Of a DNA stretch of 64,000 bases, positions 1 through 64,000 are shown one piece after another. The stretch comes from Bacteroidota bacterium. Lineage in GTDB: Bacteria; Bacteroidota; Bacteroidia; Palsa-948. The stretch is from contig JACRAM010000012.1 in assembly GCA_016213405.1 (NCBI GenBank), positions 3,948 to 67,947 on the forward strand, given 5' to 3'. Under the pieces are notes generated by a model, which saw only the letters and a list, made by a program, of their open reading frames with translations, searched no databases and had not been told where the DNA came from. Numbering within the stretch: the first letter of the stretch is position 1; every line of letters begins with the position of its first letter. Made by a program: the position numbers and the translations under genes.

Positions 1-3000
1 TGGACCGAACAGCTTTACTTCCACTTTACAAAATCCTACCATCGCTGGAGCAACAACTGCTGATGCGGGTACATATACTGTGAACGTGACGGAAAACGGA
101 TGTACCAGTGTTGATTCAACAGTCAACGTTATTATCAATCAGACTCCGGCTGCTCCTGCCGCTGGCAGCAACACTCCTGTTTGCTCCGGGCAAACTTTAT
201 CGCTTACAGCAAGCACCATTGTGGGAGTAACTTATTCGTGGAGCGGACCAAACGGATTTACTTCCACTGCGCAAAATCCAACAATCATAAATGTTACCGT
301 TGCTGCTTCGGGAACTTATTCTGTATTTGCATCCATTGGCGGATGCACAGGACCTGTGGGAATAACTTCTGTAACGGTGAATCCAACACCTAATCCCGCT
401 GTAGGAAGCAACTCGCCTGTTTGCGAAGGAAATATTTTATCACTCACTTCAAGCGCTGTAGCAGGGGCCACTTACAGTTGGAGCGGACCGAATGGATTTA
501 CTTCCACTTCACAAAATCCAAGCATTGCGGGAGTCACTTCGTCAAATGCCGGAACATATACACTTACAGTTACTTCCTCTCTCGGATGCGTAAGTAATCC
601 TAAAACAACTGTAGTTACAATTACACCTCCAATCCTAGTAAGTGCGGGTGCGGACCAAACTGTTTGCGCGAACAATGCAACAGTTACCTTGAATGGTTCT
701 GTTTCGGGAGGAACAACCACAGGCAACTGGACAACTTCAGGCACCGGAACTTTCGTACCAACCAGCACAACGCTTAATGCTGATTACATTCCAAGTTCAT
801 TAGATACAGCAACCGGAATTCTAACGTTTACACTTACTTCAACCGGCAATGGCGGATGCACAGCGCAAACTGCTGTAATGACTCTTACAATTACGGACGC
901 TCCAACTGCCAACGCTGGCGCTGACCAGACTCTTTGTGCAAACAATGATACGGTTATCCTCAACGGTTCTGTGAATGCGGCTGCATCTGGTGGAATATGG
1001 ATTTCCTCCGGAACAGGAACTTTCTCTCCTGATAATTTATCACTCAGCACAACTTATATTCCTGATGCAACTGATACTCTTAACGGAAGTGTTACAATCG
1101 TACTGGTTACAACCGGAATCGGAACATGCCTTGCTGATACTGATACGGTTATTGTGACAATCACTCCCGCGCCCATCGTCAACGCTGGCATCAGCACAGT
1201 GGCTTGCAAGAACAATGCAAATGTTCCTCTCAACGGAACTTCTTCCACAGGTTCCGGAATATGGACAACATTGGGAACAGGAACTTTTGTGCCAACTCCA
1301 ACAACACTGAATGCAATATATAATTCAAGCACTCCAGATACAATTTCCGGCTCGGTGATTTTGATTCTTACTTCCACAGGAAACGGAGGATGCAATCCCG
1401 TTACTGACACCATTGTCATCACTTATATTGACAAGCCGATTGTAAATGCAGGCGCGGATGTTACCGTTTGCGGAAACAATGCGAGCGTTGCTCTCAGCGG
1501 AACTTCCAACACTGGAAGCGGAACATGGGCAGCCATTGGCGGAGGCGGTACATTCGTCCCGAATTCGCTGAACTCCACTTTCACTCCGAGCGGGGCTCAA
1601 ATCACTGCCGGAACAGCAACCCTTATTCTTACTTCCGCAAACAACGGAACATGCAATTCAGTAAAAGATACGTTGATTGTTACCATAACTCCTGCTCCTA
1701 CTGTGAATGCAGGTGCTGACCAAACTGTTTGCGCAAACAATTCTGTTGTTACACTCAGCGGTTCATTCACCACTTCAACCGGTGCAGGATGGACAACTTT
1801 GGGAAGTGGAACATTTTCGCCTGATACATTCTCAATGGGTGTAACCTATACTCCAAGTCCTGCGGATACTTTTGCCGGAAGTGTAACAATTATTCTTACT
1901 TCAACAGGAAACGGGCTTTGCAATGCTGTTACAGACACAATGATTATTACAATTACTCCTGCTCCTGTTGTAAATGCGGGACCTGACATAATTCTCTGCT
2001 TCTCAAATCTCGTAGCAACGCTTAACGGAACTTCTTCCACCGGAAGCGGAACATGGTCAACTCCCAACGGAAGCGGAACATTCGGCAATGCATCTTCCCT
2101 TGTTACAACTTATACTGCAACTCCTGCCGACACGACTGCGGACAGTGTAATCATTGTTCTTACTTCTGCAGGAAATGGACTTTGCAATCCGGTTACCGAT
2201 ACGATGATTATTACTTTCGACAACTTCCCTTCTGTGAATGCGGGCAGCGATGTAACTGTCTGTGCGAATGCAGATACAGTTTTCCTCAATGGAAGTTCAA
2301 CAACCGGTTCGGGCGTGTGGACAACAAGCGGAACAGGAACTTTCTCTCCTGATTCCATCACCTTAAATGCTTTTTATATTCCGAGCGATAGTGATACGAT
2401 TGCCGGAACTGTTACGCTTACGCTGACATCCCTCAATGGATGCGCGCCTGTTGCCGATTCCATCATCGTAACTATCACTCCTGCTCCTGTTGTAAATGCG
2501 GGTCCCAACCAAACTATTTGTGCAACTCAAAATACAGTTTCCCTCAATGGTTCTGTTTCATCAGGCGCTACTACCGGACAATGGACAACACTTGGTTCCG
2601 GAACATTCTCTCCGGATGATTTAACATTGAATGCAACTTATAGTATAAGTACGACTGACAGTGCTGCCGGAAATGTTACGCTCATACTTACTTCTACCAA
2701 CAATGGAAATTGTCTTGCCGTTTCCGATACTGTTAAATTATTTTTCTTGCAACCTCCCGTTGCAAATGCGGGAGCCGACCAAACTGTTTGTGCAAACAAT
2801 GCCGCTCAACTGAATGGAACAATTACCGGAGGAAGCGGAACCGGAATCTGGACAACTCCTAATGGCAGCGGAATATTTGCTCCGGGCAATACCTCACTCA
2901 ACGGAACTTATACGCCAAGCATCAATGATGCATTAACAGGAAATATTATTCTTGTTCTTACATCTACAAACAATGGCGGCTGTACTCCATCAACAGATAC

Positions 3001-5545
3001 TGTAATAATATATGTAAATCCAGGCCCCATAGTGGGTGCCGGTACGGATCAGTTTGTATGCTCAGGCAGCGACTCAATAACTCTTAATGGAACTGTATTG
3101 AATTCAACTGGTGGTCAATGGACTACTTCCGGAAACGGAACATTCTCTCCCAATGATTCCACCCTTAATGGAAATTATATTTTCGGAAGCAATGACACAA
3201 GCACTGTAACGCTCGTGCTCACATCCACCGGAAACGGACAATGCGTTGCGGTAACAGATACGATGATTCTCATTATCGGAAGAACTCCTGTTGCGGCATT
3301 CTCCGGTTCTTCGGCTTGCACAGGGCAAACGGTTACATTCACTGATGCTTCCACTATTGTAAATGATACGATCGTTTCATGGGACTGGATAATTGACGGA
3401 GGAACAGATACACTTCAAAATCCAATTCATACGTATACTATTTCCGGCACAGATACTGTCACTCTTATTGTAACCACAAATATCGGCTGCACGGATACTG
3501 TGGTGCATGTAATAAATATAAATCCAACTCCTGCCGCATCATTCAGTTTCACGGTTGATTGCGTGAAGGATTCTGTATTCTTCACTGATAATTCTTCCAT
3601 CGCCTCCGGAAATATTATTTCATGGAACTGGAATTTCGGTGACGCTACTACAAGTCCATTGCAAAATCCCGTTCACTCCTACTCCACTTCAGGAACATTT
3701 ACGGTAACGCTTACTATTTCTTCCGATTCAGGATGCACGGCAACCGCTGTTGATACAGTTGTTTCATGCACAAATGTAATTGCCGGTTTTGTTTCTTCGG
3801 ATTCTTCTGTTTGCACAGGGCAGACAATAGCATTTACCGATACATCCACCGTAATGGCTGGTGACAGTATTATTTCATGGATCTGGAATTTTGGAGATGG
3901 CGGAACAGATACAGTAAAGAATCCTTCCTACTCTTATTCTCTGGCAGGAACATATACCGTAACGCTTATTGTTGGTACAAATGCCGGTTCATCGGATACA
4001 GCGGTGCATATAATAAATGTAAATCCAACACCTGTTGCTTCGTTCAGTTACATCACAACTTGCCTGAGTGATTCTGTTTACTTCAACGACCTTTCTGCTA
4101 TTTCTCTTCCCGGAAATATTATTTCATGGAGTTGGGATTTCGGTGACGCAACTACAAGCACACTCCAAAACCCTGTTCACTCCTACACCACTTCAGGTAC
4201 TGTTACCGTAACGCTTACAGTCACTTCTGATTCCGGCTGTACTTCAACCTATATTGATTCATTGATTCCCGGCAAACCTGTCATCGCATTGTTTGCATCG
4301 GCTTCTTCCGCTTGTGCCGGGCAGACAATTATATTTACAGATACCTCTATAGCAATTAATGATACTATCATTTCATGGAACTGGAACTTTGGTGATGGTG
4401 GAATAGATTCCATACCGATTGTAAACTATACCTACACGCTTGCAGGAACCTACAGCGTAGCATTAATTGTTACAGATAGTGTGGGATGTTCTGATACGTT
4501 AACAAAAATAATTACCATTAACCCAACACCTGTTGCGTCATTCACAGTTCTTACAACCTGCTCGCTTGATTCAGTTTTCTTCTTCAGCACATCAACCATC
4601 TCCAGCGGAACTATTAGTTCATGGAGTTGGAACTTTGGCGATCCTGCTTCCGGTGCAAATAATATTTCTTCTCTTGCGAATCCTTCTCACTATTATGATT
4701 CTCTCGGAGTATATGTTGTTTCGCTCACCGTTACTTCTGATTCAGGATGCACTTCCGCATTTAGCGATACCATTATTCCTGTCAAAGGAATTATTCCCGG
4801 ATTTAATTATTCAGGCGATTGCTGGTTCGCATATACATTCAGCGATTCTTCCGGTGTGGGAACGGGAGACAGCATCACAACCTGCTTCTGGAATTTTGGA
4901 GATGGCACCACTGATTCTACATGCAATCCTATACACTCATATTCCGTTGCCGGCACATATACCGTAACACATATTGTAACCAATGCAGGCGGATGTTCAG
5001 ACACGCTTACAAATGTCATCACCATTCTGCCGCTCCCGATGGCTGATTTCAATCCTACGAACGGAATTTATTATACCACACAGGCAGTTGCCTTCACTGA
5101 CCTCTCCACCAATGCGGTATCATGGGTATGGAATTTTGGTGATGGAGTAAGTGATAATGCGCAAAACCCCTCTCATAGTTTTAACGACAACGGATCGTTT
5201 GATGTAATGCTCATCGTAACAAACACGGATGGCTGTCTGGATACTGTGAAGCATTCATTTACTGTTAAAACATTTGTAGTATCCGTTCCCTCTGCATTCA
5301 CACCCAATGGTGACGGGCAAAATGATGTGCTGTCCGTTCGCGGTGGACCTATGAAAGAAATGGACTGGAGAATTTACAATGAATGGGGCAACGAAATCTT
5401 CCATGCAACTTCACAAGACAACGGATGGGATGGAACGTACAAAGGAAAACTTCAGCCCTCGGCAAGATATGTTTACATACTTACAGGAATAACTTATGGA
5501 GAGGATGTAGTAGATATTCATGGAGATGTAACCATCCTTAAGTAA
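1..5545 (+). CDS. Giant cell-surface adhesin-like T9SS cargo protein (5' end lies left of the window)
   Basis: ORF track 80..5545. The same frame stays open back to nt 2 and encodes GPNSFTSTLQNPTIAGATTADAGTYTV, another copy of the internal SGPNGFTST.QNP..AGTYT module, so the GTG at 80 is not the true start. The translation shows Ig-like modules, 10 tandem NAGADQTVCANN..LNG modules and 8 PKD-like units. It ends with PSAFTPNGDGQNDVL..IYNEWGNEIF..WDGTYKGK, the gliding-motility-associated / T9SS type B C-terminal domain. Confidence 0.9.
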   Translation, partial: GPNSFTSTLQNPTIAGATTADAGTYTVNVTENGCTSVDSTVNVIINQTPAAPAAGSNTPVCSGQTLSLTASTIVGVTYSWSGPNGFTSTAQNPTIINVTVAASGTYSVFASIGGCTGPVGITSVTVNPTPNPAVGSNSPVCEGNILSLTSSAVAGATYSWSGPNGFTSTSQNPSIAGVTSSNAGTYTLTVTSSLGCVSNPKTTVVTITPPILVSAGADQTVCANNATVTLNGSVSGGTTTGNWTTSGTGTFVPTSTTLNADYIPSSLDTATGILTFTLTSTGNGGCTAQTAVMTLTITDAPTANAGADQTLCANNDTVILNGSVNAAASGGIWISSGTGTFSPDNLSLSTTYIPDATDTLNGSVTIVLVTTGIGTCLADTDTVIVTITPAPIVNAGISTVACKNNANVPLNGTSSTGSGIWTTLGTGTFVPTPTTLNAIYNSSTPDTISGSVILILTSTGNGGCNPVTDTIVITYIDKPIVNAGADVTVCGNNASVALSGTSNTGSGTWAAIGGGGTFVPNSLNSTFTPSGAQITAGTATLILTSANNGTCNSVKDTLIVTITPAPTVNAGADQTVCANNSVVTLSGSFTTSTGAGWTTLGSGTFSPDTFSMGVTYTPSPADTFAGSVTIILTSTGNGLCNAVTDTMIITITPAPVVNAGPDIILCFSNLVATLNGTSSTGSGTWSTPNGSGTFGNASSLVTTYTATPADTTADSVIIVLTSAGNGLCNPVTDTMIITFDNFPSVNAGSDVTVCANADTVFLNGSSTTGSGVWTTSGTGTFSPDSITLNAFYIPSDSDTIAGTVTLTLTSLNGCAPVADSIIVTITPAPVVNAGPNQTICATQNTVSLNGSVSSGATTGQWTTLGSGTFSPDDLTLNATYSISTTDSAAGNVTLILTSTNNGNCLAVSDTVKLFFLQPPVANAGADQTVCANNAAQLNGTITGGSGTGIWTTPNGSGIFAPGNTSLNGTYTPSINDALTGNIILVLTSTNNGGCTPSTDTVIIYVNPGPIVGAGTDQFVCSGSDSITLNGTVLNSTGGQWTTSGNGTFSPNDSTLNGNYIFGSNDTSTVTLVLTSTGNGQCVAVTDTMILIIGRTPVAAFSGSSACTGQTVTFTDASTIVNDTIVSWDWIIDGGTDTLQNPIHTYTISGTDTVTLIVTTNIGCTDTVVHVININPTPAASFSFTVDCVKDSVFFTDNSSIASGNIISWNWNFGDATTSPLQNPVHSYSTSGTFTVTLTISSDSGCTATAVDTVVSCTNVIAGFVSSDSSVCTGQTIAFTDTSTVMAGDSIISWIWNFGDGGTDTVKNPSYSYSLAGTYTVTLIVGTNAGSSDTAVHIINVNPTPVASFSYITTCLSDSVYFNDLSAISLPGNIISWSWDFGDATTSTLQNPVHSYTTSGTVTVTLTVTSDSGCTSTYIDSLIPGKPVIALFASASSACAGQTIIFTDTSIAINDTIISWNWNFGDGGIDSIPIVNYTYTLAGTYSVALIVTDSVGCSDTLTKIITINPTPVASFTVLTTCSLDSVFFFSTSTISSGTISSWSWNFGDPASGANNISSLANPSHYYDSLGVYVVSLTVTSDSGCTSAFSDTIIPVKGIIPGFNYSGDCWFAYTFSDSSGVGTGDSITTCFWNFGDGTTDSTCNPIHSYSVAGTYTVTHIVTNAGGCSDTLTNVITILPLPMADFNPTNGIYYTTQAVAFTDLSTNAVSWVWNFGDGVSDNAQNPSHSFNDNGSFDVMLIVTNTDGCLDTVKHSFTVKTFVVSVPSAFTPNGDGQNDVLSVRGGPMKEMDWRIYNEWGNEIFHATSQDNGWDGTYKGKLQPSARYVYILTGITYGEDVVDIHGDVTILK
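638..3285 (+). repeat. Ten tandem ~88-aa (~265 bp) coding modules inside the adhesin
   Basis: The motif (V/A)NAG(A/P/S)DQT(V/I)CANN..V.LNG....G.WTT.G(T/S)GTFSP....LN..Y.PS..D...G.VTL.LTST.NG.C....D...VTITPAP recurs 10 times in the translation. Long stretches also recur at DNA level (e.g. aatgcgggtgc/ggaccaaactgtttgcgc). Confidence 0.85.
3290..5270 (+). repeat. Eight tandem PKD-like domain units inside the adhesin
   Basis: The pattern F.D.S......W.W.FGDG.....NP.H.Y...G.Y.VTL.V....GC.D recurs 8 times in the translation. Confidence 0.8.
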
Positions 5546-5557
5546 AAAAAGAAAAAC

Positions 5558-6661
5558 ATGAAAACTAAAAAAGAAGTTTACGGTTTATGGTCTGCTGTTT
5601 ACGGTTTTTTCAACTATAAACTTATTTTGTTTTTATTTGTAGTAACTGCAAACTGCAAACTGGAGACTGCAAACTGTTTTGCGCAGGACTTCCACCTCAC
5701 GCAGTTTGATGCCGCTCCGCATTATTATAATCCCGCAATAACCGGAGTCTATTTCGGAGAGCAAGCCAACTATAAAATTTATGGCGATTACCGCTCACAA
5801 TGGAAGGCGTTCGGAACAAAACCCTATTCAACAACCTATCTGGCGTATGATATGCCATACAATAACTGGGGCAAAGAATTTGGAGTGGGCGGTTATTTAA
5901 TTCACAGCCGAAACGGCAAAGGCGGCTTGAACACACTCAACTTCATGCCATCAATTGCTTATAAAATCACAAATGATGTGAGCGGACCTCACAACCTTTC
6001 TGTTGGTTTGCAAATGGGCATTCTTTATAAAAGCTTTGACCCGAACAATTTCACCTATGACAATCAGTATAATCCTGATGCAGACGGAGGTTTTGATGTC
6101 AATACTTCAAGCGGAGAGAATTTTGAAAAAACAAGCTGGCTGAAATTTGACGCCAACATGGGTGTCTTTTACAAATACAAAAAACCGGAATGGAAAGCGC
6201 AGCCATGGGGTGGCTTTTCAATTTATCATGCAACAAAACCAAAACAAACTTTTACAAACGTTACAAAAGACCGCATGCCCATGCACTTCATCTTGCAGGC
6301 AGGCGCTGATTATAAAATAAATGAGGATATAAAAATTATTCCATCCCTCCTTTTTATGAAACAGGCAAAAGCGTATGAGTTTACTATCGGCAGTCTTGGT
6401 TTTTATAAAATGAAAGAAACCCCCTACGAAATTATCGGTGGATTAAATTACCGCTGGAAAGACGCCTTCATTATCCAGGCAGGAATGAAATACGAACAGC
6501 ATATCTTTAAACTTTCATACGATATTAATACATCCTACCTTAATAATTACACCAACGGAAGAGGCGCGTTTGAATTTTCTCTGGTGCTTACCGGCATAAA
6601 CGGCAAACCCCTCTTCAATCCAAAATTCTTTCAGGGAAAAGGAACGAACAAATCGCTCTGA
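5558..6661 (+). CDS. PorP/SprF family type IX secretion system membrane protein
   Basis: 367-aa ORF 13 bp downstream of a type-B CTD cargo gene. FHLTQFDAAPHYYNPAITG fits the PorP/SprF N-terminal signature (Q.SQY..N....NPA.AG). The size and beta-rich composition are typical of the family. Confidence 0.85.
   Translation: MKTKKEVYGLWSAVYGFFNYKLILFLFVVTANCKLETANCFAQDFHLTQFDAAPHYYNPAITGVYFGEQANYKIYGDYRSQWKAFGTKPYSTTYLAYDMPYNNWGKEFGVGGYLIHSRNGKGGLNTLNFMPSIAYKITNDVSGPHNLSVGLQMGILYKSFDPNNFTYDNQYNPDADGGFDVNTSSGENFEKTSWLKFDANMGVFYKYKKPEWKAQPWGGFSIYHATKPKQTFTNVTKDRMPMHFILQAGADYKINEDIKIIPSLLFMKQAKAYEFTIGSLGFYKMKETPYEIIGGLNYRWKDAFIIQAGMKYEQHIFKLSYDINTSYLNNYTNGRGAFEFSLVLTGINGKPLFNPKFFQGKGTNKSL
5576..5610. 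repeat. Heptamer array H1 (gtttacg gtttatg gtctgct gtttacg gtttttt)
   Basis: Five phased 7-bp units read directly. They lie in the N-terminal coding region of the PorP/SprF gene (encodes VYGLWSAVYGFF). Confidence 0.8.
5644..5678. repeat. Heptamer array H2 (aactgca aactgca aactgga gactgca aactgtt)
   Basis: Five phased 7-bp units read directly. They encode TANCKLETANCF just before the AQ signal-peptide end of the same gene. Confidence 0.85.
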
Positions 6662-6671
6662 GATTTCCTTT

Positions 6672-6859
6672 CCTCTCCTGTGGGAGAGGGGCAGACCTGT
6701 CCCGATCGAACTTGTCCCGACCGGAGCGTCAGGAGCATCGGGGGCTGAGGGCTTCTGGAGTTAACGCCACTTTTATTTCTCCCCACTTTGAAGAGTGCCC
6801 TCCTCCCATCCTTGTGCAAGGAGGGGACACAGGGGTGGTTGCTTTCTCCGTAGGAGAAA
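6672..6859. repeat. Cluster of GC-rich pyrimidine-run/purine-run hairpins (REP-like intergenic element)
   Basis: Three hairpins are read directly: cctctcc-tgtg-ggagagg (6672-6689), ccctcc..ggaggg (6798-6803/6820-6825) and tttctcc-gta-ggagaaa (6843-6859). A 15-bp direct repeat (c/t)tgtcccga lies at 6696-6722. The region is visibly more GC-rich than its surroundings. Confidence 0.6.
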
Positions 6860-6995
6860 AATAGTAAAAAGAATTCCCACACAAAACATTCCCCTCTCTT
6901 CCCCTAAAATCTCCTGCACACGGGCAAGCGCGAAAACCGTTTCCATAGAAACCTAATCTTTAAATAATAATAATAAAATCTACGATAAATTAATT

Positions 6996-7003
6996 TAACT
7001 TTG
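6996..7003 (+). promoter_or_regulatory. Candidate Bacteroidota -7 box (TAACTTTG)
   Basis: Matches the TAnnTTTG consensus, 6 bp upstream of the ATG at 7009. No clear -33 TTTG was seen. Confidence 0.3.
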
Positions 7004-7008
7004 TACCG

Positions 7009-10000
7009 ATGAAAGTACATTTACTTTTTATTTCTTATTTGTTTTCTGCAATCATACTCCCCTCTCTTTCAGGAGAGAGATTAGGGAGTAAGGTCTCCGC
7101 CCAGCAATGCGATATTATTTATGTAACGGTTAATGGCGCAGCAAGCGGAGCAGCAGGCACGCAAGCCAATCCCGCTGACTTAACGTACGGATTAACTCTC
7201 GTCACCGCCACCGCCAACCAACTCTGGCTCGCCACAGGAACTTATACCATTTCAACTCCGCTTTTTATTCCTTCCAACGTAACCATCGAAGGCGGGTTCA
7301 ATGCAGTAACATGGGCAAAAAGCAACGGTACGCCAAGTATTATTTACCGCGATGCGAATAACCCTGCCGGTCCTCCTGCCAATGCGTTGTTCGCACTGGT
7401 AGGAACAAGTGTTTCAGGTTTTCGTTTGCAGGATTTGACCATCAACACTGCCAACGCTCCCGGAAACGGAACCACTGTCTACGGAATTTATCTCGATGGA
7501 TGCTCAAATTATAATATCACCCGTTGCGAAGTATCAACCGGTTCAGGCGCACCCGGTTTTCCAAGCGTCAACGGAACTCCCGGAACTCCCGGTGGAAATG
7601 GTTCTCCCGGTAATGCCGGAATGGCAGAGCCCGGTCCAATACCCGGAGGAGCAGGAGGAATCGGCACACTTTACAATGGCGGCAACGGAGCAAACACCAC
7701 CGGATACGATAACCAATCTGCCGGTGCAGCAGGTGCAGGAGCATGCGGAGGTGCGGGCGGTGCAGGTGGAACAGGTCCATCCTGTTCTGCCGGATGTTTT
7801 TTTGGTCCTCCAAGTTGCGGTAGCACAACACCCGGTCAGCCCGGTCAGCCCGGAGGAAACGGAACAGTTGGAACAACAGGTACAGTAGGAACACCGGGAA
7901 GTATTGCTGGATGTTATTTTGTTCCTGGCGGTGCAGGAGGAAACGGAGGAAACGGAACGGATGGATGCGGTGGAGGCGGTGGTGGTGCAGGAGGAGGAAG
8001 ACAGGAAAACGGAGCGGATGATTGGGGCGGATCTGGAGGTGGAGGCGGTGGCGGTGGCAGTGGCGGAACAGGAGGAACGGGCGGCACCGGTGGCGGAGGA
8101 AGTTTTGCGGTGTTCCTTTGCAACAACGGAGCAGGAGGAATTATACAAGATTGTTTTCTTAATCCCGGTGCGGGAGGAACAGGCGGCTTCGGCACAGGAG
8201 GAGCAGGTGGTGCAGGTGGAATTGGCGGTGCGGGTGGTGCTGCTGGAGTTTGCTCTAACGGTGTAGGAGGAAATGGCGGCAACGGAGGAAACGGTGGTGC
8301 AGGTGGAGACGGAGGTCCCGGAGCAACCGGACTCAGCATAGTACTCAGCGAAAACGGAGGAACACCCGTTACAAATCTTGGCGTTACTTCTGTGCCCGGA
8401 AACCCTCCGGTCATCACAGTGATGAATCACGGATGCACCAATTCAGAAGTTGTGTTCACTGCGGCAAGTTCTGCCACATGGAATTTCGGAGCAGGCGCAT
8501 CTCCGGCAACAGGCAACGGAGCAGGACCCATTTCAGTTTATTACTCTTCTCTCGGAAGAAAAACCATTTCGTTCTCAGGAACAAACTTTACCGACTTCAT
8601 AAATATTTTTCAGAACGGACCGGCTCTTCCGAGCATCTCTACTGCCAGCACAACAATTGCCTCAGGATGTCCTACCCTCTTCAGCACTTCTTTAACCGGA
8701 ACGTATTACCAATGGTATTTCCCTTCTTCCGCAAATCCTGATTCAGTAGTGGGAGCATCGGCAACCAGCGCAAACAATATTATTTTCTTTTCTACCGGAA
8801 CGTACACGATTTATTTGTATGTAACCACCGCCTGCTGCGGAAGAGTGAAAGATTCGTTAACGGTCACTGTTCTTCCAAGCGCACTGAATATTTCTTTGAA
8901 CCCCTCCCCTGCTTCTGTTTGTGCGGGAAGTTCTCTTACGTTCACTGCCACTCCTCCGGGATATACGGGGTACAACTTTTTTCTTAACGGAGTTTCTGTT
9001 CAGAACGGTGCAGGCAACACGTTCACTTCTTCCACACTTCTGAATGGAGACAGCATAATGGTGATGGTAACGAACGGAACTTGCTTCAACGGTACAAATG
9101 CAATGGTGGTTACTGTCAATCCTGTGCCGGTCGCAAACATTTCTGCACAGGCAAATGTACTCTGCTTCGGAGGAAACAATGGTTCAGCAACTGCATCAGT
9201 TACAGTCGGCGGTTCCCCGTTCACTTATTTGTGGAGCAATTCACAATCAGGAGCAACCGCAAGCAATCTTACAGCAGGAAATTATTCAGTACTCATTACG
9301 GATGCGAACGGATGCACCACTTCTCAAAGCGTATCCATCACGCAACCGGCAGCATCACTTTCGTCTTCGGTTACTTCAACAAATATTACCTGCAATGGAA
9401 TGAATGACGGAACAGCATTTGTTAATGCAAACGGAGGAACCGGAAGTTATACGTACAACTGGTCGCCCAGCGGAGGAAGTGCTGCTTCTGCTACAGGATT
9501 AATTGCCGGAAATTATACTGCTACTGTGACCGATGCGAACGGCTGCACAAACACAAATACATTTACGATTACTCAACCCGCAGTGCTCACGGCTTCGGTA
9601 ACATCAACAAATGTTACCTGCTTTGGATTTAATAACGGAACAAGTACAGTAACCGCAGCAGGAGGAACAGGTGCTTATACCTACGCATGGTTTCCATCAG
9701 GAGGAAATTCTTCTGCAGCTTCAAATCTGTCTCCCGGAAATTATACAATAACCGTAACGGATGTGAACGGATGCACAAATACAAATTCAATAACCATCAC
9801 ACAACCGGGAGCAGCGCTCACTGCTTCGGTAACGTCCACAAATATTTCCTGCAACGGGGCGAATGATGGAACTGCATCTGTGAATGCAAATGGAGGAACT
9901 GTTGGTTACACCTACAACTGGTCGCCAAGCGGAGGAACTTCTTCTTCAGCATCAGGATTAACTGCCGGAAATTACACAACAACTGTAACAGATGCTAACG

Positions 10001-11235
10001 GATGCACAAACACAAACACATTTACTATTATTGAGCCACCGGCAATTACTGTAATCACATTTCAAAACAATGTTACCTGCAACGGGTTGAGTAACGGGCA
10101 ATCCTTTGCTGTTGTGAATGGGGGAACTCCCGGTTATTCTTATTTGTGGAGCAACGGGCAAACTACTCAAACTGCTACGGGTTTTTCTGCGGGAAATTAT
10201 TCTCTTACCGTTACTGATGCAAGCGGATGTACAACCACATTTGCCCTCACTATCACTCAACCCTTAGTAATTTCACCCAACACCTCTCAATCAATTGCCA
10301 CCTGCGGAAATAATGATGGAACCGCAACTTCAAATACATCAGGAGGTACTCCGGCTTATACTTATTCATGGAACAACGGACAAACCACACAAACAGCAAG
10401 CGGGCTTACTCCCTATACAATTTACACCGTCACAATTACTGATTCGTATGGATGCACTGCATCAGATACTGTTTCGGTGGGACAGGCAGGTCCACCGGTT
10501 GCAAACATCACAGGCAATACAATTATCTGCAATGGAAACAATACAGCGCTTACTGCATCGGGCGGATTAACATATGTCTGGAATACGTTTGCCACCACAA
10601 CATCCATTACCGTTTCTCCCAACGCTTCAACAAATTATTCTGTGGTTGCGACAAACGGTGCCTGCTCAGATACTGCTTTTATTTCCGTAACCGTAAATCC
10701 TACGCCAACCGCAAGTGCAGGAACAGACACCACCATTATGCAGTTTGAATCTACAACGCTTAATGGAAATGGCGGAACAAGTTATCAATGGTTTCCTCCA
10801 ACTGATTTGTCATGCCTGAATTGTCAAAACCCATCTGCTTCGCCAAACGCTACCACTACTTATATAGTCATTGTTACGGATGCAAACGGATGCACAGCGA
10901 TTGACTCTGTAACAATTTTTGTTACACCGATAGAATGTAATGATCCGTATTTGCCAAACGCTTTTTCACCAAATGGCGATGGAGAAAATGATGTGTTGAA
11001 AATTTACAGCAAAGTTCCCGAATGTATTGTTGATGTAAAACTTGTGATTTACAACCGCTGGGGAGAAAAAGTTTTCCAGACCGAAGATCCCACCTTTGAA
11101 TGGGACGGAACGTATAACCGAGCCATTCTGAATAACCACCTGGCGGGAACAGAAGTGTTTGTTTACAAGTTGGAGGTGACGGTTTTTCCAGACAAACAAT
11201 TTAAGAAAACCGGAAATATTTCACTGGTACAATAA
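7009..11235 (+). CDS. Large T9SS type-B cargo surface protein (beta-helix-like N-domain, Gly-rich core, SprB-type repeats, gliding-motility C-terminal domain)
   Basis: 1408-aa ORF with a signal-peptide-like N-terminus. It has six N.TC.G.NDG....V..GGT..YTY.WS......A..L.AGNY..TVTD.NGC units (SprB-repeat pattern). The C-terminus PNAFSPNGDGENDVLKIY..IYNRWGEKVF..WDGTY is a type B CTD. Confidence 0.9.
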   Translation: MKVHLLFISYLFSAIILPSLSGERLGSKVSAQQCDIIYVTVNGAASGAAGTQANPADLTYGLTLVTATANQLWLATGTYTISTPLFIPSNVTIEGGFNAVTWAKSNGTPSIIYRDANNPAGPPANALFALVGTSVSGFRLQDLTINTANAPGNGTTVYGIYLDGCSNYNITRCEVSTGSGAPGFPSVNGTPGTPGGNGSPGNAGMAEPGPIPGGAGGIGTLYNGGNGANTTGYDNQSAGAAGAGACGGAGGAGGTGPSCSAGCFFGPPSCGSTTPGQPGQPGGNGTVGTTGTVGTPGSIAGCYFVPGGAGGNGGNGTDGCGGGGGGAGGGRQENGADDWGGSGGGGGGGGSGGTGGTGGTGGGGSFAVFLCNNGAGGIIQDCFLNPGAGGTGGFGTGGAGGAGGIGGAGGAAGVCSNGVGGNGGNGGNGGAGGDGGPGATGLSIVLSENGGTPVTNLGVTSVPGNPPVITVMNHGCTNSEVVFTAASSATWNFGAGASPATGNGAGPISVYYSSLGRKTISFSGTNFTDFINIFQNGPALPSISTASTTIASGCPTLFSTSLTGTYYQWYFPSSANPDSVVGASATSANNIIFFSTGTYTIYLYVTTACCGRVKDSLTVTVLPSALNISLNPSPASVCAGSSLTFTATPPGYTGYNFFLNGVSVQNGAGNTFTSSTLLNGDSIMVMVTNGTCFNGTNAMVVTVNPVPVANISAQANVLCFGGNNGSATASVTVGGSPFTYLWSNSQSGATASNLTAGNYSVLITDANGCTTSQSVSITQPAASLSSSVTSTNITCNGMNDGTAFVNANGGTGSYTYNWSPSGGSAASATGLIAGNYTATVTDANGCTNTNTFTITQPAVLTASVTSTNVTCFGFNNGTSTVTAAGGTGAYTYAWFPSGGNSSAASNLSPGNYTITVTDVNGCTNTNSITITQPGAALTASVTSTNISCNGANDGTASVNANGGTVGYTYNWSPSGGTSSSASGLTAGNYTTTVTDANGCTNTNTFTIIEPPAITVITFQNNVTCNGLSNGQSFAVVNGGTPGYSYLWSNGQTTQTATGFSAGNYSLTVTDASGCTTTFALTITQPLVISPNTSQSIATCGNNDGTATSNTSGGTPAYTYSWNNGQTTQTASGLTPYTIYTVTITDSYGCTASDTVSVGQAGPPVANITGNTIICNGNNTALTASGGLTYVWNTFATTTSITVSPNASTNYSVVATNGACSDTAFISVTVNPTPTASAGTDTTIMQFESTTLNGNGGTSYQWFPPTDLSCLNCQNPSASPNATTTYIVIVTDANGCTAIDSVTIFVTPIECNDPYLPNAFSPNGDGENDVLKIYSKVPECIVDVKLVIYNRWGEKVFQTEDPTFEWDGTYNRAILNNHLAGTEVFVYKLEVTVFPDKQFKKTGNISLVQ
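7560..8335 (+). repeat. Glycine-rich low-complexity coding core (GGxGG / GTPG runs)
   Basis: The translation runs GTPGTPGGNGSPGNAG ... GGGGGGAGGG ... GGSGGGGGGGGSGGTGGTGGTGGGGS ... GGNGGNGGNGGAGGDGGPGATG. GGN codon runs make the stretch GC-rich and create long spurious antisense ORFs. Confidence 0.85.
9130..10490 (+). repeat. Six tandem SprB-type repeat units
   Basis: ~75-aa units beginning ANVLCFGGNNGSA, TNITCNGMNDGTA, TNVTCFGFNNGTS, TNISCNGANDGTA, NNVTCNGLSNGQS and SIATCGNNDGTA. Confidence 0.8.
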
Positions 11236-11335
11236 ATTCGGAATCTATAACATTGTTGAGTCCCAGCCTGCTTTAGGAAGTTAGGTGTGATGGTTATTCT
11301 ATTAGGATTAAAATTATAGCTGCGAGAGGGGGAAT

Positions 11336-14077
11336 TTAATTCTCAAATTCTTTTGAAAAACTTCTTTCCATTAAGGCAGATTGTTCGCGCTCATGTGCAA
11401 GATGAGATCCTGTAGCAGGGCTTGCACTTGCATGTCTTGAAATTAATTTTAACGAAACACCCTTAACCGTGCGAAGTATATAGTTCCATGCTCCCATATT
11501 CTCAGGTTCTTCCTGAGTCCAAACCCATTCTGAAACATTTTTGTATTTTGAAATCACTTGCTGGAATTGTTTTTCCGGAAAGGGATATAATTGTTCCAGA
11601 CGTATAATGGCAATATGATCTGCTTTATCTTTCTCTTTACGTTCAAGTAATTCGAAATAAATTTTTCCCGAACAAAAAATCACGCGGGATATTTGTTTTG
11701 CATCGGTAGAAACATCATCAATGATTTCTTTAAAGCTACCTTTCACCATATCCTCCATGGTGGAAACGCAACGCGGGTGGCGCAACAAACTCTTCGGGGT
11801 AAATACAATCAGCGGTTTTCTGAAATCTCTTTTCATTTGCCTTCTCAAAACATGAAAAAAATTAGCGGGAGTAGTACAGTTTACTATCTGCATGTTTTCT
11901 TCAGCGCATAATTGCAAAAATCTTTCCAGCCTTGCGCTTGAGTGCTCAGCTCCCTGGCCTTCATAACCGTGCGGAAGCAGCAAAACAATACCGTTCATCA
12001 GTTTCCATTTATCTTCTGCATTACTTATGTATTGGTCAATGATTACCTGGGCACCATTGTTAAAATCTCCGAACTGCGCTTCCCAGATAACGAGTGTGTT
12101 TGGAGAAGACAATGCATATCCATATTCAAAACCGAGCACGGCATATTCGCTAAGCAAGCTGTTGCAGATATAAAAAGCCGCTTGCCCTTTTTTTACATTG
12201 TTCAAGGGGCTGTATTGTTCTTCGCTGTCTTCCACAGGAACCACAGCATGACGGTGAGAAAATGTTCCTCGCTCAACATCCTGCCCGCTGAACCAAACAG
12301 GAAATCCTTCGGATACCAAAGAACCGTAGGCTAGCAGTTCAGCCATAGCCCAGTTTATATTTTCCCCCTTCTGAATCATTGCTTTTCTGTCAGCAAATAA
12401 TTTGGTCGTTTTGTTAAAGAATTTTTTTTCTGAAGGCAAATCGGTAATGCGTTCTCCTATTTCAAGCAACGTATTTTTATCCACTCCTGTTTCGGGCGAA
12501 GCTTCAAAATCTTTTTTCTCCGCCACACGAAATCCTTTCCATTTCCCTTTTGGGTATTCTTCCGAATCGGGGCTGCTCATTTCCTTTGCTAATTTGGCAA
12601 CTTCCATATTTTTCTGAAGCAGTTTTTTAAACTCCAGTTCTATCTCTTTCACCTGATCAGCTTCAATGTCGCCTTGTTGCAATAATTTTTTGGAATATAT
12701 CTCCAAAAGATTCGGGTGTGCAGCAATGGCTTTGTACAATAAGGGTTGTGTGAAGCGCGGCTCATCGTTTTCATTGTGCCCATATTTCCGGAAACCCAAA
12801 ATATCTATGAACACATCGCGATGAAATTTCTGTCGGAATTCCATCGCCAGTTGAATGGTATACACCAGCGCTTCCACATCATCACTATTCACGTGGAAGA
12901 CAGGCGATAAGGTTACTTTTGCCACATCGGTGCAATAGGTGGATGAGCGTCCATCAATGTAATTGGTCGTAAAACCAATTTGGTTATTCACTACAATGTG
13001 AATGGTCCCTCCTGTTTTGAATCCGCGAAGTTGCGACATCTGAATAACTTCATACACAACGCCCTGAGCTGCGATGGCGGCATCGCCATGAATGAGAATA
13101 GGCGCAATCCATTTCTCATTCCCGCCCTCTGTGTTATCCATTTTGGAACGAACGATTCCCTGCACCACAGGATCAACAGCTTCCAGATGTGATGGATTGG
13201 GCGCTAAACTTAAATGAACTTTCTTTCCTGTATTTGTAAGAACATCGCTGGAAAATCCCAGATGATATTTTACATCTCCGGCAAAAGTGATGTTGTCGTA
13301 TTCCAATCCTTCAAACTCTGTAAATATTTCTTCGTATGATTTGCCTAAAATATTTGCCAGCACACTCAATCTTCCGCGATGCGACATGCCGATAACAAAT
13401 TCTTTAATACCCATTTCAGCACCGCAATCAATCACAGCATCCAATGCGGGAATGAGTGCTTCGCATCCTTCAAGTGAAAAACTTTTTTGACCTACAAATT
13501 TTGTGTGAATAAAACTCTCGAAAGCTACCGCCTCGCTCACCTTTTTCAGAATGCGTTTTTTTTCTTCGGCAGAAAAGTTTTTTGAATTACGCGTGCTTTC
13601 CATTTTCTGCTCCAGCCAATCCACCACTTCGGGTGTGCGGATGTATTTATATTCGGCACCAACACTTTCGCAATAGGTTGCGTCCAGATGAGCTATGATA
13701 TCTTTCAGCGTTGCGTCCCCAATGCCGAGCATTGAACCCGCATGAAAAACAGTTTCAAGGTCGTTAGGTGTAAGTCCGAAATTTTCTATTTCGAGTGTGG
13801 GAGAATATTTTCTGCGTGTTCGAACCGGATTTGTTTTGGTGAATAAATGTCCGCGCGAACGATATCCGTTGATGAGGTTAATGACTTTAAATTCCGCCTG
13901 AATATTTTTTCCACCCGATGACAAAGTATCAGGAGGATGTTTTAATTGTGCAAATTCAAAGCCTTCAAAAAATATACGCCAGTTATCATCTACTGATTCA
14001 GGGTTTTGAAGATATTGTTTATACAACGATTCAATCTTTGAATTTTCATCCATGCTTAGGTTATTATATTCCTCCAT
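11336..14077 (-). CDS. sucA: 2-oxoglutarate dehydrogenase E1 component
   Basis: 913-aa ORF. N-terminus ..IESLYKQYLQNPESVDDNWRIFFEGFEF. ThDP-enzyme motifs (GMSHRGRLSVLAN, HGDAAIAAQGVVYE, LLLPHGYEGQGAEHSSARLERFLQ) are characteristic of SucA. Confidence 0.95.
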   Translation of the reverse strand: MEEYNNLSMDENSKIESLYKQYLQNPESVDDNWRIFFEGFEFAQLKHPPDTLSSGGKNIQAEFKVINLINGYRSRGHLFTKTNPVRTRRKYSPTLEIENFGLTPNDLETVFHAGSMLGIGDATLKDIIAHLDATYCESVGAEYKYIRTPEVVDWLEQKMESTRNSKNFSAEEKKRILKKVSEAVAFESFIHTKFVGQKSFSLEGCEALIPALDAVIDCGAEMGIKEFVIGMSHRGRLSVLANILGKSYEEIFTEFEGLEYDNITFAGDVKYHLGFSSDVLTNTGKKVHLSLAPNPSHLEAVDPVVQGIVRSKMDNTEGGNEKWIAPILIHGDAAIAAQGVVYEVIQMSQLRGFKTGGTIHIVVNNQIGFTTNYIDGRSSTYCTDVAKVTLSPVFHVNSDDVEALVYTIQLAMEFRQKFHRDVFIDILGFRKYGHNENDEPRFTQPLLYKAIAAHPNLLEIYSKKLLQQGDIEADQVKEIELEFKKLLQKNMEVAKLAKEMSSPDSEEYPKGKWKGFRVAEKKDFEASPETGVDKNTLLEIGERITDLPSEKKFFNKTTKLFADRKAMIQKGENINWAMAELLAYGSLVSEGFPVWFSGQDVERGTFSHRHAVVPVEDSEEQYSPLNNVKKGQAAFYICNSLLSEYAVLGFEYGYALSSPNTLVIWEAQFGDFNNGAQVIIDQYISNAEDKWKLMNGIVLLLPHGYEGQGAEHSSARLERFLQLCAEENMQIVNCTTPANFFHVLRRQMKRDFRKPLIVFTPKSLLRHPRCVSTMEDMVKGSFKEIIDDVSTDAKQISRVIFCSGKIYFELLERKEKDKADHIAIIRLEQLYPFPEKQFQQVISKYKNVSEWVWTQEEPENMGAWNYILRTVKGVSLKLISRHASASPATGSHLAHEREQSALMERSFSKEFEN

Positions 14078-14173
14078 GATGCAAAGTTAATTATCGCGCA
14101 GAATGTTCGTTAATCATTATTCTGCACCCCATCGGGCAAGAACAGGAATTACATCCTCTCCATATACCGAACT

Positions 14174-14214
14174 AAAAACAAAAAACACCTGTAAGTATTA
14201 AACTCACAAGTGTT
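14174..14214 (-). terminator. Hairpin + T-run, probably the original tRNA-Glu terminator displaced by the island
   Basis: On the minus strand the sequence reads aacacttgtgag-tttaata-cttacaggtgtt followed by ttttgttttt. It starts 15 nt beyond the partial tRNA 3'-end copy at 14229-14243. The stem has 2 mismatches. Confidence 0.55.
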
Positions 14215-14228
14215 TCTGTGATGGATTC

Positions 14229-14243
14229 GTAGCCCGTAGGGGA
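14229..14243. repeat. attL-type core (gtagcccgtagggga), distal copy of the tRNA-Glu 3' end
   Basis: Exact 15/15 match to 26092-26106. Confidence 0.8.
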
Positions 14244-14360
14244 CTTTTAAATGTCTTTTCTGCCTTTTCTTCTTTTGCCTTCATTTGTTGTATTACACTA
14301 TGGTTTTAGAGTGAAATTTGTTGATTAAGCACAAAGTAAGATAAAGAGCAAAGAACTAAA

Positions 14361-14384
14361 AAGTGTCCCCCAAAGTGTCCCCCA
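14361..14384 (+). promoter_or_regulatory. Tandem 12-bp motif aagtgtccccca x2 (candidate recombinase arm site, left end)
   Basis: Read directly. The same tandem motif recurs in the same orientation at 26022-26045. Confidence 0.5.
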
Positions 14385-14427
14385 ATATAAGTTTCTTTTA
14401 CCTTTACCATAACTAAATAATATTATC

Positions 14428-15660
14428 ATGGCAAAAGTAAACTTTTATTTAAAAGACAAAAAGGCAAAAACAGAAACTTTGGTTTATCTGTTTTTTAGTT
14501 ACAACAATGAACGCCTGAAATATTCCACAGGCGAAAAGATACATCCTAAGAATTGGAACTTTGACAATCAAAGGGTGAAAAAATCTTTTTCAGGCAGTTT
14601 AGAGATGAACAATTTATTTGACCGTATAGGAGAAGGGGTACAAAAAATACACAGAGTTGCAATAACTGAAAATCACAATCTAACAAACGAATATCTCAAA
14701 GGAAAACTTGATAAACAAATTAACCCCGATAGAAATTTGCCAAAGGATTTTTTTGATTTCCTGAGTGAATTTATTGAAGTAAACAAAGTATCTAAGACAC
14801 ATCGCACCATTCAGAAATACAAAACATTAGAAAATCACTTGAAAGATTTTCAAACCAAGAAAAATTTTAAACTCTCCTTTGAAAAAATTGATGCAAGGTT
14901 TTACGAACAATTAACAGCATACTTCATAGGTGATTTAAAACTTTTAAACAATTCAAGTGCCAAATACATAAAAACACTAAAAACATTTTTGCATTGGGCA
15001 ACTGAAAGAGGGTATAACGCAAATCTTTCTTTCGTAAAATTTAAAGCACAGGAAAGGGACGCTGATATTATTTATCTCACAGAAGAAGAACTTTTACGCC
15101 TATACAATTTTGACCTTTCTAAAAAAACTGCACAGGAAAATGTAAGGGATGTATTTTGTTTTGGTTGCTTTACTGGATTAAGATACTCAGATATTATTCG
15201 AGTAAAAAAGGAACACATTAAAGGGGATGAATTGCATTTTATATCTGAGAAAACAACCGACCGTTTAATTATTCCTTTAAGTAACTACGCAAAAGCAATT
15301 CTCAAAAAGCATAAATATTCTTTACCAGTTGTTTCAAATCAAAAAACAAACGAACACTTAAAAGAAATAGGCAAGTTGGAAGGGATAGAGATAGACGAAC
15401 CCATTGTCTTGACAAAGTTTCGTGGTGTGGAAGAAATTCAGATTAGAAAACCGAAACATGAATTTCTTTCTTCGCACACAGCAAGACGAACTTTTGTAAC
15501 TCTTTCACTTGAAAAAGGAATGAGACCTGAAACGGTGATGAGCATAACAGGACACAAGGAGTACGCTACTTTCAAAAAGTATATTAAAATTACAAGCAAG
15601 GTTAAACTTGTTGAAATGAAAAGGATTTGGAACAGACCGCAACTAAAAGCAGTATCCTAA
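14428..15660 (+). CDS. Tyrosine-type site-specific recombinase (phage integrase family)
   Basis: 410 aa. The N-terminus resembles an arm-binding/SAM-like region (AKVNFYLKDKKAKTETLVYLFFSYNNERLKYSTGEKI). Catalytic-domain residues are visible: GLRYSDI (Arg), SSHTARRTF (HxxR), GHKEYATFKKYI (His..Tyr). Confidence 0.9.
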   Translation: MAKVNFYLKDKKAKTETLVYLFFSYNNERLKYSTGEKIHPKNWNFDNQRVKKSFSGSLEMNNLFDRIGEGVQKIHRVAITENHNLTNEYLKGKLDKQINPDRNLPKDFFDFLSEFIEVNKVSKTHRTIQKYKTLENHLKDFQTKKNFKLSFEKIDARFYEQLTAYFIGDLKLLNNSSAKYIKTLKTFLHWATERGYNANLSFVKFKAQERDADIIYLTEEELLRLYNFDLSKKTAQENVRDVFCFGCFTGLRYSDIIRVKKEHIKGDELHFISEKTTDRLIIPLSNYAKAILKKHKYSLPVVSNQKTNEHLKEIGKLEGIEIDEPIVLTKFRGVEEIQIRKPKHEFLSSHTARRTFVTLSLEKGMRPETVMSITGHKEYATFKKYIKITSKVKLVEMKRIWNRPQLKAVS

Positions 15661-15678
15661 TCTTTACCCTTTTTTATT

Positions 15679-15686
15679 TACCTTTG
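15679..15686 (+). promoter_or_regulatory. Candidate -7 box (TACCTTTG) upstream of the HEPN gene
   Basis: Matches TAnnTTTG, 7 nt before the TTG start proposed by the ORF track. Confidence 0.25.
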
Positions 15687-15692
15687 CTCTAA

Positions 15693-16085
15693 TTGAGCAA
15701 GCAGAAACATATTGACCATTGGTTAGCAAGCGCAGACAAGGACTGGGATGTGTTGCTCCACTTGATAAAAGGCAAAAAATATGTTCATGCTTTGTTTTTC
15801 GGACATCTCTATTTGGAAAAACTTTCTAAAGCATTATGGGTACAAAACAATTCTGAAAACCATCCACCGAGAACACACAATTTGTTAAAGTTGCTGAATG
15901 AAGCAAATGTTTCACTGGGTGAAAATGACCAACTGTTTTTACTCAAACTCAACAAATATCAGATTGAAGGACGTTACCCCGAAGACATTGAAAAACTTTA
16001 TGCCATCACGCACAAAGAATTAGCAACCGAATACATTAAAACAATTAAACAACTTCAACTATGGCTGCGAAAACAACTGCGATAA
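15693..16085 (+). CDS. HEPN domain protein (toxin-like partner of MNT)
   Basis: 130 aa. ..HALFFGHLYLEKLSKALW.. and ..YQIEGRYPED.. resemble the HEPN (kanamycin-NT C-terminal-like) family. It overlaps the downstream nucleotidyltransferase gene by 25 bp. The start is TTG in the ORF track, so the start site is uncertain. Confidence 0.7.
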   Translation: MSKQKHIDHWLASADKDWDVLLHLIKGKKYVHALFFGHLYLEKLSKALWVQNNSENHPPRTHNLLKLLNEANVSLGENDQLFLLKLNKYQIEGRYPEDIEKLYAITHKELATEYIKTIKQLQLWLRKQLR

Positions 16086-16375
16086 ACTATTCAAAAAGAT
16101 TTTTGAACGCCTGCAAGGAACTACCCATTAAAATTGACAGGGCAATTCTTTTCGGCTCTGTGGCGCGGGGTAAAGCAACTTCCGATTCAGATATTGATTT
16201 GGCTTTATTTTCGGATAGTTTTTCAAATAACATTCTGAAAAATATTGACTTGCTCGGCAAGGTGCTGATTCATTATCCCGAATTAGATGTGCATACTTTC
16301 CCTTCACACAGCCAGAAGAAAGATAGCATGATGGAAGATGAAATAAAACAAACAGGCATTGCAATAAAAGTTTGA
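16061..16375 (+). CDS. Minimal nucleotidyltransferase (MNT) domain protein
   Basis: 104 aa with LFGSVARGKATSDSDIDLALF, the GS..RG..(D/E).D pol-beta-type nucleotidyltransferase signature. Confidence 0.85.
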   Translation: MAAKTTAINYSKRFLNACKELPIKIDRAILFGSVARGKATSDSDIDLALFSDSFSNNILKNIDLLGKVLIHYPELDVHTFPSHSQKKDSMMEDEIKQTGIAIKV

Positions 16376-16474
16376 AGTCAGTTGAGTAGATAAGTTGCAC
16401 AGCATTTTCACAGATAAAAGTTTTGATGTAAATAGAAAACTTCACTTTTCTATACAACTTTTTTATTTTTTTGC

Positions 16475-17023
16475 ATGAAACAACAACAAACATCAGGATT
16501 GTTAAACTGGAATCCGACAAAAGGAAATCCATTTGATTATCAAATCCACAATTACAAAGACACTATTTCAAATGATACGGAATGGAAGATTGAAAAGCGA
16601 ACAAACACCAAAGAGAAACCAATCAAACAAATTTATTTTTTTCATCATTTGAAAACTCTTGCAAGTTTGAATTTAAAATTTATTGAATTGCTGAATGGCG
16701 TTGATAAGGGTAATATAGTTACGCTTCTTGATAAGCAATACATTGATTGCACAAAACCGATAGTGGTATGGTTTACTTATCCCTTTAGCCAAAACGTAAA
16801 AGCAACCATCTATCCGCTTGTAAGAACATTTGATGAAAGCAAACAACAAATCATATCTGAACACGCAGGATATTTAATATGGCAGATTGCAAGAGTATAT
16901 GCCGAAATTTATCAAAATCATTGGGAAAGTGTTGGCATATATGGACACGGATTTGCAGATTTATATTTGGAAGGACTTGAGTTCTTCAAAAACAATGAAG
17001 TTGAATTGCTGATGGGCGCATAG
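16475..17023 (+). CDS. Hypothetical protein, no recognisable family
   Basis: 182-aa ORF with ordinary, non-low-complexity composition, co-oriented with the rest of the island. I recognise no motif. Confidence 0.6.
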   Translation: MKQQQTSGLLNWNPTKGNPFDYQIHNYKDTISNDTEWKIEKRTNTKEKPIKQIYFFHHLKTLASLNLKFIELLNGVDKGNIVTLLDKQYIDCTKPIVVWFTYPFSQNVKATIYPLVRTFDESKQQIISEHAGYLIWQIARVYAEIYQNHWESVGIYGHGFADLYLEGLEFFKNNEVELLMGA

Positions 17024-17029
17024 ATTTTT

Positions 17030-17246
17030 TTCTTGCTTCTTTGTTGGTGAAAATATTTTTTTCACGCAAAAGAAAACAAAAACGAAAAAAAATAAAAACT
17101 TGAAAACTTGAAAACTTGAAAAAAATAAAAAAACACAAGAAACAGCATTGTATTGAAAAAAAAGCAAAAAAAGAAACATAGAAACGAAAAAAAGAAACAG
17201 AAATAAAAAACTAAAAAAAAGAAAATCCAAAAATAAAAAATTTAAA
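17030..17246 (+). repeat. Polypurine A-rich tract with 3 x aaaacttg and repeated agaaac(a/g) words
   Basis: ~215 bp almost devoid of T/C on the plus strand. It contains the tandem aaaacttgaaaacttgaaaacttg (17090-17113) and agaaacag/agaaacat/agaaacga/agaaacag words. Confidence 0.8.
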
Positions 17247-18299
17247 ATGCTTAGAAAAGTTGATAAGCCAGACCAATTTGATGAGTTTATGGAAGCAATC
17301 ATGCTTCTTGGCAAAGCATCAGTTGAAAATTCTAAGTATTACGAAACAAAAAGAAAAACACTTTACACAGAATTAGAAAAACTTAAAACACCAGAAGAAA
17401 AAATAAAGTTTTTGGAAAACGAAAAAATAAAAAACCATGACGACCTAATTGAAAAAAAGAAAAAATATTACAATAATGAAAATGTAAACATGGTAAGTAT
17501 TGAACATTTGTATAAAAGGTTTGATAAGGAAATTTCAGGCGAGATTGCTAAATATGAACCTTTAATAAAAACAAAACAAAAAAATACAATGAATCCTCTT
17601 TCTAATGACGAAATTATTTCTTCTGGTCTTTTAAATAAAGCAATAGAGAATCATAAATTCTATTTAGATGAAAAACAAAAACGATTTCAGGAATTAAAAA
17701 AGAGAAAAACATACTATGAAAAATGCGAATATTTAATGACGAACAAAGCAAACCTAATTGAACTTGCACAGGAACATCAAAACGAAATATTAAAAACTTC
17801 AACCGCAGACGAAAGGGCTTATGATATTGATGTAATGGCAGGAGTGTTGGAAAGATTAAAATACGAAAATGAATCCTTATTACAGGAATACAAACCCTTC
17901 CTTGCTTTAGAAATCGAAAATAATAAACAAAAAGAAAAAAAGGAAAATTCAGAAAACGAGAAAAATAAAAATGCAGATGAATTAGATTTAACGGAACAAA
18001 TTTTACTTATCAGTTATTTGCAGGACGAGGGATTATTTGTTAAACGCAAACCACAGCAAACCGAAAAAAATATACAGGATTTAATTGCACTTCTTTTGAA
18101 CCAAAATTATGAAACTATAAAATCAAAATTTCAAGATATTAAAACCATAAAAGAAGGTAGAATTACCTCCGCACAAGCAAGACATAAAATAAAAAATCTA
18201 AAAAATATTTCCGAAATTTTTAAAACAATTAGCGCAGATAATACCTACAAAAAAATAAACGAGCGAATAACAGAATTAGAAAAAATTGCTAATTCTTAA
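17247..18299 (+). CDS. Hypothetical Lys/Glu-rich, probably coiled-coil protein
   Basis: 350-aa ORF, highly charged (runs of K/E/N). No catalytic motif was recognised. Confidence 0.6.
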   Translation: MLRKVDKPDQFDEFMEAIMLLGKASVENSKYYETKRKTLYTELEKLKTPEEKIKFLENEKIKNHDDLIEKKKKYYNNENVNMVSIEHLYKRFDKEISGEIAKYEPLIKTKQKNTMNPLSNDEIISSGLLNKAIENHKFYLDEKQKRFQELKKRKTYYEKCEYLMTNKANLIELAQEHQNEILKTSTADERAYDIDVMAGVLERLKYENESLLQEYKPFLALEIENNKQKEKKENSENEKNKNADELDLTEQILLISYLQDEGLFVKRKPQQTEKNIQDLIALLLNQNYETIKSKFQDIKTIKEGRITSAQARHKIKNLKNISEIFKTISADNTYKKINERITELEKIANS

Positions 18300-18400
18300 C
18301 TCATTTTTTCTTTTCTTAAAGTTCGGGGCTACCCCGAACCCTACCCCCGCAGTTAAGCAGACATACCTTTGGCAAAGAATTTCAAAAAATACTTTGTCAA

Positions 18401-18691
18401 ATGGAAAACCAATTAATCGTTACCCTGAAAGTTGATGAACTGAAAGGAATCATCAACGAAAGCGTGTCAAACGCTATCTCAAAAATCCCACACCAACCCA
18501 AAGAAGATGATTCTTTGTTACGAAGAAAAGACGTAGCAAAATTATTTTCTGTTTCGCTTGTAACTATTTCCGCATGGATGAAAAGTGGAAAGTTGCCGTA
18601 TCACCGCATCAATTCCAGAATCTTCTTTAAAAGGAAAGAAGTAATGGAAGCAATGCAATCCACACAAAAATATAAACGCTTACATAAATGA
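18401..18691 (+). CDS. Excisionase-type helix-turn-helix DNA-binding protein
   Basis: 96 aa. LLRRKDVAKLFSVSLVTISAWMKSGKLPYHRINSRIFFKRKEV fits the MerR-like/excisionase HTH_17 pattern. Its stop overlaps the start of the primase gene (ATGA). Confidence 0.75.
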   Translation: MENQLIVTLKVDELKGIINESVSNAISKIPHQPKEDDSLLRRKDVAKLFSVSLVTISAWMKSGKLPYHRINSRIFFKRKEVMEAMQSTQKYKRLHK

Positions 18692-20658
18692 AAAAGCCCC
18701 ATCTCGACAACGGGGCTTCAATCACGGAAAATAATTTTCCTTTGGAAATTCAGCAAGACAAAGGTAAAGATTTCCCGATTAACGCCAAGCCGTTTGTTTC
18801 CATTTATGAAACAGTAACGGATTCGGCCCCGAAACAAATTTCCATTTACGAAGCCCTGAGTAAAGTTTCTTCGGGCGAACTGGAAAAACAAATACTTGCG
18901 ATACGCGAATGTAAAATCAAAGAAGAAAGAGATAAACTGAAACGGAACTTACCTTCTATTACTGTTTCGGGAACTTTCAGCAAGGGACACGCGAAAGAAA
19001 ACATTACAGAGCATAGCGGATTAATTCAAATTGATTTTGATTCGGTAGAAAATCCTGCCAAGACGAAAGAAATTTTTAGGAATGATGTTTTCACATTCGC
19101 AACCTTTATCAGCCCATCGGGAACAGGTGTAAAAGTTATTGTAAAAGTTTCTCCTGAAAAACATTCTGAAAGTTTTTTGTTACTGAAAAAGTTTTATGCA
19201 GAAAAATATGGTCTAAAACTTGACGAAAAATGCAAGGACGTAAGCCGTTTGATGTTTTTAAGCCATGACAAAAATATTTTCGTCAATCCGAACTCTGTTT
19301 TATTCGATTCTGTTAGCCGAGATGTAGAAAAAATTATTTTGCATATAGAAAAAAATAAAATTGATATTAGCCCTGATTATGATAACTGGTTAAAAATTGG
19401 CTTTGCTTTTTCTTCTTACTTTGGAGAAACAGGAAAAAACTTTTTTCACCGCATAAGTAAATTTTATACGAAATACTCTTTTTTAGATTGCGAAAAACAA
19501 TATAATAACTGTTTGCGGGAAGAAAAAACCGCAAAGACGCAAGAAAAACGAGGGGTTTCTATAAAAAGTTTCTTCGCAATAGCAAAAAGTTTCAGTATAA
19601 ACATTTCTTCAGAAACGAAGAAAACAAAACCAGAAGAACCAGAAACAGAAAAGACAGAAGAAACAACAAAAGGAAGAAACGAAACAAAAACTAAAAACGA
19701 AACATCAAAGTTTTTTCTTGTAGAAAAGTTTATCAGTAGTCGTTACGAAATTCGATATAACGAGGTATCAAATGAAGTAGAATGTAAAACGAAAAATGAA
19801 ACAGAGTATAAAGCCCTAAATGAAAATAATCTTTTCAGAGAACTACAATTAAACAATATTTATTTCCCGCAAAACAATTTACTTGCTTTGCTTCGTTCTG
19901 ATTTTGTTTCGTCCTATAATCCAATAAAAAAATATTTTGATGAATTGCCTGAATGGGATAATACTACCGACCACATCAAAAAATTATGCAGTTATATCAC
20001 AGTAAAAGACCAAGAAAGATTCAACAGGCAGTTCAAAAAAATGCTTGTTCGCTGTATTGCTTGCGCCCTGCATGGTATTTTCAATAAACACGCTTTTATC
20101 TTAATTGGCGGGCAGAGTAGCGGAAAAACAACCATTACACGCTGGTTATGTCCGCCAAAATTGAAAAACTACATGGCGGAAAATATTTCTACTGATAAGG
20201 ACAGTTTAATTGCGCTATCAGAAAATTTTTTCATCGTACTGGATGAAATTGCTTCCCTGCATAAGACGGAACAAACCGCGCTGAAAAGTGTTTTCACGAA
20301 AGACAAAATAAAAATCAGGCGACCATTTGACCGAAAACCAACTGTAAGTATACGAAGGGCAAATTTTATCGGTTCAACAAATAAATATGAATTTCTAAAT
20401 GATGAAACTGGCTCTGTGCGCTGGCTTTCTTTCGTGATTGAAAAAATTGATTTTAATTACTCACAGGAAATAAATATTGATTTGGTCTGGGCGCAGGCGT
20501 ACACACTTTTTAAAAGCGGATTCAAATACGAATTAACGCTTGATGAAGTATTTGAAAACGAAAATTCAAACTCCGAACATCAGCAAACTTCAGTCGAAGT
20601 GGATTTGATTCAAAAACATTTTGCACTGCAACAAAAGAGGGCTACGATAAATATTTAA
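18688..20658 (+). CDS. VirE-family primase/helicase-like replication protein (BT4734-like N-domain + P-loop NTPase), frame-broken near the 3' end
   Basis: The N-terminal part SGTFSKGHAKENITEHSGLIQIDFD..FISPSGTGVKVIVKV fits a primase-like N-domain. Walker A is LIGGQSSGKTT and Walker B is FIVLDEIASL. The ORF stops at 20658, but a family-typical tail continues in another frame. Confidence 0.75.
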   Translation: MKKPHLDNGASITENNFPLEIQQDKGKDFPINAKPFVSIYETVTDSAPKQISIYEALSKVSSGELEKQILAIRECKIKEERDKLKRNLPSITVSGTFSKGHAKENITEHSGLIQIDFDSVENPAKTKEIFRNDVFTFATFISPSGTGVKVIVKVSPEKHSESFLLLKKFYAEKYGLKLDEKCKDVSRLMFLSHDKNIFVNPNSVLFDSVSRDVEKIILHIEKNKIDISPDYDNWLKIGFAFSSYFGETGKNFFHRISKFYTKYSFLDCEKQYNNCLREEKTAKTQEKRGVSIKSFFAIAKSFSINISSETKKTKPEEPETEKTEETTKGRNETKTKNETSKFFLVEKFISSRYEIRYNEVSNEVECKTKNETEYKALNENNLFRELQLNNIYFPQNNLLALLRSDFVSSYNPIKKYFDELPEWDNTTDHIKKLCSYITVKDQERFNRQFKKMLVRCIACALHGIFNKHAFILIGGQSSGKTTITRWLCPPKLKNYMAENISTDKDSLIALSENFFIVLDEIASLHKTEQTALKSVFTKDKIKIRRPFDRKPTVSIRRANFIGSTNKYEFLNDETGSVRWLSFVIEKIDFNYSQEINIDLVWAQAYTLFKSGFKYELTLDEVFENENSNSEHQQTSVEVDLIQKHFALQQKRATINI

Positions 20659-20885
20659 CGGCAACCGATATTCTTAGTTGTCTTGCCCAGCAATATCCGC
20701 ATTTATTAAAACAAAGCAATAAAATAGGAATCGGGAAAGCACTTACCTATCTCGGTTTCAAAAAAATTTCTTTTCGGGAAGCGAACAGGCAACCGAAGTA
20801 CGTTTATTATATAAAAATTGTAGAAGCACTACCTACACTTACTACAATAACGCAACACATTCAAACTGATAATTTAGAGATGTAG
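20640..20885 (+). other. Out-of-frame C-terminal continuation of the primase/helicase gene
   Basis: Frame 3 is open from 20556 to the TAG at 20883-20885. It reads ..KEGYDKYLTATDILSCLAQQYPHLLKQSNKIGIGKALTYLGFKKISFREANRQPKYVYYIK.., which looks like a genuine protein tail rather than noise. Confidence 0.5.
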
Positions 20886-20969
20886 TAAGATATATTTATT
20901 TTATCTTACTACATCTAACTACTTACTACTATATGACATTTTTTGTAGTCAGTAGTAAGAGTAGTAAGA
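20838..20969. repeat. Six copies of the 8-mer GTAGTAAG in both orientations, including an 11-bp perfect inverted repeat
   Basis: Forward copies are at 20882, 20952 and 20961. Reverse copies (cttactac) are at 20838, 20905 and 20922. The inverted repeat gtagtaagata-N9-tatcttactac spans 20882-20912. Confidence 0.8.
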
Positions 20970-20980
20970 GGTTTCCGCAT

Positions 20981-21043
20981 CGTTACAACAACGCTACAAC
21001 ACCGTTACAACATGGCTACAACATGGCTACAACATGGCTGCGG
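20981..21043 (+). repeat. Iteron array: 5.5 x 11-bp units (cgttacaacaa cgctacaacac cgttacaacat ggctacaacat ggctacaacat ggctgcgg)
   Basis: Read directly. The period is exactly 11 bp. Confidence 0.85.
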
Positions 21044-21120
21044 ACTGGTTAAATAACGTAAAATAACAGTTGCAACACAGTTAATAATGTCTGTAAATCT
21101 TTAACTGCTCCTTATCCTTA

Positions 21121-21162
21121 TCAAATCAAATCTTCAAAAATTCAAATCTTCTTCAAATCATT
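21121..21162 (+). repeat. TCAAATC(T/A)T repeats, the last two as an 11-bp tandem (ttcaaatcttc ttcaaatcatt)
   Basis: Read directly. Copies start at 21121, 21126, 21142 and 21153. Confidence 0.7.
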
Positions 21163-21206
21163 CCCATATCTTTTCCTTGACTTTATCATGTCGGTTGTAG
21201 AAACGC

Positions 21207-21239
21207 CTTGATACTTCTTTGATACTTCCTTGATAATGC
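21207..21239 (+). repeat. Iteron array: 3 x 11-bp units (cttgatacttc tttgatacttc cttgataatgc)
   Basis: Read directly. The period is 11 bp. Confidence 0.8.
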
Positions 21240-21299
21240 TTTAATAATCCTGAAAGCACACGCCTTACTTTACTTTACAAAACTTATCCGTGAAAAGAA

Positions 21300-21307
21300 T
21301 ATATTTG
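21300..21307 (+). promoter_or_regulatory. Candidate -7 box (TATATTTG) that would give a ~235-nt leader for mod
   Basis: Matches TAnnTTTG. Only TTTA, not TTTG, lies ~24 bp upstream. Confidence 0.3.
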
Positions 21308-21383
21308 CTCTCAACAAAAATAAAAACCATTAAAGTATAGAAACATAATACAGTTCAAATAAAGAATTTGCGTTAAGCCAATT

Positions 21384-21548
21384 TTCGTATCAGGAAACTG
21401 CTAATTTTCAAAGTACACGAAAGAAAGGTGAAACGCTCACGCAATGCGTGGGCTTTTGCTTTTTTCGTGTACTGGGATAGCAGTCCCTCTGATACGGATT
21501 AGTAGAATGTCCCACGCAGGTTTTTTTGTGGCTGCTAACACAAAAAAA
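21384..21548 (+). promoter_or_regulatory. Candidate structured RNA leader / regulatory element upstream of the Type III mod gene
   Basis: Nested complementary pairs: 21386-21393/21489-21496 (8 bp, extendable), 21397-21403/21478-21484 (7 bp) and 21413-21422/21463-21472 (10 bp, extendable). An apical palindrome cacgca-a-tgcgtg lies at 21438-21450. The apical tgcgtggg (21445-21452) is also complementary to the downstream cccacgca (21511-21518), which is followed by T7. A 10-bp hairpin tttttttgtg/cacaaaaaaa (21521-21530/21539-21548) ends 1 nt before the ATG. Confidence 0.4.
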
Positions 21549-21549
21549 T

Positions 21550-23451
21550 ATGACTGAACTTATTTGGGAAGGAAAGTACAAGGACAATAAAAAAGTTGCG
21601 CCTGTACGGATTGCCCTTCCATTTCAAACGATTGAAACAGTAAACGAGAGCGCACAGCAACGGCAAAAGACACTTGATTTTTTCGCAAGCGGAAAAACTA
21701 CCGAGTGGCGCAACCGACTTATTTGGGGCGACAAAAAATATGTTCTCCCTTCTTTGTTGCCAGAGTTTGCAGGAAAAGTAAACCTCATTTACATTGACCC
21801 TCCGTTTAATGTTGGTTCTGATTTTTCTTTTACCGCTACAATTCCCGATAATCCTGAAACAGAACAAGACGAAACAATTTCGTTTACAAAAGAGCCAAAC
21901 GTTATAGAACAAAAAGCATACAGAGATACTTGGGGTAGAGGTCTTGACAGTTACTTGCAATGGTTTTACGAAACAATATTATTGTTGAGGGAATTACTTT
22001 CTGAAAACGGAAGTATTTATGTTCATCTTGATTGGCGTTTGGCTCATTATGCTAAAACGGTTTTAGATGAAGTCTTTGGCTACGAAAATTTCAGAAATGA
22101 TTTACGATGGAAAAGGCAACCAGTAAGAGGTGCAAAAGCAACAGGTAATCAATATGCAAGAAATTCTGATATTATTCTTTTCTATTCTAAATCTGAAAAA
22201 TATATTTGGAATAACGCATACAAACCTTATGACCCTAATTTTATTAAGGAAAAATTTAGACCTGATAAAAAAGGTCGTTTATATCGTGATTCAGATTTAG
22301 GAGATTATTCGGAAGAATCCATTGCTGAATTTGAAAAGCAAGGGAAAATATATCTCACAAAAAATGGCAATAAAAGATTGATTCGCTTTCTTGATGAAGA
22401 AAAAGGTGAAGCACTTGGTGATATGTGGGTTGATATTCCAGAAGTAAATTCACAGGCAAAAGAAAGAGTAAATTATCCTACACAAAAACCCGAAGAACTA
22501 TTAGAAAGAGCGATTAATGCAAGTAGTAATCAAAATGATTTAGTCTTAGATTGCTTTTGTGGAAGTGGAACTACTGCAACTGTTTCTGAAAAATTAAATC
22601 GCAGATGGATTACTTGCGACTTAGGTAGATTTGCGATTCACACAGCAAGAAAAAGATTTTTAGAAATAAAAGATGTAAAACCTTTTGTAGTACAGAATCT
22701 CGGCAAGTATGAAAGGCAACAATGGGTGCAGGCAGAGTTTGAAAATACAGAGAACCGCACCGCACAGGAAAAAGCATATCGCAATTTTATTCTCGACCTC
22801 TATCACGCAAAATCCATTACTGGCTATGTATGGTTGCACGGCTCAAAGGCAGGTAGAATGGTTCACATTGGCAATGTGGACTCCCCTGTTTCAAATGGAG
22901 ATGTAAAAGCAATCGTTCAGGAACTTTGGAAATCAGTTGGCAAAAAATCAGATATTAAAAATAACGGAATAGATATTCTCGGATGGGATTTCGCATTTGA
23001 ACTGAATGAAACCGCAAAAGAATTTGCTTCAAAAAATAAAGTTGATTTGAAATTCAAAAAAATTCCTAACGAAGCGTTGGAAAAGAAAGCAGTTGAACAG
23101 GGAGATGTAAAATTTTATGAGTTGGCATATCTTGATGTGAAGGTGAAAAAAGAAAAGAAAAAAATTTCCCTCACGCTGAATAATTTTGTTGTCCCGCCTG
23201 ACGATATACCAGAAGAGGTCTTGAAAAACATAACTCATTGGAGTCAATGGATTGACTATTGGGCTGTGGATTGGAATTACGGCAATGATACATTTCATAA
23301 TGAATGGCAGAGTTACCGCACAAAACAAAATTCAAAAATTGAATTGAGCGCAACAAATACCTACGAGAAAACAGGAAAATATACTGTGATTGTAAAAGTG
23401 ATTGATATACTCGGAAATGATACAACAAAGGCAGTAGAAATAGAAGTATAA
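21550..23451 (+). CDS. mod: Type III restriction-modification system DNA methyltransferase (Mod; N6/N4 beta-class)
   Basis: Motif IV IYIDPPFNVGSDF precedes motif I VLDCFCGSGTTATV, the order seen in beta-class/Type III Mod. The gene lies directly upstream of a Res helicase-nuclease. The ATG at 21550 (MTELIWEGKYKD) is preferred over the TTG at 21526 from the ORF track. Confidence 0.85.
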   Translation: MTELIWEGKYKDNKKVAPVRIALPFQTIETVNESAQQRQKTLDFFASGKTTEWRNRLIWGDKKYVLPSLLPEFAGKVNLIYIDPPFNVGSDFSFTATIPDNPETEQDETISFTKEPNVIEQKAYRDTWGRGLDSYLQWFYETILLLRELLSENGSIYVHLDWRLAHYAKTVLDEVFGYENFRNDLRWKRQPVRGAKATGNQYARNSDIILFYSKSEKYIWNNAYKPYDPNFIKEKFRPDKKGRLYRDSDLGDYSEESIAEFEKQGKIYLTKNGNKRLIRFLDEEKGEALGDMWVDIPEVNSQAKERVNYPTQKPEELLERAINASSNQNDLVLDCFCGSGTTATVSEKLNRRWITCDLGRFAIHTARKRFLEIKDVKPFVVQNLGKYERQQWVQAEFENTENRTAQEKAYRNFILDLYHAKSITGYVWLHGSKAGRMVHIGNVDSPVSNGDVKAIVQELWKSVGKKSDIKNNGIDILGWDFAFELNETAKEFASKNKVDLKFKKIPNEALEKKAVEQGDVKFYELAYLDVKVKKEKKKISLTLNNFVVPPDDIPEEVLKNITHWSQWIDYWAVDWNYGNDTFHNEWQSYRTKQNSKIELSATNTYEKTGKYTVIVKVIDILGNDTTKAVEIEV

Positions 23452-23453
23452 AA

Positions 23454-26012
23454 ATGGGAAGAAAGAAAAAACAAATAGCAAACGCTCCTGAACTATTTAA
23501 TATTCAGGAACGGCTTTCAACTGCGCCCTGTGTTCCTGCAATCCGCAGTGAAATAAAAAAATGGAGAGATAACGGCTACAAAGGGATTACAGATACTACC
23601 AGAGAACTATTGAATTACTGGTTTTATACTGACCACCCGAACCGTTTTAAATATCACCTTGCCCAACAAGAAGCGATTGAAACGCTGATTTACATTTACG
23701 AAGTAAAAAAGATTCGCACACGAAAAGAGTTGCTTGAAAAATATGCTATCAATCAAAAGGACTTGCGTTTGCCTCCTTATGACAATTTTGCTCGGTACTG
23801 TATTAAAATGGCAACTGGCAGCGGAAAAACAAAAGTGATGTCATTAGCAATCGCTTGGCAGTATTTTAATGCAGTAAGAGAAGATGAAAAAGAATACGCA
23901 AAGAATTTTTTGATTATTGCCCCGAATATAATTGTGTTTGACCGATTGAAAACTGATTTTGAAAGTGGACGTATTTTTAAAACCGACCCTCTTTATCCCC
24001 GACACTTTGAACTATTTTGGAATTTTGATTTTTATATGCGTGGAGATGGAGAGCGTACTAATAGTGATGGCGGATTATACCTTACAAACATTCAGCAATT
24101 TTATGAAAGAGATAACGGAAAATCGGATGAGCCAGATGTTATGACACAAATGCTCGGCAGTAAACCACCCGCAAGCAAATCTGAAATATCCGATTTCGCA
24201 AGCAGAATAGTTAAGCGCGATGGATTAGTAATGCTATTGAACGATGAAGCGCACCACACACACGAAGAAGATAACGAATGGAATAATTTTATCCGCACAC
24301 TTAACGAGAAGAAAACACTTTCAGCGCAAGTAGATTTTTCCGCTACTCCACGATATTCTAAAGGTTCTCTTTTCGCTTGGACAATTTTTGATTACCCCCT
24401 TAAACAAGCAATAGTGGACAGAATAGTTAAACGTCCGATAAAAGGAATTTCAAAAATTGATGAAGCAAAATCTACTACTGCAAGTATCAGATACAAAGGA
24501 TTCTTAACCGCAGGGGTTGAGCGATGGAAAGAATACACAGAGCAACTTTCTCCCCTAAAGAAAAAACCGATTCTGTTTGTAATGATGAACAATACGGATG
24601 AAGCGGATGAGGTTGGCGACTGGTTAAAGACGAAATATCCTTCGCATTTTGGAGGAGATAAAACACTTATCATTCATACTGATAAATCAGGGGATGTATC
24701 AAAAAAGGATTTGGAAGAAGCGAGAAAACTTGCTCGTGAAGTAGATGATGAAAAATCACCTGTGAACACAATTATTTCCGTGCTAATGCTTCGTGAAGGT
24801 TGGGACGTGCAGAATGTAACAGTAGTAGTAGGATTGCGCCCTTATTCAGCAAAAGCAAACATACTTCCAGAGCAAACCATCGGCAGAGGACTTCGCCTTA
24901 TGTTCAGGGGATTAGTAGATGATTACCAAGAGCGTGTAGATATTATCGGCAATAAGGCATTTATGGATTTTGTTTCCGAACTTGAAAGATTAGAGAATAT
25001 AAAATTTGAAACCTATGACATCGGAAAAGACAAATTAAAGATTATCACCATTGAGGCAGACGAAAAAAAAATAAAAATGGATATTGGTATTCCCGATATT
25101 TCGCCTTTGCTTGAAAGAAAAAAATCTTTAGCGGATGAAATAGGAAAACTTGACGTAACAAAATTCAATATTCCAAAACTTCCTTTGCGCGGAAAAGATA
25201 TTGAGGACTTAAAAACTTTTATTTATGAAGGGAAAGACATTTTAACCGATGAAAAATTATTTGAACGTACATACACCATTCCACCTGTACAAACTCCAGA
25301 GGAAGTAATAGGATATTATGCCCGCAGGATTGCTAAGGATATTAAATTGCCTTCGCAGTTTGCCTCACTTGTACCGAAGATTAGAGATTTTTTTGAAGTG
25401 AAAGCATTTGGAAAAAAAGTTGATTTGAATGATGAAAATGTAATAAAGGCAATGAGTAGCAACGTAGCAAGTTTTGTAGTCATAAAAGAATTTGAAAAAG
25501 CATTACGAGATATTGTTGTAGAAGTAAGAACACCCGAACTCATAACAGAGAAACGGCAACTATCTTCAACCGCACCTTTTCCGTTCTCTCGTTTGGCGTA
25601 TGAATCAAAGAAAACAGTATTTAATTACGTTGCTTGCAGTAATGAATACGAAAGAGACTTTGCAAAATTTCTTCATGGCGCAGGTGATGTAAAAGCATTT
25701 GCAAAACTCCCAGAGCAATTCGGATTTTGTATTCAGTACACCGATAAGTTGGCAAACATCAGAAATTACTATCCTGATTTTATTGTTGTCTTAAAAGACG
25801 GCTCACATTGGATTGCAGAAACGAAAGGCAGGGAAGACGTAGAAGTTGCGTTAAAAGATAACTCTGCGCTTCTCTGGTGCAAGAACGCAACGGAACTCAC
25901 AGGAACAAATTGGAATTACATTAAAGTTCTGCAAAAAGAGTTTGAATCACTCAACCCAAGTGAGTTTGAAGATTTGAATGTGCTTTCTGCACAGACGGAA
26001 ATAGAGTATTAA
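23454..26012 (+). CDS. res: Type III restriction enzyme Res subunit (SF2 helicase + PD-(D/E)xK nuclease)
   Basis: Helicase motifs are present: motif I MATGSGKT, motif II LNDEAHH, motif VI QTIGRGLR. The C-terminal YYPDFIVVLKDGSHWIAETKG fits a PD..(D/E)xK nuclease core. The start is 2 bp after the mod stop. Confidence 0.9.
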   Translation: MGRKKKQIANAPELFNIQERLSTAPCVPAIRSEIKKWRDNGYKGITDTTRELLNYWFYTDHPNRFKYHLAQQEAIETLIYIYEVKKIRTRKELLEKYAINQKDLRLPPYDNFARYCIKMATGSGKTKVMSLAIAWQYFNAVREDEKEYAKNFLIIAPNIIVFDRLKTDFESGRIFKTDPLYPRHFELFWNFDFYMRGDGERTNSDGGLYLTNIQQFYERDNGKSDEPDVMTQMLGSKPPASKSEISDFASRIVKRDGLVMLLNDEAHHTHEEDNEWNNFIRTLNEKKTLSAQVDFSATPRYSKGSLFAWTIFDYPLKQAIVDRIVKRPIKGISKIDEAKSTTASIRYKGFLTAGVERWKEYTEQLSPLKKKPILFVMMNNTDEADEVGDWLKTKYPSHFGGDKTLIIHTDKSGDVSKKDLEEARKLAREVDDEKSPVNTIISVLMLREGWDVQNVTVVVGLRPYSAKANILPEQTIGRGLRLMFRGLVDDYQERVDIIGNKAFMDFVSELERLENIKFETYDIGKDKLKIITIEADEKKIKMDIGIPDISPLLERKKSLADEIGKLDVTKFNIPKLPLRGKDIEDLKTFIYEGKDILTDEKLFERTYTIPPVQTPEEVIGYYARRIAKDIKLPSQFASLVPKIRDFFEVKAFGKKVDLNDENVIKAMSSNVASFVVIKEFEKALRDIVVEVRTPELITEKRQLSSTAPFPFSRLAYESKKTVFNYVACSNEYERDFAKFLHGAGDVKAFAKLPEQFGFCIQYTDKLANIRNYYPDFIVVLKDGSHWIAETKGREDVEVALKDNSALLWCKNATELTGTNWNYIKVLQKEFESLNPSEFEDLNVLSAQTEIEY

Positions 26013-26021
26013 AGTCATTAA

Positions 26022-26045
26022 AAGTGTCCCCCATAGTGTCCCCTA
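26022..26045 (+). promoter_or_regulatory. Tandem 12-bp motif aagtgtccccca tagtgtccccta (candidate recombinase arm site, right end)
   Basis: Same orientation and near-identical to 14361-14384. Confidence 0.5.
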
Positions 26046-26079
26046 TAAAACAAAAAACTCCCAACTTCGATATGAAGTT
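26046..26079 (-). terminator. Hairpin (aacttc-N5-gaagtt) followed on the minus strand by gggagttttttgtttt; island-borne terminator for tRNA-Glu
   Basis: The 6-bp stem lies at 26063-26068/26074-26079. The minus-strand T-run corresponds to 26046-26057. The element lies 14 nt past the tRNA 3' end. Confidence 0.45.
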
Positions 26080-26091
26080 AAGAGTTTATCA

Positions 26092-26106
26092 GTAGCCCGT
26101 AGGGGA
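26092..26106. repeat. attR-type core (gtagcccgtagggga) within the tRNA-Glu 3' end
   Basis: Exact 15/15 match to 14229-14243. Confidence 0.8.
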
Positions 26107-26164
26107 ATCGGACCCCTGTTTCCAGGATGAAAACCTGGCGTACTAACCCCTATACGAACGGGCC
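26093..26164 (-). tRNA. tRNA-Glu (anticodon UUC)
   Basis: The reverse complement reads GGCCCGT TC GTATAGGGGTTAGTAC G CCAGG TTTTCAT CCTGG AAAC AGGGG TCCGATT CCCCT ACGGGCT A (72 nt). It folds as a cloverleaf with a 7-bp acceptor stem (G1-U72 wobble), 5-bp anticodon stem, 7-nt loop with TTC at positions 34-36, and a 5-bp T stem. CCA is not encoded. Confidence 0.9.
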
Positions 26165-26171
26165 ATTAAGA

Positions 26172-26206
26172 AATTTAGGATTATGGATTTGCGATTTAAG
26201 AATTAT
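26172..26206. repeat. Heptamer array H3 (aatttag gattatg gatttgc gatttaa gaattat)
   Basis: Five phased degenerate 7-bp units in the intergenic region immediately 5' of tRNA-Glu (minus strand). Confidence 0.6.
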
Positions 26207-26282
26207 ATTGCAAATACAAAATCTCTATAAAAGAACGGGTTGCAAAACTAAAAAAAATATCTTATGCAGTGGAAGAACCAGA

Positions 26283-26975
26283 TTACTCAATCTTGTCTGA
26301 ATCTGCCTGAAAACGGAAGCCGAGGCGCTTGCCTGTTTTAATGCGCATGTTTTCGCTGGTCTCCAGAATTTGTGAAACGCTTACTTCCTGCATTTCGTCA
26401 AAGGGAGGTGTGAAAAGATCGAAGTCGAGCGCGTAAATAATTGCTGACTCAACAATATTTTTCAATGCCTGTCGGTCTATAACCTTATTCGGAAAATCGT
26501 TGTAGAGAAAACCGAGCTGGCGTTTTCCTTCTACAAAATAATGCAGTTCGTTATTGATGAAGAGGCGGGCAATCATATAGCCCACATCGTTCACGCGGTT
26601 GTATTTGAATGAATCTGCCAAAAAATTATAGATGTATATCATTCCGCAAAAAGAGCGCGTTGGATGGTCGCGCACATAGGATGTTTTCCACATCGGGTGG
26701 CTTTTGTCAAACTCGAAAATATTTGTGTGCATGTGAAAGAACAACACATCGCCCGCCACTTTCAGTTCTATTTCATAGGGACCTTTTTCCCTGTAATCAA
26801 CGAGGATCCGCTTGTCGATTTTTTCGGCATCGCGTTTCAAATCAGCTACCACTTCTTTTATCACTTCTTTCATTTCTTCGAACACTTTTATGTTCTTATA
26901 AAAAACATCCTGCTTGAGAGAAGATTTTTCCTTCAGCACTTTCAGTATCAGTTCTTTGCCTGTTGGTTTTGACAT
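26283..26975 (-). CDS. Hypothetical protein
   Basis: ORF track gives 26283..27137. The internal Met (MSKPTGKELILKVLKEK) at 26975 is preferred because the longer form overlaps the divergent GH18 gene start. No motif was recognised. Confidence 0.6.
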   Translation of the reverse strand: MSKPTGKELILKVLKEKSSLKQDVFYKNIKVFEEMKEVIKEVVADLKRDAEKIDKRILVDYREKGPYEIELKVAGDVLFFHMHTNIFEFDKSHPMWKTSYVRDHPTRSFCGMIYIYNFLADSFKYNRVNDVGYMIARLFINNELHYFVEGKRQLGFLYNDFPNKVIDRQALKNIVESAIIYALDFDLFTPPFDEMQEVSVSQILETSENMRIKTGKRLGFRFQADSDKIE

Positions 26976-27060
26976 AACACAAAAATAAAGATTATTTCTA
27001 TCTTTACCCTGTTGGATATAAAAAAAATCCTGTACGGTTAACTGACACAAATTCCATATC

Positions 27061-29451
27061 ATGAAAAATCTTTCTACTTTATTCGTTCTTATTCTTGTGT
27101 CTGCAGTTTGTTTTTCACAGATAACACACAAGAGCATTCATCAGGAACAGTCGGAAACCTATTCAAAATATAATTTCACATCCGAAAAAGAATGGGATGC
27201 ATTACGAGTTGCTGAGAGCGAAAAATCTTCTGAACTTAAAAAAAATGAAACGCCTCAGATATGCACGCTGAACAAAAGAGTTTTCGGATGGAATCCTTAC
27301 TGGGCGGGAAGCGCGTATAACAATTACCGGTGGAATCTGCTTTCGGACCTCTGCCATTTTTCGTATGAAGTAGATGCCGCTACAGGTAACGCAATTTCCA
27401 CTCACGGATGGGCAACGGATGCTGCAGTGACCACAGCGAAAAACAACGGAGTGAAGATTCATCTGTGTGCAACACTATTTTCAAATCATGCTACCTTCCT
27501 GACAAACTCTACAGCAAAACAGACTTTCATTACCAATATGATAAATCTTATGCAGTCGCGCGGAGGGAACGGTGTGAATATAGATTTTGAAGCAGCGCCC
27601 GCTTCACAAAGCGCGAACATTACCGCTTTTATGATCGATCTATGCAATCAAATGCATGCTGCAAATCCAAACTATGAAGTTTCCATCGCCCTTCCATCCG
27701 TTGACTGGAGCGCGGTTTGGGATGTGAATGCCATGAAAAATTATGTTGACCTGTTCATCATCATGGGCTACGATTATTATTACAGCGGAAGCGCCACCGC
27801 AGGACCCTCTGACCCACTTTATAATTTTCAAACTTCTTATAACTATACGCATACAAAATCCATTTCATATTATTTAAACAAAGGTGTTCCGAATGCAAAA
27901 CTTTTGCTGGGGCTTCCTTATTATGGGGAAGAATGGCCGACCAGCGCTCTGACCATTCCATCTGCGACAACCGGAACCGGTTCTGCCCGTTTTTTTTACC
28001 AGGTTAAAGCAAATTCAAACGGATATTATTCCAACCCGCAATGGGATGCAAACAGTTATTCCGTTTACTACGCATTTAACAATGGAGGAAACCGGCAACT
28101 TTTCCTCAACAGCGGATATAGTCTGGGAAAAAGATTTGATGTTGTGAACCAATTTGGCATAGGAGGAATCGGCATCTGGGCGTTGAGTTATGATGACGGA
28201 TATACGGATTACTGGGATAAAATCAGAGATAAATTTTCTGACTGCGGAACAGTTGCCTGCGTGGATACTATTTTTGACATGGGCGGACCCAACCGAAATT
28301 ATTACGACAATGAAAAATATACTTACACCATTGCTCCAACAGGAGCAACTTCTGTTTCACTTGTGTTCAGTTCATTCAGCACAGAAGTAAATTATGATTC
28401 TCTTTGGATTTATGATGGCACTTCAACCGCTTCGCCTTTAATTGGAAGTTATACAGGAACAAATTCTCCTGGCACAATTAATTCAACAGGAGCAGCACTA
28501 ACACTTCGCTGGAAATCAGACGGGTCAACTGTTAACTCGGGATGGAAAGCTACCTGGAACTGCGCATCATCTCCACCGTCAAATCTTTCTGTCACGCAAA
28601 ATAATTGCCCGAGCATCGGAGTTGTACTCAACTGGAACAATTCCGGCAACGGATGGTTTGTGGATGTTACTGACGACCCGACTTTTACCAATTTCTGGAA
28701 CAAGGATGTTTCTTCGATTACTACAATCGGGTGTCCGGGCGGGTTTGCAAATATTAATGTGCCGACCAATTATCTGCAGTTCAAACCCAATACAATTTAC
28801 TATTGGAGAATATGGAATGGAAGCACCTATACAAACGGGACAAGTTTCACTACGCCAGTTTGTGCAACTACTGATACAGTCTGCTCAGGAACATTGGATG
28901 ATTCAGGAGGACCCTCTGCTTCCTATGGAGGGAATGAAGATTACACGTATACCATCGCGCCTGTGTTTGCCACTTCTGTTTCAATAAATTTTACAAGTTT
29001 TGATTTGGAAAATGGTTATGATTCTCTATACATTCATGATGGAACTTCAACTGCTTCTCCTTTGATTGGCGGATACACAGGCACAACTTCTCCGGGAACA
29101 ATCAATTCAACAGGTGGTGCACTCACCGTTCATTTTGTTTCTGATCCATTTGTGAACAATGCTGGATTTACTTCCACATGGACGTGTGTGCAGAATACAG
29201 GATTGGAACCGGTTATCGGCAATCAGTTGTCGGTGGAGGTTTATCCGAATCCTTCTCACGGGGAGTTTACTGTTTATGGTTTACGGTCTACGGTTGACTT
29301 AGAAGTGTATAATGTTCTTGGAGAAAGAATATTTTTCAAAACTACAAACAGCAAACAAGAAACTGTAAACTTGAGTGGAGCCAGTGGAATTTATTTTCTG
29401 AAATTAAAGAACGAACAGAGTGAAAAGATTTTAAAACTGGTGACAGAATAA
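27061..29451 (+). CDS. Secreted glycoside hydrolase family 18 (chitinase-like) protein with two CUB-like domains and a T9SS type A sorting domain
   Basis: A signal peptide is present. GGNGVNIDFE fits the GH18 D.D.E catalytic motif. Two copies of GGP...Y..NE.YTYTIAP..ATSV...F.SF..E..YDSL.I.DGTSTASPLIG.YTGT.SPGTINSTG.ALT look CUB-like. The C-terminus VYPNPSHGEFTV..LEVYNVLGERIF..GIYFLKLKN is a Por/T9SS sorting domain. Confidence 0.85.
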   Translation: MKNLSTLFVLILVSAVCFSQITHKSIHQEQSETYSKYNFTSEKEWDALRVAESEKSSELKKNETPQICTLNKRVFGWNPYWAGSAYNNYRWNLLSDLCHFSYEVDAATGNAISTHGWATDAAVTTAKNNGVKIHLCATLFSNHATFLTNSTAKQTFITNMINLMQSRGGNGVNIDFEAAPASQSANITAFMIDLCNQMHAANPNYEVSIALPSVDWSAVWDVNAMKNYVDLFIIMGYDYYYSGSATAGPSDPLYNFQTSYNYTHTKSISYYLNKGVPNAKLLLGLPYYGEEWPTSALTIPSATTGTGSARFFYQVKANSNGYYSNPQWDANSYSVYYAFNNGGNRQLFLNSGYSLGKRFDVVNQFGIGGIGIWALSYDDGYTDYWDKIRDKFSDCGTVACVDTIFDMGGPNRNYYDNEKYTYTIAPTGATSVSLVFSSFSTEVNYDSLWIYDGTSTASPLIGSYTGTNSPGTINSTGAALTLRWKSDGSTVNSGWKATWNCASSPPSNLSVTQNNCPSIGVVLNWNNSGNGWFVDVTDDPTFTNFWNKDVSSITTIGCPGGFANINVPTNYLQFKPNTIYYWRIWNGSTYTNGTSFTTPVCATTDTVCSGTLDDSGGPSASYGGNEDYTYTIAPVFATSVSINFTSFDLENGYDSLYIHDGTSTASPLIGGYTGTTSPGTINSTGGALTVHFVSDPFVNNAGFTSTWTCVQNTGLEPVIGNQLSVEVYPNPSHGEFTVYGLRSTVDLEVYNVLGERIFFKTTNSKQETVNLSGASGIYFLKLKNEQSEKILKLVTE
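29265..29299. repeat. Heptamer array H4 (gtttact gtttatg gtttacg gtctacg gttgact)
   Basis: Five phased units of the same unit family as H1. They encode FTVYGLRSTVD inside the T9SS sorting domain. Confidence 0.8.
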
Positions 29452-30168
29452 TTATTTTTTCTCTTTCTCTTCTTCATCAAACTTTAACTCCCCGAAGTTT
29501 TCCATCTGCCCTAAAATCCATTGCTGCCTCCTTCGCACATAAGGTGAAGGATTTTTTACAGAGAATTTTTTAGGAGCAGGGAGAACAGCCGCTAACAAAG
29601 CTGCCTGCTCACGCGATAACTTTTTCGCAGATATGTGGAAAAATTCCTGCGAGGCAGCTTCGGCTCCATACACTCCATCGCCAAACTCAATCACATTCAG
29701 GTAGGCTTTCATTATTCTTTCCTTGTTCCAGAAAAGTTCTATCATGAAAGTGAAATACACTTCAAATCCTTTTCGAATCCAGTTTCTGCCATCGTAGAGA
29801 AAAACATTTTTTGCCGTTTGCTGGCTGATGGTGCTGGCTCCGCGCTTGCGCTTGTGATTTTTGTTATGCTTCACAGCTTTTTCTATCGCGTCAAAATCAA
29901 AACCATTATGTTCCAAAAAATTCTGGTCTTCAGAACAAACAACTGCTAATAGGAGGTTGGGAGAAATTTCTTCCAACGAAACCCAATCTTTTTTCAGTTT
30001 TACCTCGCGCTTGCTGTCAAACATTTGCTCCACGCATTGCACCAACATGAAAGGCGTGTATGGAATCGGAATCCACCGGAATAAAATTACCGACACCACA
30101 CTGATGATGAAAAACCATTTCAGAAATCTGAGAAAGAAACGCCAGATTTTTTTCAGAAAATTTTTCAT
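29452..30168 (-). CDS. mtgA: Monofunctional biosynthetic peptidoglycan transglycosylase
   Basis: 238 aa with an N-terminal TM segment. GT51 motifs are present: CSEDQNFLEHNGFDFDAI, RGASTISQQTAKNVFL, KERIMKAYLNVIEFG. Confidence 0.9.
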   Translation of the reverse strand: MKNFLKKIWRFFLRFLKWFFIISVVSVILFRWIPIPYTPFMLVQCVEQMFDSKREVKLKKDWVSLEEISPNLLLAVVCSEDQNFLEHNGFDFDAIEKAVKHNKNHKRKRGASTISQQTAKNVFLYDGRNWIRKGFEVYFTFMIELFWNKERIMKAYLNVIEFGDGVYGAEAASQEFFHISAKKLSREQAALLAAVLPAPKKFSVKNPSPYVRRRQQWILGQMENFGELKFDEEEKEKK

Positions 30169-30204
30169 TAAAGAGATTGCTTCGCTCGCAATGACGAGTT
30201 ACAA

Positions 30205-31176
30205 TTAGTACTGAAATGTCGGACACTCGGCTGTGCGGTAATGCCCTCCCCCCTGATCGCTGCCGCCATAATAAGGGGAAGGAGAAAGCCCGACCATGAG
30301 TTCCTGCGAGTTTGCAAACCCAATCCGGTAAGGCGCAATGGTGTAATCGTAGGCAATGCCAATCACTAATTTATCATAGCGGAACTGCACGATGCCTGCA
30401 ACTGCATCAAGATGGCGGTAAGATATTCCTACAGCAAAATTTTTATTCAGATAAGCGAGCATATTGTAATCTGTCGATGGCAAAGAGGAGAAATTATATT
30501 TCAGATGAAGAGATTGCATAACAAGCAAATGAGGTCGCGCCCACCACTTGCGCGAAGCAGTAAAATAAAGATGAGGAGGAAGTTTTGCCGGAGAACCCAC
30601 CCTGTTTCCTCCCTGTTTCACTTTGTATTTGTACAATTGCTTTACTGACAAATCAAACGTCCATGTGCTGTTATAAAATTTCACGCCAGGAATAAAATCA
30701 GGATAAAGCCATAGGTTTTTGCTGTTGAGGGCAGGGTCATTAATGTCTGTTATTCGAAAACCATACCTTCTCACTCCTGCTGCCAGTCCAAATGCAATGT
30801 AGCCGAATCGCATCAGGCGCAAGTGGTATGTGTAAGAGCCATAAAAATCATCTGTCTTAATAATGTTTCCCATATTATCACCTTGCCAATAAGCACCTAC
30901 TCCGTGAAATCCACGGCTGAAACTTGCTTTCTTGCCAACAAGCATATTATAATTAAAAAAAGAAGTCGTGGGAGAATTTGGAAAACCCACCCATTGCCTC
31001 CGCACACCTGCAAGCACTTCAATTTTGTTGTTTGAAATTCCGCATGCAGCGGGGTTCAAGCCGTAATTGTTGAGCATGTATTGTGTGTACTGAGGAGTTT
31101 GCTGAGACATGGCACATGGCATATGACATATGGCATATGGCAAACAGCAAATAATAATAATTAATTTATACTTCAT
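30205..31176 (-). CDS. PorP/SprF family type IX secretion system membrane protein
   Basis: QQTPQYTQYMLNNYGLNPAACG is the family signature. The gene is directly downstream of a type-B CTD cargo gene. Confidence 0.9.
   Translation of the reverse strand: MKYKLIIIICCLPYAICHMPCAMSQQTPQYTQYMLNNYGLNPAACGISNNKIEVLAGVRRQWVGFPNSPTTSFFNYNMLVGKKASFSRGFHGVGAYWQGDNMGNIIKTDDFYGSYTYHLRLMRFGYIAFGLAAGVRRYGFRITDINDPALNSKNLWLYPDFIPGVKFYNSTWTFDLSVKQLYKYKVKQGGNRVGSPAKLPPHLYFTASRKWWARPHLLVMQSLHLKYNFSSLPSTDYNMLAYLNKNFAVGISYRHLDAVAGIVQFRYDKLVIGIAYDYTIAPYRIGFANSQELMVGLSPSPYYGGSDQGGGHYRTAECPTFQY
31107..31141. repeat. Heptamer array H5 (acatggc acatggc atatgac atatggc atatggc)
   Basis: Five phased units. On the minus strand they encode CLPYAICHMPCAMS of the PorP/SprF signal peptide. 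Confidence 0.85.
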
Positions 31177-31186
31177 GATTTCATTT

Positions 31187-31981
31187 TTATCTCATGATGG
31201 TTACGCTTCCGCTTTTAGAATTTTTTTGCTTGTCATCTTTTTCCTGATAAAAGAAATAATAATATACAGCAACAGGAACGGAAATGCCAAGATAACTTTT
31301 TCCATTCCATGGTTCATAGGTACCGCGTTGTTCATGAACGCGTGTTCCCCAACGGTCAAAAACAATCACATGGGCATTATCAAAATATTGTGCATTGGAA
31401 ATAAACCAAGTATCGTTAATTCCGTCCCCATTCGGAGTGAAGTACGGTTCAGGAGTTACAAAACATTCGGTTTCTGTAAGCGGGTAAGAATATGTAACAG
31501 AACAATTATTTGCATCAGTAACAACTACGGAATAAACTCCTTCTCCAATACTTGTGATGCTTTGATTTGTACTGCCTGTGCTCCATGAAAATTGATAAGG
31601 TGCAGTTCCTCCTATTGGAATGAGAACAATATGACCGTTACTTGTACAAAAGGGCGATTGAATGTCTGCATTGTCAGCAAAAGGTGTCGGACCTACTACA
31701 TAAGATGCTGTTGAACTGCTTCCTATATTATCAGTTACCGTAATAGAATAAGTTCCGGGAGAAATTCCTGTTATAGAAGAAGTTGTTTGCAAATCAGGAA
31801 GCCACTGATATGTATAAGGCGTTGTGCCTCCAGAAACAATAACAGATATGCTTCCATTTGATGAATCAGGACAGGTTGCATTTGTTACAGAGGGAGTAAT
31901 GGCTAATTGCGCTAAAGAAGAAATAGAACTAAGAATGATGAAACAGAAAACAAGAAATAAATATTTATTTAATGCACTCAT
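31187..31981 (-). CDS. Small T9SS type-B cargo protein (SprB-type repeats + gliding-motility C-terminal domain)
   Basis: It has a signal peptide and the SprB-type unit TCPDSSNGSISVIVSGGTTPYTYQW..GTYSITVTDN.G. The C-terminus reads YFTPNGDGINDTWFI..VFDRWGTRVH..WNGK. Confidence 0.85.
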   Translation of the reverse strand: MSALNKYLFLVFCFIILSSISSLAQLAITPSVTNATCPDSSNGSISVIVSGGTTPYTYQWLPDLQTTSSITGISPGTYSITVTDNIGSSSTASYVVGPTPFADNADIQSPFCTSNGHIVLIPIGGTAPYQFSWSTGSTNQSITSIGEGVYSVVVTDANNCSVTYSYPLTETECFVTPEPYFTPNGDGINDTWFISNAQYFDNAHVIVFDRWGTRVHEQRGTYEPWNGKSYLGISVPVAVYYYFFYQEKDDKQKNSKSGSVTIMR

Positions 31982-32703
31982 TTACAAAATATATTACTGA
32001 GTTCCTCCGCCTTGATGCTTCCTATTTCAATTGCCTTTTTTAAATCCTCGCAGGCGGATTGTTTTTCATTGTTCATGTATTTCACGGTTGCCATGCCGAT
32101 ATACGCTTCAATATGCTTTGGATTCAATTCAATTACTTTTTTATAATCATCAATTGCCTCGTAATAGCTTCCGCTCACATCCTGCCAGTAGGCGCGGCTG
32201 TAATACGCTTCAATATAATCAGGTTTTAATTTTATTGCTTCGGTTAAATCTTCCACAGCATCTGCGTAATCCGACATATAGGCCTCTGCAATGGCCCGGT
32301 TATAAAATGATTTTGGATTCGTAGGATTCAGTTCTATCGCTCGGCTTAAGTCTTTTACTGCTCCTATATAATCTTCATGTGATGCTTTTAGAATTCCTCT
32401 GAATGAATGTGCATCAGAATATTTCGGATTAATCTTTACTGCCTTGTTAAAATCGGAAGATGCATTTTTCATATCGCCTGTTTTGAGATACGCAAGTCCT
32501 CTCAAACAATAGGCACTGTCAAAATCGGCTTTCAGGGAAATTGCTTTAGAACAATCTTCAACCATTCCTTTGAAGTCCTTTACCTCTTCTTTCTGTTTGG
32601 CGGATTTTAAAAGAGAAGAAGGAGTATCCTGGGAAAAGGAAATTAAAAAAGAAAAAATAAAAAATAAAAATAGAAGAAATAATATTTTAAAAAAATATTT
32701 CAA
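31978..32703 (-). CDS. Tetratricopeptide repeat protein (secreted/lipoprotein-like)
   Basis: 241 aa with a signal peptide. Repeated ~34-aa A..D...AI.L.P....AY..RG units are present. Its stop overlaps the downstream gene start by 4 bp. Confidence 0.8.
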   Translation of the reverse strand: MKYFFKILFLLFLFFIFSFLISFSQDTPSSLLKSAKQKEEVKDFKGMVEDCSKAISLKADFDSAYCLRGLAYLKTGDMKNASSDFNKAVKINPKYSDAHSFRGILKASHEDYIGAVKDLSRAIELNPTNPKSFYNRAIAEAYMSDYADAVEDLTEAIKLKPDYIEAYYSRAYWQDVSGSYYEAIDDYKKVIELNPKHIEAYIGMATVKYMNNEKQSACEDLKKAIEIGSIKAEELSNIFCK

Positions 32704-32705
32704 GA

Positions 32706-34967
32706 TTATTTCAATAGATTTTCCAGCGAAATGTTGTATAAATTTTTTGCTTCTTCAACTTTCAGAAATATTTCTTCATCTATCACCATTTCATCTCCCA
32801 TCACCGTTCCGAGAGAACTGAAATCCACATCGCGTTCCATCATTTCATGAAGAAAATTGTCTTCATCTCCAGGACGAACCGTCACTACTATCCTGCTTTG
32901 CCCTTCTCCGAAAAGAAAAGCATCTGTGCGGATGGATTCATCGGTGCTGATGTCAAATCCGAACCCTGAGTAAATAGAGGATTCTGCAAGTGTGATAAAC
33001 AACCCACCATCAGAAATGTCGTGTGCTGATTGAATAAGATTTTTCTTTATCACTTCTTTCACAGCTTCTTGAACTTTGAATTCTTCCTCCAAATTAAAAT
33101 ATGGAGCCGGAGAAAGTTTCACTTTTTGGTAAGAATAAAGATATTCAGAACAGGAAATATTATCACGCATTTCTCCTATGAGATAAATCAAATCTCCTTC
33201 CTGCTTAAAGTCAAGAGTCATTTTATTTTTCTTGTCAAGTATTCCAAGCATTCCGATTACAGGCGTTGGAAAAACAGGTCCTTCATAAGACGACTGGTTA
33301 TAGAAACTTACATTTCCCCCAGTAACAGGAGTATTAAATTTTTTGCAAGCCTCTCCCATTCCTTTTATCACGCTCACAAACTGCCAAAATACTTCTGGGT
33401 TGTACGGGTTGCCGAAGTTCAAACAGTTTGTAATCGCAAGTGGTTCTCCGCCAGAACAGACAATATTTCTTGCCGCCTCTGAAACTGCTATGGCTGCGCC
33501 CATTTCAGGGTCGGCATAAACATATCTTGAATTGCAATCAACCTTAAACGCAAGCGCACATTCCGTTTCTTTCAAGTTAACAATCGCAGCATCAGATGGA
33601 GAATTGGTACTTTGATTCACCGTGCCTACCATCGAATCATACTGATGATACACCCAGCGCTTGGAACAAATATTCGGATGAGAAAGCAAAAACTTTCCTG
33701 CTTCTATTAAATCTTTTGGCTCATTAATTTTTTCTGCAGAAAACTTTTTCGCCTCGGAAAAATAAGCGGGTTCTTTTGATTCGCGCGAGTAAACAGGAGC
33801 TCCTCCACCAAGCACAAGCGACTCAGCAGGAACATCTGCAATTAACTCTCCATCCAGAAAATATTCTAACCTTTTTGTATCCGTAACAACTCCAATTACA
33901 GCGTAAGGAATATCCCATTTGTCAAGAATCTGCTCAACAATTTTTTCTTTTCCTTTCTTTGTTACCATCAGCATTCTTTCCTGCGATTCCGAGAGAAGAA
34001 TTTCCCATGCAGCCATATTTTGCTGGCGGAGCGGGACTTTGTCGAGATAAATTTTCATTCCATGTTCTCCTTTTGCCGACATTTCAGAAGTGGAGCAGGT
34101 AATTCCCGCAGCACCCATGTCCTGCATTCCGATGAGTGCACCTGTCTTCGCCACTTCAAGTGATGCTTCCAATAAAATTTTTTCCTGGAACGGATCTCCC
34201 ACTTGAACAGAAGGCAAGTCATCAGCAGAATTTTCTGTAATGTCTTTTGAAGCGAAAGCAGCACCGTGAATTCCATCCTTGCCTGTAGCGGATCCAACGA
34301 TGTAAATTTTATTGCCAACTCCATGCGATGTCGCAGAAACAGTTTCACCCACTTTAACAATTCCAGCACTCATCGCATTCACAAGAGGATTTACATTGTA
34401 GCATTCGTCAAAATAAACTTCCCCACCAACAGTAGGAATTCCAAAAGCATTTCCGTAATCACCAATCCCTTTCACAACACCTTTCACCAGCCACTTTGTT
34501 TTTTCGAGCTGTAAATCTCCGAAGCGCAAAGAATTTAATTGTGCAATCGGGCGCGCGCCCATGGTAAAAATATCGCGATTGATTCCTCCTACGCCAGTTG
34601 CCGCACCTTGATAGGGTTCAATCGCAGAAGGATGATTGTGTGATTCTATTTTGAACGCGCAGGCAAGCCCGTTTCCAATATCAACCAATCCAGCATTTTC
34701 CTCTCCTGCTTTTGCCAGCAAATTTTTGCCTTCACGCGGAAGTGTTTTCAGCCACTTAATAGAATTTTTGTAAGAGCAATGCTCACTCCACATCACGGAA
34801 TAAATACTGAGCTCCGTAAAATTTGGGTTTCTGCCAAGAACCTTTTTTATTTTTTCAAATTCTTCAGGTAGAAGTCCGAGTTCTTTTGCTGTTTCTACAG
34901 TTACTTCAATTTCTTTTTCTTTCACAAGTGCTGACATAGTTATTGATTCCAAAAATTGAAAAGCCAA
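32706..34967 (-). CDS. purL: Phosphoribosylformylglycinamidine synthase subunit PurL
   Basis: 753 aa. LGRNPNFTELSIYSVMWSEHCSYKNS, KIESHNHPSAIEPYQGAATGVGG and paired AIR-synthase-like domains are characteristic. The true start may be the Met 10 codons downstream. Confidence 0.95.
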   Translation of the reverse strand: MAFQFLESITMSALVKEKEIEVTVETAKELGLLPEEFEKIKKVLGRNPNFTELSIYSVMWSEHCSYKNSIKWLKTLPREGKNLLAKAGEENAGLVDIGNGLACAFKIESHNHPSAIEPYQGAATGVGGINRDIFTMGARPIAQLNSLRFGDLQLEKTKWLVKGVVKGIGDYGNAFGIPTVGGEVYFDECYNVNPLVNAMSAGIVKVGETVSATSHGVGNKIYIVGSATGKDGIHGAAFASKDITENSADDLPSVQVGDPFQEKILLEASLEVAKTGALIGMQDMGAAGITCSTSEMSAKGEHGMKIYLDKVPLRQQNMAAWEILLSESQERMLMVTKKGKEKIVEQILDKWDIPYAVIGVVTDTKRLEYFLDGELIADVPAESLVLGGGAPVYSRESKEPAYFSEAKKFSAEKINEPKDLIEAGKFLLSHPNICSKRWVYHQYDSMVGTVNQSTNSPSDAAIVNLKETECALAFKVDCNSRYVYADPEMGAAIAVSEAARNIVCSGGEPLAITNCLNFGNPYNPEVFWQFVSVIKGMGEACKKFNTPVTGGNVSFYNQSSYEGPVFPTPVIGMLGILDKKNKMTLDFKQEGDLIYLIGEMRDNISCSEYLYSYQKVKLSPAPYFNLEEEFKVQEAVKEVIKKNLIQSAHDISDGGLFITLAESSIYSGFGFDISTDESIRTDAFLFGEGQSRIVVTVRPGDEDNFLHEMMERDVDFSSLGTVMGDEMVIDEEIFLKVEEAKNLYNISLENLLK

Positions 34968-35012
34968 ATATAAAATTTTGGGAAATAAAACTTCACACCA
35001 GTTACTAACATA

Positions 35013-37097
35013 TTATACTCTGATTCCGATTATCAGAATGTCATCCACCTGCTCACGGCTTCCCTTCCATTTTTCAATTGTATTGTCAAGAAGTTTTTCC
35101 TGTTCTGGCATTGTGAGATTAGCATTGGCTAGCAGAAGCTCTTTAAAATTTTTGCTCATGAGTTTTTTTCCATTCGTTCCTCCAAACTGGTCGGAATAAC
35201 CATCGGAAGAAATATAAATCACGTCTCCATTTTGCAGATTCAAAGTATGATTTGTAAATTTTTTGTCCTCGTTTGCTTCCACACCTCCTATGGGAAATTT
35301 ATCAGCTTTAATTTCTTTGAGTGTGCCATTCGAAACCAAATACAGTGGACGGTGAGCACCAGCAAATTCTATACTATTATTTTCATTAAAACAGCAAAGT
35401 GCTATGTCCATTCCATCTGCTTGTTTCTTTTGCTCTTCCTGTTTGAGAACATTACGAACTCCTTTATGAAGCTGATTTAATATTTCTGCAGGCTGAAGTA
35501 TTCCGTTCGTAAGGACAATCTCATTCAACAGGTGATTGCCGATGATGCTCATGAATGCGCCAGGCACCCCGTGTCCTGTGCAATCCACCGCAGCGATAAA
35601 TCGTTTTCCGTTTTTTTCAGCGAACCAGTAAAAATCGCCACTAACAATATCACGGGGTTTGAAATACACAAAGGCATCAGGAAATAATCTGTATTTAATT
35701 TCTTTTTCGGAGAAAACTGCTTCCTGAATTTTCTGTGCATAGTTGATGCTATCGGTTATGTCTTTGTTTTTCAGGTCAACAATTGTTTTCTGCACAGCTA
35801 ATTCCTCGCTTGTTTTTTTCTTCGCTTTGTATTCCTTCCAAATCATGAATGCCATCGCAAGGAAAATAATCATTCCGATAAGAGATGAAAACAAAAGCAC
35901 GCGTTGAAGTTTGATGTCAGATGCCTGTTTTGCTATTTCTAAATTTTGTAATTCGATTTGTTGTTCTTTTTTCCCGGTTTCATAGAGCGATTGCATTTCA
36001 CTCACTTGCTTAATACTTTCTTCTGAAGTTAAGCTGTCATTCAAATCGTTATATTTCTGATTGTATTCAAACGCTTCTTTATATTTTTTCAAACCAGCAT
36101 ACGCTTTTGCCAGAATGTTGTAAGAACTTTTTTCCTGAGCCCTGTAATTTACTTCCCGGGCAAACATCAGGGACTTTTCCGCATAATACAAAACTGAATC
36201 ATAATTTTTTTCTTCTAAAAAAATATCTCCAAAAGTTGTATACGTTTCCGCAATCCGCACTTTTTGATTTGCCTCCGAAAAAATCGCAAACGCTTTGCGG
36301 ACATATTGCTTTGCAAGAATCGGGTCATGATTATTTGAATAGGCAATGGCGAGATTTGCGTAAAGGATGGCAAGGCCTTCTCGTTTACCTGTATTTTTCA
36401 GAACATCCAAAGCGCTGAGAAAAAAACGGAGAGACAGTTTATGATTTTTCTTGTAGCCATAGAGCGTACCCATATCGCTGTAGAGAATAGCAGTTTGAAT
36501 AGTGTCCTTAACTTCCCGATATAAATCCAGCGACTTTTGAAAAAAACTCAGCGCCTGTTCGTAATTCTGCTGGCGATTGTACACCCAGCCAATATTCCTA
36601 TAGCACATCGCGATTCCTTTTTTATTGCCTAACTTTTCATTTATTTTCAGTGCATTGAAATAATTTTCCAACGCGTGCTGATAATCGGAAAGCCACCAGT
36701 ATATATCACCGATTTTATTCAGCGTGGAGGAAACATTTTTCTTGTCATTGATTTCATTATAGGCTTTGAGAGCTTTATTGAGATAAGAAATCGCTTCGCC
36801 ATATTTCGAATTATTTTCAGACAATTTTCCGAGATAAAAATTACTCTCAGCTATTCCTTTTTTAAAAGATAATTTTTCAGAAAGTGCTAAGCTTTCCTTA
36901 ATGTATGATTCAGCTTTTGTAGTGTTATCATCAACTAGTATTGCAACAACTTCAAGAAGAGTGTTGATGCGACCGGTATCTTCTTGAACAATCTTAAGTT
37001 TTTGTTCAAGAGAATCTATTCGTGATTTTTGAGCAAAAGAAAAAACTCCAATAACGAATATGAAAGATGTTAAAGTGATGGTTTTGTTCAGAAGCAT
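35013..37097 (-). CDS. TPR-repeat sensor protein with C-terminal PP2C/SpoIIE-type serine phosphatase domain
   Basis: The order is signal/TM, ~8 TPR units, a coiled-coil segment (SEMQSLYETGKKEQQIELQNLE), a TM segment, then PRDIVSGDFYWF..VDCTGHGVPGAFMS..ISSDGYSDQFGG..DDILIIGIRV (SpoIIE pattern). Confidence 0.85.
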   Translation of the reverse strand: MLLNKTITLTSFIFVIGVFSFAQKSRIDSLEQKLKIVQEDTGRINTLLEVVAILVDDNTTKAESYIKESLALSEKLSFKKGIAESNFYLGKLSENNSKYGEAISYLNKALKAYNEINDKKNVSSTLNKIGDIYWWLSDYQHALENYFNALKINEKLGNKKGIAMCYRNIGWVYNRQQNYEQALSFFQKSLDLYREVKDTIQTAILYSDMGTLYGYKKNHKLSLRFFLSALDVLKNTGKREGLAILYANLAIAYSNNHDPILAKQYVRKAFAIFSEANQKVRIAETYTTFGDIFLEEKNYDSVLYYAEKSLMFAREVNYRAQEKSSYNILAKAYAGLKKYKEAFEYNQKYNDLNDSLTSEESIKQVSEMQSLYETGKKEQQIELQNLEIAKQASDIKLQRVLLFSSLIGMIIFLAMAFMIWKEYKAKKKTSEELAVQKTIVDLKNKDITDSINYAQKIQEAVFSEKEIKYRLFPDAFVYFKPRDIVSGDFYWFAEKNGKRFIAAVDCTGHGVPGAFMSIIGNHLLNEIVLTNGILQPAEILNQLHKGVRNVLKQEEQKKQADGMDIALCCFNENNSIEFAGAHRPLYLVSNGTLKEIKADKFPIGGVEANEDKKFTNHTLNLQNGDVIYISSDGYSDQFGGTNGKKLMSKNFKELLLANANLTMPEQEKLLDNTIEKWKGSREQVDDILIIGIRV

Positions 37098-37149
37098 CGC
37101 AATAGAAAATTTGTCAAGGATAAAAGTAAGTATTTACCAGAGAAGGTGT

Positions 37150-38268
37150 TCAAAGAAATTGGGAATATATCTCATTCAAAATATATTCCTCATTCTGCCA
37201 GCAGAATTCTTTTGAAGCAAGAAGACAGTTTTCTTTCCACATTTTTCTTATTTCGGAATCATTCAGCATGAAAATTATTTTTTCAGCAATGTGTTTAGGG
37301 TTATGATTTTCAACCATCTCTCCAATTTCGTGTTTATCAACTATTTTTTTGATCTCAACAAGATTGGAAGCAAGTACAGGAACCCCTGCATGGACAAAAT
37401 CAAAAATCTTATTCGGGAGACTGAATCTGTAATTAATATTCGTGTCTTTGTCGAGAGAAATTCCCAGATCTGCATGTCTGGTATAATGCTTTAATTCATC
37501 AAATGGCACTTTCTTTTTAAAAAGAACTTTTTCATTTAGGTTTAATTGTAAAGCTTTTGCTTTTACTTTTTCAAGTATATCTCCATCACCGACAATCAAA
37601 AGCACGGCATCATTTACATATTGCATAGCTTCAACCGCTTCGAGCAGCCCTCTGTCCACATTTACCGAACCCTGATAAAGAATTATTTTTTTTTCTTCAG
37701 GAAGCTGTAATTCTTTTTTTGTTTTCAAAACTCTTTCTTCATTTTCTATGAGCAATGGAAAATTTCTGACCACTTTGACATCAACACCGTATGCATCTTT
37801 ATATAATCTTGCTATGGAATCATTCACCGTATAAATGCTTTTCAGTTTTGGAAAAATCCTTCTCTCTATCCTTTTCCAAGTTTTTTTCGCAAAAGCTCTT
37901 CCTTCCAACTCGGGAACTCCCGTAAAATATTCGTGACTATCGTGAACAAGTTTACTTGATTTAAATTTTGATGCAAGATAATTTGCAAGAAGCGCATCCA
38001 AATCGTTTGCGACTAAAACATCCGCATTATGAAAAAGCAGGTAAAAAAATAATCTCAGGTTATATTCAGCATAGAACATTGGCCCGCTATCAAAAAAAAG
38101 AAACAAACGTTTCGTTTTATAAGGGCGATTTTCTAAGGGAAAACTGTTTCTCCTTAATCTGCCGACAAGCATTACATCAAAACCAAGATTTAAAAGAAAC
38201 ATACAAACCTTGTGTACACGCTGTTCTGAAGTGAGGTCGTTGGTAACGGAAAGAATAACCTTTTTCAT
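37150..38268 (-). CDS. Glycosyltransferase (GT4 / group 1 family)
   Basis: 372 aa. The GT-B C-terminal pattern is present: LYQGSVNVDRGL..LLIVGDGD..ADLGISL..LPNKIFDFVHAGVPVLASN (E.7E-like region). Confidence 0.8.
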   Translation of the reverse strand: MKKVILSVTNDLTSEQRVHKVCMFLLNLGFDVMLVGRLRRNSFPLENRPYKTKRLFLFFDSGPMFYAEYNLRLFFYLLFHNADVLVANDLDALLANYLASKFKSSKLVHDSHEYFTGVPELEGRAFAKKTWKRIERRIFPKLKSIYTVNDSIARLYKDAYGVDVKVVRNFPLLIENEERVLKTKKELQLPEEKKIILYQGSVNVDRGLLEAVEAMQYVNDAVLLIVGDGDILEKVKAKALQLNLNEKVLFKKKVPFDELKHYTRHADLGISLDKDTNINYRFSLPNKIFDFVHAGVPVLASNLVEIKKIVDKHEIGEMVENHNPKHIAEKIIFMLNDSEIRKMWKENCLLASKEFCWQNEEYILNEIYSQFL

Positions 38269-38276
38269 GGTTTTAA

Positions 38277-38306
38277 GAATTACGAATATAGGCGAATTAC
38301 GAATAA
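38277..38306. repeat. GAATTAC-type short repeat (gaattacgaata ..5 nt.. gaattacgaata)
   Basis: aattacgaata is duplicated 17 bp apart. Each copy contains ~1.5 units of the heptamer gaattac. The site is intergenic between divergent genes. Confidence 0.5.
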
Positions 38307-38361
38307 TACATTTGATTTTCCTTTTTCAATCTCACATTATCTTCTCTCTTATCTTTGTCTT

Positions 38362-39870
38362 ATGCTTGGAATCCTTCTTGCAATTACCTACACAGTACTG
38401 TTTATTTTTCTTATCTGGAAAATAAACTTCTTCAGGGATGAATCTATTTCAAGAAAAATTATTGTTTTTGTTTTTCTTTTAAAAATAGTTGCCGGAACTA
38501 TTTTATGGCTTGTGTATACACGCATTTATCCCGATCGATTAACTGCAGACATCTTTAAATATTTTGATGACGGCAAAGTAATGTATAATGCACTTTTTTC
38601 TAAGCCGCTGGACTATTTCAAAATGCTTTTGGGCATTCCTGATGCATCCTTGTTGCATTATTATAATGATGATATGGGTCACTGGACAAGACCATTTAAC
38701 CAAGGGATGTATGACGAAAACAGAACGTTAATCCGCTTCAACGCACTGGTAGATATTTTTTCATTCAGCAACTACCACGTTCATACAGTTTTCATTTGTT
38801 TTTTATCGCTCACAGGGTTGATGGGAATTTACAAATCATTCTCTTCGTTTCTTTCAAATAAGAAAAAAGAATTATTCGCTGCTATTTTTCTTTTACCCTC
38901 CGTTCTCTTCTGGGGTTCTGGCGTATTGAAAGAAGGTTTGATTGTGTTCTTTTTAGGCATGGTCATTTACCATTATCAAAAATTCATTCAAGAAGGAGTT
39001 TCTGCCAAACGACTTTGTTTGGTATTTATTTTTTTGTTTTTATTATCTATTACTAAAATTTATATCCTGCTTGTTCTTCTCCCCGCTCTCATAGCGCATA
39101 CATGGGTTGTAAAAACAAAAAATCGTTTTTCGGAAATAAAATATGCTGTCGTCCTGATTATTTATTTTTCCATTGGGCTAGTGATTCCAAAATATCATTT
39201 TCCTTTTATGCTGATGGAAAAGCAGCGGCAGGGAATTTATATGGCGCAAGGAGGCAGCTATCTGGGAAATCAGAAACTGAACAAATTTGTTTACATATAT
39301 CCGAATATTGAAAAACGTATTATCCGCCTGAAAAATAATCCCGGATTCTGCAAAATAGTTCCGGGCATTGCATATACATCATGGAATTTAACAACTCATC
39401 TTGATTCAATGTATGTGCATAGTTCCTCTGACACTTCTACTTATTGGATTTTCTATGACCAGCCGGCCGCAGGGAGTTACATTAAAATTCCTCTTATAGA
39501 ACCCACCATTCCAAGCATTATCAAAAACGCACCGCTTGCTTTCTTCAATACAGCATTTCGACCACATCTTCTTGAAGCAAAAAACCCGTTGATGATTTTT
39601 TCTGCCATAGAAAATATTTTTATTTTATTATTTATTTTCATTTGCATGTTATTCGTTTCTCGGAAAATTCAAAATAGGAACATGATTTATTTCTGTTTTA
39701 GCATAACCGTTTTACTTTTTGCATTAATCGGACTAACAACACCTATTCTGGGAGCCGTAGTCAGGTATAAAATTCCTGCACTTCCTTTCTTTCTAATTAC
39801 TTTTCTCTTACTACTTGACAAAGAAAAACTCCTGCATAAGTTTCCTTTTCTGAAAAAATTTATCGGATAG
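38362..39870 (+). CDS. Polytopic inner-membrane protein of unknown function (possibly a glycan-assembly enzyme)
   Basis: 502 aa with many hydrophobic segments, divergent from a GT4 gene. No specific motif was recognised. Confidence 0.7.
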   Translation: MLGILLAITYTVLFIFLIWKINFFRDESISRKIIVFVFLLKIVAGTILWLVYTRIYPDRLTADIFKYFDDGKVMYNALFSKPLDYFKMLLGIPDASLLHYYNDDMGHWTRPFNQGMYDENRTLIRFNALVDIFSFSNYHVHTVFICFLSLTGLMGIYKSFSSFLSNKKKELFAAIFLLPSVLFWGSGVLKEGLIVFFLGMVIYHYQKFIQEGVSAKRLCLVFIFLFLLSITKIYILLVLLPALIAHTWVVKTKNRFSEIKYAVVLIIYFSIGLVIPKYHFPFMLMEKQRQGIYMAQGGSYLGNQKLNKFVYIYPNIEKRIIRLKNNPGFCKIVPGIAYTSWNLTTHLDSMYVHSSSDTSTYWIFYDQPAAGSYIKIPLIEPTIPSIIKNAPLAFFNTAFRPHLLEAKNPLMIFSAIENIFILLFIFICMLFVSRKIQNRNMIYFCFSITVLLFALIGLTTPILGAVVRYKIPALPFFLITFLLLLDKEKLLHKFPFLKKFIG

Positions 39871-39906
39871 GAAATTTTCTACATTTGCCTCTCTTATTTT
39901 TCCCAA

Positions 39907-41646
39907 ATGAATTTCTCCGACTTATTCCGAAAAAAATCAATTTCAGGTATTCTTAAGCAGATTGAAGCAGGAGAATCAGATGCCGAACATGTTTCACTCG
40001 CAAAACATCTTGGTGTTCGTGATTTAACAGCTTTCGGAATTGCCGCCATAATTGGAGCAGGAATTTTTTCCACCATTGGCACTGCCAGCGCTGACGGGGG
40101 TCCAGGAGTAATTTTTCTTTTTGCCTTCACAGCGATTGCCTGCGGATTTGCCGGTTTCGCCTATGCTGAATTTGCTTCGATGGTTCCTGTTTCCGGAAGC
40201 GCTTACACTTATTCTTACGTTGCGTTCGGAGAACTCATCGCATGGGTTATCGGATGGGCGCTCATTATGGAATATGCTGTGGGAAATGTTACAGTTGCAG
40301 TTTCCTGGTCGGATTATTTTACAGGTCTTCTTGATTCCATTCATATCGGCTCCATACAAGGCTTTCATGTCCCGGAATGGGCAAGCATTGATTATGTTTC
40401 TGCTTCAAGTCATTTTCAATCTGCAACAGATTCTCTCGCAATAGGAAAAACAATTACTCAGTTGCCCACGAGCATGCAAACAGGATACAACGCATGGGTG
40501 AATTCTCCATCCATGGGTGGATTTCATCTGATTGCAGACCTTCCGGCAATCGCAATAATTATTTTCATCACATGGTTGGTTTATATCGGAATCAAAGAAA
40601 CCCGCAATGCAAGCAATGCAATGGTGGTAATAAAACTTTGTGTAGTTCTACTTGTGATTTCCGTTGGAATATTTCATGTAGATACTGAAAATTGGAATCC
40701 ATTTTTACCGAATGGTGTGGGGGGAGTTCTTAAAGGAGTATCCTCTGTATTTTTTGCATACATCGGCTTTGATGCGATTTCAACTACTGCCGAAGAATGT
40801 AAAAATCCAAGACGTGATTTGCCGAGAGGAATGATGTATGCCATAATTATTTGTACTATACTTTATATTTTAGTGGCGCTCGTTCTCACCGGAATGGTGA
40901 AGTACGACCAACTTGCTGTTGGAGATCCGCTTGCTTTTGTTTTCGGAAGATTGAACATGCATTGGTTTTCAGGAATCATTGCTGTAAGCGCAGTAATAGC
41001 GATGACGAGCGTGCTTCTCGTTTTTCAAATGGGTCAGCCGAGAATATGGATGAGCATGAGCCGCGATGGATTGTTGCCAAAAAAATTCGCAAAGATTCAC
41101 AGGAAATATAAAACTCCCTCTTTTGCTACAGTCGTAACTGGATTTGTGGTTGCTATTCCTACTTTATTTATTCCGAGTGAAGAAGTATTGAACCTTTGCT
41201 CGATGGGAACTTTGTTTGCGTTTGTGCTTGTATGTGCAGGCGTCCTGAAACTCCGGAATAACCCTGAAGCACCAAAGGGAAAATTCAAAACTCCATACCT
41301 GAACGCAAAATTCATCATGCCTGCTCTATCCGTTCTCTCCGGAGTTTTGGTTTTTATTTACGCGAAGAATTGGATGGATAATTTTCTTTCCTTCGGTGAT
41401 TGGGGTTCTTTCAAAGATAAAATCCCTATGTGGTTATTTTTAATTCTTGCTTTAATAATGTCGGTTTTATCTTTTACGAAGAATCTTTCACTCATTCCTG
41501 TTCTCGGATTGATTTTCTGTTTCTACATGATGGCACAAATTCCGCTTTCAAGCTGGTTCGGATTTATGATTTGGTTGATAATTGGATTGGTAATTTATTT
41601 TTCATTTGGAATCAGGAATAGCAAATTAAATAAAACAGCAGCATGA
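39907..41646 (+). CDS. Amino acid permease (APC superfamily)
   Basis: 579 aa. LGVRDLTAFGIAAIIGAGIFSTIG and ..FFAYIGFDAISTTAEECKNPRRDLPRG.. are typical APC/cationic amino acid transporter motifs. It has ~12-14 TM segments. Confidence 0.9.
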   Translation: MNFSDLFRKKSISGILKQIEAGESDAEHVSLAKHLGVRDLTAFGIAAIIGAGIFSTIGTASADGGPGVIFLFAFTAIACGFAGFAYAEFASMVPVSGSAYTYSYVAFGELIAWVIGWALIMEYAVGNVTVAVSWSDYFTGLLDSIHIGSIQGFHVPEWASIDYVSASSHFQSATDSLAIGKTITQLPTSMQTGYNAWVNSPSMGGFHLIADLPAIAIIIFITWLVYIGIKETRNASNAMVVIKLCVVLLVISVGIFHVDTENWNPFLPNGVGGVLKGVSSVFFAYIGFDAISTTAEECKNPRRDLPRGMMYAIIICTILYILVALVLTGMVKYDQLAVGDPLAFVFGRLNMHWFSGIIAVSAVIAMTSVLLVFQMGQPRIWMSMSRDGLLPKKFAKIHRKYKTPSFATVVTGFVVAIPTLFIPSEEVLNLCSMGTLFAFVLVCAGVLKLRNNPEAPKGKFKTPYLNAKFIMPALSVLSGVLVFIYAKNWMDNFLSFGDWGSFKDKIPMWLFLILALIMSVLSFTKNLSLIPVLGLIFCFYMMAQIPLSSWFGFMIWLIIGLVIYFSFGIRNSKLNKTAA

Positions 41647-42401
41647 TTACACTCATCACAGGAGCAACATCGGGTATCGGCAAAGCATCTGCAGAAATTT
41701 TCGCGAAGAACGGCTATGACTTAATTATTACAGGCAGAAGAAAAGACCGATTGGAAAAACTTTCCGATGAGTTCAAGAAAAAATTCAAAGTAAAAGTTCT
41801 TGCGCTTAATTTTGATGTCCGGTATCTGAAAGAAGTTCAGAAAAATCTTTCATTGCTTCCTAAAGAGTGGAAAAAAATTGATGTACTCATCAACAACGCT
41901 GGACTTGCTTCAGGTCTTGGACTGATTCAAGAAGGAGATATTGAAGATTGGGAAAAAATGATTGACACAAATGTGAAAGGACTTTTATATGTAACGCGCC
42001 ACATCGCACCGCTAATGATTGAAAACGAAAAAGGACATATAATAAATGTAGCATCACTCGCGGGCAAACAGGCATACCCGAAAGGAAATGTTTACTGTGC
42101 CACTAAGTTTGCCGTGGATGCGCTCAGCCAGAGTATGCGCATTGATATGCTCGAACATGGAATCCGCGTGACGAACATTGCTCCTGGTTTAGTGGAGACA
42201 GAATTTTCACTTGTGAGATTTAAAGGAGATGCTGACCGCGCAAAAAAAACTTATGAAAAAATAAATCCGCTAACTGCCGAAGACATCGCTGAAATAATTT
42301 TCTGGACTGCTTCTCGCCCTGCTCATGTAAACATTAATGATGTGGTGATTACTCCAACCGCACAGGCAAATGCTTATATTGTAAACAGAAATAATTCCTG
42401 A
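41643..42401 (+). CDS. SDR family NAD(P)-dependent oxidoreductase
   Basis: TGATSGIGKA is a TGxxxGxG motif, NNAG is present, and YCATKFAV is the YxxxK motif. Confidence 0.9.
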   Translation: MITLITGATSGIGKASAEIFAKNGYDLIITGRRKDRLEKLSDEFKKKFKVKVLALNFDVRYLKEVQKNLSLLPKEWKKIDVLINNAGLASGLGLIQEGDIEDWEKMIDTNVKGLLYVTRHIAPLMIENEKGHIINVASLAGKQAYPKGNVYCATKFAVDALSQSMRIDMLEHGIRVTNIAPGLVETEFSLVRFKGDADRAKKTYEKINPLTAEDIAEIIFWTASRPAHVNINDVVITPTAQANAYIVNRNNS

Positions 42402-44110
42402 TGAAAATAATTGTATTCCTTGTTTCATTTGCCACATTTCTTTTTTCCTGTTCATCTCCTCAAAAAGAAAAAGTTGACTTGATTGTACACAATGCGATTA
42501 TTTACACCGTTGATTCATCTTTTTCAACTTCCGAATGCTTCGCGGTGAAGGATGGAAAAATTATTGCAGTAGGAACAAATGATTCCATCCTTGCTAAATA
42601 CGATGGAGAAAAAATAGACGCGCAAGGCAAAGCGGTTTTTCCAGGACTCATTGATGCACACTGTCATTTTTATAGTTATGGAAAAGGGCTGAATCAGGCA
42701 GATCTTGTAGGAACAAAATCTTTTGATGAAGTTATTCAGCGTGTTATAGATTTTTCAAAAACCAAAAAAAGAGAATGGATTTTAGGCAGAGGTTGGGATC
42801 AGAATGACTGGGAAGTAAAAGAATTTCCCACAAAAGATAAACTCGATTCCCTTTTTCCGAATACTCCTGTTTTTCTAAAACGCATTGACGGTCATGCAGT
42901 GCTGGTAAACTCCGAAGCCATGCGCAGAGCAGGAATCACCAACAATACAAAAATTGATGGTGGAAGCATTGAGCATTACAAAAGCGGGTTTGCTAAAAAA
43001 GGAGAACTTGAATCAACCGATAATCTTACCGGAGTTTTAATTGACAATGCCGTTGATTTGGTTGCTAATAAAATTCCTACAGAAAGCAAACCTGAAGCAA
43101 GAGACGCATTACTTGCTGCTCAGAAAAATTGTTTTGCAGTTGGATTGACAACCGTTGATGATGCTGGTCTTGAAAAACAAATTGTGGATTTGATGGATGA
43201 AATGCAAAAAAAAGGCGAACTGAAAATGCGTGTGTACGCTATGCTCACCGACAATAAAGAAAATCTGAATTACTATTTGGATCATGGAATTTATAAAACA
43301 GAAAAATTAAACGTACGCTCATTTAAATTTTATGCCGATGGCGCACTTGGTTCTCGTGGCGCTTGCTTGTTGGAAGATTATTCTGATAAAAAAAGTTGGC
43401 GGGGATTTTTATTAAGCAAACCGGAATATTTTAAAGAGATGGCACAGACAATGCTTGATAAAGGTTTTCAGATGAATACACATTGTATAGGCGACTCTGC
43501 AGATAGATTATTAATTAATACGTATGGGAAATATTGTTTTCAGTTTAAATATTCCCTCCTTAATATGAGATGGAGAATTGAGCATTTTCAAGTCACGGCA
43601 GCAAATGATATAAAATTGCTTTCACAAATAAATTCACTTGCAAAGCAAGATTACCGTCTTATCCCTTCTATCCAACCTACCCACGCAACTTCCGATATGT
43701 ACTGGGCAAAAGACAGATTGGGAGAAGAACGTGTGAAATACGCTTATGCTTATAAAGATTTATTGAAAGCAGCCGGAATGATTGCGCTTGGAACAGATTT
43801 CCCTGTGGAGAATATTAATCCCATGTACACATTTTATGCTGCGGTTGCGAGAAAAGATTTGAAAGGATTTCCCGAAGGAGGTTTCCAAATGGAAAATGCG
43901 CTGACAAGAGAAGAAACTATGAAAGGTATGACCATTTGGGCGGCTTATGCGAACTTCGAAGAAAAGGAAAAGGGAAGCCTTGAGCCCGGCAAGTTTGCCG
44001 ATTTTGTAATATTAGACAAAGACATTATGAAAATAAATATTGATGAAGTGCCAAATGTGAAAGTTTTGGCAACATATTTGAACGGAGAAAAAGTATATTC
44101 AATAAAATAA
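42401..44110 (+). CDS. Amidohydrolase family protein (amidohydrolase_3-like, lipoprotein)
   Basis: It has a lipoprotein-like signal (FSCSS). GLIDAHCHF is the metal-binding HxH motif. ..NTHCIGD.., ..IQPTHATSD.. and ..LGTDFPVE.. are also present. Confidence 0.85.
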   Translation: MKIIVFLVSFATFLFSCSSPQKEKVDLIVHNAIIYTVDSSFSTSECFAVKDGKIIAVGTNDSILAKYDGEKIDAQGKAVFPGLIDAHCHFYSYGKGLNQADLVGTKSFDEVIQRVIDFSKTKKREWILGRGWDQNDWEVKEFPTKDKLDSLFPNTPVFLKRIDGHAVLVNSEAMRRAGITNNTKIDGGSIEHYKSGFAKKGELESTDNLTGVLIDNAVDLVANKIPTESKPEARDALLAAQKNCFAVGLTTVDDAGLEKQIVDLMDEMQKKGELKMRVYAMLTDNKENLNYYLDHGIYKTEKLNVRSFKFYADGALGSRGACLLEDYSDKKSWRGFLLSKPEYFKEMAQTMLDKGFQMNTHCIGDSADRLLINTYGKYCFQFKYSLLNMRWRIEHFQVTAANDIKLLSQINSLAKQDYRLIPSIQPTHATSDMYWAKDRLGEERVKYAYAYKDLLKAAGMIALGTDFPVENINPMYTFYAAVARKDLKGFPEGGFQMENALTREETMKGMTIWAAYANFEEKEKGSLEPGKFADFVILDKDIMKINIDEVPNVKVLATYLNGEKVYSIK

Positions 44111-44117
44111 CATATCT

Positions 44118-44762
44118 ATGAAAAAAATATTTCCCCTTTTGTCAGCAACAATATTACTCTTCTCATTTGGAAAACCATGCGAAGATTATCCATTTTCAAA
44201 ATGGGATGCAGCCACACTTGAAAAAGCAAACACAGCAAAAGATGAAATAAATTATACGGCTGAAGAAAAGAAAGTGATTTACTATATGAATCTCGTACGC
44301 ATGAAACCTGAACTTTTCTGCAAAACCTATTTTCAGAAATACATGGATTCCACCAAAACAAAATTCACTTCATTCGCAAGTTCGCTAAAGAATGATTTGC
44401 AGGTAAAATACAAGCCCATGGATGTTCTCACTGTAAAACAGGATTTGACTGAAGAAGCAGTTGACCATGCAAAGGATACTGGCAAAAAAGGAAATCTCGG
44501 GCATTTTACTTCGGATGGAAAAAGTTATGATTTCCGAATGAAAAAATTTAAAGAAACTTATTCTTCCACTGCTGAAAATTGCGATTACGGATTTGACAAG
44601 GCGCTTTCAATCGTTATGCATTTGCTGATTGACGAAGGACAGGGAACTGTTGAACATCGAAAAACCATAATGGATAAAAACCTGCAGTACGCAGGAGTTT
44701 CCATTCAGCCGCACAAAAAAGAAAAATGGACTTGTGTGATTGAGTTTGCGAATACTAAATAG
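44118..44762 (+). CDS. CAP (SCP/PR-1-like) domain protein
   Basis: It has a signal peptide. ..IYYMNLVRMKPELF.., ..GHFTSDG.. and ..ENCDYG.. resemble the CAP family. Confidence 0.6.
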   Translation: MKKIFPLLSATILLFSFGKPCEDYPFSKWDAATLEKANTAKDEINYTAEEKKVIYYMNLVRMKPELFCKTYFQKYMDSTKTKFTSFASSLKNDLQVKYKPMDVLTVKQDLTEEAVDHAKDTGKKGNLGHFTSDGKSYDFRMKKFKETYSSTAENCDYGFDKALSIVMHLLIDEGQGTVEHRKTIMDKNLQYAGVSIQPHKKEKWTCVIEFANTK

Positions 44763-46536
44763 AATTTTGTTCCACAAAATACATTTCAATTTCGCCTTTG
44801 TTCTTAGCAGGAATTTTTCCTCTGAATTGACAACTGAATTTATTTTTGATTAACTCTTGAGTTGTTCCTGAGATATTAATCTTTCCAGCTTTGCCTGATG
44901 ATTCCATTCTACTCGCTGTATTAACTGTATCTCCCCAAATGTCGTAAGCGAATTTTTTATCTCCAACTACTCCAGCTGTAACAGAACCTGTATGAATTCC
45001 TATTCTAAGGCTCCATTTATTACTTTGTCCTTTCATCCAATTTTGTATTTCCATCGCTGCTTTCACAACATCCATCGCATTCGTTGTGTTTGCTGTCGGC
45101 AATCCACCCACACACATATACGCATCTCCGATGGTTTTTATTTTTTCTATTGGGTATTTGGAAATTACTTCATCAAACTTCTTAAAAAGAAAATCTAACT
45201 CGCTCACCAATTCTTCTGCAGAAAGTTTTTCGGAAATGTCAGTGAAATTTTTAAAATCAGTGAACATTACTGTTACATTTTCATAATGTTTTGCCGTTGC
45301 TTTGCCGTGTTGTTTCAATTCTCTCGCTGTTTCAGCAGGAAGAATGTTCAACAGAAGTTTTTCAGATTTTCTTCTTTCACGAAAAATAAATACTGAAAGA
45401 ATCAAAGCAACTAATAATCCTGCTGCCACTGACCAGATTATTATTTTCTGGCGATTCATTTGTGCGTCCTGAAGTTCTTTATCCTTATTTAATAAAGCAA
45501 TCTGCTGTTCTTTTTTCTCCGTTTCATATTTGGTTTGCATTTCGGTGATTTGTTTAGAGGATTCCTGATTCAACAATGTATCCTTCATTTCAGAATAGAA
45601 TTTATGATATTCATATGCTTTCTTCCAGCTGCCCACATCTTGACCAAAAGCTTTCTGAGCCTTTAAAGAATAAATGTCCGCCAGTAATTTTGCTGCTCTT
45701 GCAATAAACTCAGGATAATTATTTTCCTGTGCAATTTTTAGCGCTTCTTCAGAATATTCAATTGCTTTTTTTTCATCGCCAAGCTTATGGTATACCGCTC
45801 CGATATTGTTAAGCGAATTCCCAACTCCAAACATATTTCTAATCTCTTTTTGCAGTTCCAACCCTTTGTGATAATACTGCAGGGCATCCAGTAAATTATT
45901 TTTGATGTAATAGCAAAACCCAATATTATTTAATGCAGTCGAAATACCTTCTATATGTTTTGCACTCTCCCATGCATCAAGACTTTGCATAAAATACACG
46001 AGTGCTTTATCAAGGTTTCCCATGATTTTATATTCAACCCCGATATTATTCAAGGAATATCCAATATCTTTTTTATCACCAAGCTTCATTCTGATTGTCA
46101 GACTCTTTTCATACGACTCAAGCGCTTTATCTCTTCGACCGGTTGCATCATAAATAAATCCCAGTTCATTCAGTGCGGTTGCAATTCCTTTTTTATCATC
46201 TAACTCCTCCCAGATTTTCATACTCTTTAAGTAATATTCCAACGCTTCATCCATTTTCCCAAAATTGGCATAGACGTATCCCAAATTATTCAGCGAACTT
46301 GCAACTCCTCTTTTGTCATAAAGTTTTTCCGAAAGCCGCAATGCTTCTTCAGAATATTTAAGCATATTCTTTTCATCACAATTCTCAAATAGCTGCAATA
46401 AAATACTGATTTTACCAGTATCTTCATTCGAATTTCCAAGAGCAGTTAAAAGCGAGTCTTCGATTGATTTTTGTGAAAAGCAGATAGAAAGAAAAGAAGA
46501 AAGTTGAAAACAGAGCAAAAAAAATCCGGACTTCAT
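44755..46536 (-). CDS. TPR-repeat sensor protein with C-terminal class III adenylate/guanylate cyclase domain
   Basis: The order is signal/TM, ~8 TPR units, a coiled-coil segment (TEMQTKYETEKKEQQIALLNKD), a TM segment, then VTVMFTDFKNFT..KTIGDAYMCVGG..LRIGIHTGSVTAGVVG.KKFAYDIWGDTVNTASRMES. Confidence 0.9.
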   Translation of the reverse strand: MKSGFFLLCFQLSSFLSICFSQKSIEDSLLTALGNSNEDTGKISILLQLFENCDEKNMLKYSEEALRLSEKLYDKRGVASSLNNLGYVYANFGKMDEALEYYLKSMKIWEELDDKKGIATALNELGFIYDATGRRDKALESYEKSLTIRMKLGDKKDIGYSLNNIGVEYKIMGNLDKALVYFMQSLDAWESAKHIEGISTALNNIGFCYYIKNNLLDALQYYHKGLELQKEIRNMFGVGNSLNNIGAVYHKLGDEKKAIEYSEEALKIAQENNYPEFIARAAKLLADIYSLKAQKAFGQDVGSWKKAYEYHKFYSEMKDTLLNQESSKQITEMQTKYETEKKEQQIALLNKDKELQDAQMNRQKIIIWSVAAGLLVALILSVFIFRERRKSEKLLLNILPAETARELKQHGKATAKHYENVTVMFTDFKNFTDISEKLSAEELVSELDFLFKKFDEVISKYPIEKIKTIGDAYMCVGGLPTANTTNAMDVVKAAMEIQNWMKGQSNKWSLRIGIHTGSVTAGVVGDKKFAYDIWGDTVNTASRMESSGKAGKINISGTTQELIKNKFSCQFRGKIPAKNKGEIEMYFVEQNSI

Positions 46537-47195
46537 TGAATATCGCTTAATATTTTCTCAAGAGCAGCTGAAAGGTTAGAAACAGCAAGTTTAATATTCC
46601 AGTTTTTCTTGTTTCTTCTCACAACATAATTTGAAATGGCTCGAATCTGAACGCAGGAAATTTTTTCATGATTGCAAGCAAGAAAAAAAGCAGCACCTTC
46701 CATGCTTTCAATATCAGGATTGAATTTTTTGATAACCTTTTTTATGCTGACAGAATTTCCATGAGCCGTGTTGACTGTAATTCCTTTTACTTTTGGAAGA
46801 ACAGATAAAACTCTTCTTATCTTATCGCTTCTGACTTCTGACTTCTGACTTCTGACTTCCGGCATTCCCATTTCCTTCAGTGCCAAAAACTTTTCGCCAT
46901 CCTCCGCACCCAAATCTGCAAAACAATCACTTGTTACGTTCACAACGGTTCCTAGTGGAATATTTTTTTTAAAACTTCCTGCAATCCCAGCGTTAATTGC
47001 CAAGTCATATTTTTTATTCAGAATTTTTCCTAAATGAAATGCCGTTGCGGTCATTCCAACTCCTGTAATCAAAACGTCAATGGATTGTTCCCCGAACCGA
47101 AAAGATGAAATATTTTCTTTAGCAGAAATTTTTCTGAACTTTTTCAGCAGAGGAGTAATCTCAAATTTGGTTGCAGAAACAAGCAGGATTTTCAT
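46533..47195 (-). CDS. mqnB: Futalosine hydrolase-like nucleosidase (PNP_UDP_1 family)
   Basis: MKILLVSATKFEITPLL.., ..TGVGMTATA.. and ..ESMEGAAFF.. fit the MTAN/futalosine hydrolase family pattern. The symbol is tentative. Confidence 0.6.
   Translation of the reverse strand: MKILLVSATKFEITPLLKKFRKISAKENISSFRFGEQSIDVLITGVGMTATAFHLGKILNKKYDLAINAGIAGSFKKNIPLGTVVNVTSDCFADLGAEDGEKFLALKEMGMPEVRSQKSEVRSDKIRRVLSVLPKVKGITVNTAHGNSVSIKKVIKKFNPDIESMEGAAFFLACNHEKISCVQIRAISNYVVRRNKKNWNIKLAVSNLSAALEKILSDIQ
46828..46860. repeat. Heptamer array H7: 4.7 perfect copies of cttctga
   Basis: cttctgacttctgacttctgacttctgacttcc read directly. On the minus strand it encodes PEVRSQKSEVRS inside the mqnB-like CDS. 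Confidence 0.95.
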
Positions 47196-47261
47196 TTGTC
47201 AAATATACTGATGTATTTTATCTGTCTGAACTCATTCTATCAGTATGAATCTGTACTTTTC

Positions 47262-47269
47262 TATATTTG
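47262..47269 (+). promoter_or_regulatory. Candidate -7 box (TATATTTG) for queD-folE
   Basis: Matches TAnnTTTG, 19 bp upstream of the ATG at 47288. Confidence 0.3.
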
Positions 47270-47287
47270 CAGTTCTAAAAAATCAAG

Positions 47288-47701
47288 ATGGTATTTATCA
47301 CTCGCAGGGAGCAGTTTTCAGCAGCGCATAAATTGTTTCGCGAGGATTGGTCTGCTGAGAAAAACGTTGAAGTGTTCGGCAAATGCGCTAATCCAAACTG
47401 GCATGGACACAACTACCAATTATTTGTAACAGTGAAGGGAAAACAAAATACGGATACAAGTTTTGTAACGAATTTATCTGGCGTGAGCAATGTTATACGT
47501 GAAAAAGTGATTTCAAAGCTTGATCACAAAAATGTGAATATTGATGTGGATTTCATGAAAGGAAAACTTGCCAGCACTGAAAATCTAGCTGTGGAAATCT
47601 GGAAACAGATTGAATCACCCATAAAAAAACTTGGCTGCGAACTTTACTGTGTAAAAATCCAAGAAACGGAAAATAATTATGTAGAATATTTTGGAGAATA
47701 A
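47288..47701 (+). CDS. queD: 6-carboxytetrahydropterin synthase / 6-pyruvoyl-tetrahydropterin synthase family
   Basis: FSAAHKL...[11 protein letters not shown]...LDHKN is the PTPS/QueD zinc and catalytic motif set. The gene is adjacent to folE. Confidence 0.85.
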
Positions 47702-47703
47702 TT

Positions 47704-48306
47704 ATGAGCAATTACAAAAAAGTGGATGAGTATAATGCTGAAAATACCGAAAAACTTTCGGATTATTACAGACAGATATTAATACTTGCGGGAGAAGATA
47801 TAAAACGCGAAGGCATTTTGAAAACTCCGGAGCGCGCTGCAAAATCCATCCAATTTCTTACGCATGGCAATTGTCTCAACCCCGCTGAAATTCTCAGCTC
47901 GGCTTTATTCAAAGATGATTACAAACAAATGGTTCTTGTAAAGGATATTGAAATTTATTCTTTATGCGAACATCATCTGCTTCCATTTTTCGGGAAAGCG
48001 CACATTGCATACATTCCAAATGGGAAAATAGTTGGACTCAGCAAAATTCCGCGCGTGGTGGATGCATTCGCAAGAAGATTGCAGGTGCAGGAGCGATTGA
48101 CTACACAAATCCGAGACTGCATACAGGAAACACTGAATCCGCTTGGCGTTGCGGTGGTAATTGAAGCAAAACATTTGTGCATGCTCATGCGCGGAGTGCA
48201 GAAACAAAATTCAGTTGCAACAACTTCGGCATTTACGGGAGCATTTCTGAACAATGAAAAAACAAGAGAAGAGTTTGTTCATTTGATTTCAGGAAAATTA
48301 CATTGA
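47704..48306 (+). CDS. folE: GTP cyclohydrolase I
   Basis: TPERAAK.., ..[21 protein letters not shown].., ..[22 protein letters not shown]... Confidence 0.95.
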
Positions 48307-48309
48307 AAA

Positions 48310-50022
48310 ATGAAAAATATTTTTCATTACTTCATTTCTTTTTTCACTTTCCACTTTCTGTTCTCTACTTGTTACTCTCAGGATTACCTTGGCATTGCCA
48401 ACAGCGCCTTTGCTGGAGTAAATGGAATTGATGTAAACCCTGCAAGCATTGTAAACAATCCCCGCAAATGGGATGTAACCATTATTGGATTAAATGTAGC
48501 CGTGGCAAATAATTATGTCGGGCTGAACTCAAAAGGGAGCAAGCATCTTAAATCCATGAATCCTGATCCTTTTGATCAGGCAAATTTTCTCACCTTGGGT
48601 TCAAATGGAAAAACTGTTTCAGTTTTTGCCGGAGTTAATATTACACTTCCCTCATTTATGTTTACCCGCCCGAAACACAAGGACGCATTTGCTTTCACCT
48701 GCAAGAGCAGGATTTACGCAGAGTTGGATGGCATTGATCCGACACTTGCTGATATTATGATTAACGGACAAAATGATAGCGCGCTTTTCAACCAGGATTT
48801 ATCTGCATTAAGAATCAGCGCACAGGCAATGGTGTGGAACGAATACGGAATCACATACGGAAAAACTGTTATGCAAACAAACAACGAACGGTTGAATGTG
48901 GCAGGACGACTGAAATATCTTCAGGGAATTGCCGCCATGTATCTTTTTGTGAAGGATATAAAATATAATTTTTATACTAAAGACAGTATTGGTGTTGAAA
49001 GTTCACTTATTCATTACGGTCATTCCGATAATCTTGAATTCAATAAGGAATCTGCAAAATTTAAAGCCGGTGGAAAACCATCTTTTGGTCTTGACCTTGG
49101 CGCTACCTATGAATTTCACCCGCTGACGGATGTTCACTCCCGTACAAAATCACAATCCAAAACAACTCCGCTTCAGCATGAATACAAATACAAAATCGGT
49201 TTGTCTGTTCAGGATTTGGGCTGGATAAAATATTTGAAGCCCGCAGATGCGCGAGATTTCAAAGCGGAAGTACAAGGAAATGTTGATTTTAACACACTGC
49301 AAAGTTCCGGAACAAATCCGCTTGCTTCGGCAGATGATTCGCTGAAATTTAAATTCAAGATGGTTCCGGATGATGATAAATTCAGGATGAACCTTCCTAC
49401 GCTTATCAGCGCACAAGGCGACTATTACGCAGGAAAAAATATTTATGTGAATTCAACTTTCAATTATGCTTTTCAGTTTAAGAATAATGAAGATAAAATT
49501 CATGAAGTAACCACTTTCAGCATCACTCCGCGCTGGGACTGGAAATGGCTGGGTGCGTATGTTCCTTTTTCATACAACAAATATTCACATGTGCGCGCTG
49601 GAGCATCTCTTCGCATTGGTCCGCTGATTTTCGGAACAGCCGATCTGCTTCCTCTTCTTTCCAAACGCGATATAAAAGGCATTGATTTTCATTTCATGCT
49701 TAAGGTTCCGCATATTCATTTCGGAAAGAAAGATAAAAAACCAAGAAGCAAGAGCAAGTTTGACGTGAACAGAAAAAAAGATAAGAAACCGAAAAAGCAA
49801 AAACAGGGCAAGACAGACATGCCGAAAAAAGATACTACTGCTACGAAACATAAACAACCCAAGCCTGAAAAGAAAAAGAAAAAAGAACATGACATCAAGA
49901 CCGTAAAACAGAAAAAGAAAACAAAAAAACATATCTTCCCCAGAGTTCACATTTTCAAAAAGAAAAACAAACACACCGCAAATCCGGAAGACCGCGACCA
50001 CATTATTTATTTTAAATTGTAA
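48310..50022 (+). CDS. Hypothetical outer-membrane beta-barrel-like protein with a ~90-aa Lys-rich insertion near the C-terminus
   Basis: It has a signal peptide, alternating beta-strand-like composition and a terminal ..IIYFKL. The family was not recognised. Confidence 0.65.
   Translation: MKNIFHYFISFFTFHFLFSTCYSQDYLGIANSAFAGVNGIDVNPASIVNNPRKWDVTIIGLNVAVANNYVGLNSKGSKHLKSMNPDPFDQANFLTLGSNGKTVSVFAGVNITLPSFMFTRPKHKDAFAFTCKSRIYAELDGIDPTLADIMINGQNDSALFNQDLSALRISAQAMVWNEYGITYGKTVMQTNNERLNVAGRLKYLQGIAAMYLFVKDIKYNFYTKDSIGVESSLIHYGHSDNLEFNKESAKFKAGGKPSFGLDLGATYEFHPLTDVHSRTKSQSKTTPLQHEYKYKIGLSVQDLGWIKYLKPADARDFKAEVQGNVDFNTLQSSGTNPLASADDSLKFKFKMVPDDDKFRMNLPTLISAQGDYYAGKNIYVNSTFNYAFQFKNNEDKIHEVTTFSITPRWDWKWLGAYVPFSYNKYSHVRAGASLRIGPLIFGTADLLPLLSKRDIKGIDFHFMLKVPHIHFGKKDKKPRSKSKFDVNRKKDKKPKKQKQGKTDMPKKDTTATKHKQPKPEKKKKKEHDIKTVKQKKKTKKHIFPRVHIFKKKNKHTANPEDRDHIIYFKL
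48343..48377. repeat. Heptamer array H8, weak (ttcactt tccactt tctgttc tctactt gttactc)
   Basis: Period-7 pattern in the signal-peptide coding region (FFTFHFLFSTCY). It is more degenerate than the other arrays. Confidence 0.4.
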
Positions 50023-50135
50023 AACACCAATAGATTTTTTTCAAAAACTGTACCTTTATAGCTGTATTATTCGTTTCCTTATTGTTTGTATCTTTAGCAT
50101 GAAATTTGTTTAGGGTGTTTCAAATTCACAACGTC

Positions 50136-51434
50136 ATGAAAAAAAAATTCTTATCCGCTTTGCTCTTTCTTACTTCGCTCTGTGCTTTCTCTCAAAAATC
50201 CAATTTTGTTTTCTTTTCAGAAAACGGAGAGCCATTTTCCCTGATGTTAAATGGAATCACTTATAATAGTTCTCCTCAATCCAATGTAAAAGCAGAGCGC
50301 CTTGCATCCGGAATTTACTCTGCGAAAATTACTTTCTCCGACCCTTCGCTGGGGAATATAATAGAACAATTATCTCTTGACGGAGGTGTTGAAGTAACTT
50401 TTATGATATCGCTGGCAAAAAAAACTGGCGTTGAAAAAGAAGTTCAGAAATTCGGCAAAGGATTTTTTTCCACCAAGCCCGACTCTGTTGTAGAAAAAGA
50501 AAAAGAAAAAATTGATAATACTGTTGGAAAATATGTGCTCGTGTTTCTTTCAAAAACAAAAATTTCAGAATCAGAATCAACTTCTTCCAATACAGCCAAT
50601 ACCTCCAGAACTCAAACCAATGCCGATGCGATGCCTGAACAGGGGCAATACCGCGGTAGCGGTGACCCTTTAAAAGGATTGAATGTTACCAAGTCAAAAG
50701 ACATGCTCATAGGAAATTATTATGCCGTTATTATTGGAATTGATAAGTACAAAGGCAAATGGTTGCCTTTGCAAAATGCAGTGAATGACGCCAAGACAAT
50801 TGAAACAACACTCAAATCAAAATACAAGTTTGACAGTTTCCACACGCTATATAATGAACAGGCAACCCGAAAAGCAATCATTGCTGAACTGGAGTGGCTG
50901 GTGAAAAATGTAGAAGAAGAAGATAATGTATTGATTTATTATTCCGGACACGGAGAATATAAAAAGGAATTGAACAAAGGATTCTGGGTTCCTGCTGATG
51001 CTCTTTCAAGTACAACAGCTGATTATATTTCCAATAATGATATTCAAACTTATCTCAGCGGCATTAAATCAAAACACACATTGCTGGTTGCCGATGCCTG
51101 CTTCAGCGGAGATTTGTTCAGAGGAAATACCGTATCGGTTCCTTTCGAAAATTCTGAAAAATATTACAAGGAAGTTCACGGACTGGCTTCCCGACAGGCA
51201 TTTACTTCGGGCGGTATCGAACCGGTGATGGATGGAGGAAAAAACGGACATTCTGTTTTTGCATATTATTTTTTAAAGTCATTAAGTGAAAATGAAAGTA
51301 AATATTTTGATGCGAGCCAGTTATATGATAAAATAAAAATTCCTGTTGTAAATAATTCTGAGCAAACACCCAAGCTTTCCCCTCTCAAAGATACAGGCGA
51401 TGAAGGCGGGCAGTTTATTTTTATTAAGAAATAA
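50136..51434 (+). CDS. Secreted caspase-family (peptidase C14, clan CD) protein
   Basis: The start is placed at MKKKFLSALLF (signal peptide). YAVIIGIDKY..., the His site YYSGHGEY and the Cys site LLVADACFSG form the clan CD His/Cys dyad context. Confidence 0.8.
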   Translation: MKKKFLSALLFLTSLCAFSQKSNFVFFSENGEPFSLMLNGITYNSSPQSNVKAERLASGIYSAKITFSDPSLGNIIEQLSLDGGVEVTFMISLAKKTGVEKEVQKFGKGFFSTKPDSVVEKEKEKIDNTVGKYVLVFLSKTKISESESTSSNTANTSRTQTNADAMPEQGQYRGSGDPLKGLNVTKSKDMLIGNYYAVIIGIDKYKGKWLPLQNAVNDAKTIETTLKSKYKFDSFHTLYNEQATRKAIIAELEWLVKNVEEEDNVLIYYSGHGEYKKELNKGFWVPADALSSTTADYISNNDIQTYLSGIKSKHTLLVADACFSGDLFRGNTVSVPFENSEKYYKEVHGLASRQAFTSGGIEPVMDGGKNGHSVFAYYFLKSLSENESKYFDASQLYDKIKIPVVNNSEQTPKLSPLKDTGDEGGQFIFIKK

Positions 51435-51559
51435 AAAAGACCAATCCCTTTTTACAAAAGAAGTTATCGACACAATCCTTTGTTGATATTTCCATTTTTC
51501 ATTTTCTTTTTCATTTGGTTCTCGTTCGTACATTCGTGAAAATTCTTAATTCGTAGTTT

Positions 51560-52444
51560 ATGAAAGCATATATTTTCCCAGGACAAGGCTCACAGTTTTC
51601 AGGAATGGGCAAAGACCTTTTTGAAAGCTCAGTTATTGCCAGAGAACTTTTTGAAAAAGCAAATACTCTTCTTGGTTTCCACATAACCGGAACTATGTTT
51701 GGCGGAACCGATGAAGAACTCAAGCAAACACAAATCACACAGCCCGCAATTTTTCTGCACTCTGTAATTCTTGCAAAAACTCTGGATGGAAATTTAAAAC
51801 CCGATGCTGTGGCAGGACATTCGCTCGGAGAATTTTCTGCTTTGGTTTCAGCAAACGCAATGACATTTGAAGACGGACTTTCTCTTGTTTACAAACGCGC
51901 AATAGCGATGCAAAAAGCCTGCGAAGCAAATCCTTCCACCATGGCGGCAATTTTAAATCTTGACGATAAAATTGTAGAGAATATTTGTGCGGAGATTTCA
52001 AACTCAGGCGAAGTGGTGGTTGCGGCAAACTATAATTGTCCCGGGCAATTGGTTATTTCTGGTTCCATCAAAGGCGTGAACATTGCCTGCGAAAAATTAA
52101 AAGCAGCGGGAGCAAAGCGTGCATTGCTGCTGCCCGTGGGCGGTGCTTTTCATTCTCCGTTGATGGAGTCCGCAAAAAAAGAGTTGGAAGCCGCCATCAA
52201 CGCTACAAATTTTTCTACACCTATTTGTCCTGTTTATCAGAATGTGAATGCAAGTCCTGTCACTGACCCATCTGAAATAAAAAAGAATTTAATCGCGCAA
52301 CTCACATCTCCCGTTCGCTGGACACAAACCATTCAGCGCATGACAGCCGATGGAATAAATTCTTACGTGGAAGTGGGTCCGGGAAAAGTTTTGCAGGGAT
52401 TAGTTAAGAAAGTGAATAAAGACGCAGAAGCAATTTCGGCATAA
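51560..52444 (+). CDS. fabD: Malonyl CoA-acyl carrier protein transacylase
   Basis: FPGQGSQFSGMG, the active-site GHSLGEFSA, and ..GAFHSPLM... Confidence 0.95.
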   Translation: MKAYIFPGQGSQFSGMGKDLFESSVIARELFEKANTLLGFHITGTMFGGTDEELKQTQITQPAIFLHSVILAKTLDGNLKPDAVAGHSLGEFSALVSANAMTFEDGLSLVYKRAIAMQKACEANPSTMAAILNLDDKIVENICAEISNSGEVVVAANYNCPGQLVISGSIKGVNIACEKLKAAGAKRALLLPVGGAFHSPLMESAKKELEAAINATNFSTPICPVYQNVNASPVTDPSEIKKNLIAQLTSPVRWTQTIQRMTADGINSYVEVGPGKVLQGLVKKVNKDAEAISA

Positions 52445-52453
52445 AATCATTTA

Positions 52454-53107
52454 ATGAAAAAGCGCATCCTAATTCTTCTTGGTTCTTGGTTTTTGGTGCT
52501 TGGTTCTGCTCAAGCACAGTTCTTCCAAGGTATTGGCATCACGGGCGGTGTAACGCTGGCAAAACAAAAATGGTTTCTTACCAACTCGATTGATGGAATT
52601 GATATTGTTAAAAAGAAAAATATTTTTGGCTTCAACGGTTCAGTAAGAGCGGAGTTTATTGATAATGATGTGATGCGATGGGTAACTGAATTTCAATTCA
52701 ACCAAAAAGGATGTAAAGACAAAACTGACGCTGCCACTTTCAGAAACCGGCTGAATTATATCTGCTGGAATAATTTTTTGAAATTCCAATACGAAACATT
52801 TGATGGTTTTCCTTATATGTTGCTTGGACCAAGAGTTGAATACACGCTCACGCAGGCAACAAATTCCCCCGCCATCACTGGCGCATTTAATAAATTAAAT
52901 TTCAGCTGGGGAATTGCTGCAGGTTTTGAAAAAATTGTTTACAGTTATTTCAAGCCCTTCATTGAAGTGCATTTCAATCCTGACACTCCTTTTTATTACG
53001 CATACAACGAAGAAACATTCAGAATTCGCAACCGCGCATGGGAATTGCGCATTGGTTTGATTTACCGCCCGGGCGGACATGATTCTTGCCCAGCTGTTAT
53101 CTATTAA
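52454..53107 (+). CDS. Outer membrane beta-barrel (porin-family/OmpA-like barrel) protein
   Basis: 217 aa with a signal peptide ending AQA and alternating aromatic beta-strand pattern. It ends ..RIGLIYRPG.. and has no recognisable enzymatic motif. Confidence 0.6.
   Translation: MKKRILILLGSWFLVLGSAQAQFFQGIGITGGVTLAKQKWFLTNSIDGIDIVKKKNIFGFNGSVRAEFIDNDVMRWVTEFQFNQKGCKDKTDAATFRNRLNYICWNNFLKFQYETFDGFPYMLLGPRVEYTLTQATNSPAITGAFNKLNFSWGIAAGFEKIVYSYFKPFIEVHFNPDTPFYYAYNEETFRIRNRAWELRIGLIYRPGGHDSCPAVIY
52478..52512. repeat. Heptamer array H9 (cttggtt cttggtt tttggtg cttggtt ctgctca)
   Basis: Phased 7-bp units encoding LGSWFLVLGSAQ of the signal peptide. Confidence 0.8.
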
Positions 53108-53151
53108 CTTCTTCAAACAATATTTTCCGCCAATCATCGTATCTTTATTTC

Positions 53152-54879
53152 ATGAAACGGATTTTGTTGGTTTTCTTTTTCTTTCCGCATATTCTTTTTT
53201 CTCAAAAGCTTCTTACGCTTGAAATAAAAGGAAATGCTGAAACTGAAATCATTTCAAAACTTCCCTGTAAAAAATCTTTCGCCACAAAACAAGAGCGCGA
53301 TAAGGAAATTCAGAATATGCTTTTTTCCCTTTATGATAACGCATATCTCACCGCCTCTATTGACAGCGCAATAACAGATTCTCTTAAAGAAATTGTATTC
53401 ATTAAAGCTGGCAAAGAGTATAAATGGGCAAACCTCAGAAAAGGAAATGCGGAGGAGGGAATACTGAGCGAAGTTGGCTACCGCGAAAAGTTGTATAAAG
53501 ACAAACCTTTCTCCTACAAAGAAACCAGAAAAGTTCAAGAAATAATTCTTTCTTATTGCGAGAATAACGGCTATCCTTTTGCTTCTATAAAATTAGACAG
53601 CATTATTATTACAGGAACTTCCCTTTCTGCATCGCTCAATCTTCAGAAAAATAATCTCATTAAAATTGACAGCGTAGTGAATCACGGCAAAGGGAAAATT
53701 TCTCCTGTATATCTGCAGAGTTATCTTTCCATAAGGAACGGAGATTTATATAACGAAGCGCTGGTGAAAAAAATCGGCACACGAATAAAAGAACTTCCGT
53801 TTGTGAAAGAAAGCATTCCGTATAGAGTTTTATTCACAGGTGAGAACGCTAAAGTGGAATTATTCCTCGAAAAAAAACGCGCGAGCCAGTTTGACGGCAT
53901 CGTGGGTCTGCTGCCCGATAACAAAACAGGTAAAATTCTTTTCACTGGAGACGTTCGCCTAAAACTAAACAACTCTTTCAACAGAGGTGAACTGCTGGAA
54001 CTCAACTGGAGGCGACTGCAGGCAAGCACGCAGGACCTGAAAACGCGTTTCATCTTTCCTTTTCTTTTCAAAACTCCTTTCGGAATTGATGCCAGTTTTA
54101 AACTCTATAAAAAAGATTCAACTTACTTAGAAGTGAATCCGAATATCGGAATACAGTATCATCTTTCAGGCGGAAATTATTTCAAAGCGTTCGTCAACCG
54201 AAAACAAATGACGCTGATAAACACGAAAGGTTTGAATTTTACTACGCTTCCTCCTTATGCTGACATCACTTCTTCGCTCTATGGCATTTCTCTCAAATCA
54301 GAAAAACTGGATTACCGTTTGAATCCAAGAAAAGGTTATTCAGTAGTTGGAACGGTTGGTGCGGGAAATAAAATCATTAAGAAGAATGACAAATTAGACG
54401 CGAACATTTACAACGGAATAAAACTGAATTCCGCTCAGTATAATGCGGAACTGGAAGCGGAAATTTTTCTGCCGGTAAAAAACCGAAGCACATTAAAGTT
54501 TGGAAATAAATCTTCTTACCTGTATAATGAAAGCCTTTTTAAGAACGAACTTTCCCGAATCGGAGGCTTAAAATCGCTGAGAGGATTTGATGAGGAATCC
54601 ATTTTTGCATCTGCTTATTCCGTCTTCACGCTGGAATTCCGTTTTCTTTTTGAAGAAAATTCTTACCTGTTTTTCTTTGGCGATGGCGCTTATTATGAAA
54701 ACAAAAGCATCTCGTTCACAGGAGACCGCTATGACATTCCTTATGGCTTTGGCACAGGCATCAGTTTTGAAACCAAAGCAGGAATTTTTTCTATCAACTA
54801 TGCACTCGGAAAACAGTTCGACAATCCAATTGATCTGAAGGCGGGCAAAGTGCATTTCGGGATAGTGAATTATTTCTGA
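53152..54879 (+). CDS. Omp85/BamA-TamA family outer membrane protein
   Basis: The start is placed at MKRILLVFFFF (signal peptide) rather than the 53086 start in the ORF track. It has a POTRA-like N-terminal region and a C-terminal barrel (..GGLKSLRGFDEES.. , ..GISFETKAGIFSINYALG..) ending in ..NYF. Confidence 0.7.
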   Translation: MKRILLVFFFFPHILFSQKLLTLEIKGNAETEIISKLPCKKSFATKQERDKEIQNMLFSLYDNAYLTASIDSAITDSLKEIVFIKAGKEYKWANLRKGNAEEGILSEVGYREKLYKDKPFSYKETRKVQEIILSYCENNGYPFASIKLDSIIITGTSLSASLNLQKNNLIKIDSVVNHGKGKISPVYLQSYLSIRNGDLYNEALVKKIGTRIKELPFVKESIPYRVLFTGENAKVELFLEKKRASQFDGIVGLLPDNKTGKILFTGDVRLKLNNSFNRGELLELNWRRLQASTQDLKTRFIFPFLFKTPFGIDASFKLYKKDSTYLEVNPNIGIQYHLSGGNYFKAFVNRKQMTLINTKGLNFTTLPPYADITSSLYGISLKSEKLDYRLNPRKGYSVVGTVGAGNKIIKKNDKLDANIYNGIKLNSAQYNAELEAEIFLPVKNRSTLKFGNKSSYLYNESLFKNELSRIGGLKSLRGFDEESIFASAYSVFTLEFRFLFEENSYLFFFGDGAYYENKSISFTGDRYDIPYGFGTGISFETKAGIFSINYALGKQFDNPIDLKAGKVHFGIVNYF

Positions 54880-54937
54880 AAGAACAATCTTCAGGGATTT
54901 AGGGCAACTATCTTATATTTGCTACTCAATTTTAAGA

Positions 54938-56152
54938 ATGGAAATAGTATTGCTCATAATAGGATTGGCGATTGGCACTCTTATCGGATGGCTGTTGGCA
55001 AAGTTCAACCAAGCTCCTAATTCATCAAATGACAAAGTAGTTGATTTGACGCGCGAACTTGCGACTCAAACTGCCAACAACAAAGGGCTGGAAGAAAAAC
55101 TGAATAGCCAGAAAGAAGAATTCTCCGCGCTTCAAAAAACTTTTACCAATGAATTTGAAAACCTTGCCAATAAAATCTTTGAAGATAAAAGCAAAAAATT
55201 TACAGAGCAGAACAAAACGAATCTTGAAAATATTTTAAATCCGCTGAAGGAAAATATTACCAAGTTCGAAAAGAAAGTGGACGATACATATAAAGCAGAA
55301 GCATCGGAACGAAATTCCCTGAAAGGAGAAATTAAATCGCTCGTTACACTGAACAAACAAATCAGCGAGGAGGCGAATAATCTTGCTAAGGCGCTGAAAG
55401 GCGATAGCAAGAAACAAGGCAACTGGGGAGAAATTATTCTTGAAAAAGTGCTGGAACGTTCAGGACTTCAGAAAGGAGTTGAATATGAAATGCAAGTGAG
55501 CCTGACTGCTGATGACGGCAAGCGCGTTCAGCCCGATGTGATTATTCACTTGCCTGACAAAAAACATATCGTTGTTGATTCAAAAGTTTCGTTGGTTGCG
55601 TATGAATTATTTGTCAATGCGCAAACAGATGAAGAGCGCGAAAAAAATTTACAGGCGCACATCACTTCCGTAAAAAATCATATTAAAGGATTAAGTGAAA
55701 AAAATTATCAGGCACTCGGACAGTTGAATACTCCTGATTTTGTTTTGCTCTTCATGCCGATTGAATCTTCTTTCAGTTTAGCTGTGCAGGCGGATAATGA
55801 GATATTCAATTTTGCCTGGGAAAGAAAAATTGTCATTGTAAGCCCATCTACTCTTCTTGCTACAATGAGAACCATTGCATCCCTTTGGAAACAGGAAAGG
55901 CAAACACGCAACGCGATTGAAATTGCGCGCCAGAGCGGGGAACTTTATGATAAGTTTGTTGGTTTTCTTGGCGACTTGATCGAAGTCGGGAAAAAAATGG
56001 ACGCAACAAAAAAGACGTACGAAGAAGCGATGAATAAATTTTCCGGAGGAAGAGGAAATTTAATCCGAAGAGCGGAAACCATCAAAGAACTCGGAGCGAA
56101 AACAACCAAAGATATTCCACAATCACTTCTTGAAAGAGCAAACGAAGAATAA
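54938..56152 (+). CDS. rmuC: DNA recombination protein RmuC
   Basis: It has an N-terminal TM segment and a long coiled coil. ..KKQGNWGEIILEKVLE.SGL.., ..QPDVIIHLPD.K.IVVDSKVSL.AY.. and ..DFVLLFMPIE.. are characteristic of RmuC. Confidence 0.9.
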   Translation: MEIVLLIIGLAIGTLIGWLLAKFNQAPNSSNDKVVDLTRELATQTANNKGLEEKLNSQKEEFSALQKTFTNEFENLANKIFEDKSKKFTEQNKTNLENILNPLKENITKFEKKVDDTYKAEASERNSLKGEIKSLVTLNKQISEEANNLAKALKGDSKKQGNWGEIILEKVLERSGLQKGVEYEMQVSLTADDGKRVQPDVIIHLPDKKHIVVDSKVSLVAYELFVNAQTDEEREKNLQAHITSVKNHIKGLSEKNYQALGQLNTPDFVLLFMPIESSFSLAVQADNEIFNFAWERKIVIVSPSTLLATMRTIASLWKQERQTRNAIEIARQSGELYDKFVGFLGDLIEVGKKMDATKKTYEEAMNKFSGGRGNLIRRAETIKELGAKTTKDIPQSLLERANEE

Positions 56153-57436
56153 ATGAAATATTTTTTAAACTTTTCATTTTTAATTTTAAATCTGTATTTG
56201 TTATCCCTTTATAACTCCTGCTCCACTTCTTCCCACTCCACAAGCAATCAGAATATTTCCAACATTTATAAAACAGCGCAGAATAATCTTCATCCGAAAT
56301 ATGTGGTGTATCACAGAACAAACACGCTGTCTGAACTTCATTTTAAAATAAATTCGAAAGAGCTTTTATACAGCAAGCAGGCAGGCAATGAAAATTTTTC
56401 TGCACGCATCAGCATCCAATACCGGCTGATTTCCTCCTATGAAACAAAAGACATTATTGACAGCGCAACTATTTCACTCACTGATTCCTATTCTTCCGCT
56501 CCAAAAGACATCATGGGAAAAATTGATTTCAACGCAACATTTACAAACAGTTATTTACTCCAAATTGATTTTACAGACCTTAATAGAAACGTTACTTCAA
56601 AATCTTTTATCAGTATTGACAAACTGGATCACGCAACACGGCAAAACTTCATTGTCCTTTCTGCCGAAAATAAAACTCCTGTTTTCAGAGACAACATAGG
56701 GAAAGATGAAAGATTGATTATCCAGTACAGAAACCCCGACACAAAACTTTATGTGCGGTATTATAACAGGGAATTTCCATTGCCTTCTCCTCCTTTCTCT
56801 ACCAGCAACATGACCCCTTTTGAATACCGTGCTGACAGTTTGTTCTCGCTTCAGCCAGATGAAAAAGATTCTGCAGGATTTGTTTTCACGCGTCCGGGAT
56901 TTTATCACATACAGGCGGATACCAATACAAAAGACGGGATCACGCTTTTTAGATTTGACTATGATTTTCCGAACGTAACAAAACCTGAACAACTTTTCAC
57001 TCCTCTTCGGTATCTAACTACTAAACAGGAATACGATGCGATGGCTTCATACAAAAATCTTAAAACAGCTGTGGATAGTTTTTGGGTATACGCGGGAGGA
57101 AGCACTGAACGCGCACGCGAACTCGTGAAAAAATTTTATAACCGCGTTCAGGATGCAAACAATTATTTTTCCTCCTATGTGGAAGGCTGGAAAACAGACC
57201 GGGGGCTTATTTATCTTATATATGGCCCGCCAAATATTGTATATAAATCTTCAGATGCGGAAAACTGGGTTTACGGAGAAGAGAATAATTTCAACTCTCT
57301 CACCTTTTCGTTTCTGAAAGTCATCAATCCATTTTCCGACAACGATTACCGCCTTGATCGGTCGCAGGTTTTTAAAACAAGCTGGTTTAATTCTGTGGAA
57401 ATGTGGAGGCAGGGAAGAGTTTATTCTGAAAAATAA
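56153..57436 (+). CDS. GWxTD domain-containing protein
   Basis: The C-terminal VEGWKTDRGLIYLIYGPP is the GWxTD signature. A signal peptide is present. Confidence 0.8.
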   Translation: MKYFLNFSFLILNLYLLSLYNSCSTSSHSTSNQNISNIYKTAQNNLHPKYVVYHRTNTLSELHFKINSKELLYSKQAGNENFSARISIQYRLISSYETKDIIDSATISLTDSYSSAPKDIMGKIDFNATFTNSYLLQIDFTDLNRNVTSKSFISIDKLDHATRQNFIVLSAENKTPVFRDNIGKDERLIIQYRNPDTKLYVRYYNREFPLPSPPFSTSNMTPFEYRADSLFSLQPDEKDSAGFVFTRPGFYHIQADTNTKDGITLFRFDYDFPNVTKPEQLFTPLRYLTTKQEYDAMASYKNLKTAVDSFWVYAGGSTERARELVKKFYNRVQDANNYFSSYVEGWKTDRGLIYLIYGPPNIVYKSSDAENWVYGEENNFNSLTFSFLKVINPFSDNDYRLDRSQVFKTSWFNSVEMWRQGRVYSEK

Positions 57437-57438
57437 TT

Positions 57439-58251
57439 ATGAAAGAGCAAAAGTTCATCAGAGGAAATAAAAAAGATTTTTCATCTTCACATTTAAGAGA
57501 GGGAAAAAAAGCATCGCGCCCGATTTGCGGCATTCATCCCGTCATTGAAGCCATCCGTTCAGGAAAAGAAATTGAAAAAATATTTTTTCAGAAAAATGCA
57601 GGCAACAGGGTGATGGGTGAACTTAACGAAGAAATAAAAAAATACAATATTCCTTTTCAGTTTGTTCCACTGGAGAAACTCAATCACCTTGTAAAATCAA
57701 CCAATCATCAGGGTGTGGTTGCCATGCTTTCTCCCATTGGCTACCAGAATATTGAAACCATCATTCCCACAGTTTTTGAAAACGGAGAAACCCCGCTTGT
57801 AATTATTTTAGACCGAATCACGGATGTAAGAAATCTTGGCGCTATTGCCCGTAGTGCAGAGTGCGCAGGAGTGCACGCCATCATAGTTCCATCGCGCGGA
57901 AGCGGGCAAATCAACAGCGATGCAATAAAAAGTTCTGCCGGAGCGATTTTTAATATTCCTGTTTGCAGAAGCGAAAATCTGAAAACATCCATTGACTTCC
58001 TGAAAAAAAGCGGACTAAGAATAATTGCCTGTTCTGAAAAAGCAGAAAAAACAATTTACAAAACCGATTTTTTATTCCCCGTTGCTCTTATTCTTGGCTC
58101 CGAAGAAGACGGCATATCGGATGAATACCTCAAACTCAGCGATGACAAAGTGCAGATTCCACTTTTCGGTAAAACTGAATCGCTGAATGTTTCTGTTTCT
58201 GCCGGTGTTATTCTTTTTGAAGTTATCCGCCAGAGAAATTTTTCTAAATGA
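57439..58251 (+). CDS. rlmB: 23S rRNA (guanosine-2'-O)-methyltransferase RlmB (SpoU/TrmH family)
   Basis: ..ICGIHPVIEAI.. is the substrate-binding N-domain. ..LDRITDVRNLGAIARSAECAGV.., ..LILGSEEDGIS.. and ..IPLFGKTESLNVSVSAGVILFE.. are SpoU motifs. Confidence 0.9.
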   Translation: MKEQKFIRGNKKDFSSSHLREGKKASRPICGIHPVIEAIRSGKEIEKIFFQKNAGNRVMGELNEEIKKYNIPFQFVPLEKLNHLVKSTNHQGVVAMLSPIGYQNIETIIPTVFENGETPLVIILDRITDVRNLGAIARSAECAGVHAIIVPSRGSGQINSDAIKSSAGAIFNIPVCRSENLKTSIDFLKKSGLRIIACSEKAEKTIYKTDFLFPVALILGSEEDGISDEYLKLSDDKVQIPLFGKTESLNVSVSAGVILFEVIRQRNFSK

Positions 58252-59672
58252 AGAAATTATTTTCTGAAAATTTAACCGTTCAGCTTGTTTTTCTTTCGCT
58301 AATAGTTTTTTTATCGCGGATTCCTTTTCTCTCAGCTGGTTTTGGAGCAGAAGAAGATTCCTGGCTTCTTGCCATCACAGCAAAAAACATTGCTGAAAGC
58401 GGCATTTATGAAATGTCACGCGCACCTGGGCATCCTCTTCAGGAAATAATTTATTCGTGGATGTACAGTAATGGCTTATTTGCTTTTGCATCCAATCTAA
58501 TAAGTGCGATTGCCAGTGTTATCGCTTCTGTATTTTTTGCGCTTTCGCTCAGAAATCTTGGCTTCAGGCATTATTTGTTCGCTTCGTTTGCTTTTGCGTT
58601 CGCTCCCGTAGTTTTTATTTCATCCACTTATACAATTGATTACATGCTTGCAATGGCGATTGTGATGATGAGTTTTTATTTTTTACTGCATGAAAAATTA
58701 TTAGTCGCTGGAATATTGCTTGGAATAGCAGTGGGATTCAGAATTACATCAGGAATAATGCTGATTCCTTTTTGTATTTTACTTTTTCCTATTTCAAAGA
58801 ATATCAAAGGGATTTTCATTTTAGGTCTAAGCTCAGTATTCATTGGCTTGCTTATTTATTTGCCGGTTATAAAAACGTATGGATTTTCTTTTTTTACATT
58901 TTCTGACCAGTTTCCATATCCCAATTTTTTTAAAGTTTTTTATAAAGCAACAATCGGTGTTTTTGGATTAATTGGGTTAACAACTATAGTGTTTTTCAAA
59001 CTAAAAATTCTTTTTGAAAGAATCAAATCAAAAGAAAGTTTTATACCAGCAGAGCTTTCTAAAAAACTTTTTTACGCTTCTTGTATTGCAATTGTTCTCT
59101 GCATAATTTCGTACTTGCGTCTCCCGCAAAAATCTGCCTATTTAATTCCGATGATTCCATTCGTGATTTTACTGTTCGGACATTTTCTTTCAAGCGATGC
59201 TTTCAAAGTTTTTTGCGTGTTGCTTACTATGTCCTCTTTTCTCTTCAGTATAAATCTTACAGATTCACTCCGCGGATCAGAATATTCCCCTCTGGCTATG
59301 AAATTTACTATGACAGGACAGGAAATTTTCATTGACCCAATCACTGGCCCTGTTTATTCTGATTATTCAAAACGTCTGAATAAGATTATTTTCACAGAAA
59401 AGATTTTTAAGAAAACAAGAATTGAACAAAAGAAAATCATTCTCATCTGCGGATGGTGGTATAACGAGCTGCTTGTGAGAAACTGGGATTGTGAGAAGAA
59501 TCAAAATGTTATTCTGGTTTTTTACATTAATAAAGCCACTATGGAAAAATATATTTCTGATGGATATGAAATTTATTTCCTGCCGGAACAAAATCTTTAT
59601 AATGACCAGTATTTTCAAATGAATGGTACAGTTGCTGCCGCAAAACCATATTTAGTAAATTCGCAAAAATGA
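58248..59672 (+). CDS. Polytopic membrane protein, ArnT/PMT-like (GT-C) glycosyltransferase candidate
   Basis: 474 aa. The N-terminal GAEEDSWLLA..SRAPGHPLQE loop is followed by ~10 TM segments, resembling the GT39/GT83-type layout. Assignment is weak. Confidence 0.5.
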   Translation: MKKLFSENLTVQLVFLSLIVFLSRIPFLSAGFGAEEDSWLLAITAKNIAESGIYEMSRAPGHPLQEIIYSWMYSNGLFAFASNLISAIASVIASVFFALSLRNLGFRHYLFASFAFAFAPVVFISSTYTIDYMLAMAIVMMSFYFLLHEKLLVAGILLGIAVGFRITSGIMLIPFCILLFPISKNIKGIFILGLSSVFIGLLIYLPVIKTYGFSFFTFSDQFPYPNFFKVFYKATIGVFGLIGLTTIVFFKLKILFERIKSKESFIPAELSKKLFYASCIAIVLCIISYLRLPQKSAYLIPMIPFVILLFGHFLSSDAFKVFCVLLTMSSFLFSINLTDSLRGSEYSPLAMKFTMTGQEIFIDPITGPVYSDYSKRLNKIIFTEKIFKKTRIEQKKIILICGWWYNELLVRNWDCEKNQNVILVFYINKATMEKYISDGYEIYFLPEQNLYNDQYFQMNGTVAAAKPYLVNSQK

Positions 59673-60127
59673 ATAAACTGATTCAGGGGCTCCTGCTTAT
59701 TTTACTTTTCTTTTCCTGCCATCCAGATAAAAGCCTCGATGATTTCAAATGGTTTATCGGCAACTGGAAAGGCACTATGCAGGAAATGGAAGTTCACGAA
59801 ACATGGATAAAAGAAAATGAAAAATCATTCAGCGGAGATGGTTTTGTGTTATCAGACAAAGACACTTTATTTCACGAATCAACAAAACTTAAATTGCAAG
59901 GCAATGACATTGTATACATAGCAACTGTTCCCGGAAATCCCGCACCGGTTTCCTATAAGCTGACCTCTCAAAAAAAAAACAAAGCCATCTTTGAAAATCC
60001 CGCACACGATTTTCCTAAAATAATTACTTACTACCTTATTTCTCCTGATTCGTTGATTGCAGTTGTTGAAGGAGATGAAGATGGAAAGCATCGCAAAGAA
60101 GAATTTCATTTTAAGAAGATCAACTGA
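59669..60127 (+). CDS. Small lipoprotein of unknown function
   Basis: 152 aa with a lipobox-like LFFSC. It has overlapping stop/start with both flanking GT-C-like genes. Confidence 0.65.
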   Translation: MNKLIQGLLLILLFFSCHPDKSLDDFKWFIGNWKGTMQEMEVHETWIKENEKSFSGDGFVLSDKDTLFHESTKLKLQGNDIVYIATVPGNPAPVSYKLTSQKKNKAIFENPAHDFPKIITYYLISPDSLIAVVEGDEDGKHRKEEFHFKKIN

Positions 60128-62055
60128 TGCGCCATTTTTTTCAGAAAGAAAATACTTTTTTTTATTTAATACTTTTTATCGCCTCCACTCTGAGACTTTG
60201 GAATTACTGGGGCTGGTCATATACTCACGATGAACTCAGCGCGATTACCCGACTGAATTATGATTCGGTCTCACAATTAATTTCAAAGGGCATTCAGCCA
60301 GATGGACATCCTGCCTTTGTACAATTGCTGCTTTATTTCTGGATAAAACTATTTGGATTGTCAGAAACGTCAGTGCGTTTGCCATTTGTATTAGCAGGAA
60401 TAGGAAGTATCGCACTCGTTTATCTGATATCAAAAAAATGGTTTGGATTTGCAACAGCTTGTTTTTCTTCTCTCACGCTTGCTATGCTTGATTTTCCTAT
60501 TCTCTACAGTCAGATAGCGCGCCCCTACTCTTTTGGATTATTTTTTTCACTGCTCGCTGTTTGGTGCTGGACAAATTTATTATTTGGCAATGAAAAGAAA
60601 ATTTATCTGAAGGCTATTTATTACGGGATAGCAACAGCGCTCTGTATGCTCACGCATTATTTTGCTTTCTTTTTTGCGGTGACGGTCGCTTTAACAGGAT
60701 TTTTGTTTTTGAAAAAAGAAACATGGAAACCTTATTTGCTTTCAGGAATTATTGCCATTATGATTTTCCTTCCGCATATTCCTGTTTCACTTCATCAATT
60801 TGGATTGGGAGGGGTTGGAGAATGGCTGGCAAAACCCGAAAGCGATTATTTATGGAAATTTATTTTATATGGATTCAACGAATCTCCTCTGATAGTGACT
60901 TTTCTTGCAATTTTATTTTTGCTTTCCATCCTGATTTATCACCTTGATTTATCTCTTTCAAAATTTCACTTCCTCTGCATTGCATGGTTTTCACTTCCTT
61001 TTCTTGCAGGGTATTATTATTCTGTGAAAATAAATCCTGTTTTACAATACTCCACGCTGCTTTTTTCATTTCCATTTCTTTTAATATTTCTTTTTTCATT
61101 CTTTAAGGAAAGAAAAAGAAAAACTAACAATCTGCTCCTTGCATCAACAGGTATCATACTTTTTTACAGCACCTGCATTGAACAAAGATTTTATAAGCGG
61201 GAATATTTTGGTGTGTTCAAAGAAATAAACAAAGCGGTTGTTGATTTGCAGACAAAATACGGAGAAGAAAATGTAACAACATTGCTGAATACTTCCTGTA
61301 AGGAAATCTTTGATTTTTATTTTCAGCGAATGAACAAAACAGTTTCATACAATTATTGCGTAGGTGATTCTTATGACTTTGAAGCAGAAATGCTCTGCAA
61401 AATCGATTCCTGCTCCACTCCTTATTTTCTCTATGGCTGGTCTAACTTCCGAAGCGCCTATGAAATTCCTGAGATGATAAAAAGAAAATTCCCCTGCATT
61501 GTCTATGATGAAAAGCATTTCAATTCGCAAATAACCTTGTTCGGGAAAAATGATTCCTGCAAAAGAGACACCATTTATTTTTCGCGTGAAGGGTTTGAAA
61601 AACCTGCTTTCACTTTTTCATACAATGAAACAAAAACTGATACAAGCCATTTTCACTCCGGCAAATATTCGCTTTTCATTGAATCAGCGAATGAATACTG
61701 CATTACGATCAGATCAACAGCTAAAAATATTTTTCATGATAATAAAGGTTGCGTCAATATCAGCGCATGGGTTTTTCCAACAGATACTTTCAATGCTCAG
61801 ATTGTGATGGAAGTTGGAGATCCGAAAGGGAATCATGACTGGCAGGCAAGATCGCTTTCTCAATTTATAAAGACAACAAATAAATGGCAGGAAGTGTTTG
61901 CCACTTTTAAACTCCCTTCAAACACATATCCGGAAGATGAAGTGGTTATCTATTTATGGAATCAGGGAAAAAATTCTTTCTACTTAGACGATTTTGTTAT
62001 TTCCTCTTTTGCTGACAGTAAGTATGATTATTATGAAACTACTTACAGGCAATAA
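60127..62055 (+). CDS. Glycosyltransferase family 39-like (ArnT/PMT_2) membrane protein with extracytoplasmic C-terminal domain
   Basis: ..YTHDELSAI.. , ..QPDGHPAFVQLLLYFWIKLFG.SE..VRLPFVLAGIGSIALVY.. matches the PMT_2/ArnT-like N-terminal loop. It has ~11 TM segments followed by a ~250-aa soluble domain. Confidence 0.7.
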   Translation: MRHFFQKENTFFYLILFIASTLRLWNYWGWSYTHDELSAITRLNYDSVSQLISKGIQPDGHPAFVQLLLYFWIKLFGLSETSVRLPFVLAGIGSIALVYLISKKWFGFATACFSSLTLAMLDFPILYSQIARPYSFGLFFSLLAVWCWTNLLFGNEKKIYLKAIYYGIATALCMLTHYFAFFFAVTVALTGFLFLKKETWKPYLLSGIIAIMIFLPHIPVSLHQFGLGGVGEWLAKPESDYLWKFILYGFNESPLIVTFLAILFLLSILIYHLDLSLSKFHFLCIAWFSLPFLAGYYYSVKINPVLQYSTLLFSFPFLLIFLFSFFKERKRKTNNLLLASTGIILFYSTCIEQRFYKREYFGVFKEINKAVVDLQTKYGEENVTTLLNTSCKEIFDFYFQRMNKTVSYNYCVGDSYDFEAEMLCKIDSCSTPYFLYGWSNFRSAYEIPEMIKRKFPCIVYDEKHFNSQITLFGKNDSCKRDTIYFSREGFEKPAFTFSYNETKTDTSHFHSGKYSLFIESANEYCITIRSTAKNIFHDNKGCVNISAWVFPTDTFNAQIVMEVGDPKGNHDWQARSLSQFIKTTNKWQEVFATFKLPSNTYPEDEVVIYLWNQGKNSFYLDDFVISSFADSKYDYYETTYRQ

Positions 62056-62064
62056 TCTTCCACA

Positions 62065-62922
62065 CTAACGATTCTCCTCTTTCTTCTTCATCCTGTTTTT
62101 GAAAAAATAAATTACGGAAATACATAAAAAAATCCACCCCAGCACTGCCACTAACGATGAACCCGCAGGGAAATCATAGCTGTAGGAAACGTACAATCCG
62201 AAAAATGCCCCGAGTACGCTGACAACACCTGCTATTAAAACAACGCCCATATTTTTCTTCGACAACATAATGGCAGCTACTGCAGGAATTATCAGAAATG
62301 AAAACACAGGAATTACTCCGCTGGTGCGTACGGCAAACACAATTGCCAAACCAATAGATAGATAAAAAACAAAATTCCAGAAACTGAACATTCCTTTTTT
62401 TCTGAATGCAGTTGCGGCAAGTGTCGGGTCTTCTGCTTCAAAACTTTCTGTCAACAGGAAAAACTTTTTATAAAAGAGAGCATGCAGTAATGCAATCGCA
62501 CCGAAAATAATTCCTATAAGCTGTATCTGCTCCCAAGTTACAGAAAGAATATTACCGAACAATACTTCCTGTATGTCAGAATCTCCGTGAGGAGTTTTTG
62601 AAATAAGCATCACGGTTGCAGCCGATGCAATTGCGTAAATAATGCCGATGATGGCTTCCACTTTCAATCGCTTGTCCCGTATATTAATGAATGACATCAG
62701 AAGAGCGCCTGTGAGCGCGAATAAAATCGGAATGCTTGTTTTTCCATAGCCGATATAATCTGAAAATGCAACTCCGAGCGAAGAAATCTGCCCAAGCGCG
62801 AGGTCAACGAAAACAATTCCCCGCCCGACAACGTGTACGCCAAGATAGGAGAGAAGAAGCCCGATAATCAGCGAGACGATGAACGCCTGCACCATAAAAT
62901 CCAATTGAAACATTTCGAACAT
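62065..62922 (-). CDS. Metal (Zn/Mn) ABC transporter permease, ABC-3 family
   Basis: 285 aa with ~8 TM segments. The pattern ..LSYLGVHVV.RGIVFVDLALGQISSLG.. is typical of ZnuB/MntB-type permeases. The gene is adjacent to a ZnuA-like SBP gene. Confidence 0.85.
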   Translation of the reverse strand: MFEMFQLDFMVQAFIVSLIIGLLLSYLGVHVVGRGIVFVDLALGQISSLGVAFSDYIGYGKTSIPILFALTGALLMSFINIRDKRLKVEAIIGIIYAIASAATVMLISKTPHGDSDIQEVLFGNILSVTWEQIQLIGIIFGAIALLHALFYKKFFLLTESFEAEDPTLAATAFRKKGMFSFWNFVFYLSIGLAIVFAVRTSGVIPVFSFLIIPAVAAIMLSKKNMGVVLIAGVVSVLGAFFGLYVSYSYDFPAGSSLVAVLGWIFLCISVIYFFKNRMKKKEENR

Positions 62923-62952
62923 AAAAATAGGTTTAGAATTTTCGTTGGTGAA

Positions 62953-63858
62953 TTATTTTAATCCCGCTGTTAAAAGTTTTATATTGTAATCGAACAAGTC
63001 GTAATAATTTTTTATTGATTCAAACGCACCGACAGAAGTTGCAAGCACCAATGTTTTTGCGCCTGTTTGTTTTGATACTACATCTGAAGAGGAAGCAGTG
63101 AAATAAGGAGATGTGATAATCACTTTTATATTATTTTCTTGTACTTCCTTAATTATTTTCACGAGTTGAGAAGGTGTGGGAGGGATTCCGGGTTTGGGTT
63201 CCATAAAGTCAACGATTTTAAATCCGAAACGGCTTTCAAAATAGCACCACTCGTTGTGATAGGCAATCACTTTTGCTCCTTTAAAACTCGTCATTGCAGC
63301 GTTCCATGTTTTCATTTTCATATCAACCTGAGCATAAAATATTTTCAGATTCGCCTCGAAGAAATCTTTATTCTCAGAAGAAATTTTTTCAAGTCCGTTG
63401 CAAATATTCCGCGCGATTGTTTTTCCGTTCAGCGGATCAAGCCAGTAATGCGGATTGCCGTAAATATGAATATCACCTTCTGCGCGGTTAATGGAAGATG
63501 GAACCTGCTGCAGCGAAACACCAACTGATGCATCCACATAACCATCGCTTCCTTTCTGAATTTTTTTGTTCTTGGAACTGGTGAGCAGCGAGGGCGACCA
63601 TCCGGCTTCCAAATCCAAACCGAGTGTAACATACAAATCAGCGTTTGAAAGTTTGATGATGTAACTCGGCTTGGGGTCAACAAAGTGAGGATTCTGGTAG
63701 CCCGTTGCAATGGCGAACACATCAATTTTATTTCCGCCAATAAGTTCAGCAATACTTTTGGTATCCTGCGTGGTTGTCACAACATGAATTGTTCCGGCTA
63801 AAGAAATTTTTGCCGAAACAATTACGGTGATTATTGTTAGTATGATTTTAGATTTCAT
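62953..63858 (-). CDS. Metal ABC transporter substrate-binding protein (ZnuA/TroA family)
   Basis: The start is placed at MKSKIILTIITVIVS (signal peptide). ..NPHFVDPKPS.., ..GNPHYWLDP.N.. and ..YHNEW.YF.. are cluster A-I SBP motifs. Confidence 0.85.
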   Translation of the reverse strand: MKSKIILTIITVIVSAKISLAGTIHVVTTTQDTKSIAELIGGNKIDVFAIATGYQNPHFVDPKPSYIIKLSNADLYVTLGLDLEAGWSPSLLTSSKNKKIQKGSDGYVDASVGVSLQQVPSSINRAEGDIHIYGNPHYWLDPLNGKTIARNICNGLEKISSENKDFFEANLKIFYAQVDMKMKTWNAAMTSFKGAKVIAYHNEWCYFESRFGFKIVDFMEPKPGIPPTPSQLVKIIKEVQENNIKVIITSPYFTASSSDVVSKQTGAKTLVLATSVGAFESIKNYYDLFDYNIKLLTAGLK

Positions 63859-63904
63859 TTTTCTTTTTTTTAACTTGTGACTTAATGACCTTTTTCTCTT
63901 ATTT

Positions 63905-64000
63905 TTAATATTGATGCGCTCCGTGAGAACCAATTAAAAAAATCCATCGCAGATACGCCAGTGCGAATTCTTTTTCGTTGCTGTTTTCCGGAAGCGCTTC
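63905..64000 (-). CDS. 3' end of an unidentified minus-strand ORF running off the window
   Basis: The reverse-complement frame is open from the window edge: EALPENSNEKEFALAYLRWIFLIGSHGAHQY*. Only 31 codons are visible, so no function can be assigned. Confidence 0.3.
   Translation of the reverse strand, partial: EALPENSNEKEFALAYLRWIFLIGSHGAHQY

Follow-up and report, generated by a model that had tools for sequence, protein, structure and literature searches.

Heptanucleotide arrays and their host genes

A TRF search of the whole window (i.e., the entire 64,000-nucleotide stretch of DNA analyzed here) confirmed heptanucleotide tandem arrays at six loci, 5576, 5644, 29265, 31107, 46828, and 52476, with 4.4–4.9 copies of the period-7 unit at each (Table 1). 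All six lie inside genes and in frame. Signal peptides hold four of them, three in a pair of PorP/SprF genes and the fourth in a predicted secreted protein of unknown family; of the other two, one is in a T9SS C-terminal sorting domain and one in a futalosine hydrolase (MqnB) surface loop. The 7-aa periodic peptides that an initial annotation of this DNA had read from its loci (VYGLRST, TANCKLE, PYAICHM, SEVRSQK, and LGSWFLV) are correct.

The first PorP/SprF gene (5558-6661; Pfam PorP_SprF, E = 1.8e-38) carries two arrays. The 5576 array spans codons 7–17 and adds length to the signal-peptide n-region; the signal peptide is 42 aa long as compared with a mode of 20–23 aa among 79 orthologs; relative to a mode near 21 aa, the excess of +21 aa corresponds to 9 heptamer units. 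The 5644 array spans codons 29–40, in the c-region directly before the AQ|D cleavage site, and the 31107 array spans codons 12–24, in the signal peptide of the second PorP/SprF gene (30205-31176, minus strand; host assigned by Pfam). The 29265 array forms codons 735–747 of a gene encoding a GH18-CUB-T9SS protein (27061-29451) and falls within the Por_Secre_tail sorting domain; because the Pfam match (residues 727–794) covers profile positions 1–74 of 75, the sorting domain has no length excess. The 46828 array occupies codons 113–123, a variable surface loop, of the MqnB gene (46533-47195; Pfam PNP_UDP_1, with homologs so named in the sources), and the 52476 array occupies codons 8–18 of gene 52454-53107, whose 217-aa product has a signal-peptide-like N-terminus and no Pfam match.

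Table 1. Heptanucleotide arrays and weak period-7 stretches in the window
Feature	Position	Strand	Evidence
Array GTTTACG ×4.6, degenerate	5576-5607	+	TRF score 36, 68% matches
Array AACTGCA ×4.7	5644-5676	+	TRF score 52, 84% matches
Doubtful GATTTAG-like period-7 stretch, decayed or chance	26172-26206	.	18/28 lag-7 matches; no TRF report at score 30
Array GTTTAC[GT] ×4.4–5	29265-29295/29299	+	TRF
Array ATGGCAT ×4.9 (coding strand GCCATAT/GCCATGT)	31107/31109-31142	-	TRF score 54, 88% matches; 25/28 lag-7 matches
11-bp direct repeat GAATTACGAAT ×2, 6-bp spacer, between divergent genes	38273-38304	.	TRF score 30, 21% indels; 15/28 lag-7 matches
Array CTTCTGA ×4.6 (coding strand GAAGTCA), perfect	46828-46859	-	TRF score 64, 100% matches
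Doubtful T-rich period-7 stretch, signal peptide of DUF5723 gene 48310-50022	48343-48377	+	18/28 lag-7 matches; no TRF report at score 30
Array TTCTTGG ×4.6	52476-52507	+	TRF score 50, 84% matches
Doubtful AT-rich stretch TTTTAAA ×4.1, codons 4–13 of GWxTD gene 56153-57436	56163-56191	+	TRF score 30; 19/28 lag-7 matches; absent from the initial annotation

The six arrays are those with a TRF score ≥36. Five of them are imperfect (68–88% matches), the 46828 array being the sole perfect one; the 5576 array is weak by lag-7 matches (17/28), yet 29/35 of its positions fit the consensus unit. Period-7 arrays appeared by chance at 0.02 per window in 100 second-order Markov shuffles and at 0.03 in 100 triplet-block shuffles, as compared with 6 observed (the 52476 array was excluded from the shuffle-count script by a composition filter and included in the period-comparison count), and periods 5, 6, and 8 gave no arrays in the window at the thresholds used for period 7. 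The six match heptanucleotide long simple sequence repeats (LSSRs), which are microsatellite-like, in having a 1–11 nt unit arranged head-to-tail and more occurrences than expected by chance in their own sequence. For the six strong arrays, an origin in chance, low complexity, or assembly artifact is refuted and has a negligible probability: besides the shuffle counts, they are in frame in conserved genes, and equivalent sites bear arrays in metagenomic contigs and MAGs that different projects assembled independently. The four weak stretches (26172, 38277, 48343, and 56163) fall within the background of low-complexity matches.

The initial annotation had listed at least eight period-7 loci; the analysis sustained the six above and removed 26172, 48343, and 38277, which, like the stretch at 56163, are indistinguishable from low-complexity background. 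Matches at the 18/28 level seen at 26172 and 48343 occur at 21 places for lag 7, 17 for lag 6, and 15 for lag 9. The 26172 stretch lies 8 nt upstream of a tRNA-Glu (26092-26164, minus strand), and the 48343 site is as T-rich in orthologs, without a clear array. At 38277, a heptamer array was rejected; the sequence is the spaced direct repeat given in Table 1.

Array sites in orthologous genes

A comparison with orthologs found that the period-7 DNA structure is retained in them, the opposite of the outcome that the initial annotation had named as refuting. At 58–79% protein identity, arrays keep their position and register, and the unit can match the adjoining native sequence; most are thus not fresh insertions of a mobile mini-element, one of the processes suggested in the initial annotation. 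Some orthologous sites hold decayed arrays and others arrays re-homogenized to a different unit, and the 5576 array is missing from one ortholog (P0122, 81% identical). At the 5644 site, the L117 ortholog (58% identical protein) reads GACTGCA AACTGCC TGTTGCC TGCTGCC AACTGTT, in a shared register and preceding a conserved AACTGTTTTnCGCAGGAC. The final unit of the 5644 array coincides with the conserved cleavage-region sequence, which suggests local DNA as the seed of the unit. Two orthologs (L121, 79%; L122, 73%) carry a sorting-domain array with the register and unit family of the 29265 array, and the L033 ortholog of gene 52454-53107 has another array (TACTGCC ×4) at the equivalent position.

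Loop arrays were also found in the MqnB orthologs of L113, L030, L115, L116, L032, and L033. In the window, a perfect core of four GAAGTCA units is followed by the decayed units GAAGCGA and TAAGATA, the product expected of slippage-driven homogenization. The L113 gene (MqnB 78% identical) has the register of the window in decayed form (GAAACAA GAAGTAA TAACCCT GTAGTCA GAAGCAA), and the L030 site is of a decayed GTCTCAA type; elsewhere, the loop units are GTTTCAG ×5 (perfect, L115), CCCAAAT ×4–5 (L116), and GGTATCA ×4 (perfect, L032 and L033). Among 103 MqnB homologs, amino acid identity within the loop is 0.13 at lag 7 as compared with 0.05–0.08 at other lags, and loop lengths differ by 7-aa steps, both between P0021 (37 aa, VSGFRFQVSGFRFQNK) and P0030 (30 aa, SADFRFQNK) and between P0080 (44 aa) and P0071 (37 aa). 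L032 and L033 share an identical perfect 28-nt core despite MqnB identity of only 62% at the protein level and nearly saturated third-codon positions (0.55 identity). Because unbiased neutral turnover should have altered the unit, this identity requires weak selection on the peptide, a bias in unit sequence, or transfer.

Distribution, placement, and unit vocabulary

Among close relatives, we found 8 period-7 arrays, and at mqnB loci 16, with 0–1 arrays at other periods in each set; 1.33 Mb of mixed Bacteroidota sequence held 27, as compared with 5, 11, and 7 for periods 6, 8, and 9. In other Bacteroidota, the density is 20–90 arrays per Mb, and in 150 kb of E. coli, no period-7 array was found. 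The excess spans loci from Flavobacteriales, Chitinophagales, Sphingobacteriales, and Cytophagales, so the process is not specific to this lineage, contrary to what had been proposed. A heptamer-specific repeat process is nevertheless real, with arrays concentrated in tolerant sequence: about 32 of 59 lie outside long ORFs (8% of the sequence), and in the relatives, about half are intergenic. Gene 5′ ends, earlier named as hot spots, are so in part, in that across all loci, the first 45 codons hold 9 of 23 coding arrays versus 3.05 expected (P = 0.002), but arrays also occur in enzyme loops, in T9SS sorting domains, directly after stop codons, and near C-termini. Some arrays at L008, L009, L032, and L034 end 3–7 nt before a start codon, and at L101, heptamer arrays form a composite inverted hairpin, present in two copies. 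Copy number in coding arrays has its median at 4.6 and does not exceed 7.4, and intergenic arrays of the relatives reach 15.6 copies; arrays below ∼3.5 copies escape detection, and the near-constant array length in the initial annotation largely reflects this floor together with a ceiling inside genes.

The unit length is not divisible by three, the repeats are inside coding regions, and genes for T9SS components, for T9SS cargo, or for a predicted secreted protein host five of the six strong arrays, four of these five in the 5′ coding region. All of this would suit contingency loci, in which adding or removing a single unit changes the reading frame and thereby switches a surface or secreted protein on or off. 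Precedents are the 7-bp repeats mentioned for the H. influenzae hmw1A promoter (PMC8262952) and E. coli K1 neuO, whose AAGACTC tract is, as here, a 7-nt unit in the 5′ coding region that encodes a 7-aa periodic peptide and keeps frame through three-copy changes, the gene being ON only at copy numbers divisible by three (PMC13001214). However, neuO is a proven contingency locus with long perfect tracts (3–53 copies, 20 being commonest) and high-frequency switching (PMC13001214), whereas tracts as short (4–5 copies) and mostly imperfect as the present ones should rarely slip. Arrays occur, moreover, in the housekeeping menaquinone enzymes MqnB and MqnA/D and in a DUF2079 membrane protein. No gene is interrupted at an array in about 1.7 Mb of loci, and in very small samples, 90%-identity protein clusters showed identical loops without copy-number variants and JGI metagenomes no second allele. 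We consider on/off switching of this kind improbable.

The 59 arrays fall into 51 unit classes, so the initial impression of a separate unit at each locus holds in general; it fails for the 5576 and 29265 arrays, which share both GTTTACG and a variant second unit, GTTTATG. The unit vocabulary is non-random, which slippage alone does not predict. AGT/ACT, TCA/TGA, AGTT, GTCA, and GTCAG are 2- to 12-fold over random genomic 7-mers in coding and intergenic arrays alike, and the preferred cores are common to unrelated genes and genomes. Units lean to TAACTGA and CAACAGT, with 20 of 52 within two mismatches of TAACTGA versus 11.6 expected (a modest excess); tandem TAACTGA itself was found neither in the window nor in any fetched locus.

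The GTTTACG/GTTTATG pair in two unrelated window genes, the shared cores, the L101 hairpin, and the patchy spread in Bacteroidetes, cyanobacteria, and Beggiatoaceae noted earlier (PMC4679880) could point to a mobile mini-element that inserts or copies arrays between loci or to a dedicated enzyme that reiterates a 7-base template (e.g., reverse transcriptase or primase-like). We think either unlikely: the two GTTTACG arrays share a stretch of at most about 10 nt, one being old and the other recent; identical units at independent loci number only about 4 versus 2.45 expected; reading the sequence around the window arrays revealed no flanking inverted or target-site repeats; and orthologous arrays hold their register and evolve in place. 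A MITE/REP-type element, expected in many near-identical copies, is likewise unlikely, given locus-specific units, no such flanking repeats in the sequence read around the window arrays, and a two-copy composite inverted array found only in L101.

Selection might instead keep the arrays as functional cis-elements that provide binding sites or unstructured mRNA stretches tuning translation. The sites are conserved and their sequence variable, arrays of differing units precede the mqnB start codon by 3–72 nt in Vicingaceae loci L006–L010, the vocabulary is non-random and TAACTGA-like, and a pair of very divergent genomes shares one perfect array. Such a role has been proposed for TAACTGA repeats that precede start codons, with binding of S1, Csp, or CsrA type (MacGregor, PMC4679880). 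There is little probability in this reading, however, as units differ nearly everywhere, arrays lie in mid-gene loops and near C-termini as well as at start codons, those of L030, L113, and L114 have decayed with the remainder of the gene unchanged, 53 arrays showed ordinary predicted folding energies (mean z = −0.33), and no Rfam family matched. Phase variation, a role in RNA structure, and a mobile element are all without support here.

A probable origin in replication slippage, and known heptamer systems

The best account of the arrays, which we hold to be moderately probable, is replication slippage biased to 7-base units and filtered by selection. Slipped-strand mispairing at replication would create and renew heptamer arrays in place, with slippage in this lineage strongly preferring a 7-base register and slightly an 8-base one. 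Inside genes, gain or loss of one unit would shift the frame and be lost, and three-unit changes (21 nt, 7 aa) would be retained, so that arrays would survive only in segments tolerating almost any peptide (signal peptides and variable loops of enzymes or T9SS sorting domains) and in intergenic spacers. Once established, an array would be long-lived at its position, decaying by point mutation or being re-homogenized, sometimes to an altered unit. The period-7 excess, the placement, the persistence in orthologs, the turnover of units, and length steps of 7 aa are observed; that slippage generates the arrays, and why 7 is preferred, are what we infer. It should be noted that slippage by itself does not account for 7 over 6 or 9 in genes, where 3n units would be better tolerated, for how the first in-frame +21-nt step arises, for the biased vocabulary (AGT/TCA cores, TAACTGA-like), or for the sharing of one perfect array by a pair of very divergent genomes.

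In most prokaryote genomes, no long simple repeats are commoner than those with heptanucleotide units, which, like the window arrays, exceed both the chance level and the frequency of other unit lengths; a slippage origin and a polymerase-contact explanation for it have been proposed, and units that are multiples of three are likeliest within coding regions (Mrazek, Guo & Shah, 2007, as relayed in PMC4679880 and PMC4692102). The arrays here differ in being short (about 4–5 copies) and, for every strong window array, in-frame intragenic. Cyanothece strains differ by indels in 7-nt steps (PMC4679880). The arrays are a local, in-gene case of the known bacterial heptanucleotide-repeat excess and no new element type. 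An equivalent in Bacteroidota, of which the initial annotation was unaware, is likewise not new: heptamer direct repeats including TAACTGA are known from Beggiatoaceae, cyanobacteria, and five Bacteroidetes (MacGregor, 2015, PMC4679880). Those repeats resemble ours, which lean to TAACTGA, in having 2–6 heptamer copies, with many beside start or stop codons and a few at coding-region edges; they lie mostly a few nucleotides upstream of the start, whereas the window arrays are intragenic, downstream of the start or mid-gene, with units that vary by locus and are never TAACTGA.

The arrays had been called STRR-like, and they share with cyanobacterial STRRs a dispersed set of tandem heptanucleotide units. 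STRRs of heterocystous cyanobacteria comprise a few fixed units at many loci, mainly intergenic; the units reported by Mazel and colleagues in 1990 are said to be CCCCAGT (STRR1), TTGGTCA (STRR2), and CAACAGT (STRR3). The likeness ends there, since units here change with nearly every locus, all six strong arrays are intragenic, and none of these three units occurs in tandem in any locus. That the Bacteroidota arrays, cyanobacterial STRR/TAACTGA, and Beggiatoaceae TAACTGA repeats have a single origin, via a sequence-biased (AGT/TCA-core) maker and homogenizer, or are selectively kept up, perhaps because menaquinone (mqn) and T9SS genes use them as slow switches or as evolvable linkers locked in frame, is a long shot; if true, it would explain both the identical perfect arrays amid saturated genes and the common unit vocabulary. 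The Xanthomonas/Nostoc repeats GGGAATC and GGGGA(T/C)T are G-rich, quadruplex-capable, and intergenic, whereas our units lack this G-richness and any closeness to GGGAATC; the two have in common lineage-enriched heptamers, conserved between-gene position, variation in length and sequence among relatives, and some inverted pairs (PMC4692102).

Detection and placement of the heptamer arrays

Tandem Repeats Finder (TRF) reported period-7 arrays of 31–35 bp at six loci in the window (listed in the table), against chance expectations per 64-kb window of 0.02 (second-order Markov shuffles) and 0.03 (triplet-block shuffles) at a TRF score of at least 36; at identical thresholds, the window holds no array of period 5, 6, or 8. 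The dispersed family of heptamer loci proposed in the initial annotation is thus borne out at these six sites but not at 26172 and 48343, for which TRF gave no report and where the lag-7 matches (18 of 28) are at a level met at ∼20 places in the window and nearly as often at lags 6 and 9, nor at 38277, where an 11-bp direct repeat flanks a spacer. The peptides of 7-aa period given in that annotation had been read correctly. Two stretches, 16000–20700 and 32640–32694, are strongly A-rich (AT skew 0.22), with many imperfect A-rich repeats, and are the source of most low-complexity background matches at periods 6 to 9.

Heptamer arrays and other features of the window, with their positions
Feature	Window position	Unit or detail	Location
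Period-7 array	5576	GTTTACG x4.6	signal peptide, PorP/SprF gene 5558–6661
Period-7 array	5644	AACTGCA x4.7	signal peptide, PorP/SprF gene 5558–6661
Period-7 array	29265	GTTTACG x4.4	inside Por_Secre_tail sorting domain, GH18-CUB protein
Period-7 array	31109	ATGGCAT x4.9	signal peptide, PorP/SprF gene 30205–31176
Period-7 array	46828	CTTCTGA x4.6, perfect	loop, futalosine hydrolase MqnB
Period-7 array	52476	TTCTTGG x4.6	signal peptide, 217-aa protein without Pfam match
Tyrosine integrase	14428–15660		low-GC segment
Primase/VapE-like gene	18688–20658		low-GC segment
Type III restriction-modification pair	21526–23451; 23454–26012	mod; res	low-GC segment
Doubled motif	14359–14385; 26020–26047	AAAGTGTCCCCCA	both ends of low-GC segment
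tRNA-Glu	26092–26164	minus strand	adjoins right end of low-GC segment

All six strong window arrays lie in frame within genes, and CHU_C-type T9SS cargo genes directly precede both PorP genes. Across all loci, ∼32 of 59 arrays fall outside long ORFs (8% of the sequence), several of them starting 2–6 nt past a stop codon or ending 3–12 nt ahead of a start codon. Gene 5' ends, put forward earlier as hot spots, do show an excess (9 of the 23 coding arrays are in the first 45 codons, versus 3.05 expected; P = 0.002), but arrays also occupy T9SS sorting-domain loops (four coding arrays: the window and fetched loci L071, L081, and L101), MqnB loops, MqnA/D (VitK2_biosynth; L018, L019, and L024), and a DUF2079 membrane protein. 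A "three-frame stop" function for the stop-codon-rich intergenic arrays 2–6 nt after gene stops was rejected as evidence, because an array with stops in all frames necessarily ends any ORF entering it.

In five Vicingaceae MAGs (L006–L010, ∼2894–2998), every genome has a heptamer array in the spacer directly upstream of the mqnB start codon, with units that all differ (AATTAGA/ACTGGAA, GAGTACA+CACTCAC, CACCCAC, ATTAACT, and TAACAGT). Menaquinone genes look over-represented as array hosts (these mqnB spacers, plus MqnB and MqnA/D loops in other clades), which may stem from sampling, as mqnB was the anchor for fetching the loci.

Persistence and turnover at orthologous sites

The MqnB array lies directly after the "MGL" codons, and its site can be followed across lineages. 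The window gene carries four perfect GAAGTCA units and then decayed ones; L113, whose protein is 78% identical, keeps the same register and length in decayed form (GAAACAA GAAGTAA TAACCCT GTAGTCA GAAGCAA); and L030 has five decayed GTCTCAA-type units. Elsewhere the loop reads GTTTCAG x5 (perfect, L115), CCCAAAT x4–5 (L116), or GGTATCA x4 (perfect, L032 and L033). Among 103 homologues, amino-acid identity within the loop is 0.13 at lag 7, versus 0.05–0.08 at lags 3–11, and loop length differs by exactly 7 aa in two pairs of homologues (P0021 versus P0030 and P0080 versus P0071). We rejected the array as an insertion into the window MqnB because orthologues are equal in length (216–221 aa) and loop length is conserved; in relatives further off, at ∼50% identity (Vicingaceae among them), the loop differs, being free of repeats and ∼5 aa longer. 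It should be noted that the loop units across lineages can be arranged as a chain of 1–2 substitutions, which is suggestive; by our own calculation, however, a unit distance of 2 arises by chance in ∼9% per pair when rotation is allowed, and our argument thus uses the in-register cases alone (window/L113/L030 and L032/L033).

Arrays persist at other orthologous sites as well. The 5644 PorP array is common to the window and L117 (58% protein identity), and its last unit is AACTGTTTTnCGCAGGAC, the conserved sequence of the cleavage region, with which the array is in register; the sorting-domain array is common to the window, L121, and L122 (GTTTACA GTCTATG GTCTACA GTCTACG); and the signal peptide of the 217-aa protein has a CTTGGTT array in the window versus TACTGCC in L033. 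No orthologue of the second PorP gene was found in GTDB genomes. The arrays at these orthologous positions are old residents, several of them re-homogenised, and not recent insertions.

The signal peptide of the first PorP protein (gene start 5558) is 42 aa long, versus a mode of 20–23 aa in 79 orthologues, a difference of ∼21 aa or nine units; the sorting domain, array included, is no longer than its Pfam profile. Copy number in coding arrays has a median of 4.6 and peaks at 7.4. That the arrays vary so little in length, as noted initially, mostly reflects the detection floor and the ceiling of loop and signal-peptide tolerance; intergenic arrays reach 15.6 copies.

Several smaller observations concern the same sites. 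The PorP/SprF homologues P0283 and P0285 (also the P0133 cluster) are 94% identical in the mature part and largely unalignable in the signal peptide, so the stretch of the gene that encodes the signal peptide must turn over much faster than the remainder. Six PorP orthologues (P0133, P0138, P0140, P0148, P0169, and P0231) share the signal-peptide ending WRG[IVT]E[GA]EA-Q, which is also present in an unrelated L030 protein (5328–6002; LFWRGVGGEAAAQ) and suggests a recurrent G-rich repeat unit. In four MqnB homologues (P0018, P0020, P0045, and P0066), a GC-rich insertion (PAGRAG.../...PDGQ-like peptides) sits within the heptamer-array loop, and a similar one lies within the sorting-domain array of the GH18 homologue P0301 (FTVYGL/PAGQAGL/LFPVEF); these may represent a small palindromic element at the same tolerant sites.

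Proposed slippage and frame selection, and alternative origins

The data are best explained by two processes together: slipped-strand mispairing, strongly biased towards a 7-base register, would generate the arrays, and purifying selection would purge frameshifts, so that arrays stay only in segments with almost no constraint on the peptide. Under slippage combined with frame selection, an in-gene array would therefore change length only in three-unit steps, a restriction that, we infer, may help it persist. A preference for 7 has been described earlier, with the span of DNA that the polymerase holds as a tentative explanation (Mrazek et al., 2007, cited through PMC4679880 and PMC4692102).

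The obvious alternative is phase variation, in which the arrays would act as switches of their genes. The unit length is not a multiple of 3, five of the six window arrays are in genes encoding T9SS components, T9SS cargo, or a protein predicted to be secreted, and there is a precedent in E. coli K1 neuO, with a heptanucleotide tract in its 5' coding region (PMC13001214). The window tracts, however, are short and mostly imperfect, arrays also occur in housekeeping enzymes, and no gene split at an array was seen in the fetched loci. In a very small sample, members of the same 90%-identity clusters had identical loops, with no copy-number polymorphism, and when JGI metagenomes were searched with a flank-anchored pattern for the L115 array, the only hit was that same contig.

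Nor is a cis-regulatory or RNA role supported: in a comparison of folding energy with shuffled sequence, 53 arrays had a mean z of -0.33, with no bias either way, the only Rfam match was a tRNA-Glu, and arrays have decayed in several orthologues. The mobile mini-element invoked in the initial annotation likewise lacks support, as units differ between loci and arrays evolve in place; identical units shared between loci, considered as evidence of mobility, amount to ∼4 independent pairs versus 2.45 expected, which is not significant.

The simple slippage model nevertheless leaves three facts over. First, L032 and L033 share an identical, perfect 28-nt core even though MqnB identity between the two is 62% at the protein level and third-codon positions have nearly saturated (0.55). 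Second, the units are non-random: in 52 independent arrays compared with random genomic 7-mers on either strand, the cores TCA/TGA (27 observed, 14.2 expected), AGT/ACT (27, 10.2), AGTT (12, 3.6), GTCA (8, 2.3), and GTCAG (5, 0.4) are enriched, in coding and intergenic arrays alike. Twenty of the 52 units lie within 2 mismatches of TAACTGA/CAACAGT, versus ∼11 expected, a modest excess (P about 0.01), and the units are no closer than chance to three control heptamers. Third, 7 is preferred over 6 and 9 inside genes. Together these leave some room for a sequence-biased generator or weak selection.

Distribution, known repeat classes, and neighbouring features

The best MqnB match among 5.8 billion proteins is 79% identical, and the organism therefore has no close sequenced relative; GTDB matches (Vicingaceae, Flavobacteriales, Chitinophagaceae, and Sphingobacteriaceae) are all at or below 54% identity. 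With ∼1.7 Mb of fetched Bacteroidota loci as the comparison sample, period-7 arrays number 94 per Mb in the window, 90 in close relatives, 87 in loci around mqnB, 20 in 1.33 Mb of mixed Bacteroidota, and 0 in 150 kb of E. coli K-12, and period 7 is commoner than periods 5, 6, 8, 9, 10, and 11 in each Bacteroidota set. The process, initially thought lineage-specific, is widespread in Bacteroidota and denser in the window's lineage.

STRRs have fixed units at many loci. The arrays differ from them, with no STRR unit in tandem here, are not of the TAACTGA type, and belong to the heptanucleotide long simple repeats. Heptamer repeats in Bacteroidota, of which the initial annotation knew no description, are on record: in five Bacteroidetes, MacGregor had found TAACTGA repeats as well as "other heptamer direct repeats" (PMC4679880). 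The literature that we found does not mention that arrays lie in frame within genes, that they are retained at orthologous sites while their units turn over, or that signal peptides and loops differ in length by 7-aa steps.

The arrays offer a concrete, checkable case of mutational bias shaping proteins: 7-base slippage would have partly written the signal peptides, enzyme loops, and secretion-tag loops of these Bacteroidota, which would change in 7-aa steps. Where MAG annotations show odd low-complexity N-termini with a 7-aa period, these are genuine gene features and need not count as errors, and aligners and signal-peptide predictors will meet close orthologues whose N-termini cannot be aligned. 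Array-bearing sites, the MqnB loop among them, are possible study systems for the birth, homogenisation, and decay of bacterial microsatellites.

Period 8 is the second commonest class in the mixed Bacteroidota loci (11 arrays versus 27 of period 7), and the loop of the MqnB homologue P0039 carries a peptide of 8-aa period (EEWKNGRMEEWK) at the site of heptamers in other lineages, implying an octanucleotide array (AATGGAAG). Some heptamer arrays are arranged in inverted pairs with the potential to fold into hairpins (AGTAGTC... facing ...AACTGAC): L101 has two near-identical intergenic copies (1911–2005 and 8612–8682), and L021 also carries such an arrangement (5504–5618).

Within the window, the low-GC segment at 14359–26047 (31–36% GC), with the genes and doubled motif listed in the table, has the appearance of an integrative island at tRNA-Glu. 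Two 11-bp tandem arrays, CATCGCTACAA x5.6 (20978–21039) and TTGATACTTCT x3.5 (21208–21246), occupy the gap of 870 bp upstream of its type III mod gene and may serve the island as iterons or as a regulatory tract.

Follow-up and report, generated by a model that had tools for sequence, protein, structure and literature searches.

The presence of an exact copy of the 3' end of an intact tRNA-Glu gene 11.9 kb from that gene raises the question of whether the intervening DNA is an integrated mobile element and, if so, of what kind and whether it can still move. In the 64-kb stretch of Bacteroidota DNA analysed here (the window), ARAGORN placed a tRNA-Glu(ttc) at 26092-26164 on the minus strand. 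The Rfam RF00005 tRNA model matched full length at 26093-26164 with 58 bits, the coordinates given for an intact tRNA-Glu(UUC) in a first-pass annotation of this DNA. This was the sole credible match in the Rfam scan, the others falling far below gathering scores. The 15-bp putative att core, GTAGCCCGTAGGGGA, occurs at 26092-26106, making up the tRNA 3' end, and again at 14229-14243. As had been noted, the repeat is exact, and these are the only two copies in the 64 kb even when two mismatches are allowed; shuffled sequence gave a mean of 0.02 matches to the core. An intact tRNA gene with a second, directly repeated copy of its 3' end at the opposite boundary is the feature by which tRNA-targeting elements are recognised, and this locus shows it.

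Related integrases, 61-93% identical to that of the window, are found in unrelated host contexts behind an identical or near-identical core. The same core and left-end layout were present at loci L082/L083 (integrase 93% identical), L084 (69%) and L089-L092 (68%), and cores with one or two mismatches at L087/L088 (67%), L093-L096 (68%) and L104/L105 (61%). The usual order at the left end of these relatives is an unrelated host hairpin with a T-run, the distal core, a tandem pair of arm motifs and the integrase gene. A complete element of 5.9 kb, L089, has a core at one end and a core with tRNA-Glu(ttc) at the other. Aligned at the nucleotide level, the window and L082 are homologous from base 1 of the core onward (14229, corresponding to L082 3599); identity is 93% through the integrase gene and 86% across the HTH_17 gene, the primase gene and the intergenic region, and the two carry unrelated cargo genes. 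L082, L084, L087, L089 and L093 all have unrelated flanks, so that the same ends stand in differing host contexts, as expected at insertion breakpoints. The architecture is conserved across independent insertions.

We conclude that 14229-26106 is, with high probability, an 11,863-bp site-specific integrative element of the tRNA 3'-end-targeting tyrosine integrase family of Bacteroidota. The proposed insertion into the 3' end of tRNA-Glu is borne out both by the att repeats and by the same features in independent relatives with unrelated host contexts. A chance repeat was rejected because the repeat is non-random and coincides with the homology breakpoints. An assembly artefact of this contig alone was also rejected, since over the left junction and over the frameshift described below it agrees fully (100% identity) with an independent Logan contig from run SRR12113407; the two may derive from the same reads, and could then share a read-level error. 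The predicted empty site (attB) reads ...TTCTGTGATGGATTC-GTAGCCCGTAGGGGA-ATCGGACCCCTG... and the predicted circle junction (attP) ...TTAAGAGTTTATCA-GTAGCCCGTAGGGGA-CTTTTAAATGTCTTT....

The integrase is encoded at 14428-15660 on the plus strand. It has 410 residues and an N-terminal arm-DNA-binding domain, with Pfam matches to Arm-DNA-bind_5, Phage_int_SAM_5 and Phage_integrase. A single-sequence search against solved structures gave no match; a profile search gave weak matches to XerA and to a SAM-like domain, sufficient to place the motifs. The catalytic residues Arg 252, Lys 275, His 350, Arg 353, His 376 and Tyr 385 align to the motifs of XerA (5hxy) and are invariant in 20 homologs. The loss of R-H-R-Y, which the first-pass annotation had named as evidence against the island reading, is therefore not observed, and the full R-K-H-R-H-Y set is present. 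A second candidate recombination gene, at 18401-18691 on the plus strand, encodes a 96-residue DNA-binding protein of the excisionase/AlpA type (HTH_17, E 2.2e-10; phrog_66, excisionase); its score against the TIGR01764 "excise" model, 25.4 bits, is below the cut-off of 28.8. Its stop codon and the start of the primase gene overlap. The integrase is found together with an HTH_17 gene in L082, L084, L087, L094, L097, L104 and L106, and in L089 positions 12655-12865 have 75% nucleotide identity to the HTH_17 gene of the window.

Near each end of the element lies a tandem pair of 12-bp motifs, the candidate arm-type sites. The integrase-proximal pair, two exact copies of AAGTGTCCCCCA at 14361-14384 on the plus strand, lies 117 nt inward of the core, 43 nt before the integrase ATG. 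The tRNA-proximal pair, at 26022-26045 and 46 nt from the core on the tRNA side, has the same orientation. The motif had been described as a tandem of two copies at both ends. This holds for the left pair; at the right end 26022-26033 is exact and 26034-26045 reads TAGTGTCCCCTA, with two mismatches. These mismatched flanking positions vary among the relatives too, and the 8-mer GTGTCCCC is intact in all four copies and is found at just one other place in the window. The left pair is also found at the equivalent position in L082, L084 and L089, and equivalent right-end pairs in L082 and L089. Co-varying variants of the motif occur in L087, L093 and L097. L097 and L098 have a 16-bp core from tRNA-Arg(ccg) together with two copies of AAACTGTCAATA as the arm motif. 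Arm motif and target tRNA thus co-vary with the integrase, sibling integrases using tRNA-Arg and a different motif.

Both of the minus-strand hairpins with T-runs that had been noted at the element boundaries are supported by folding. The left one, within 14170-14217 and just outside the distal core, has 16 pairs at 14217-14181 (dG -22 kcal/mol, z -5.5). The right one, within 26046-26087 and directly downstream of the rebuilt tRNA-Glu, has 14 pairs at 26087-26055 (dG -18.2 kcal/mol, z -5.4). We presume that the left hairpin is the original tRNA-Glu terminator, now 11.9 kb from the tRNA and outside the mobile element, displaced in favour of the replacement that the island supplies. Hairpins with T-runs but of unrelated sequence occupy the left position in L082, L084 and L087 and, by reading, in L093-L095; four of the five contexts folded had such a host-side structure. 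The element-side hairpin was found at all three right ends, and its structure is kept in L082 and L089 though the sequence differs. In L104-L106 the sequence to the left of the distal core resembles the right-end remnant of another element, so that a stranded hairpin may in principle derive from an earlier occupant and not from the host. For the left hairpin of the window a host origin is favoured, because no pair of arm motifs precedes it.

These features suggest a mechanism for integration. The catalytic domain of the integrase would act on the 15-bp block of identity, while its N-terminal domain would bind the tandem GTGTCCCC pairs on both arms, and the HTH_17 protein would be a likely directionality (RDF) or regulatory factor. 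Integration would exchange the last 14-15 nt of the tRNA for an identical copy carried by the element, and the host terminator, left stranded at 14170-14217, would be replaced by the element-encoded hairpin and T-run. Since the tRNA end and the terminator would both be replaced by element copies, the tRNA should remain functional. The predicted arrangement resembles that of the lambda-type heterobivalent integrases in its N-terminal arm-binding domain, its distant arm motifs on both sides of the core and its excisionase-type partner. It differs in having a single tandem, same-orientation pair on each arm, of which the left abuts the promoter region of the integrase gene.

The island had been judged by eye to be more A/T-rich than its flanks, and the computed values agree: GC content is 34.2% for the island (14244-26091) and 39.8% for the non-island remainder of the window, with 44.4% in the left flank and 38.0% in the right. 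This is below every window of the same size outside the island, the minimum there being 36.4%. Compositional deviation was thus found for GC, to a modest degree, but the tetranucleotide deviation of the island is only moderate and is not unique within the window.

The genes named in the first-pass annotation (integrase, HEPN, MNT, HTH_17, primase-helicase and Type III R-M) were all recovered with Pfam. We divide them into a backbone, consisting of the integrase, a helical ORF, HTH_17, the primase-helicase and an iteron-rich putative origin, and two variable cargo slots. The first slot contains a 130-residue HEPN-domain protein (15693-16085, plus strand; PF05168, E 1.5e-13) and a 104-residue minimal nucleotidyltransferase, MNT (16061-16375, plus strand; NTP_transf_2, PF01909, E 4.6e-12). 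The two genes overlap by 25 nt, the adjacency expected of a HEPN-MNT toxin-antitoxin pair; the score of the MNT against the MntA_antitoxin model is 38 bits, below the cut-off of 60. In L082 a SocA_Panacea gene stands at the HEPN position. The second slot contains a Type III R-M methyltransferase, Mod, of 633 residues (21550-23451, plus strand; N6_N4_Mtase, E 5e-46; PADLOC MTase_III, E 3.6e-101), with its start at 21550 taken from the gene call in L081. It is followed by a Type III-like restriction subunit, Res, of 852 residues (23454-26012, plus strand; ResIII and RE_endonuc), which has a helicase and a C-terminal endonuclease of the PD-(D/E)xK type. Res matches PADLOC REase_III (E 3.8e-22) and scores 284 bits, below the cut-off, against the BPTD_3080 family. 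An N6/N4 methyltransferase adjacent to an SF2 helicase-endonuclease is the predicted composition of a Type III R-M system. The HEPN-MNT pair and the R-M system are both predicted to have defence or addiction functions.

The primase-helicase gene (18688-20658, plus strand; BT4734_N, PriCT_2 and VapE domains in Pfam) encodes 656 residues as cut. A 1-nt deletion near 20630 shifts the frame between KHFA and PATKEGY and removes about 80 C-terminal residues; the L082 ortholog has 733. The deletion site reads GCACTGCAACA in the window and GCGCCTGCAACA in L082. The remainder of the C-terminus continues out of frame at 20613-20867 on the plus strand and is still 80% identical over 85 residues to L082 649-733, which argues that the frameshift is recent. 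The earlier suggestion that the element is self-replicating is made doubtful by this truncation, and replication of this copy is probably impaired.

Downstream of the primase-helicase is a repeat-rich intergenic region (20878-21246) that could serve as an origin of replication or as an oriT. It contains a 39-bp palindrome (20878-20916), a 9-bp unit repeated 2.2 times, an 11-bp iteron repeated 5.6 times (20978-21039) and another 11-bp unit repeated 3.5 times (21208-21246). Conservation of the region with L082 is 88%, the iterons being fewer there. Two further plus-strand ORFs have no assigned function. The first, of 182 residues (16475-17023), has no match in Pfam, PHROGs, PADLOC or NCBIfam, and its single-sequence AlphaFold2 model (pLDDT 35) is unusable. 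The second, of 350 residues (17247-18299), is rich in Lys and Glu and predicted to be entirely helical; its AlphaFold2 model is a featureless all-helix structure (pTM 0.32). It has no match in four HMM libraries and is not recognisable as a relaxase. A homology search with it returned six homologs, none of them named and none with a Pfam domain, and L082 carries a partial homolog of 329 residues.

Neither an empty site nor a circular junction was recovered, the host being present in one run only, SRR12113407, and having no close relative in the collections searched. Exact-protein look-ups for the host gave no record for SucA or Res, and GH18 only in a 3.4-kb contig of that run. When species genomes were scanned with SucA, 80 loci were obtained; the top match was 89% identical in amino acid sequence, and none had the synteny seen here. 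The 40 best-matching loci were also scanned for tRNAs, and in no case was a tRNA-Glu beside sucA. A metagenome scan for the left junction of the window gave no matches, and the corresponding empty-site scan for the L082/L083 host recovered only the occupied contig. It is plausible that the element is still excisable. Cell-to-cell transfer presumably depends on a helper.

The element may instead be an island that integrated in the same way but has since been immobilised and is decaying, kept in place by addiction to its R-M and HEPN-MNT genes, a possibility that we rate as lower but appreciable. R-M and toxin-antitoxin modules do stabilise DNA, and both the frameshift in the primase-helicase and the two mismatches in the second right-arm motif could be signs of decay. 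Against this, the element retains an intact integrase, HTH_17 gene, pair of att cores and set of four GTGTCCCC cores. The variation of the right-arm flanking positions in relatives and the recent date suggested for the frameshift also weaken the two signs of decay themselves.

A more doubtful alternative is that the island is a phage satellite of Bacteroidota, whose excision and replication would be induced by a helper, with packaging in helper capsids and defence genes accumulating in cargo hotspots, as in P4, PICI and VEIME. A satellite-like core set is indeed present: an integrase, an HTH protein of the AlpA/excisionase type, a primase-helicase (frameshifted here) and an ori-like region. 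P4-like satellites share that gene set and have defence-cargo hotspots. The complete tRNA-Glu elements span 5.9-11.9 kb, a satellite-like range, the two variable slots carry defence genes as they do in satellites, and distant relatives of the replication and integration modules occur in phages. VEIMEs are satellites reported from the genomes of Flavobacteria and other marine bacteria, where they are integrated and carry genes for an integrase, AlpA, a primase-helicase and R-M (PMC9618062). PICI and VEIME resemble the island in this gene set and in their ori, small size, defence genes in variable slots and integration at specific sites that include tRNA genes (PMC9618062). Unlike them, the island has no detected packaging or capsid-redirection genes: Pfam and PHROGs found no terminase small subunit, capsid-size, head-morphogenesis or anti-repressor family in its ORFs, a weak negative given that two ORFs are uncharacterised and offer no lead. 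A search of IMG/VR with the integrase and with the left-end DNA pattern gave no close relative, only prophage integrases at 31-40% identity.

As a tentative extension, which we consider improbable as it stands, the island could belong to an undescribed Bacteroidota lineage of phage satellites or helper-dependent episomes. Such a lineage would have a minimal int/HTH_17/replicase backbone, two exchangeable defence slots, a conserved "tRNA-repair cassette", promoter-adjacent arm sites and target switching between tRNA-Glu and tRNA-Arg. If so, the cassette would consist of the core and the element-encoded terminator, the arm sites beside the promoter would tie expression of the integrase to the recombination state, and the target would switch between the two tRNAs together with the arm motif.

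Less probable still is an integrative mobilizable element of the NBU type, moved by a co-resident conjugative element and with the palindrome at 20878-20916 as its oriT. The backbone of NBU1 reportedly includes a primase-like gene, and the palindrome is suitably intergenic. NBU1 and NBU2 are Bacteroides elements of about 10-11 kb whose tyrosine integrases insert them at the tRNA-Leu and tRNA-Ser 3' ends (PMC5704250). The island is like them in phylum, in approximate size and in the use of a tyrosine integrase that enters a tRNA 3' end through a short common core (PMC5704250), and it may be like them in having a small accessory DNA-binding protein for directionality, here HTH_17. In this comparison, made by description only, the island differs in targeting tRNA-Glu, in carrying defence systems where NBU1 and NBU2 carry antibiotic resistance, and in having neither a MobP relaxase nor a recognisable oriT. 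A MobP relaxase is the defining gene of an NBU-type element, but searches of the ORFs of 96 residues or more with Pfam, NCBIfam and PHROGs detected no relaxase or mobilisation family, and the precomputed Pfam lists of the relatives contain none. The readings as a remnant prophage or as ordinary chromosomal DNA in which the repeat arose by chance are effectively refuted by the non-random repeat, the homology breakpoints and the end architecture of the relatives, and, although temperate phages of Bacteroidota carry integrases of this family at identities of at most 38%, the island has no structural or lysis genes and the family members compared here are consistently small and without them.

Islands with tRNA-targeted tyrosine integrases and defence cargo are well known. 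We therefore regard this one as a well-formed but ordinary mobile island with predicted anti-phage defence genes, which leaves the current understanding of such elements unchallenged. It provides a cleanly delimited, comparatively validated case of small integrative elements that carry defence systems (Type III R-M, HEPN-MNT and Panacea-type toxin-antitoxin modules) between uncultured environmental Bacteroidota.

In Riemerella anatipestifer (Flavobacteriales) a 10K island of about 10 kb occupies tRNA-Arg, and its tyrosine integrase has been shown experimentally to integrate it and to excise it to a circle (PMC6764341). As with that island, the attP parts of the present element (the 15-bp core, the two arm pairs and the integrase) could become a vector for Bacteroidota, in this case one that targets tRNA-Glu. 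Both islands are flanked by direct repeats that take in the tRNA 3' end (PMC6764341). The repeat of the Riemerella island is 53 bp long and appears to include a terminator-like hairpin, compared with the 15-bp core of the window, and its integrase gene adjoins the tRNA, whereas that of the window island lies at the tRNA-distal end (PMC6764341).

The sequence features from which the first-pass annotation had proposed an integrative island in the 3' end of tRNA-Glu(UUC) were confirmed, and the island interpretation is supported; this copy may still be mobile. The sole tRNA found in the window by ARAGORN is a tRNA-Glu(ttc) on the minus strand (26092-26164); the Rfam tRNA model, matched at full length with 58 bits, places it at 26093-26164, as first annotated. 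The 15-mer GTAGCCCGTAGGGGA covers the 3' end of this tRNA. As had been reported for the two island ends, it is an exact direct repeat, with copies at 14229-14243 and 26092-26106 and, even with two mismatches allowed, at no other site in the 64 kb; shuffled sequences gave a mean chance expectation of 0.02 matches. A tandem 12-bp motif had been described at both ends. The left pair (14361-14384) is indeed AAGTGTCCCCCA twice, both exact, but the claim was slightly overstated for the right pair, in which the first copy (26022-26033) is exact AAGTGTCCCCCA and the second (26034-26045) reads TAGTGTCCCCTA. All four copies keep GTGTCCCC, which occurs only once more in the 64 kb, and a 33-nt direct repeat with 85% identical copies (repeat family D14) takes in both pairs. 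The two hairpins with T-runs noted on the minus strand are real by folding, with 16 pairs on the left (14217-14181; dG -22 kcal/mol, z -5.5) and 14 on the right (26087-26055; dG -18.2 kcal/mol, z -5.4).

Every large ORF of the island is on the plus strand. The integrase (14428-15660) has Arm-DNA-bind_5, SAM_5 and Phage_integrase domains. All 20 homologs aligned with it (48-93% identical) share its residues R252, K275, H350, R353, H376 and Y385, and its FTGLR..., H-TARR-TF and GH...Y segments line up with the matching motifs of XerA (5hxy) in a profile search of solved structures; the R-H-R-Y residues, whose absence the first-pass annotation would have held against the island, are thus present. 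Downstream are genes for a HEPN protein (PF05168, 15693-16085) and a minimal nucleotidyltransferase (NTP_transf_2, 16061-16375), ORF182 (16475-17023) and ORF350 (17247-18299), neither with a family match, and an HTH_17 protein of the excisionase/AlpA type (18401-18691), which overlaps the start codon of the primase-helicase gene (18688-20658; BT4734_N, PriCT_2 and VapE). After an ORF-free stretch of repeats and a palindrome (20659-21549) come a Type III Mod (21550-23451; PADLOC MTase_III, E 3.6e-101) and Res (23454-26012; ResIII and RE_endonuc; REase_III, E 3.8e-22). ORF350 has only six homologs, all unnamed, and a low-confidence, all-helical structure model; ORF182 gave no usable model. The sequence TACCTTTG, which fits the Bacteroidota -7 promoter box TAnnTTTG, occurs upstream of the HEPN gene (15679) and the HTH_17 gene (18364).

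We regard as decisive for the island reading the comparison with relatives, in which integrase homologs were followed back to their contigs and the element ends compared. In L082 and L083, contigs whose integrase is 93% identical, a PorP_SprF gene forms the flank, and an unrelated hairpin and T8 come before the identical 15-bp core. The alignment of L082 with the window starts with base 1 of the core (14229, L082 3599) and runs at 93% through int, then at 86% across HTH_17, the primase-helicase and the repeat-rich intergenic region. These two contigs carry other cargo, with SocA_Panacea where the window has HEPN-MNT and a Type III R-M system unlike that of the window, and the right end of L082 has a motif pair followed by a hairpin and T-run of different sequence. 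L084 (integrase 69% identical) has the same core, an EPSP synthase flank, a motif pair upstream of int and a host hairpin that differs from the others (dG -24.6 kcal/mol, z -7.7). A complete 5.9-kb element is found in L089-L092 (68%), with motif pairs on both arms and an element-side hairpin; the cores of L089 are at 9804-9818 and 15706-15720, the latter being the 3' end of a tRNA-Glu(ttc). L087/L088 and L093-L096 have core variants with one or two mismatches and motif pairs of ACTGTCCCC. In L097/L098 (65%), the repeat is 16 bp long and corresponds to the tRNA-Arg(ccg) 3' end, the arm motif is AAACTGTCAATA twice, and target and arm-site specificity have apparently switched together; the element bounded by these repeats spans about 10.5 kb (L097 3560-3930 and 14270-14360). 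Target and arm motif therefore co-vary with the integrase, as expected for functional core and arm sites. The relatives thus bear out insertion at tRNA-Glu, and comparison validates what is a very clean architecture.

The attP would have the order arm pair, hairpin and T-run, 15-bp core, 117-nt spacer, arm pair, 43-nt spacer and int. Recombination at the 3' end of tRNA-Glu would rebuild the tRNA and supply an element-encoded terminator, leaving the host terminator stranded past the distal core, upstream of sucA. Its Arm-DNA-bind_5 domain would be consistent with Int binding heterobivalently to the putative core and arm sites, and the HTH_17 protein, whose gene is found together with the integrase in almost every relative, is probably a directionality factor or regulator. 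Immediately after the left arm pair, on the int side, comes a -7 box of Bacteroidota type (TACCTTTA at 14400-14407 in the window, TACCTTTG in L082), a position which suggests that Int binding could autoregulate the int promoter. Excision of the present copy is plausible, since it keeps an intact integrase and HTH_17 gene as well as intact att cores and GTGTCCCC motif cores.

The self-replication also proposed in the first-pass annotation fared less well. Relative to L082, the primase-helicase gene has lost a single nucleotide near 20630, and its product ends at 656 aa vs about 733; an independent Logan contig (L081) has the same sequence there. The out-of-frame C-terminal remainder (20613-20867, about 80 codons) is still 80% identical in amino acids to the L082 C-terminus, so the lesion is recent and autonomous replication of this copy doubtful. 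A 39-bp palindrome (20878-20916) lies in the ORF-free stretch, together with a 9-bp unit repeated 2.2 times, 11-bp iterons repeated 5.6 times (20978-21039) and another 11-bp unit repeated 3.5 times (21208-21246). Region 20878-21246, which is 88% conserved in L082 with fewer iteron copies, could be an origin, or an oriT. A conserved terminator-like hairpin follows at 21435-21453.

The A/T-richness first judged by eye is borne out by a computed GC content of 34.2%, vs 39.8% for all non-island sequence (left flank 44.4%, right flank 38.0%); the lowest same-size window outside the island has 36.4%, and none comes down to the island value. Tetranucleotide deviation is moderate and not unique. Between ORF182 and ORF350, 17040-17250 is extremely A-rich and of low complexity, with many short tandem repeats, and the 1-kb window 17001-18000 has 26% GC.

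Functionally, the element most resembles three kinds of known system: NBU1 and NBU2 of Bacteroides, whose tyrosine integrases target tRNA-Leu and tRNA-Ser 3' ends and for which a MobP relaxase is the defining trait (PMC5704250); the 10K island of Riemerella in tRNA-Arg, with excision and integration by its integrase shown experimentally (PMC6764341); and phage satellites including the marine VEIMEs, with genes for integrase, AlpA, primase-helicase and R-M (PMC9618062). Relaxase, terminase and capsid families were undetectable among the island ORFs. Unlike the NBU-type IMEs, then, the element has no detectable relaxase, and unlike the satellites it has no packaging gene that we could find and no close relative in IMG/VR; phage relatives are distant (integrase at most 38% identical, VapE protein 26%). 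Because of these differences, we assign it no more narrowly than to integrative elements that target tRNA genes with a tyrosine integrase and carry defence cargo.

The best match to the SucA of the host, an uncultured Bacteroidota bacterium, is 89% identical and comes from a groundwater MAG, and genes for SprB, CHU_C and T9SS-tail proteins are among the host-side neighbours. Window 13266-23834, left junction included, is matched at 100% identity by a Logan contig assembled from run SRR12113407. Exact-protein look-ups and metagenome junction scans, in which the host was seen in that run only, recovered no attB or attP junctions. None of 40 SucA loci scanned for tRNAs has a tRNA-Glu next to sucA, so relatives do not share the adjacency inferred for the empty site of this host. 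In L006, the locus of a 76% identical SucA, a tRNA-Ser(gga) (1371-1456) lies directly upstream of sucA.

L089 8631-8898 matches window 26493-26760, and L089 18619-19111 matches window 29501-29993. The tRNA-distal flank gene of L089 is homologous to the window ORF just upstream of tRNA-Glu (26283-27137), and on the tRNA side the two have a transglycosylase gene in synteny; these homologies imply that the surroundings of tRNA-Glu have been rearranged between the two hosts. In L084, tRNA-Cys(gca) and tRNA-Phe(gaa) (7883-8034) lie about 5 kb downstream of the integrase, between the replication genes and a further block ending in a Type III R-M system, where they may be cargo or mark a boundary. 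In L104 and L105, the roughly 11 kb downstream of int contain no tRNA-Glu. Left of the distal core, L104/L105 (9700-9815) and L106 (9720-9800) have a second, degenerate or different, tandem motif pair with a hairpin and T-run, which resembles the right end of another element, as in tandem accretion with decay, or an attP-like junction.

Follow-up and report, generated by a model that had tools for sequence, protein, structure and literature searches.

Attenuator and riboswitch leaders are 5' leaders with a covarying fold, in which one strand has two possible partners and one of the two pairings lies immediately before a U-run. The leader described here, which precedes a Type III mod gene in a 64-kb stretch of Bacteroidota DNA (the window, meaning the whole of the DNA that was analysed), shares these properties. 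Unlike those leaders, it is a rod and not a multi-helix junction, the strands of its putative terminator are separated by a spacer of ~58 nt, and it is found on arbitrary cargo instead of on a single pathway, with no known ligand. The HK022 put, EAR and conAn RNAs are also cis-acting structured RNAs that lie behind a mobile-element promoter and ahead of terminators and long variable operons; the window element differs from them in that similarity of sequence or model is absent, and the complementarity between its tail and its apex has no counterpart in those RNAs.

The integron platform (Pc and attI) is organized in a comparable way, with a backbone promoter and leader that drive exchangeable cargo at a nearly fixed distance. 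The window element differs in having neither an attC-like conserved hairpin base nor an integron integrase, and its cargo junctions lie 3' of the rod, not inside it. An attC site as such was rejected, as the pattern is reversed: the apex is almost fixed and the base helices are free to vary.

A catalogue of candidate structured RNAs includes HMP2_4078, a 109-bp palindromic candidate found chiefly in Bacteroidetes and in the neighbourhood of D5 N-terminal and phage integrase domains, which is not a predicted terminator and has no assigned function (Fremin and Bhatt 2021, PMC8040213). Its size and context fit the window rod, the two being compared by description only, and the catalogue may already list the element, unnamed, under this entry. 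HMP2_1881 of the same catalogue is a different rod-shaped leader RNA.

Fold of the leader in the window

The leader occupies 21300-21549, between the last backbone gene of a mobile element and its first cargo gene. The features of the region are:

18688-20658, + strand: primase/helicase gene, the last backbone gene upstream (Pfam domains BT4734-like_N, PriCT_2 and VapE)
20971-21246: iteron arrays, between the primase/helicase gene and the leader
21300-21307, + strand: promoter box TATATTTG (TAnnTTTG, the Bacteroidota -7 box), from the sequence
~21313-21317, + strand: predicted transcript start, placed from the box
21362-21373, + strand: 5' strand AAGAATTTGCGT of outer helix P0, containing the conserved GCGTT motif (single-sequence folds, RNAalifold)
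21384-21498, + strand: rod domain of ~115 nt (P1, P2, P3, P3a), from the fold and compensatory changes
21384-21394 with 21487-21498, + strand: P1, with core cgtatcag (21386-21393) / ctgatacg (21489-21496)
21397-21403 (actgcta) with 21478-21484 (tagcagt), + strand: P2, from sequence and fold
21404-21412 (ATTTTCAAA) opposite 21473-21477 (TGGGA), + strand: internal loop, from the fold
21413-21434 with 21454-21472, + strand: P3 and P3a, from the fold
21413-21422 (gtacacgaaa) with 21463-21472 (tttcgtgtac), + strand: core of P3, from the sequence
21435-21453, + strand: apical hairpin P4, GCTCACGC-AAT-GCGTGGGC, from sequence and alignment
21511-21518, + strand: tail CCCACGCA, complementary to the apex 3' arm at 21445-21452
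21514-21526, + strand: 3' strand ACGCAGGTTTTTT of P0, pairing with 21362-21373
21521-21527, + strand: U-run (T7), directly 3' of the tail, from the sequence
21521-21530 with 21539-21548, + strand: second hairpin, tttttttgtg/cacaaaaaaa, 10 bp with loop gctgctaa, from the fold
21550-23451, + strand: Type III mod, the first cargo gene (Pfam N6_N4_Mtase, 4.8e-46)
23454-26012: res, after mod (Pfam ResIII, RE_endonuc)

The original prediction had proposed a set of nested helices here. RNA folding agrees with it: region 21380-21555 reaches -71.7 kcal/mol in RNAfold, far better than shuffled sequences (mean -38.6; z = -8.6, with 0 of 200 shuffles equal), and the minus strand of the region folds more weakly, at -63.1 kcal/mol. 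All of the pairings that had been listed occur in the sequence at the positions claimed for them. In particular, tgcgtggg at 21445-21452 is complementary to cccacgca at 21511-21518, a pairing that had been read as an H-type pseudoknot with the apex. It draws on the same 3' arm as the apical hairpin does, and therefore constitutes an alternative, mutually exclusive helix and not a coexisting pseudoknot. In the window copy, P4 is followed directly by TTTTGCTTTT. Across the family, the stem sequence of P4 is nearly invariant, with a variable loop of 3-6 nt.

The outer helix P0, which was not part of the original prediction, is part of the best fold when the RNA is cut at the U-run, and the ACGC of the tail takes part in it too. 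It is backed by helix 2 of the family alignment, which is 97% paired, with three pairs changed on both sides; P0 is not kept in the class formed by L001 and L004. The second hairpin ends 1 nt ahead of the mod ATG (21550), and pairs the U-run with the A-rich stretch found there. This hairpin, originally read as masking the start codon, is shared with the sister island L081, where it has a different loop; its exact form is confined to this lineage. In gut relatives, a stem-loop whose loop resembles GGNANCUGG lies 2-18 nt ahead of the ATG. A leader peptide was also considered and rejected, as the rod has a single ATG (21444), which belongs to the variable apex loop and is missing in relatives.

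Relatives of the leader in Bacteroidota mobile elements

The window is 86% identical to L081 over 18363-21526, and the homology stops at the U-run. L081 has the same backbone and leader ahead of a Mod that is only 23% identical, and the two islands differ in P1, P2 and P3, with compensatory changes. Relatives were found with two covariance models, R1 and R2, which were also used to confirm pattern matches. The search returned ~60 relatives, 44 of them distinct. Covariation, suggested originally as a check on the fold, is found across these leaders: 56 of 65 pairs in the family alignment have changed on both sides while still pairing, and none of 500 shuffles reaches the observed values. Paired cells make up 82.9% of the alignment, compared with 63.4% in the shuffles and 35-46% with the partners slid. 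Pairing stands at 99% in P2 and at 90% in P3, both sides of every pair having changed. Across the family there are 317 G-U pairs and 77 A-C mismatches, an excess that favours the + strand. The structured RNA is real, as had been predicted, and lies on the + strand in a leader that starts at the TAnnTTTG box. The hairpin represents a structure that is widespread in Bacteroidota mobile elements, where it stands between the element's promoter and the cargo; the 64-kb window contains a single copy. The strength of the covariation warrants a new RNA family entry.

BLASTN and nhmmer searches of the leader against 80 Mod-homologue loci gave no match. The models found divergent versions in three of the same loci (L001, L004 and L011), indicating that sequence search alone is misleading. 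The relaxed pattern CTCACGC-N-GCGTGGG gave mostly false matches in viral contigs, with 3 of 118 loci confirmed by the models, and for the class-B pattern GCACCC..GGGTGC..GCACCC, which gave 119 matches, R2 confirmed none of the first 100 loci.

The leader belongs to the backbone of the mobile element and not to its cargo. In many integrative or mobilizable elements of Bacteroidota, the same RNA family sits 3' of a relaxase, primase or integrase gene and ~40 nt 5' of the first cargo gene. A Mob_Pre relaxase gene is the upstream neighbour in 26 of 49 cases, and an integrase or primase gene takes this place at times; in L191, L204 and L001 the element is present without an adjacent primase or relaxase. 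The cargo downstream includes two unrelated Type III R-M systems, AbiE/GmrSD, UvrD-like helicases, radical SAM proteins and surface proteins. A protein look-up for the context of L083 gave no match.

The promoter box that had been proposed at 21300 is present, and such a box recurs in the family. A same-strand TAnnTTTG box lies no more than 130 nt upstream in 40 of the 44 distinct members (chance expectation 0.05 per 130 nt), at a distance of 33-44 nt in 35 of those 40. In 34 of 38 members, the element and the first downstream ORF share a strand; 28 of these 34 ORFs start within ~45 nt, and another box intervenes in only 4. The RNA evidence consists of assembled metatranscriptome contigs, which have flat depth and break at the multi-copy apex. 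In two mouse-gut metatranscriptomes (X63 and X68), contigs begin at positions 1608 and 1629 of relative L237, at the start of the element and just 3' of the promoter box, extend ~700 nt into the cargo gene and then depart from L237; none lies over the upstream mob gene of L237. Run X51 contains a 297-nt contig made up of the leader and 56 nt of CDS only. The box, the ORF spacing and the RNA contigs of the relatives place the element in a 5' untranslated leader that is transcribed together with the downstream genes.

The original prediction had recognized no named RNA family, and no family of Rfam 15 matches the element. Only the tRNA passes its gathering score in the whole window; at E values of up to 10, region 21250-21600 gave chance-level matches of at most 19 bits, compared with gathering scores of at least 54, and the gut relatives L295, L191 and L198 had no match. 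The literature on FopS and other named Bacteroides small RNAs gives no link to the element. A 6S RNA was rejected because the rod has only small internal loops (9 nt opposite 5 nt) and no large central bubble, and Rfam returned no 6S match. A MITE or REP repeat was rejected because the window has one copy, and all copies lie behind a promoter and before mobile-element cargo.

Alternative pairing of the apex arm and the tail

With moderate confidence, we regard the element as a cis-acting 5' leader RNA of the backbone, an attenuator of the cargo operon that is transcribed rightward from TATATTTG and probably gates read-through into the cargo. The leader consists of the rod (P1-P2-P3-apex) followed by the tail, the U-run and the second hairpin. 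In the proposed mechanism, the apex hairpin would sequester the 3' arm GCGUGGG. Once released, this arm would pair with CCCACGC of the tail, directly 5' of the U-run, to form a putative terminator; in this lineage, the A-rich stretch before the ATG could be a further partner of the freed U-run. A folded rod would permit read-through into the cargo, a direction of control that we infer from the arm being either held in the rod or, when released, part of a terminator. A putative effector (some protein, RNA or ligand) would remodel the rod and shut read-through off.

The pairing of the apex 3' arm with the tail beside the U-run, which was part of the original prediction, is backed by covariation across three sequence classes. 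The main class has GCGUGGG:CCCACGC (apex 3' arm : tail), L001 and L004 have GGGUGC:GCACCC, and L011 has GGGCGCG:CGCGCCU. The strands of L084, GGCGUGGG:CCUGCGCU, include three G-U pairs. A U-run comes after the tail in the window, L081, L083, L084, L245, L281, L218, L211, L208, L001, L004 and L011, and in environmental members it lies directly 3' of the tail.

Several observations count against an attenuator. Gut members mostly have no U-run right after the tail, and have other local hairpins instead. The rod is favoured by 12.7 kcal/mol over the alternative conformer, which would require either a loop of ~58 nt or a tail folded back over the ~35-bp rod. The tail also nearly repeats the apex 5' arm, a pattern that repetition of a protein-binding word would produce as well. 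Finally, the tail is contested by P0, a helix with support of its own within the main class. A further terminator-like signal was seen in the consensus scan, formed by P4 (21435-21453) and TTTTGCTTTT, yet the U-rich stretch is paired in P3a. The stretch after P4 is not U-rich in gut members, and transcripts run through the apex region.

Other readings of the element and its significance

Antitermination RNAs have precedent on phages and conjugative elements. A processive antitermination RNA, whose nascent rod would bind RNA polymerase and make it ignore both the nearby terminator and terminators in foreign cargo, would suit a cargo-independent leader right behind a promoter and right before terminator-like signals, on mobile elements with exchangeable cargo, and would be consistent with contigs that reach ~700 nt into a cargo gene. 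However, the put and EAR models of Rfam show no similarity, and the complementarity of the tail to the apex 3' arm is left unexplained; we consider this reading unlikely. A low probability is also given to a static 5' structure with no switch, serving in mRNA protection, in insulation or as an RNase III site that splits backbone from cargo transcripts. The near-perfect ~35-bp double-stranded rod at the 5' end of the mRNA would be appropriate to such a role, and the leader-only X51 contig could be a stable 5' fragment, but the nearly invariant apex stem, the conserved internal loops and the covarying tail exceed the needs of stability or of RNase III.

Quite improbable is a separate gene for a trans-acting small RNA, ended at P0 or at the tail and U-run and targeting helper conjugative elements or the host, with the cargo expressed by read-through. 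In its favour are a separate promoter, pairing between the 5' and 3' ends of the element (P0), the U-run of environmental members, and apex words that are ~9 times deeper than the flanks in the RNA contigs, probably owing to copy number. Against this stand the short, constant distance to the first cargo ATG and the lack of a second promoter, the contigs that are unbroken from leader into cargo, and the gut members, which have no clear terminator after the tail.

A DNA-level element (a single-strand initiation site or promoter, part of a replication origin, or operator or recombination sites built on the CNCACGC word) is very improbable. The element adjoins iteron arrays and a primase gene in the window and relaxase genes elsewhere, and the CNCACGC word occurs three times, as a palindrome and a direct copy. 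As for a single-strand DNA site of the Frpo, ssi or sso type, RNA is made the likelier form by a promoter that is conserved upstream and by transcription through the element. G-U pairs exceed A-C mismatches 4:1, the spacing to the start codon is fixed, the loop length varies from 3 to 6 nt, the cargo junctions fall 3' of the rod, and the element occurs without a neighbouring primase or relaxase (L191, L204, L001). The operator alternative raised in the original prediction is unlikely in view of the covariation of the flanking helices, the bias of G-U pairs towards one strand and a lineage (L084) that keeps the tail pairing only via G-U wobbles.

A regulator dedicated to Type III R-M, delaying res or boosting mod after entry into a host, is hardly credible: three Mod-homologue loci (L001, L004, L011) carry a version upstream, but 77 of the 80 closest loci lack the element, the L081 leader precedes a highly divergent Mod and ~60 relatives precede unrelated cargo, so that a specific tie to mod is unsupported and the suggested delay of restriction finds no special support.

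The attenuator reading can be taken further, more tentatively. It is possible, if doubtful, that the leader is a cargo-independent RNA switch built into integrative and mobilizable elements of Bacteroidota, a new class of leader that senses the state of the element or the host and gates any cargo, from defence systems to surface proteins. If true, it would resemble the integron promoter platform, but with regulation at the RNA level. The element is a sequence landmark for the junction of backbone and cargo when such mobile elements are annotated. Should the leader control cargo expression, it would be a common regulatory part of many mobile elements in gut and environmental Bacteroidota, and would offer Bacteroides genetics a small and portable control part. 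In that case it would matter for the switching on of newly acquired genes once they have been transferred, the relevant cargo seen here including restriction-modification, abortive-infection and helicase-based systems.

The leader and the island that carries it

The island is 11.9 kb long, with a 15-nt direct repeat, GTAGCCCGTAGGGGA, at either end (14229-14243 and 26092-26106); the right-hand copy is the 3' end of a tRNA-Glu(UUC) on the minus strand. Its order is Bacteroidota-type tyrosine integrase, HEPN gene, two unknown genes, HTH_17 gene, primase/VapE helicase, spacer, element, mod and res. The spacer, 900 nt long and with 11-bp-periodic iterons, separates the primase/VapE helicase gene from the element. 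The iteron field (20824-21246) contains GTTACAACA-type units with 11-bp periodicity at 20971-21034, CTTGATACTTC units at 21206-21246, and GTAGTAAG words in both orientations; all are conserved in L081, a sister island on a metagenome contig. Lying next to the primase, the field looks like the island's replication origin. The primase/VapE ORF of the window (region 18688-20885) stops at 20658, giving 656 aa. Its 83%-identical L081 relative is 733 aa long and ends in a DUF3874-like tail, which suggests a frameshift close to the 3' end of the window copy.

The pairings and other features of the original prediction are all present between 21300 and 21552, each at the coordinates given there.

Features of the leader in the window
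21300-21307, + strand: TAnnTTTG box, a promoter-type box upstream of the element
21362-21373 with 21514-21526, + strand: P0, the outer helix
about 21384-21498, + strand: the rod, with helices P1, P2 and P3
21435-21453, + strand: apical hairpin (apex)
21511-21518, + strand: tail
21521-21527, + strand: U-run
21521-21548, + strand: second hairpin, in which the U-run pairs with the A-rich stretch ahead of the mod ATG (21550); it recurs in L081

The RNA of 21380-21555 folds into a single long rod (P1, P2, P3 and the apical hairpin) followed by a second hairpin of 10-11 bp. The fold energy is -71.7 kcal/mol, whereas 200 dinucleotide shuffles average -38.6 (z = -8.6), and the minus strand folds more weakly (-63.1 kcal/mol). 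P0 encloses the entire domain if the RNA is made to end at the U-run. No match to the element was obtained in Rfam 15 at gathering thresholds, nor with E values of up to 10.

Covariation, promoter and transcripts

Family members were found by searching IMG/VR with patterns based on the apex and tail, and covariance models were built from three and then from 63 sequences. The models confirm about 60 copies, which reduce to 44 distinct ones; BLAST finds further copies on Bacteroides, Phocaeicola, Parabacteroides and Prevotella replicons, at sites that carry no annotation. One contig, L289, has a second, divergent rod copy at 660-809, with a longer and different apex and without a matching tail, besides a standard copy at 4782-4963.

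In the model-based alignment, which by its fitting favours the structure, 82.9% of cells are paired. Shuffling the 3' letters lowers this to 63.4%, and sliding the partners by 1-3 columns to 35-46%; none of 500 shuffles reached the observed values. Pairing reaches 99% in P2 and 90% in P3, and single positions show as many as four pair types. Compensatory changes, named as a check in the original prediction, are present: both sides have changed at 56 of 65 pairs, and an independent MAFFT comparison of the window with L081 gives the same compensations. There P1, P2 and P3 differ in sequence within an otherwise similar leader and retain their pairing (in P2, ACTGCTA/TAGCAGT against ATTCGAC/GTCGAAT); the apex and tail are identical.

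The paired columns hold 317 G-U pairs against 77 A-C mismatches, an excess that favours an RNA read from the + strand. A same-strand TAnnTTTG box lies within 130 nt upstream in 40 of the 44 distinct members (chance expectation about 0.05 boxes per 130 nt), in 35 of them at 33-44 nt. The transcript evidence consists of assembled contigs rather than reads. Two mouse-gut metatranscriptomes yield 3.2 kb contigs that start at 1608 and 1629 of locus L237, where the model match begins at 1629. They follow L237 for about 700 nt, crossing the element and entering the downstream gene, before diverging; no contig covers the upstream relaxase gene. An isolate transcriptome gives one 297-nt contig comprising the leader and just the first 56 nt of coding sequence. 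RNA contigs are interrupted at the apex, where word depth is about nine times that of the flanks; a multi-copy element would be expected to give this pattern.

Cargo behind the leader

The original prediction tied the element to Type III mod, an association that does not hold across the family. A sequence search found no match to the leader at the loci of the 80 closest Mod homologues (56-68% identical, from many phyla); the model detects divergent versions at three Mod-homologue loci (L001, L004 and L011). At L001, the ORFs of the 4 kb upstream include no recognisable integrase, relaxase or primase. L081 aligns to 18363-21526 of the window at 86% identity, a span that takes in the primase, iterons and the element in full, and homology ends exactly at the end of the U-run (window 21526, L081 3244). 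The first gene behind the L081 leader is also a Type III mod, yet its product is merely 23% identical to the window Mod; cargo has therefore been swapped directly behind the leader.

A Mob_Pre relaxase is the closest gene upstream in 26 of 49 distinct cases and a tyrosine integrase in four; in the window and L081 it is the primase. One phage-like contig has the element beside a serine recombinase. In a phage-like contig (L204), tandem GTTCCGTTTTATTCCCGGTTATTCC-type repeats occupy 1700-1790, between a serine recombinase module and the leader. The first downstream ORF is on the same strand in 34 of 38 members and begins within about 45 nt of the model's end in 28 of these 34; a second promoter box intervenes in four members only. 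Cargo includes UvrD-like helicases, radical SAM proteins, BspA-type LRR and TPR proteins, methylases, AbiE, GmrSD, HEPN and small lipoproteins. The mobility genes upstream, the close same-strand ORF and the diverse cargo indicate that the leader is part of the backbone and serves any cargo behind it.

In gut members (L207, L226, L237, L253, L283 and others) the stretch between tail and ATG holds a stem-loop, 2-18 nt ahead of the first cargo start codon, whose stems covary and whose loop is GGNANCUGG-like. The window hairpin at 21521-21548, with loop GCTGCTAA, looks like its counterpart. An RNA contig from run X53 (at L295 2849) matches the leader to the last base before the ATG and then enters a different ORF; the conserved leader of gut elements therefore reaches the start codon of variable first genes.

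Competing helices and a possible mechanism

The pseudoknot originally proposed between apex and tail stands as a possible pairing; coexistence with the apical hairpin does not, since the 3' arm of that hairpin is reused, and the two are alternatives. The tail matches the apex class by class: CUCACGC/GCGUGGG with CCCACGC or UCCACGC in the main class, GCACCC/GGGUGC with GCACCC in L001 and L004, and CGCGCCC/GGGCGCG with CGCGCCU in L011. L084 keeps the complementarity, its tail CCUGCGCU matching GGCGUGGG by way of three G-U wobbles. Five to nine U follow the tail immediately in environmental members; in gut members other small hairpins mostly replace the U-run. Complementarity in each class, together with the U-run, supports an apex-3'-arm/tail helix competing with the apical hairpin, in what would be a terminator/antiterminator layout. 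The alternative helix spans about 58 nt, and its conformer, when forced, is 12.7 kcal/mol weaker than the rod. P0 also competes for the tail; it covaries within the main class and is absent from L001 and L004. As the tail nearly copies the apex 5' arm, the two may instead be a repeated recognition word.

We consider it probable that the element is a cis-acting backbone leader RNA that controls transcript elongation into the first cargo gene and perhaps the translation of that gene as well. In this reading the rod, when folded, would permit read-through, and the tail/apex-arm helix together with the U-run would switch it off. Processive antitermination by the leader is unlikely, and a static stabilising or processing structure similarly so; a trans-acting small RNA is less likely still, and a role at the DNA level very unlikely.

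No link to the element was found in the literature examined on Bacteroides small RNAs. Fremin and Bhatt (2021; PMC8040213) list HMP2_4078, a 109-bp palindromic Bacteroidetes candidate near D5_N and integrase domains, which, from its published description, may be the same element. A different rod-shaped Bacteroidetes RNA in that study, HMP2_1881, begins immediately behind a TAnnTTTG box and lies ahead of 'radical SAM mobile pair' genes. Placing a rod-shaped leader behind this type of promoter thus seems to be a recurrent design.
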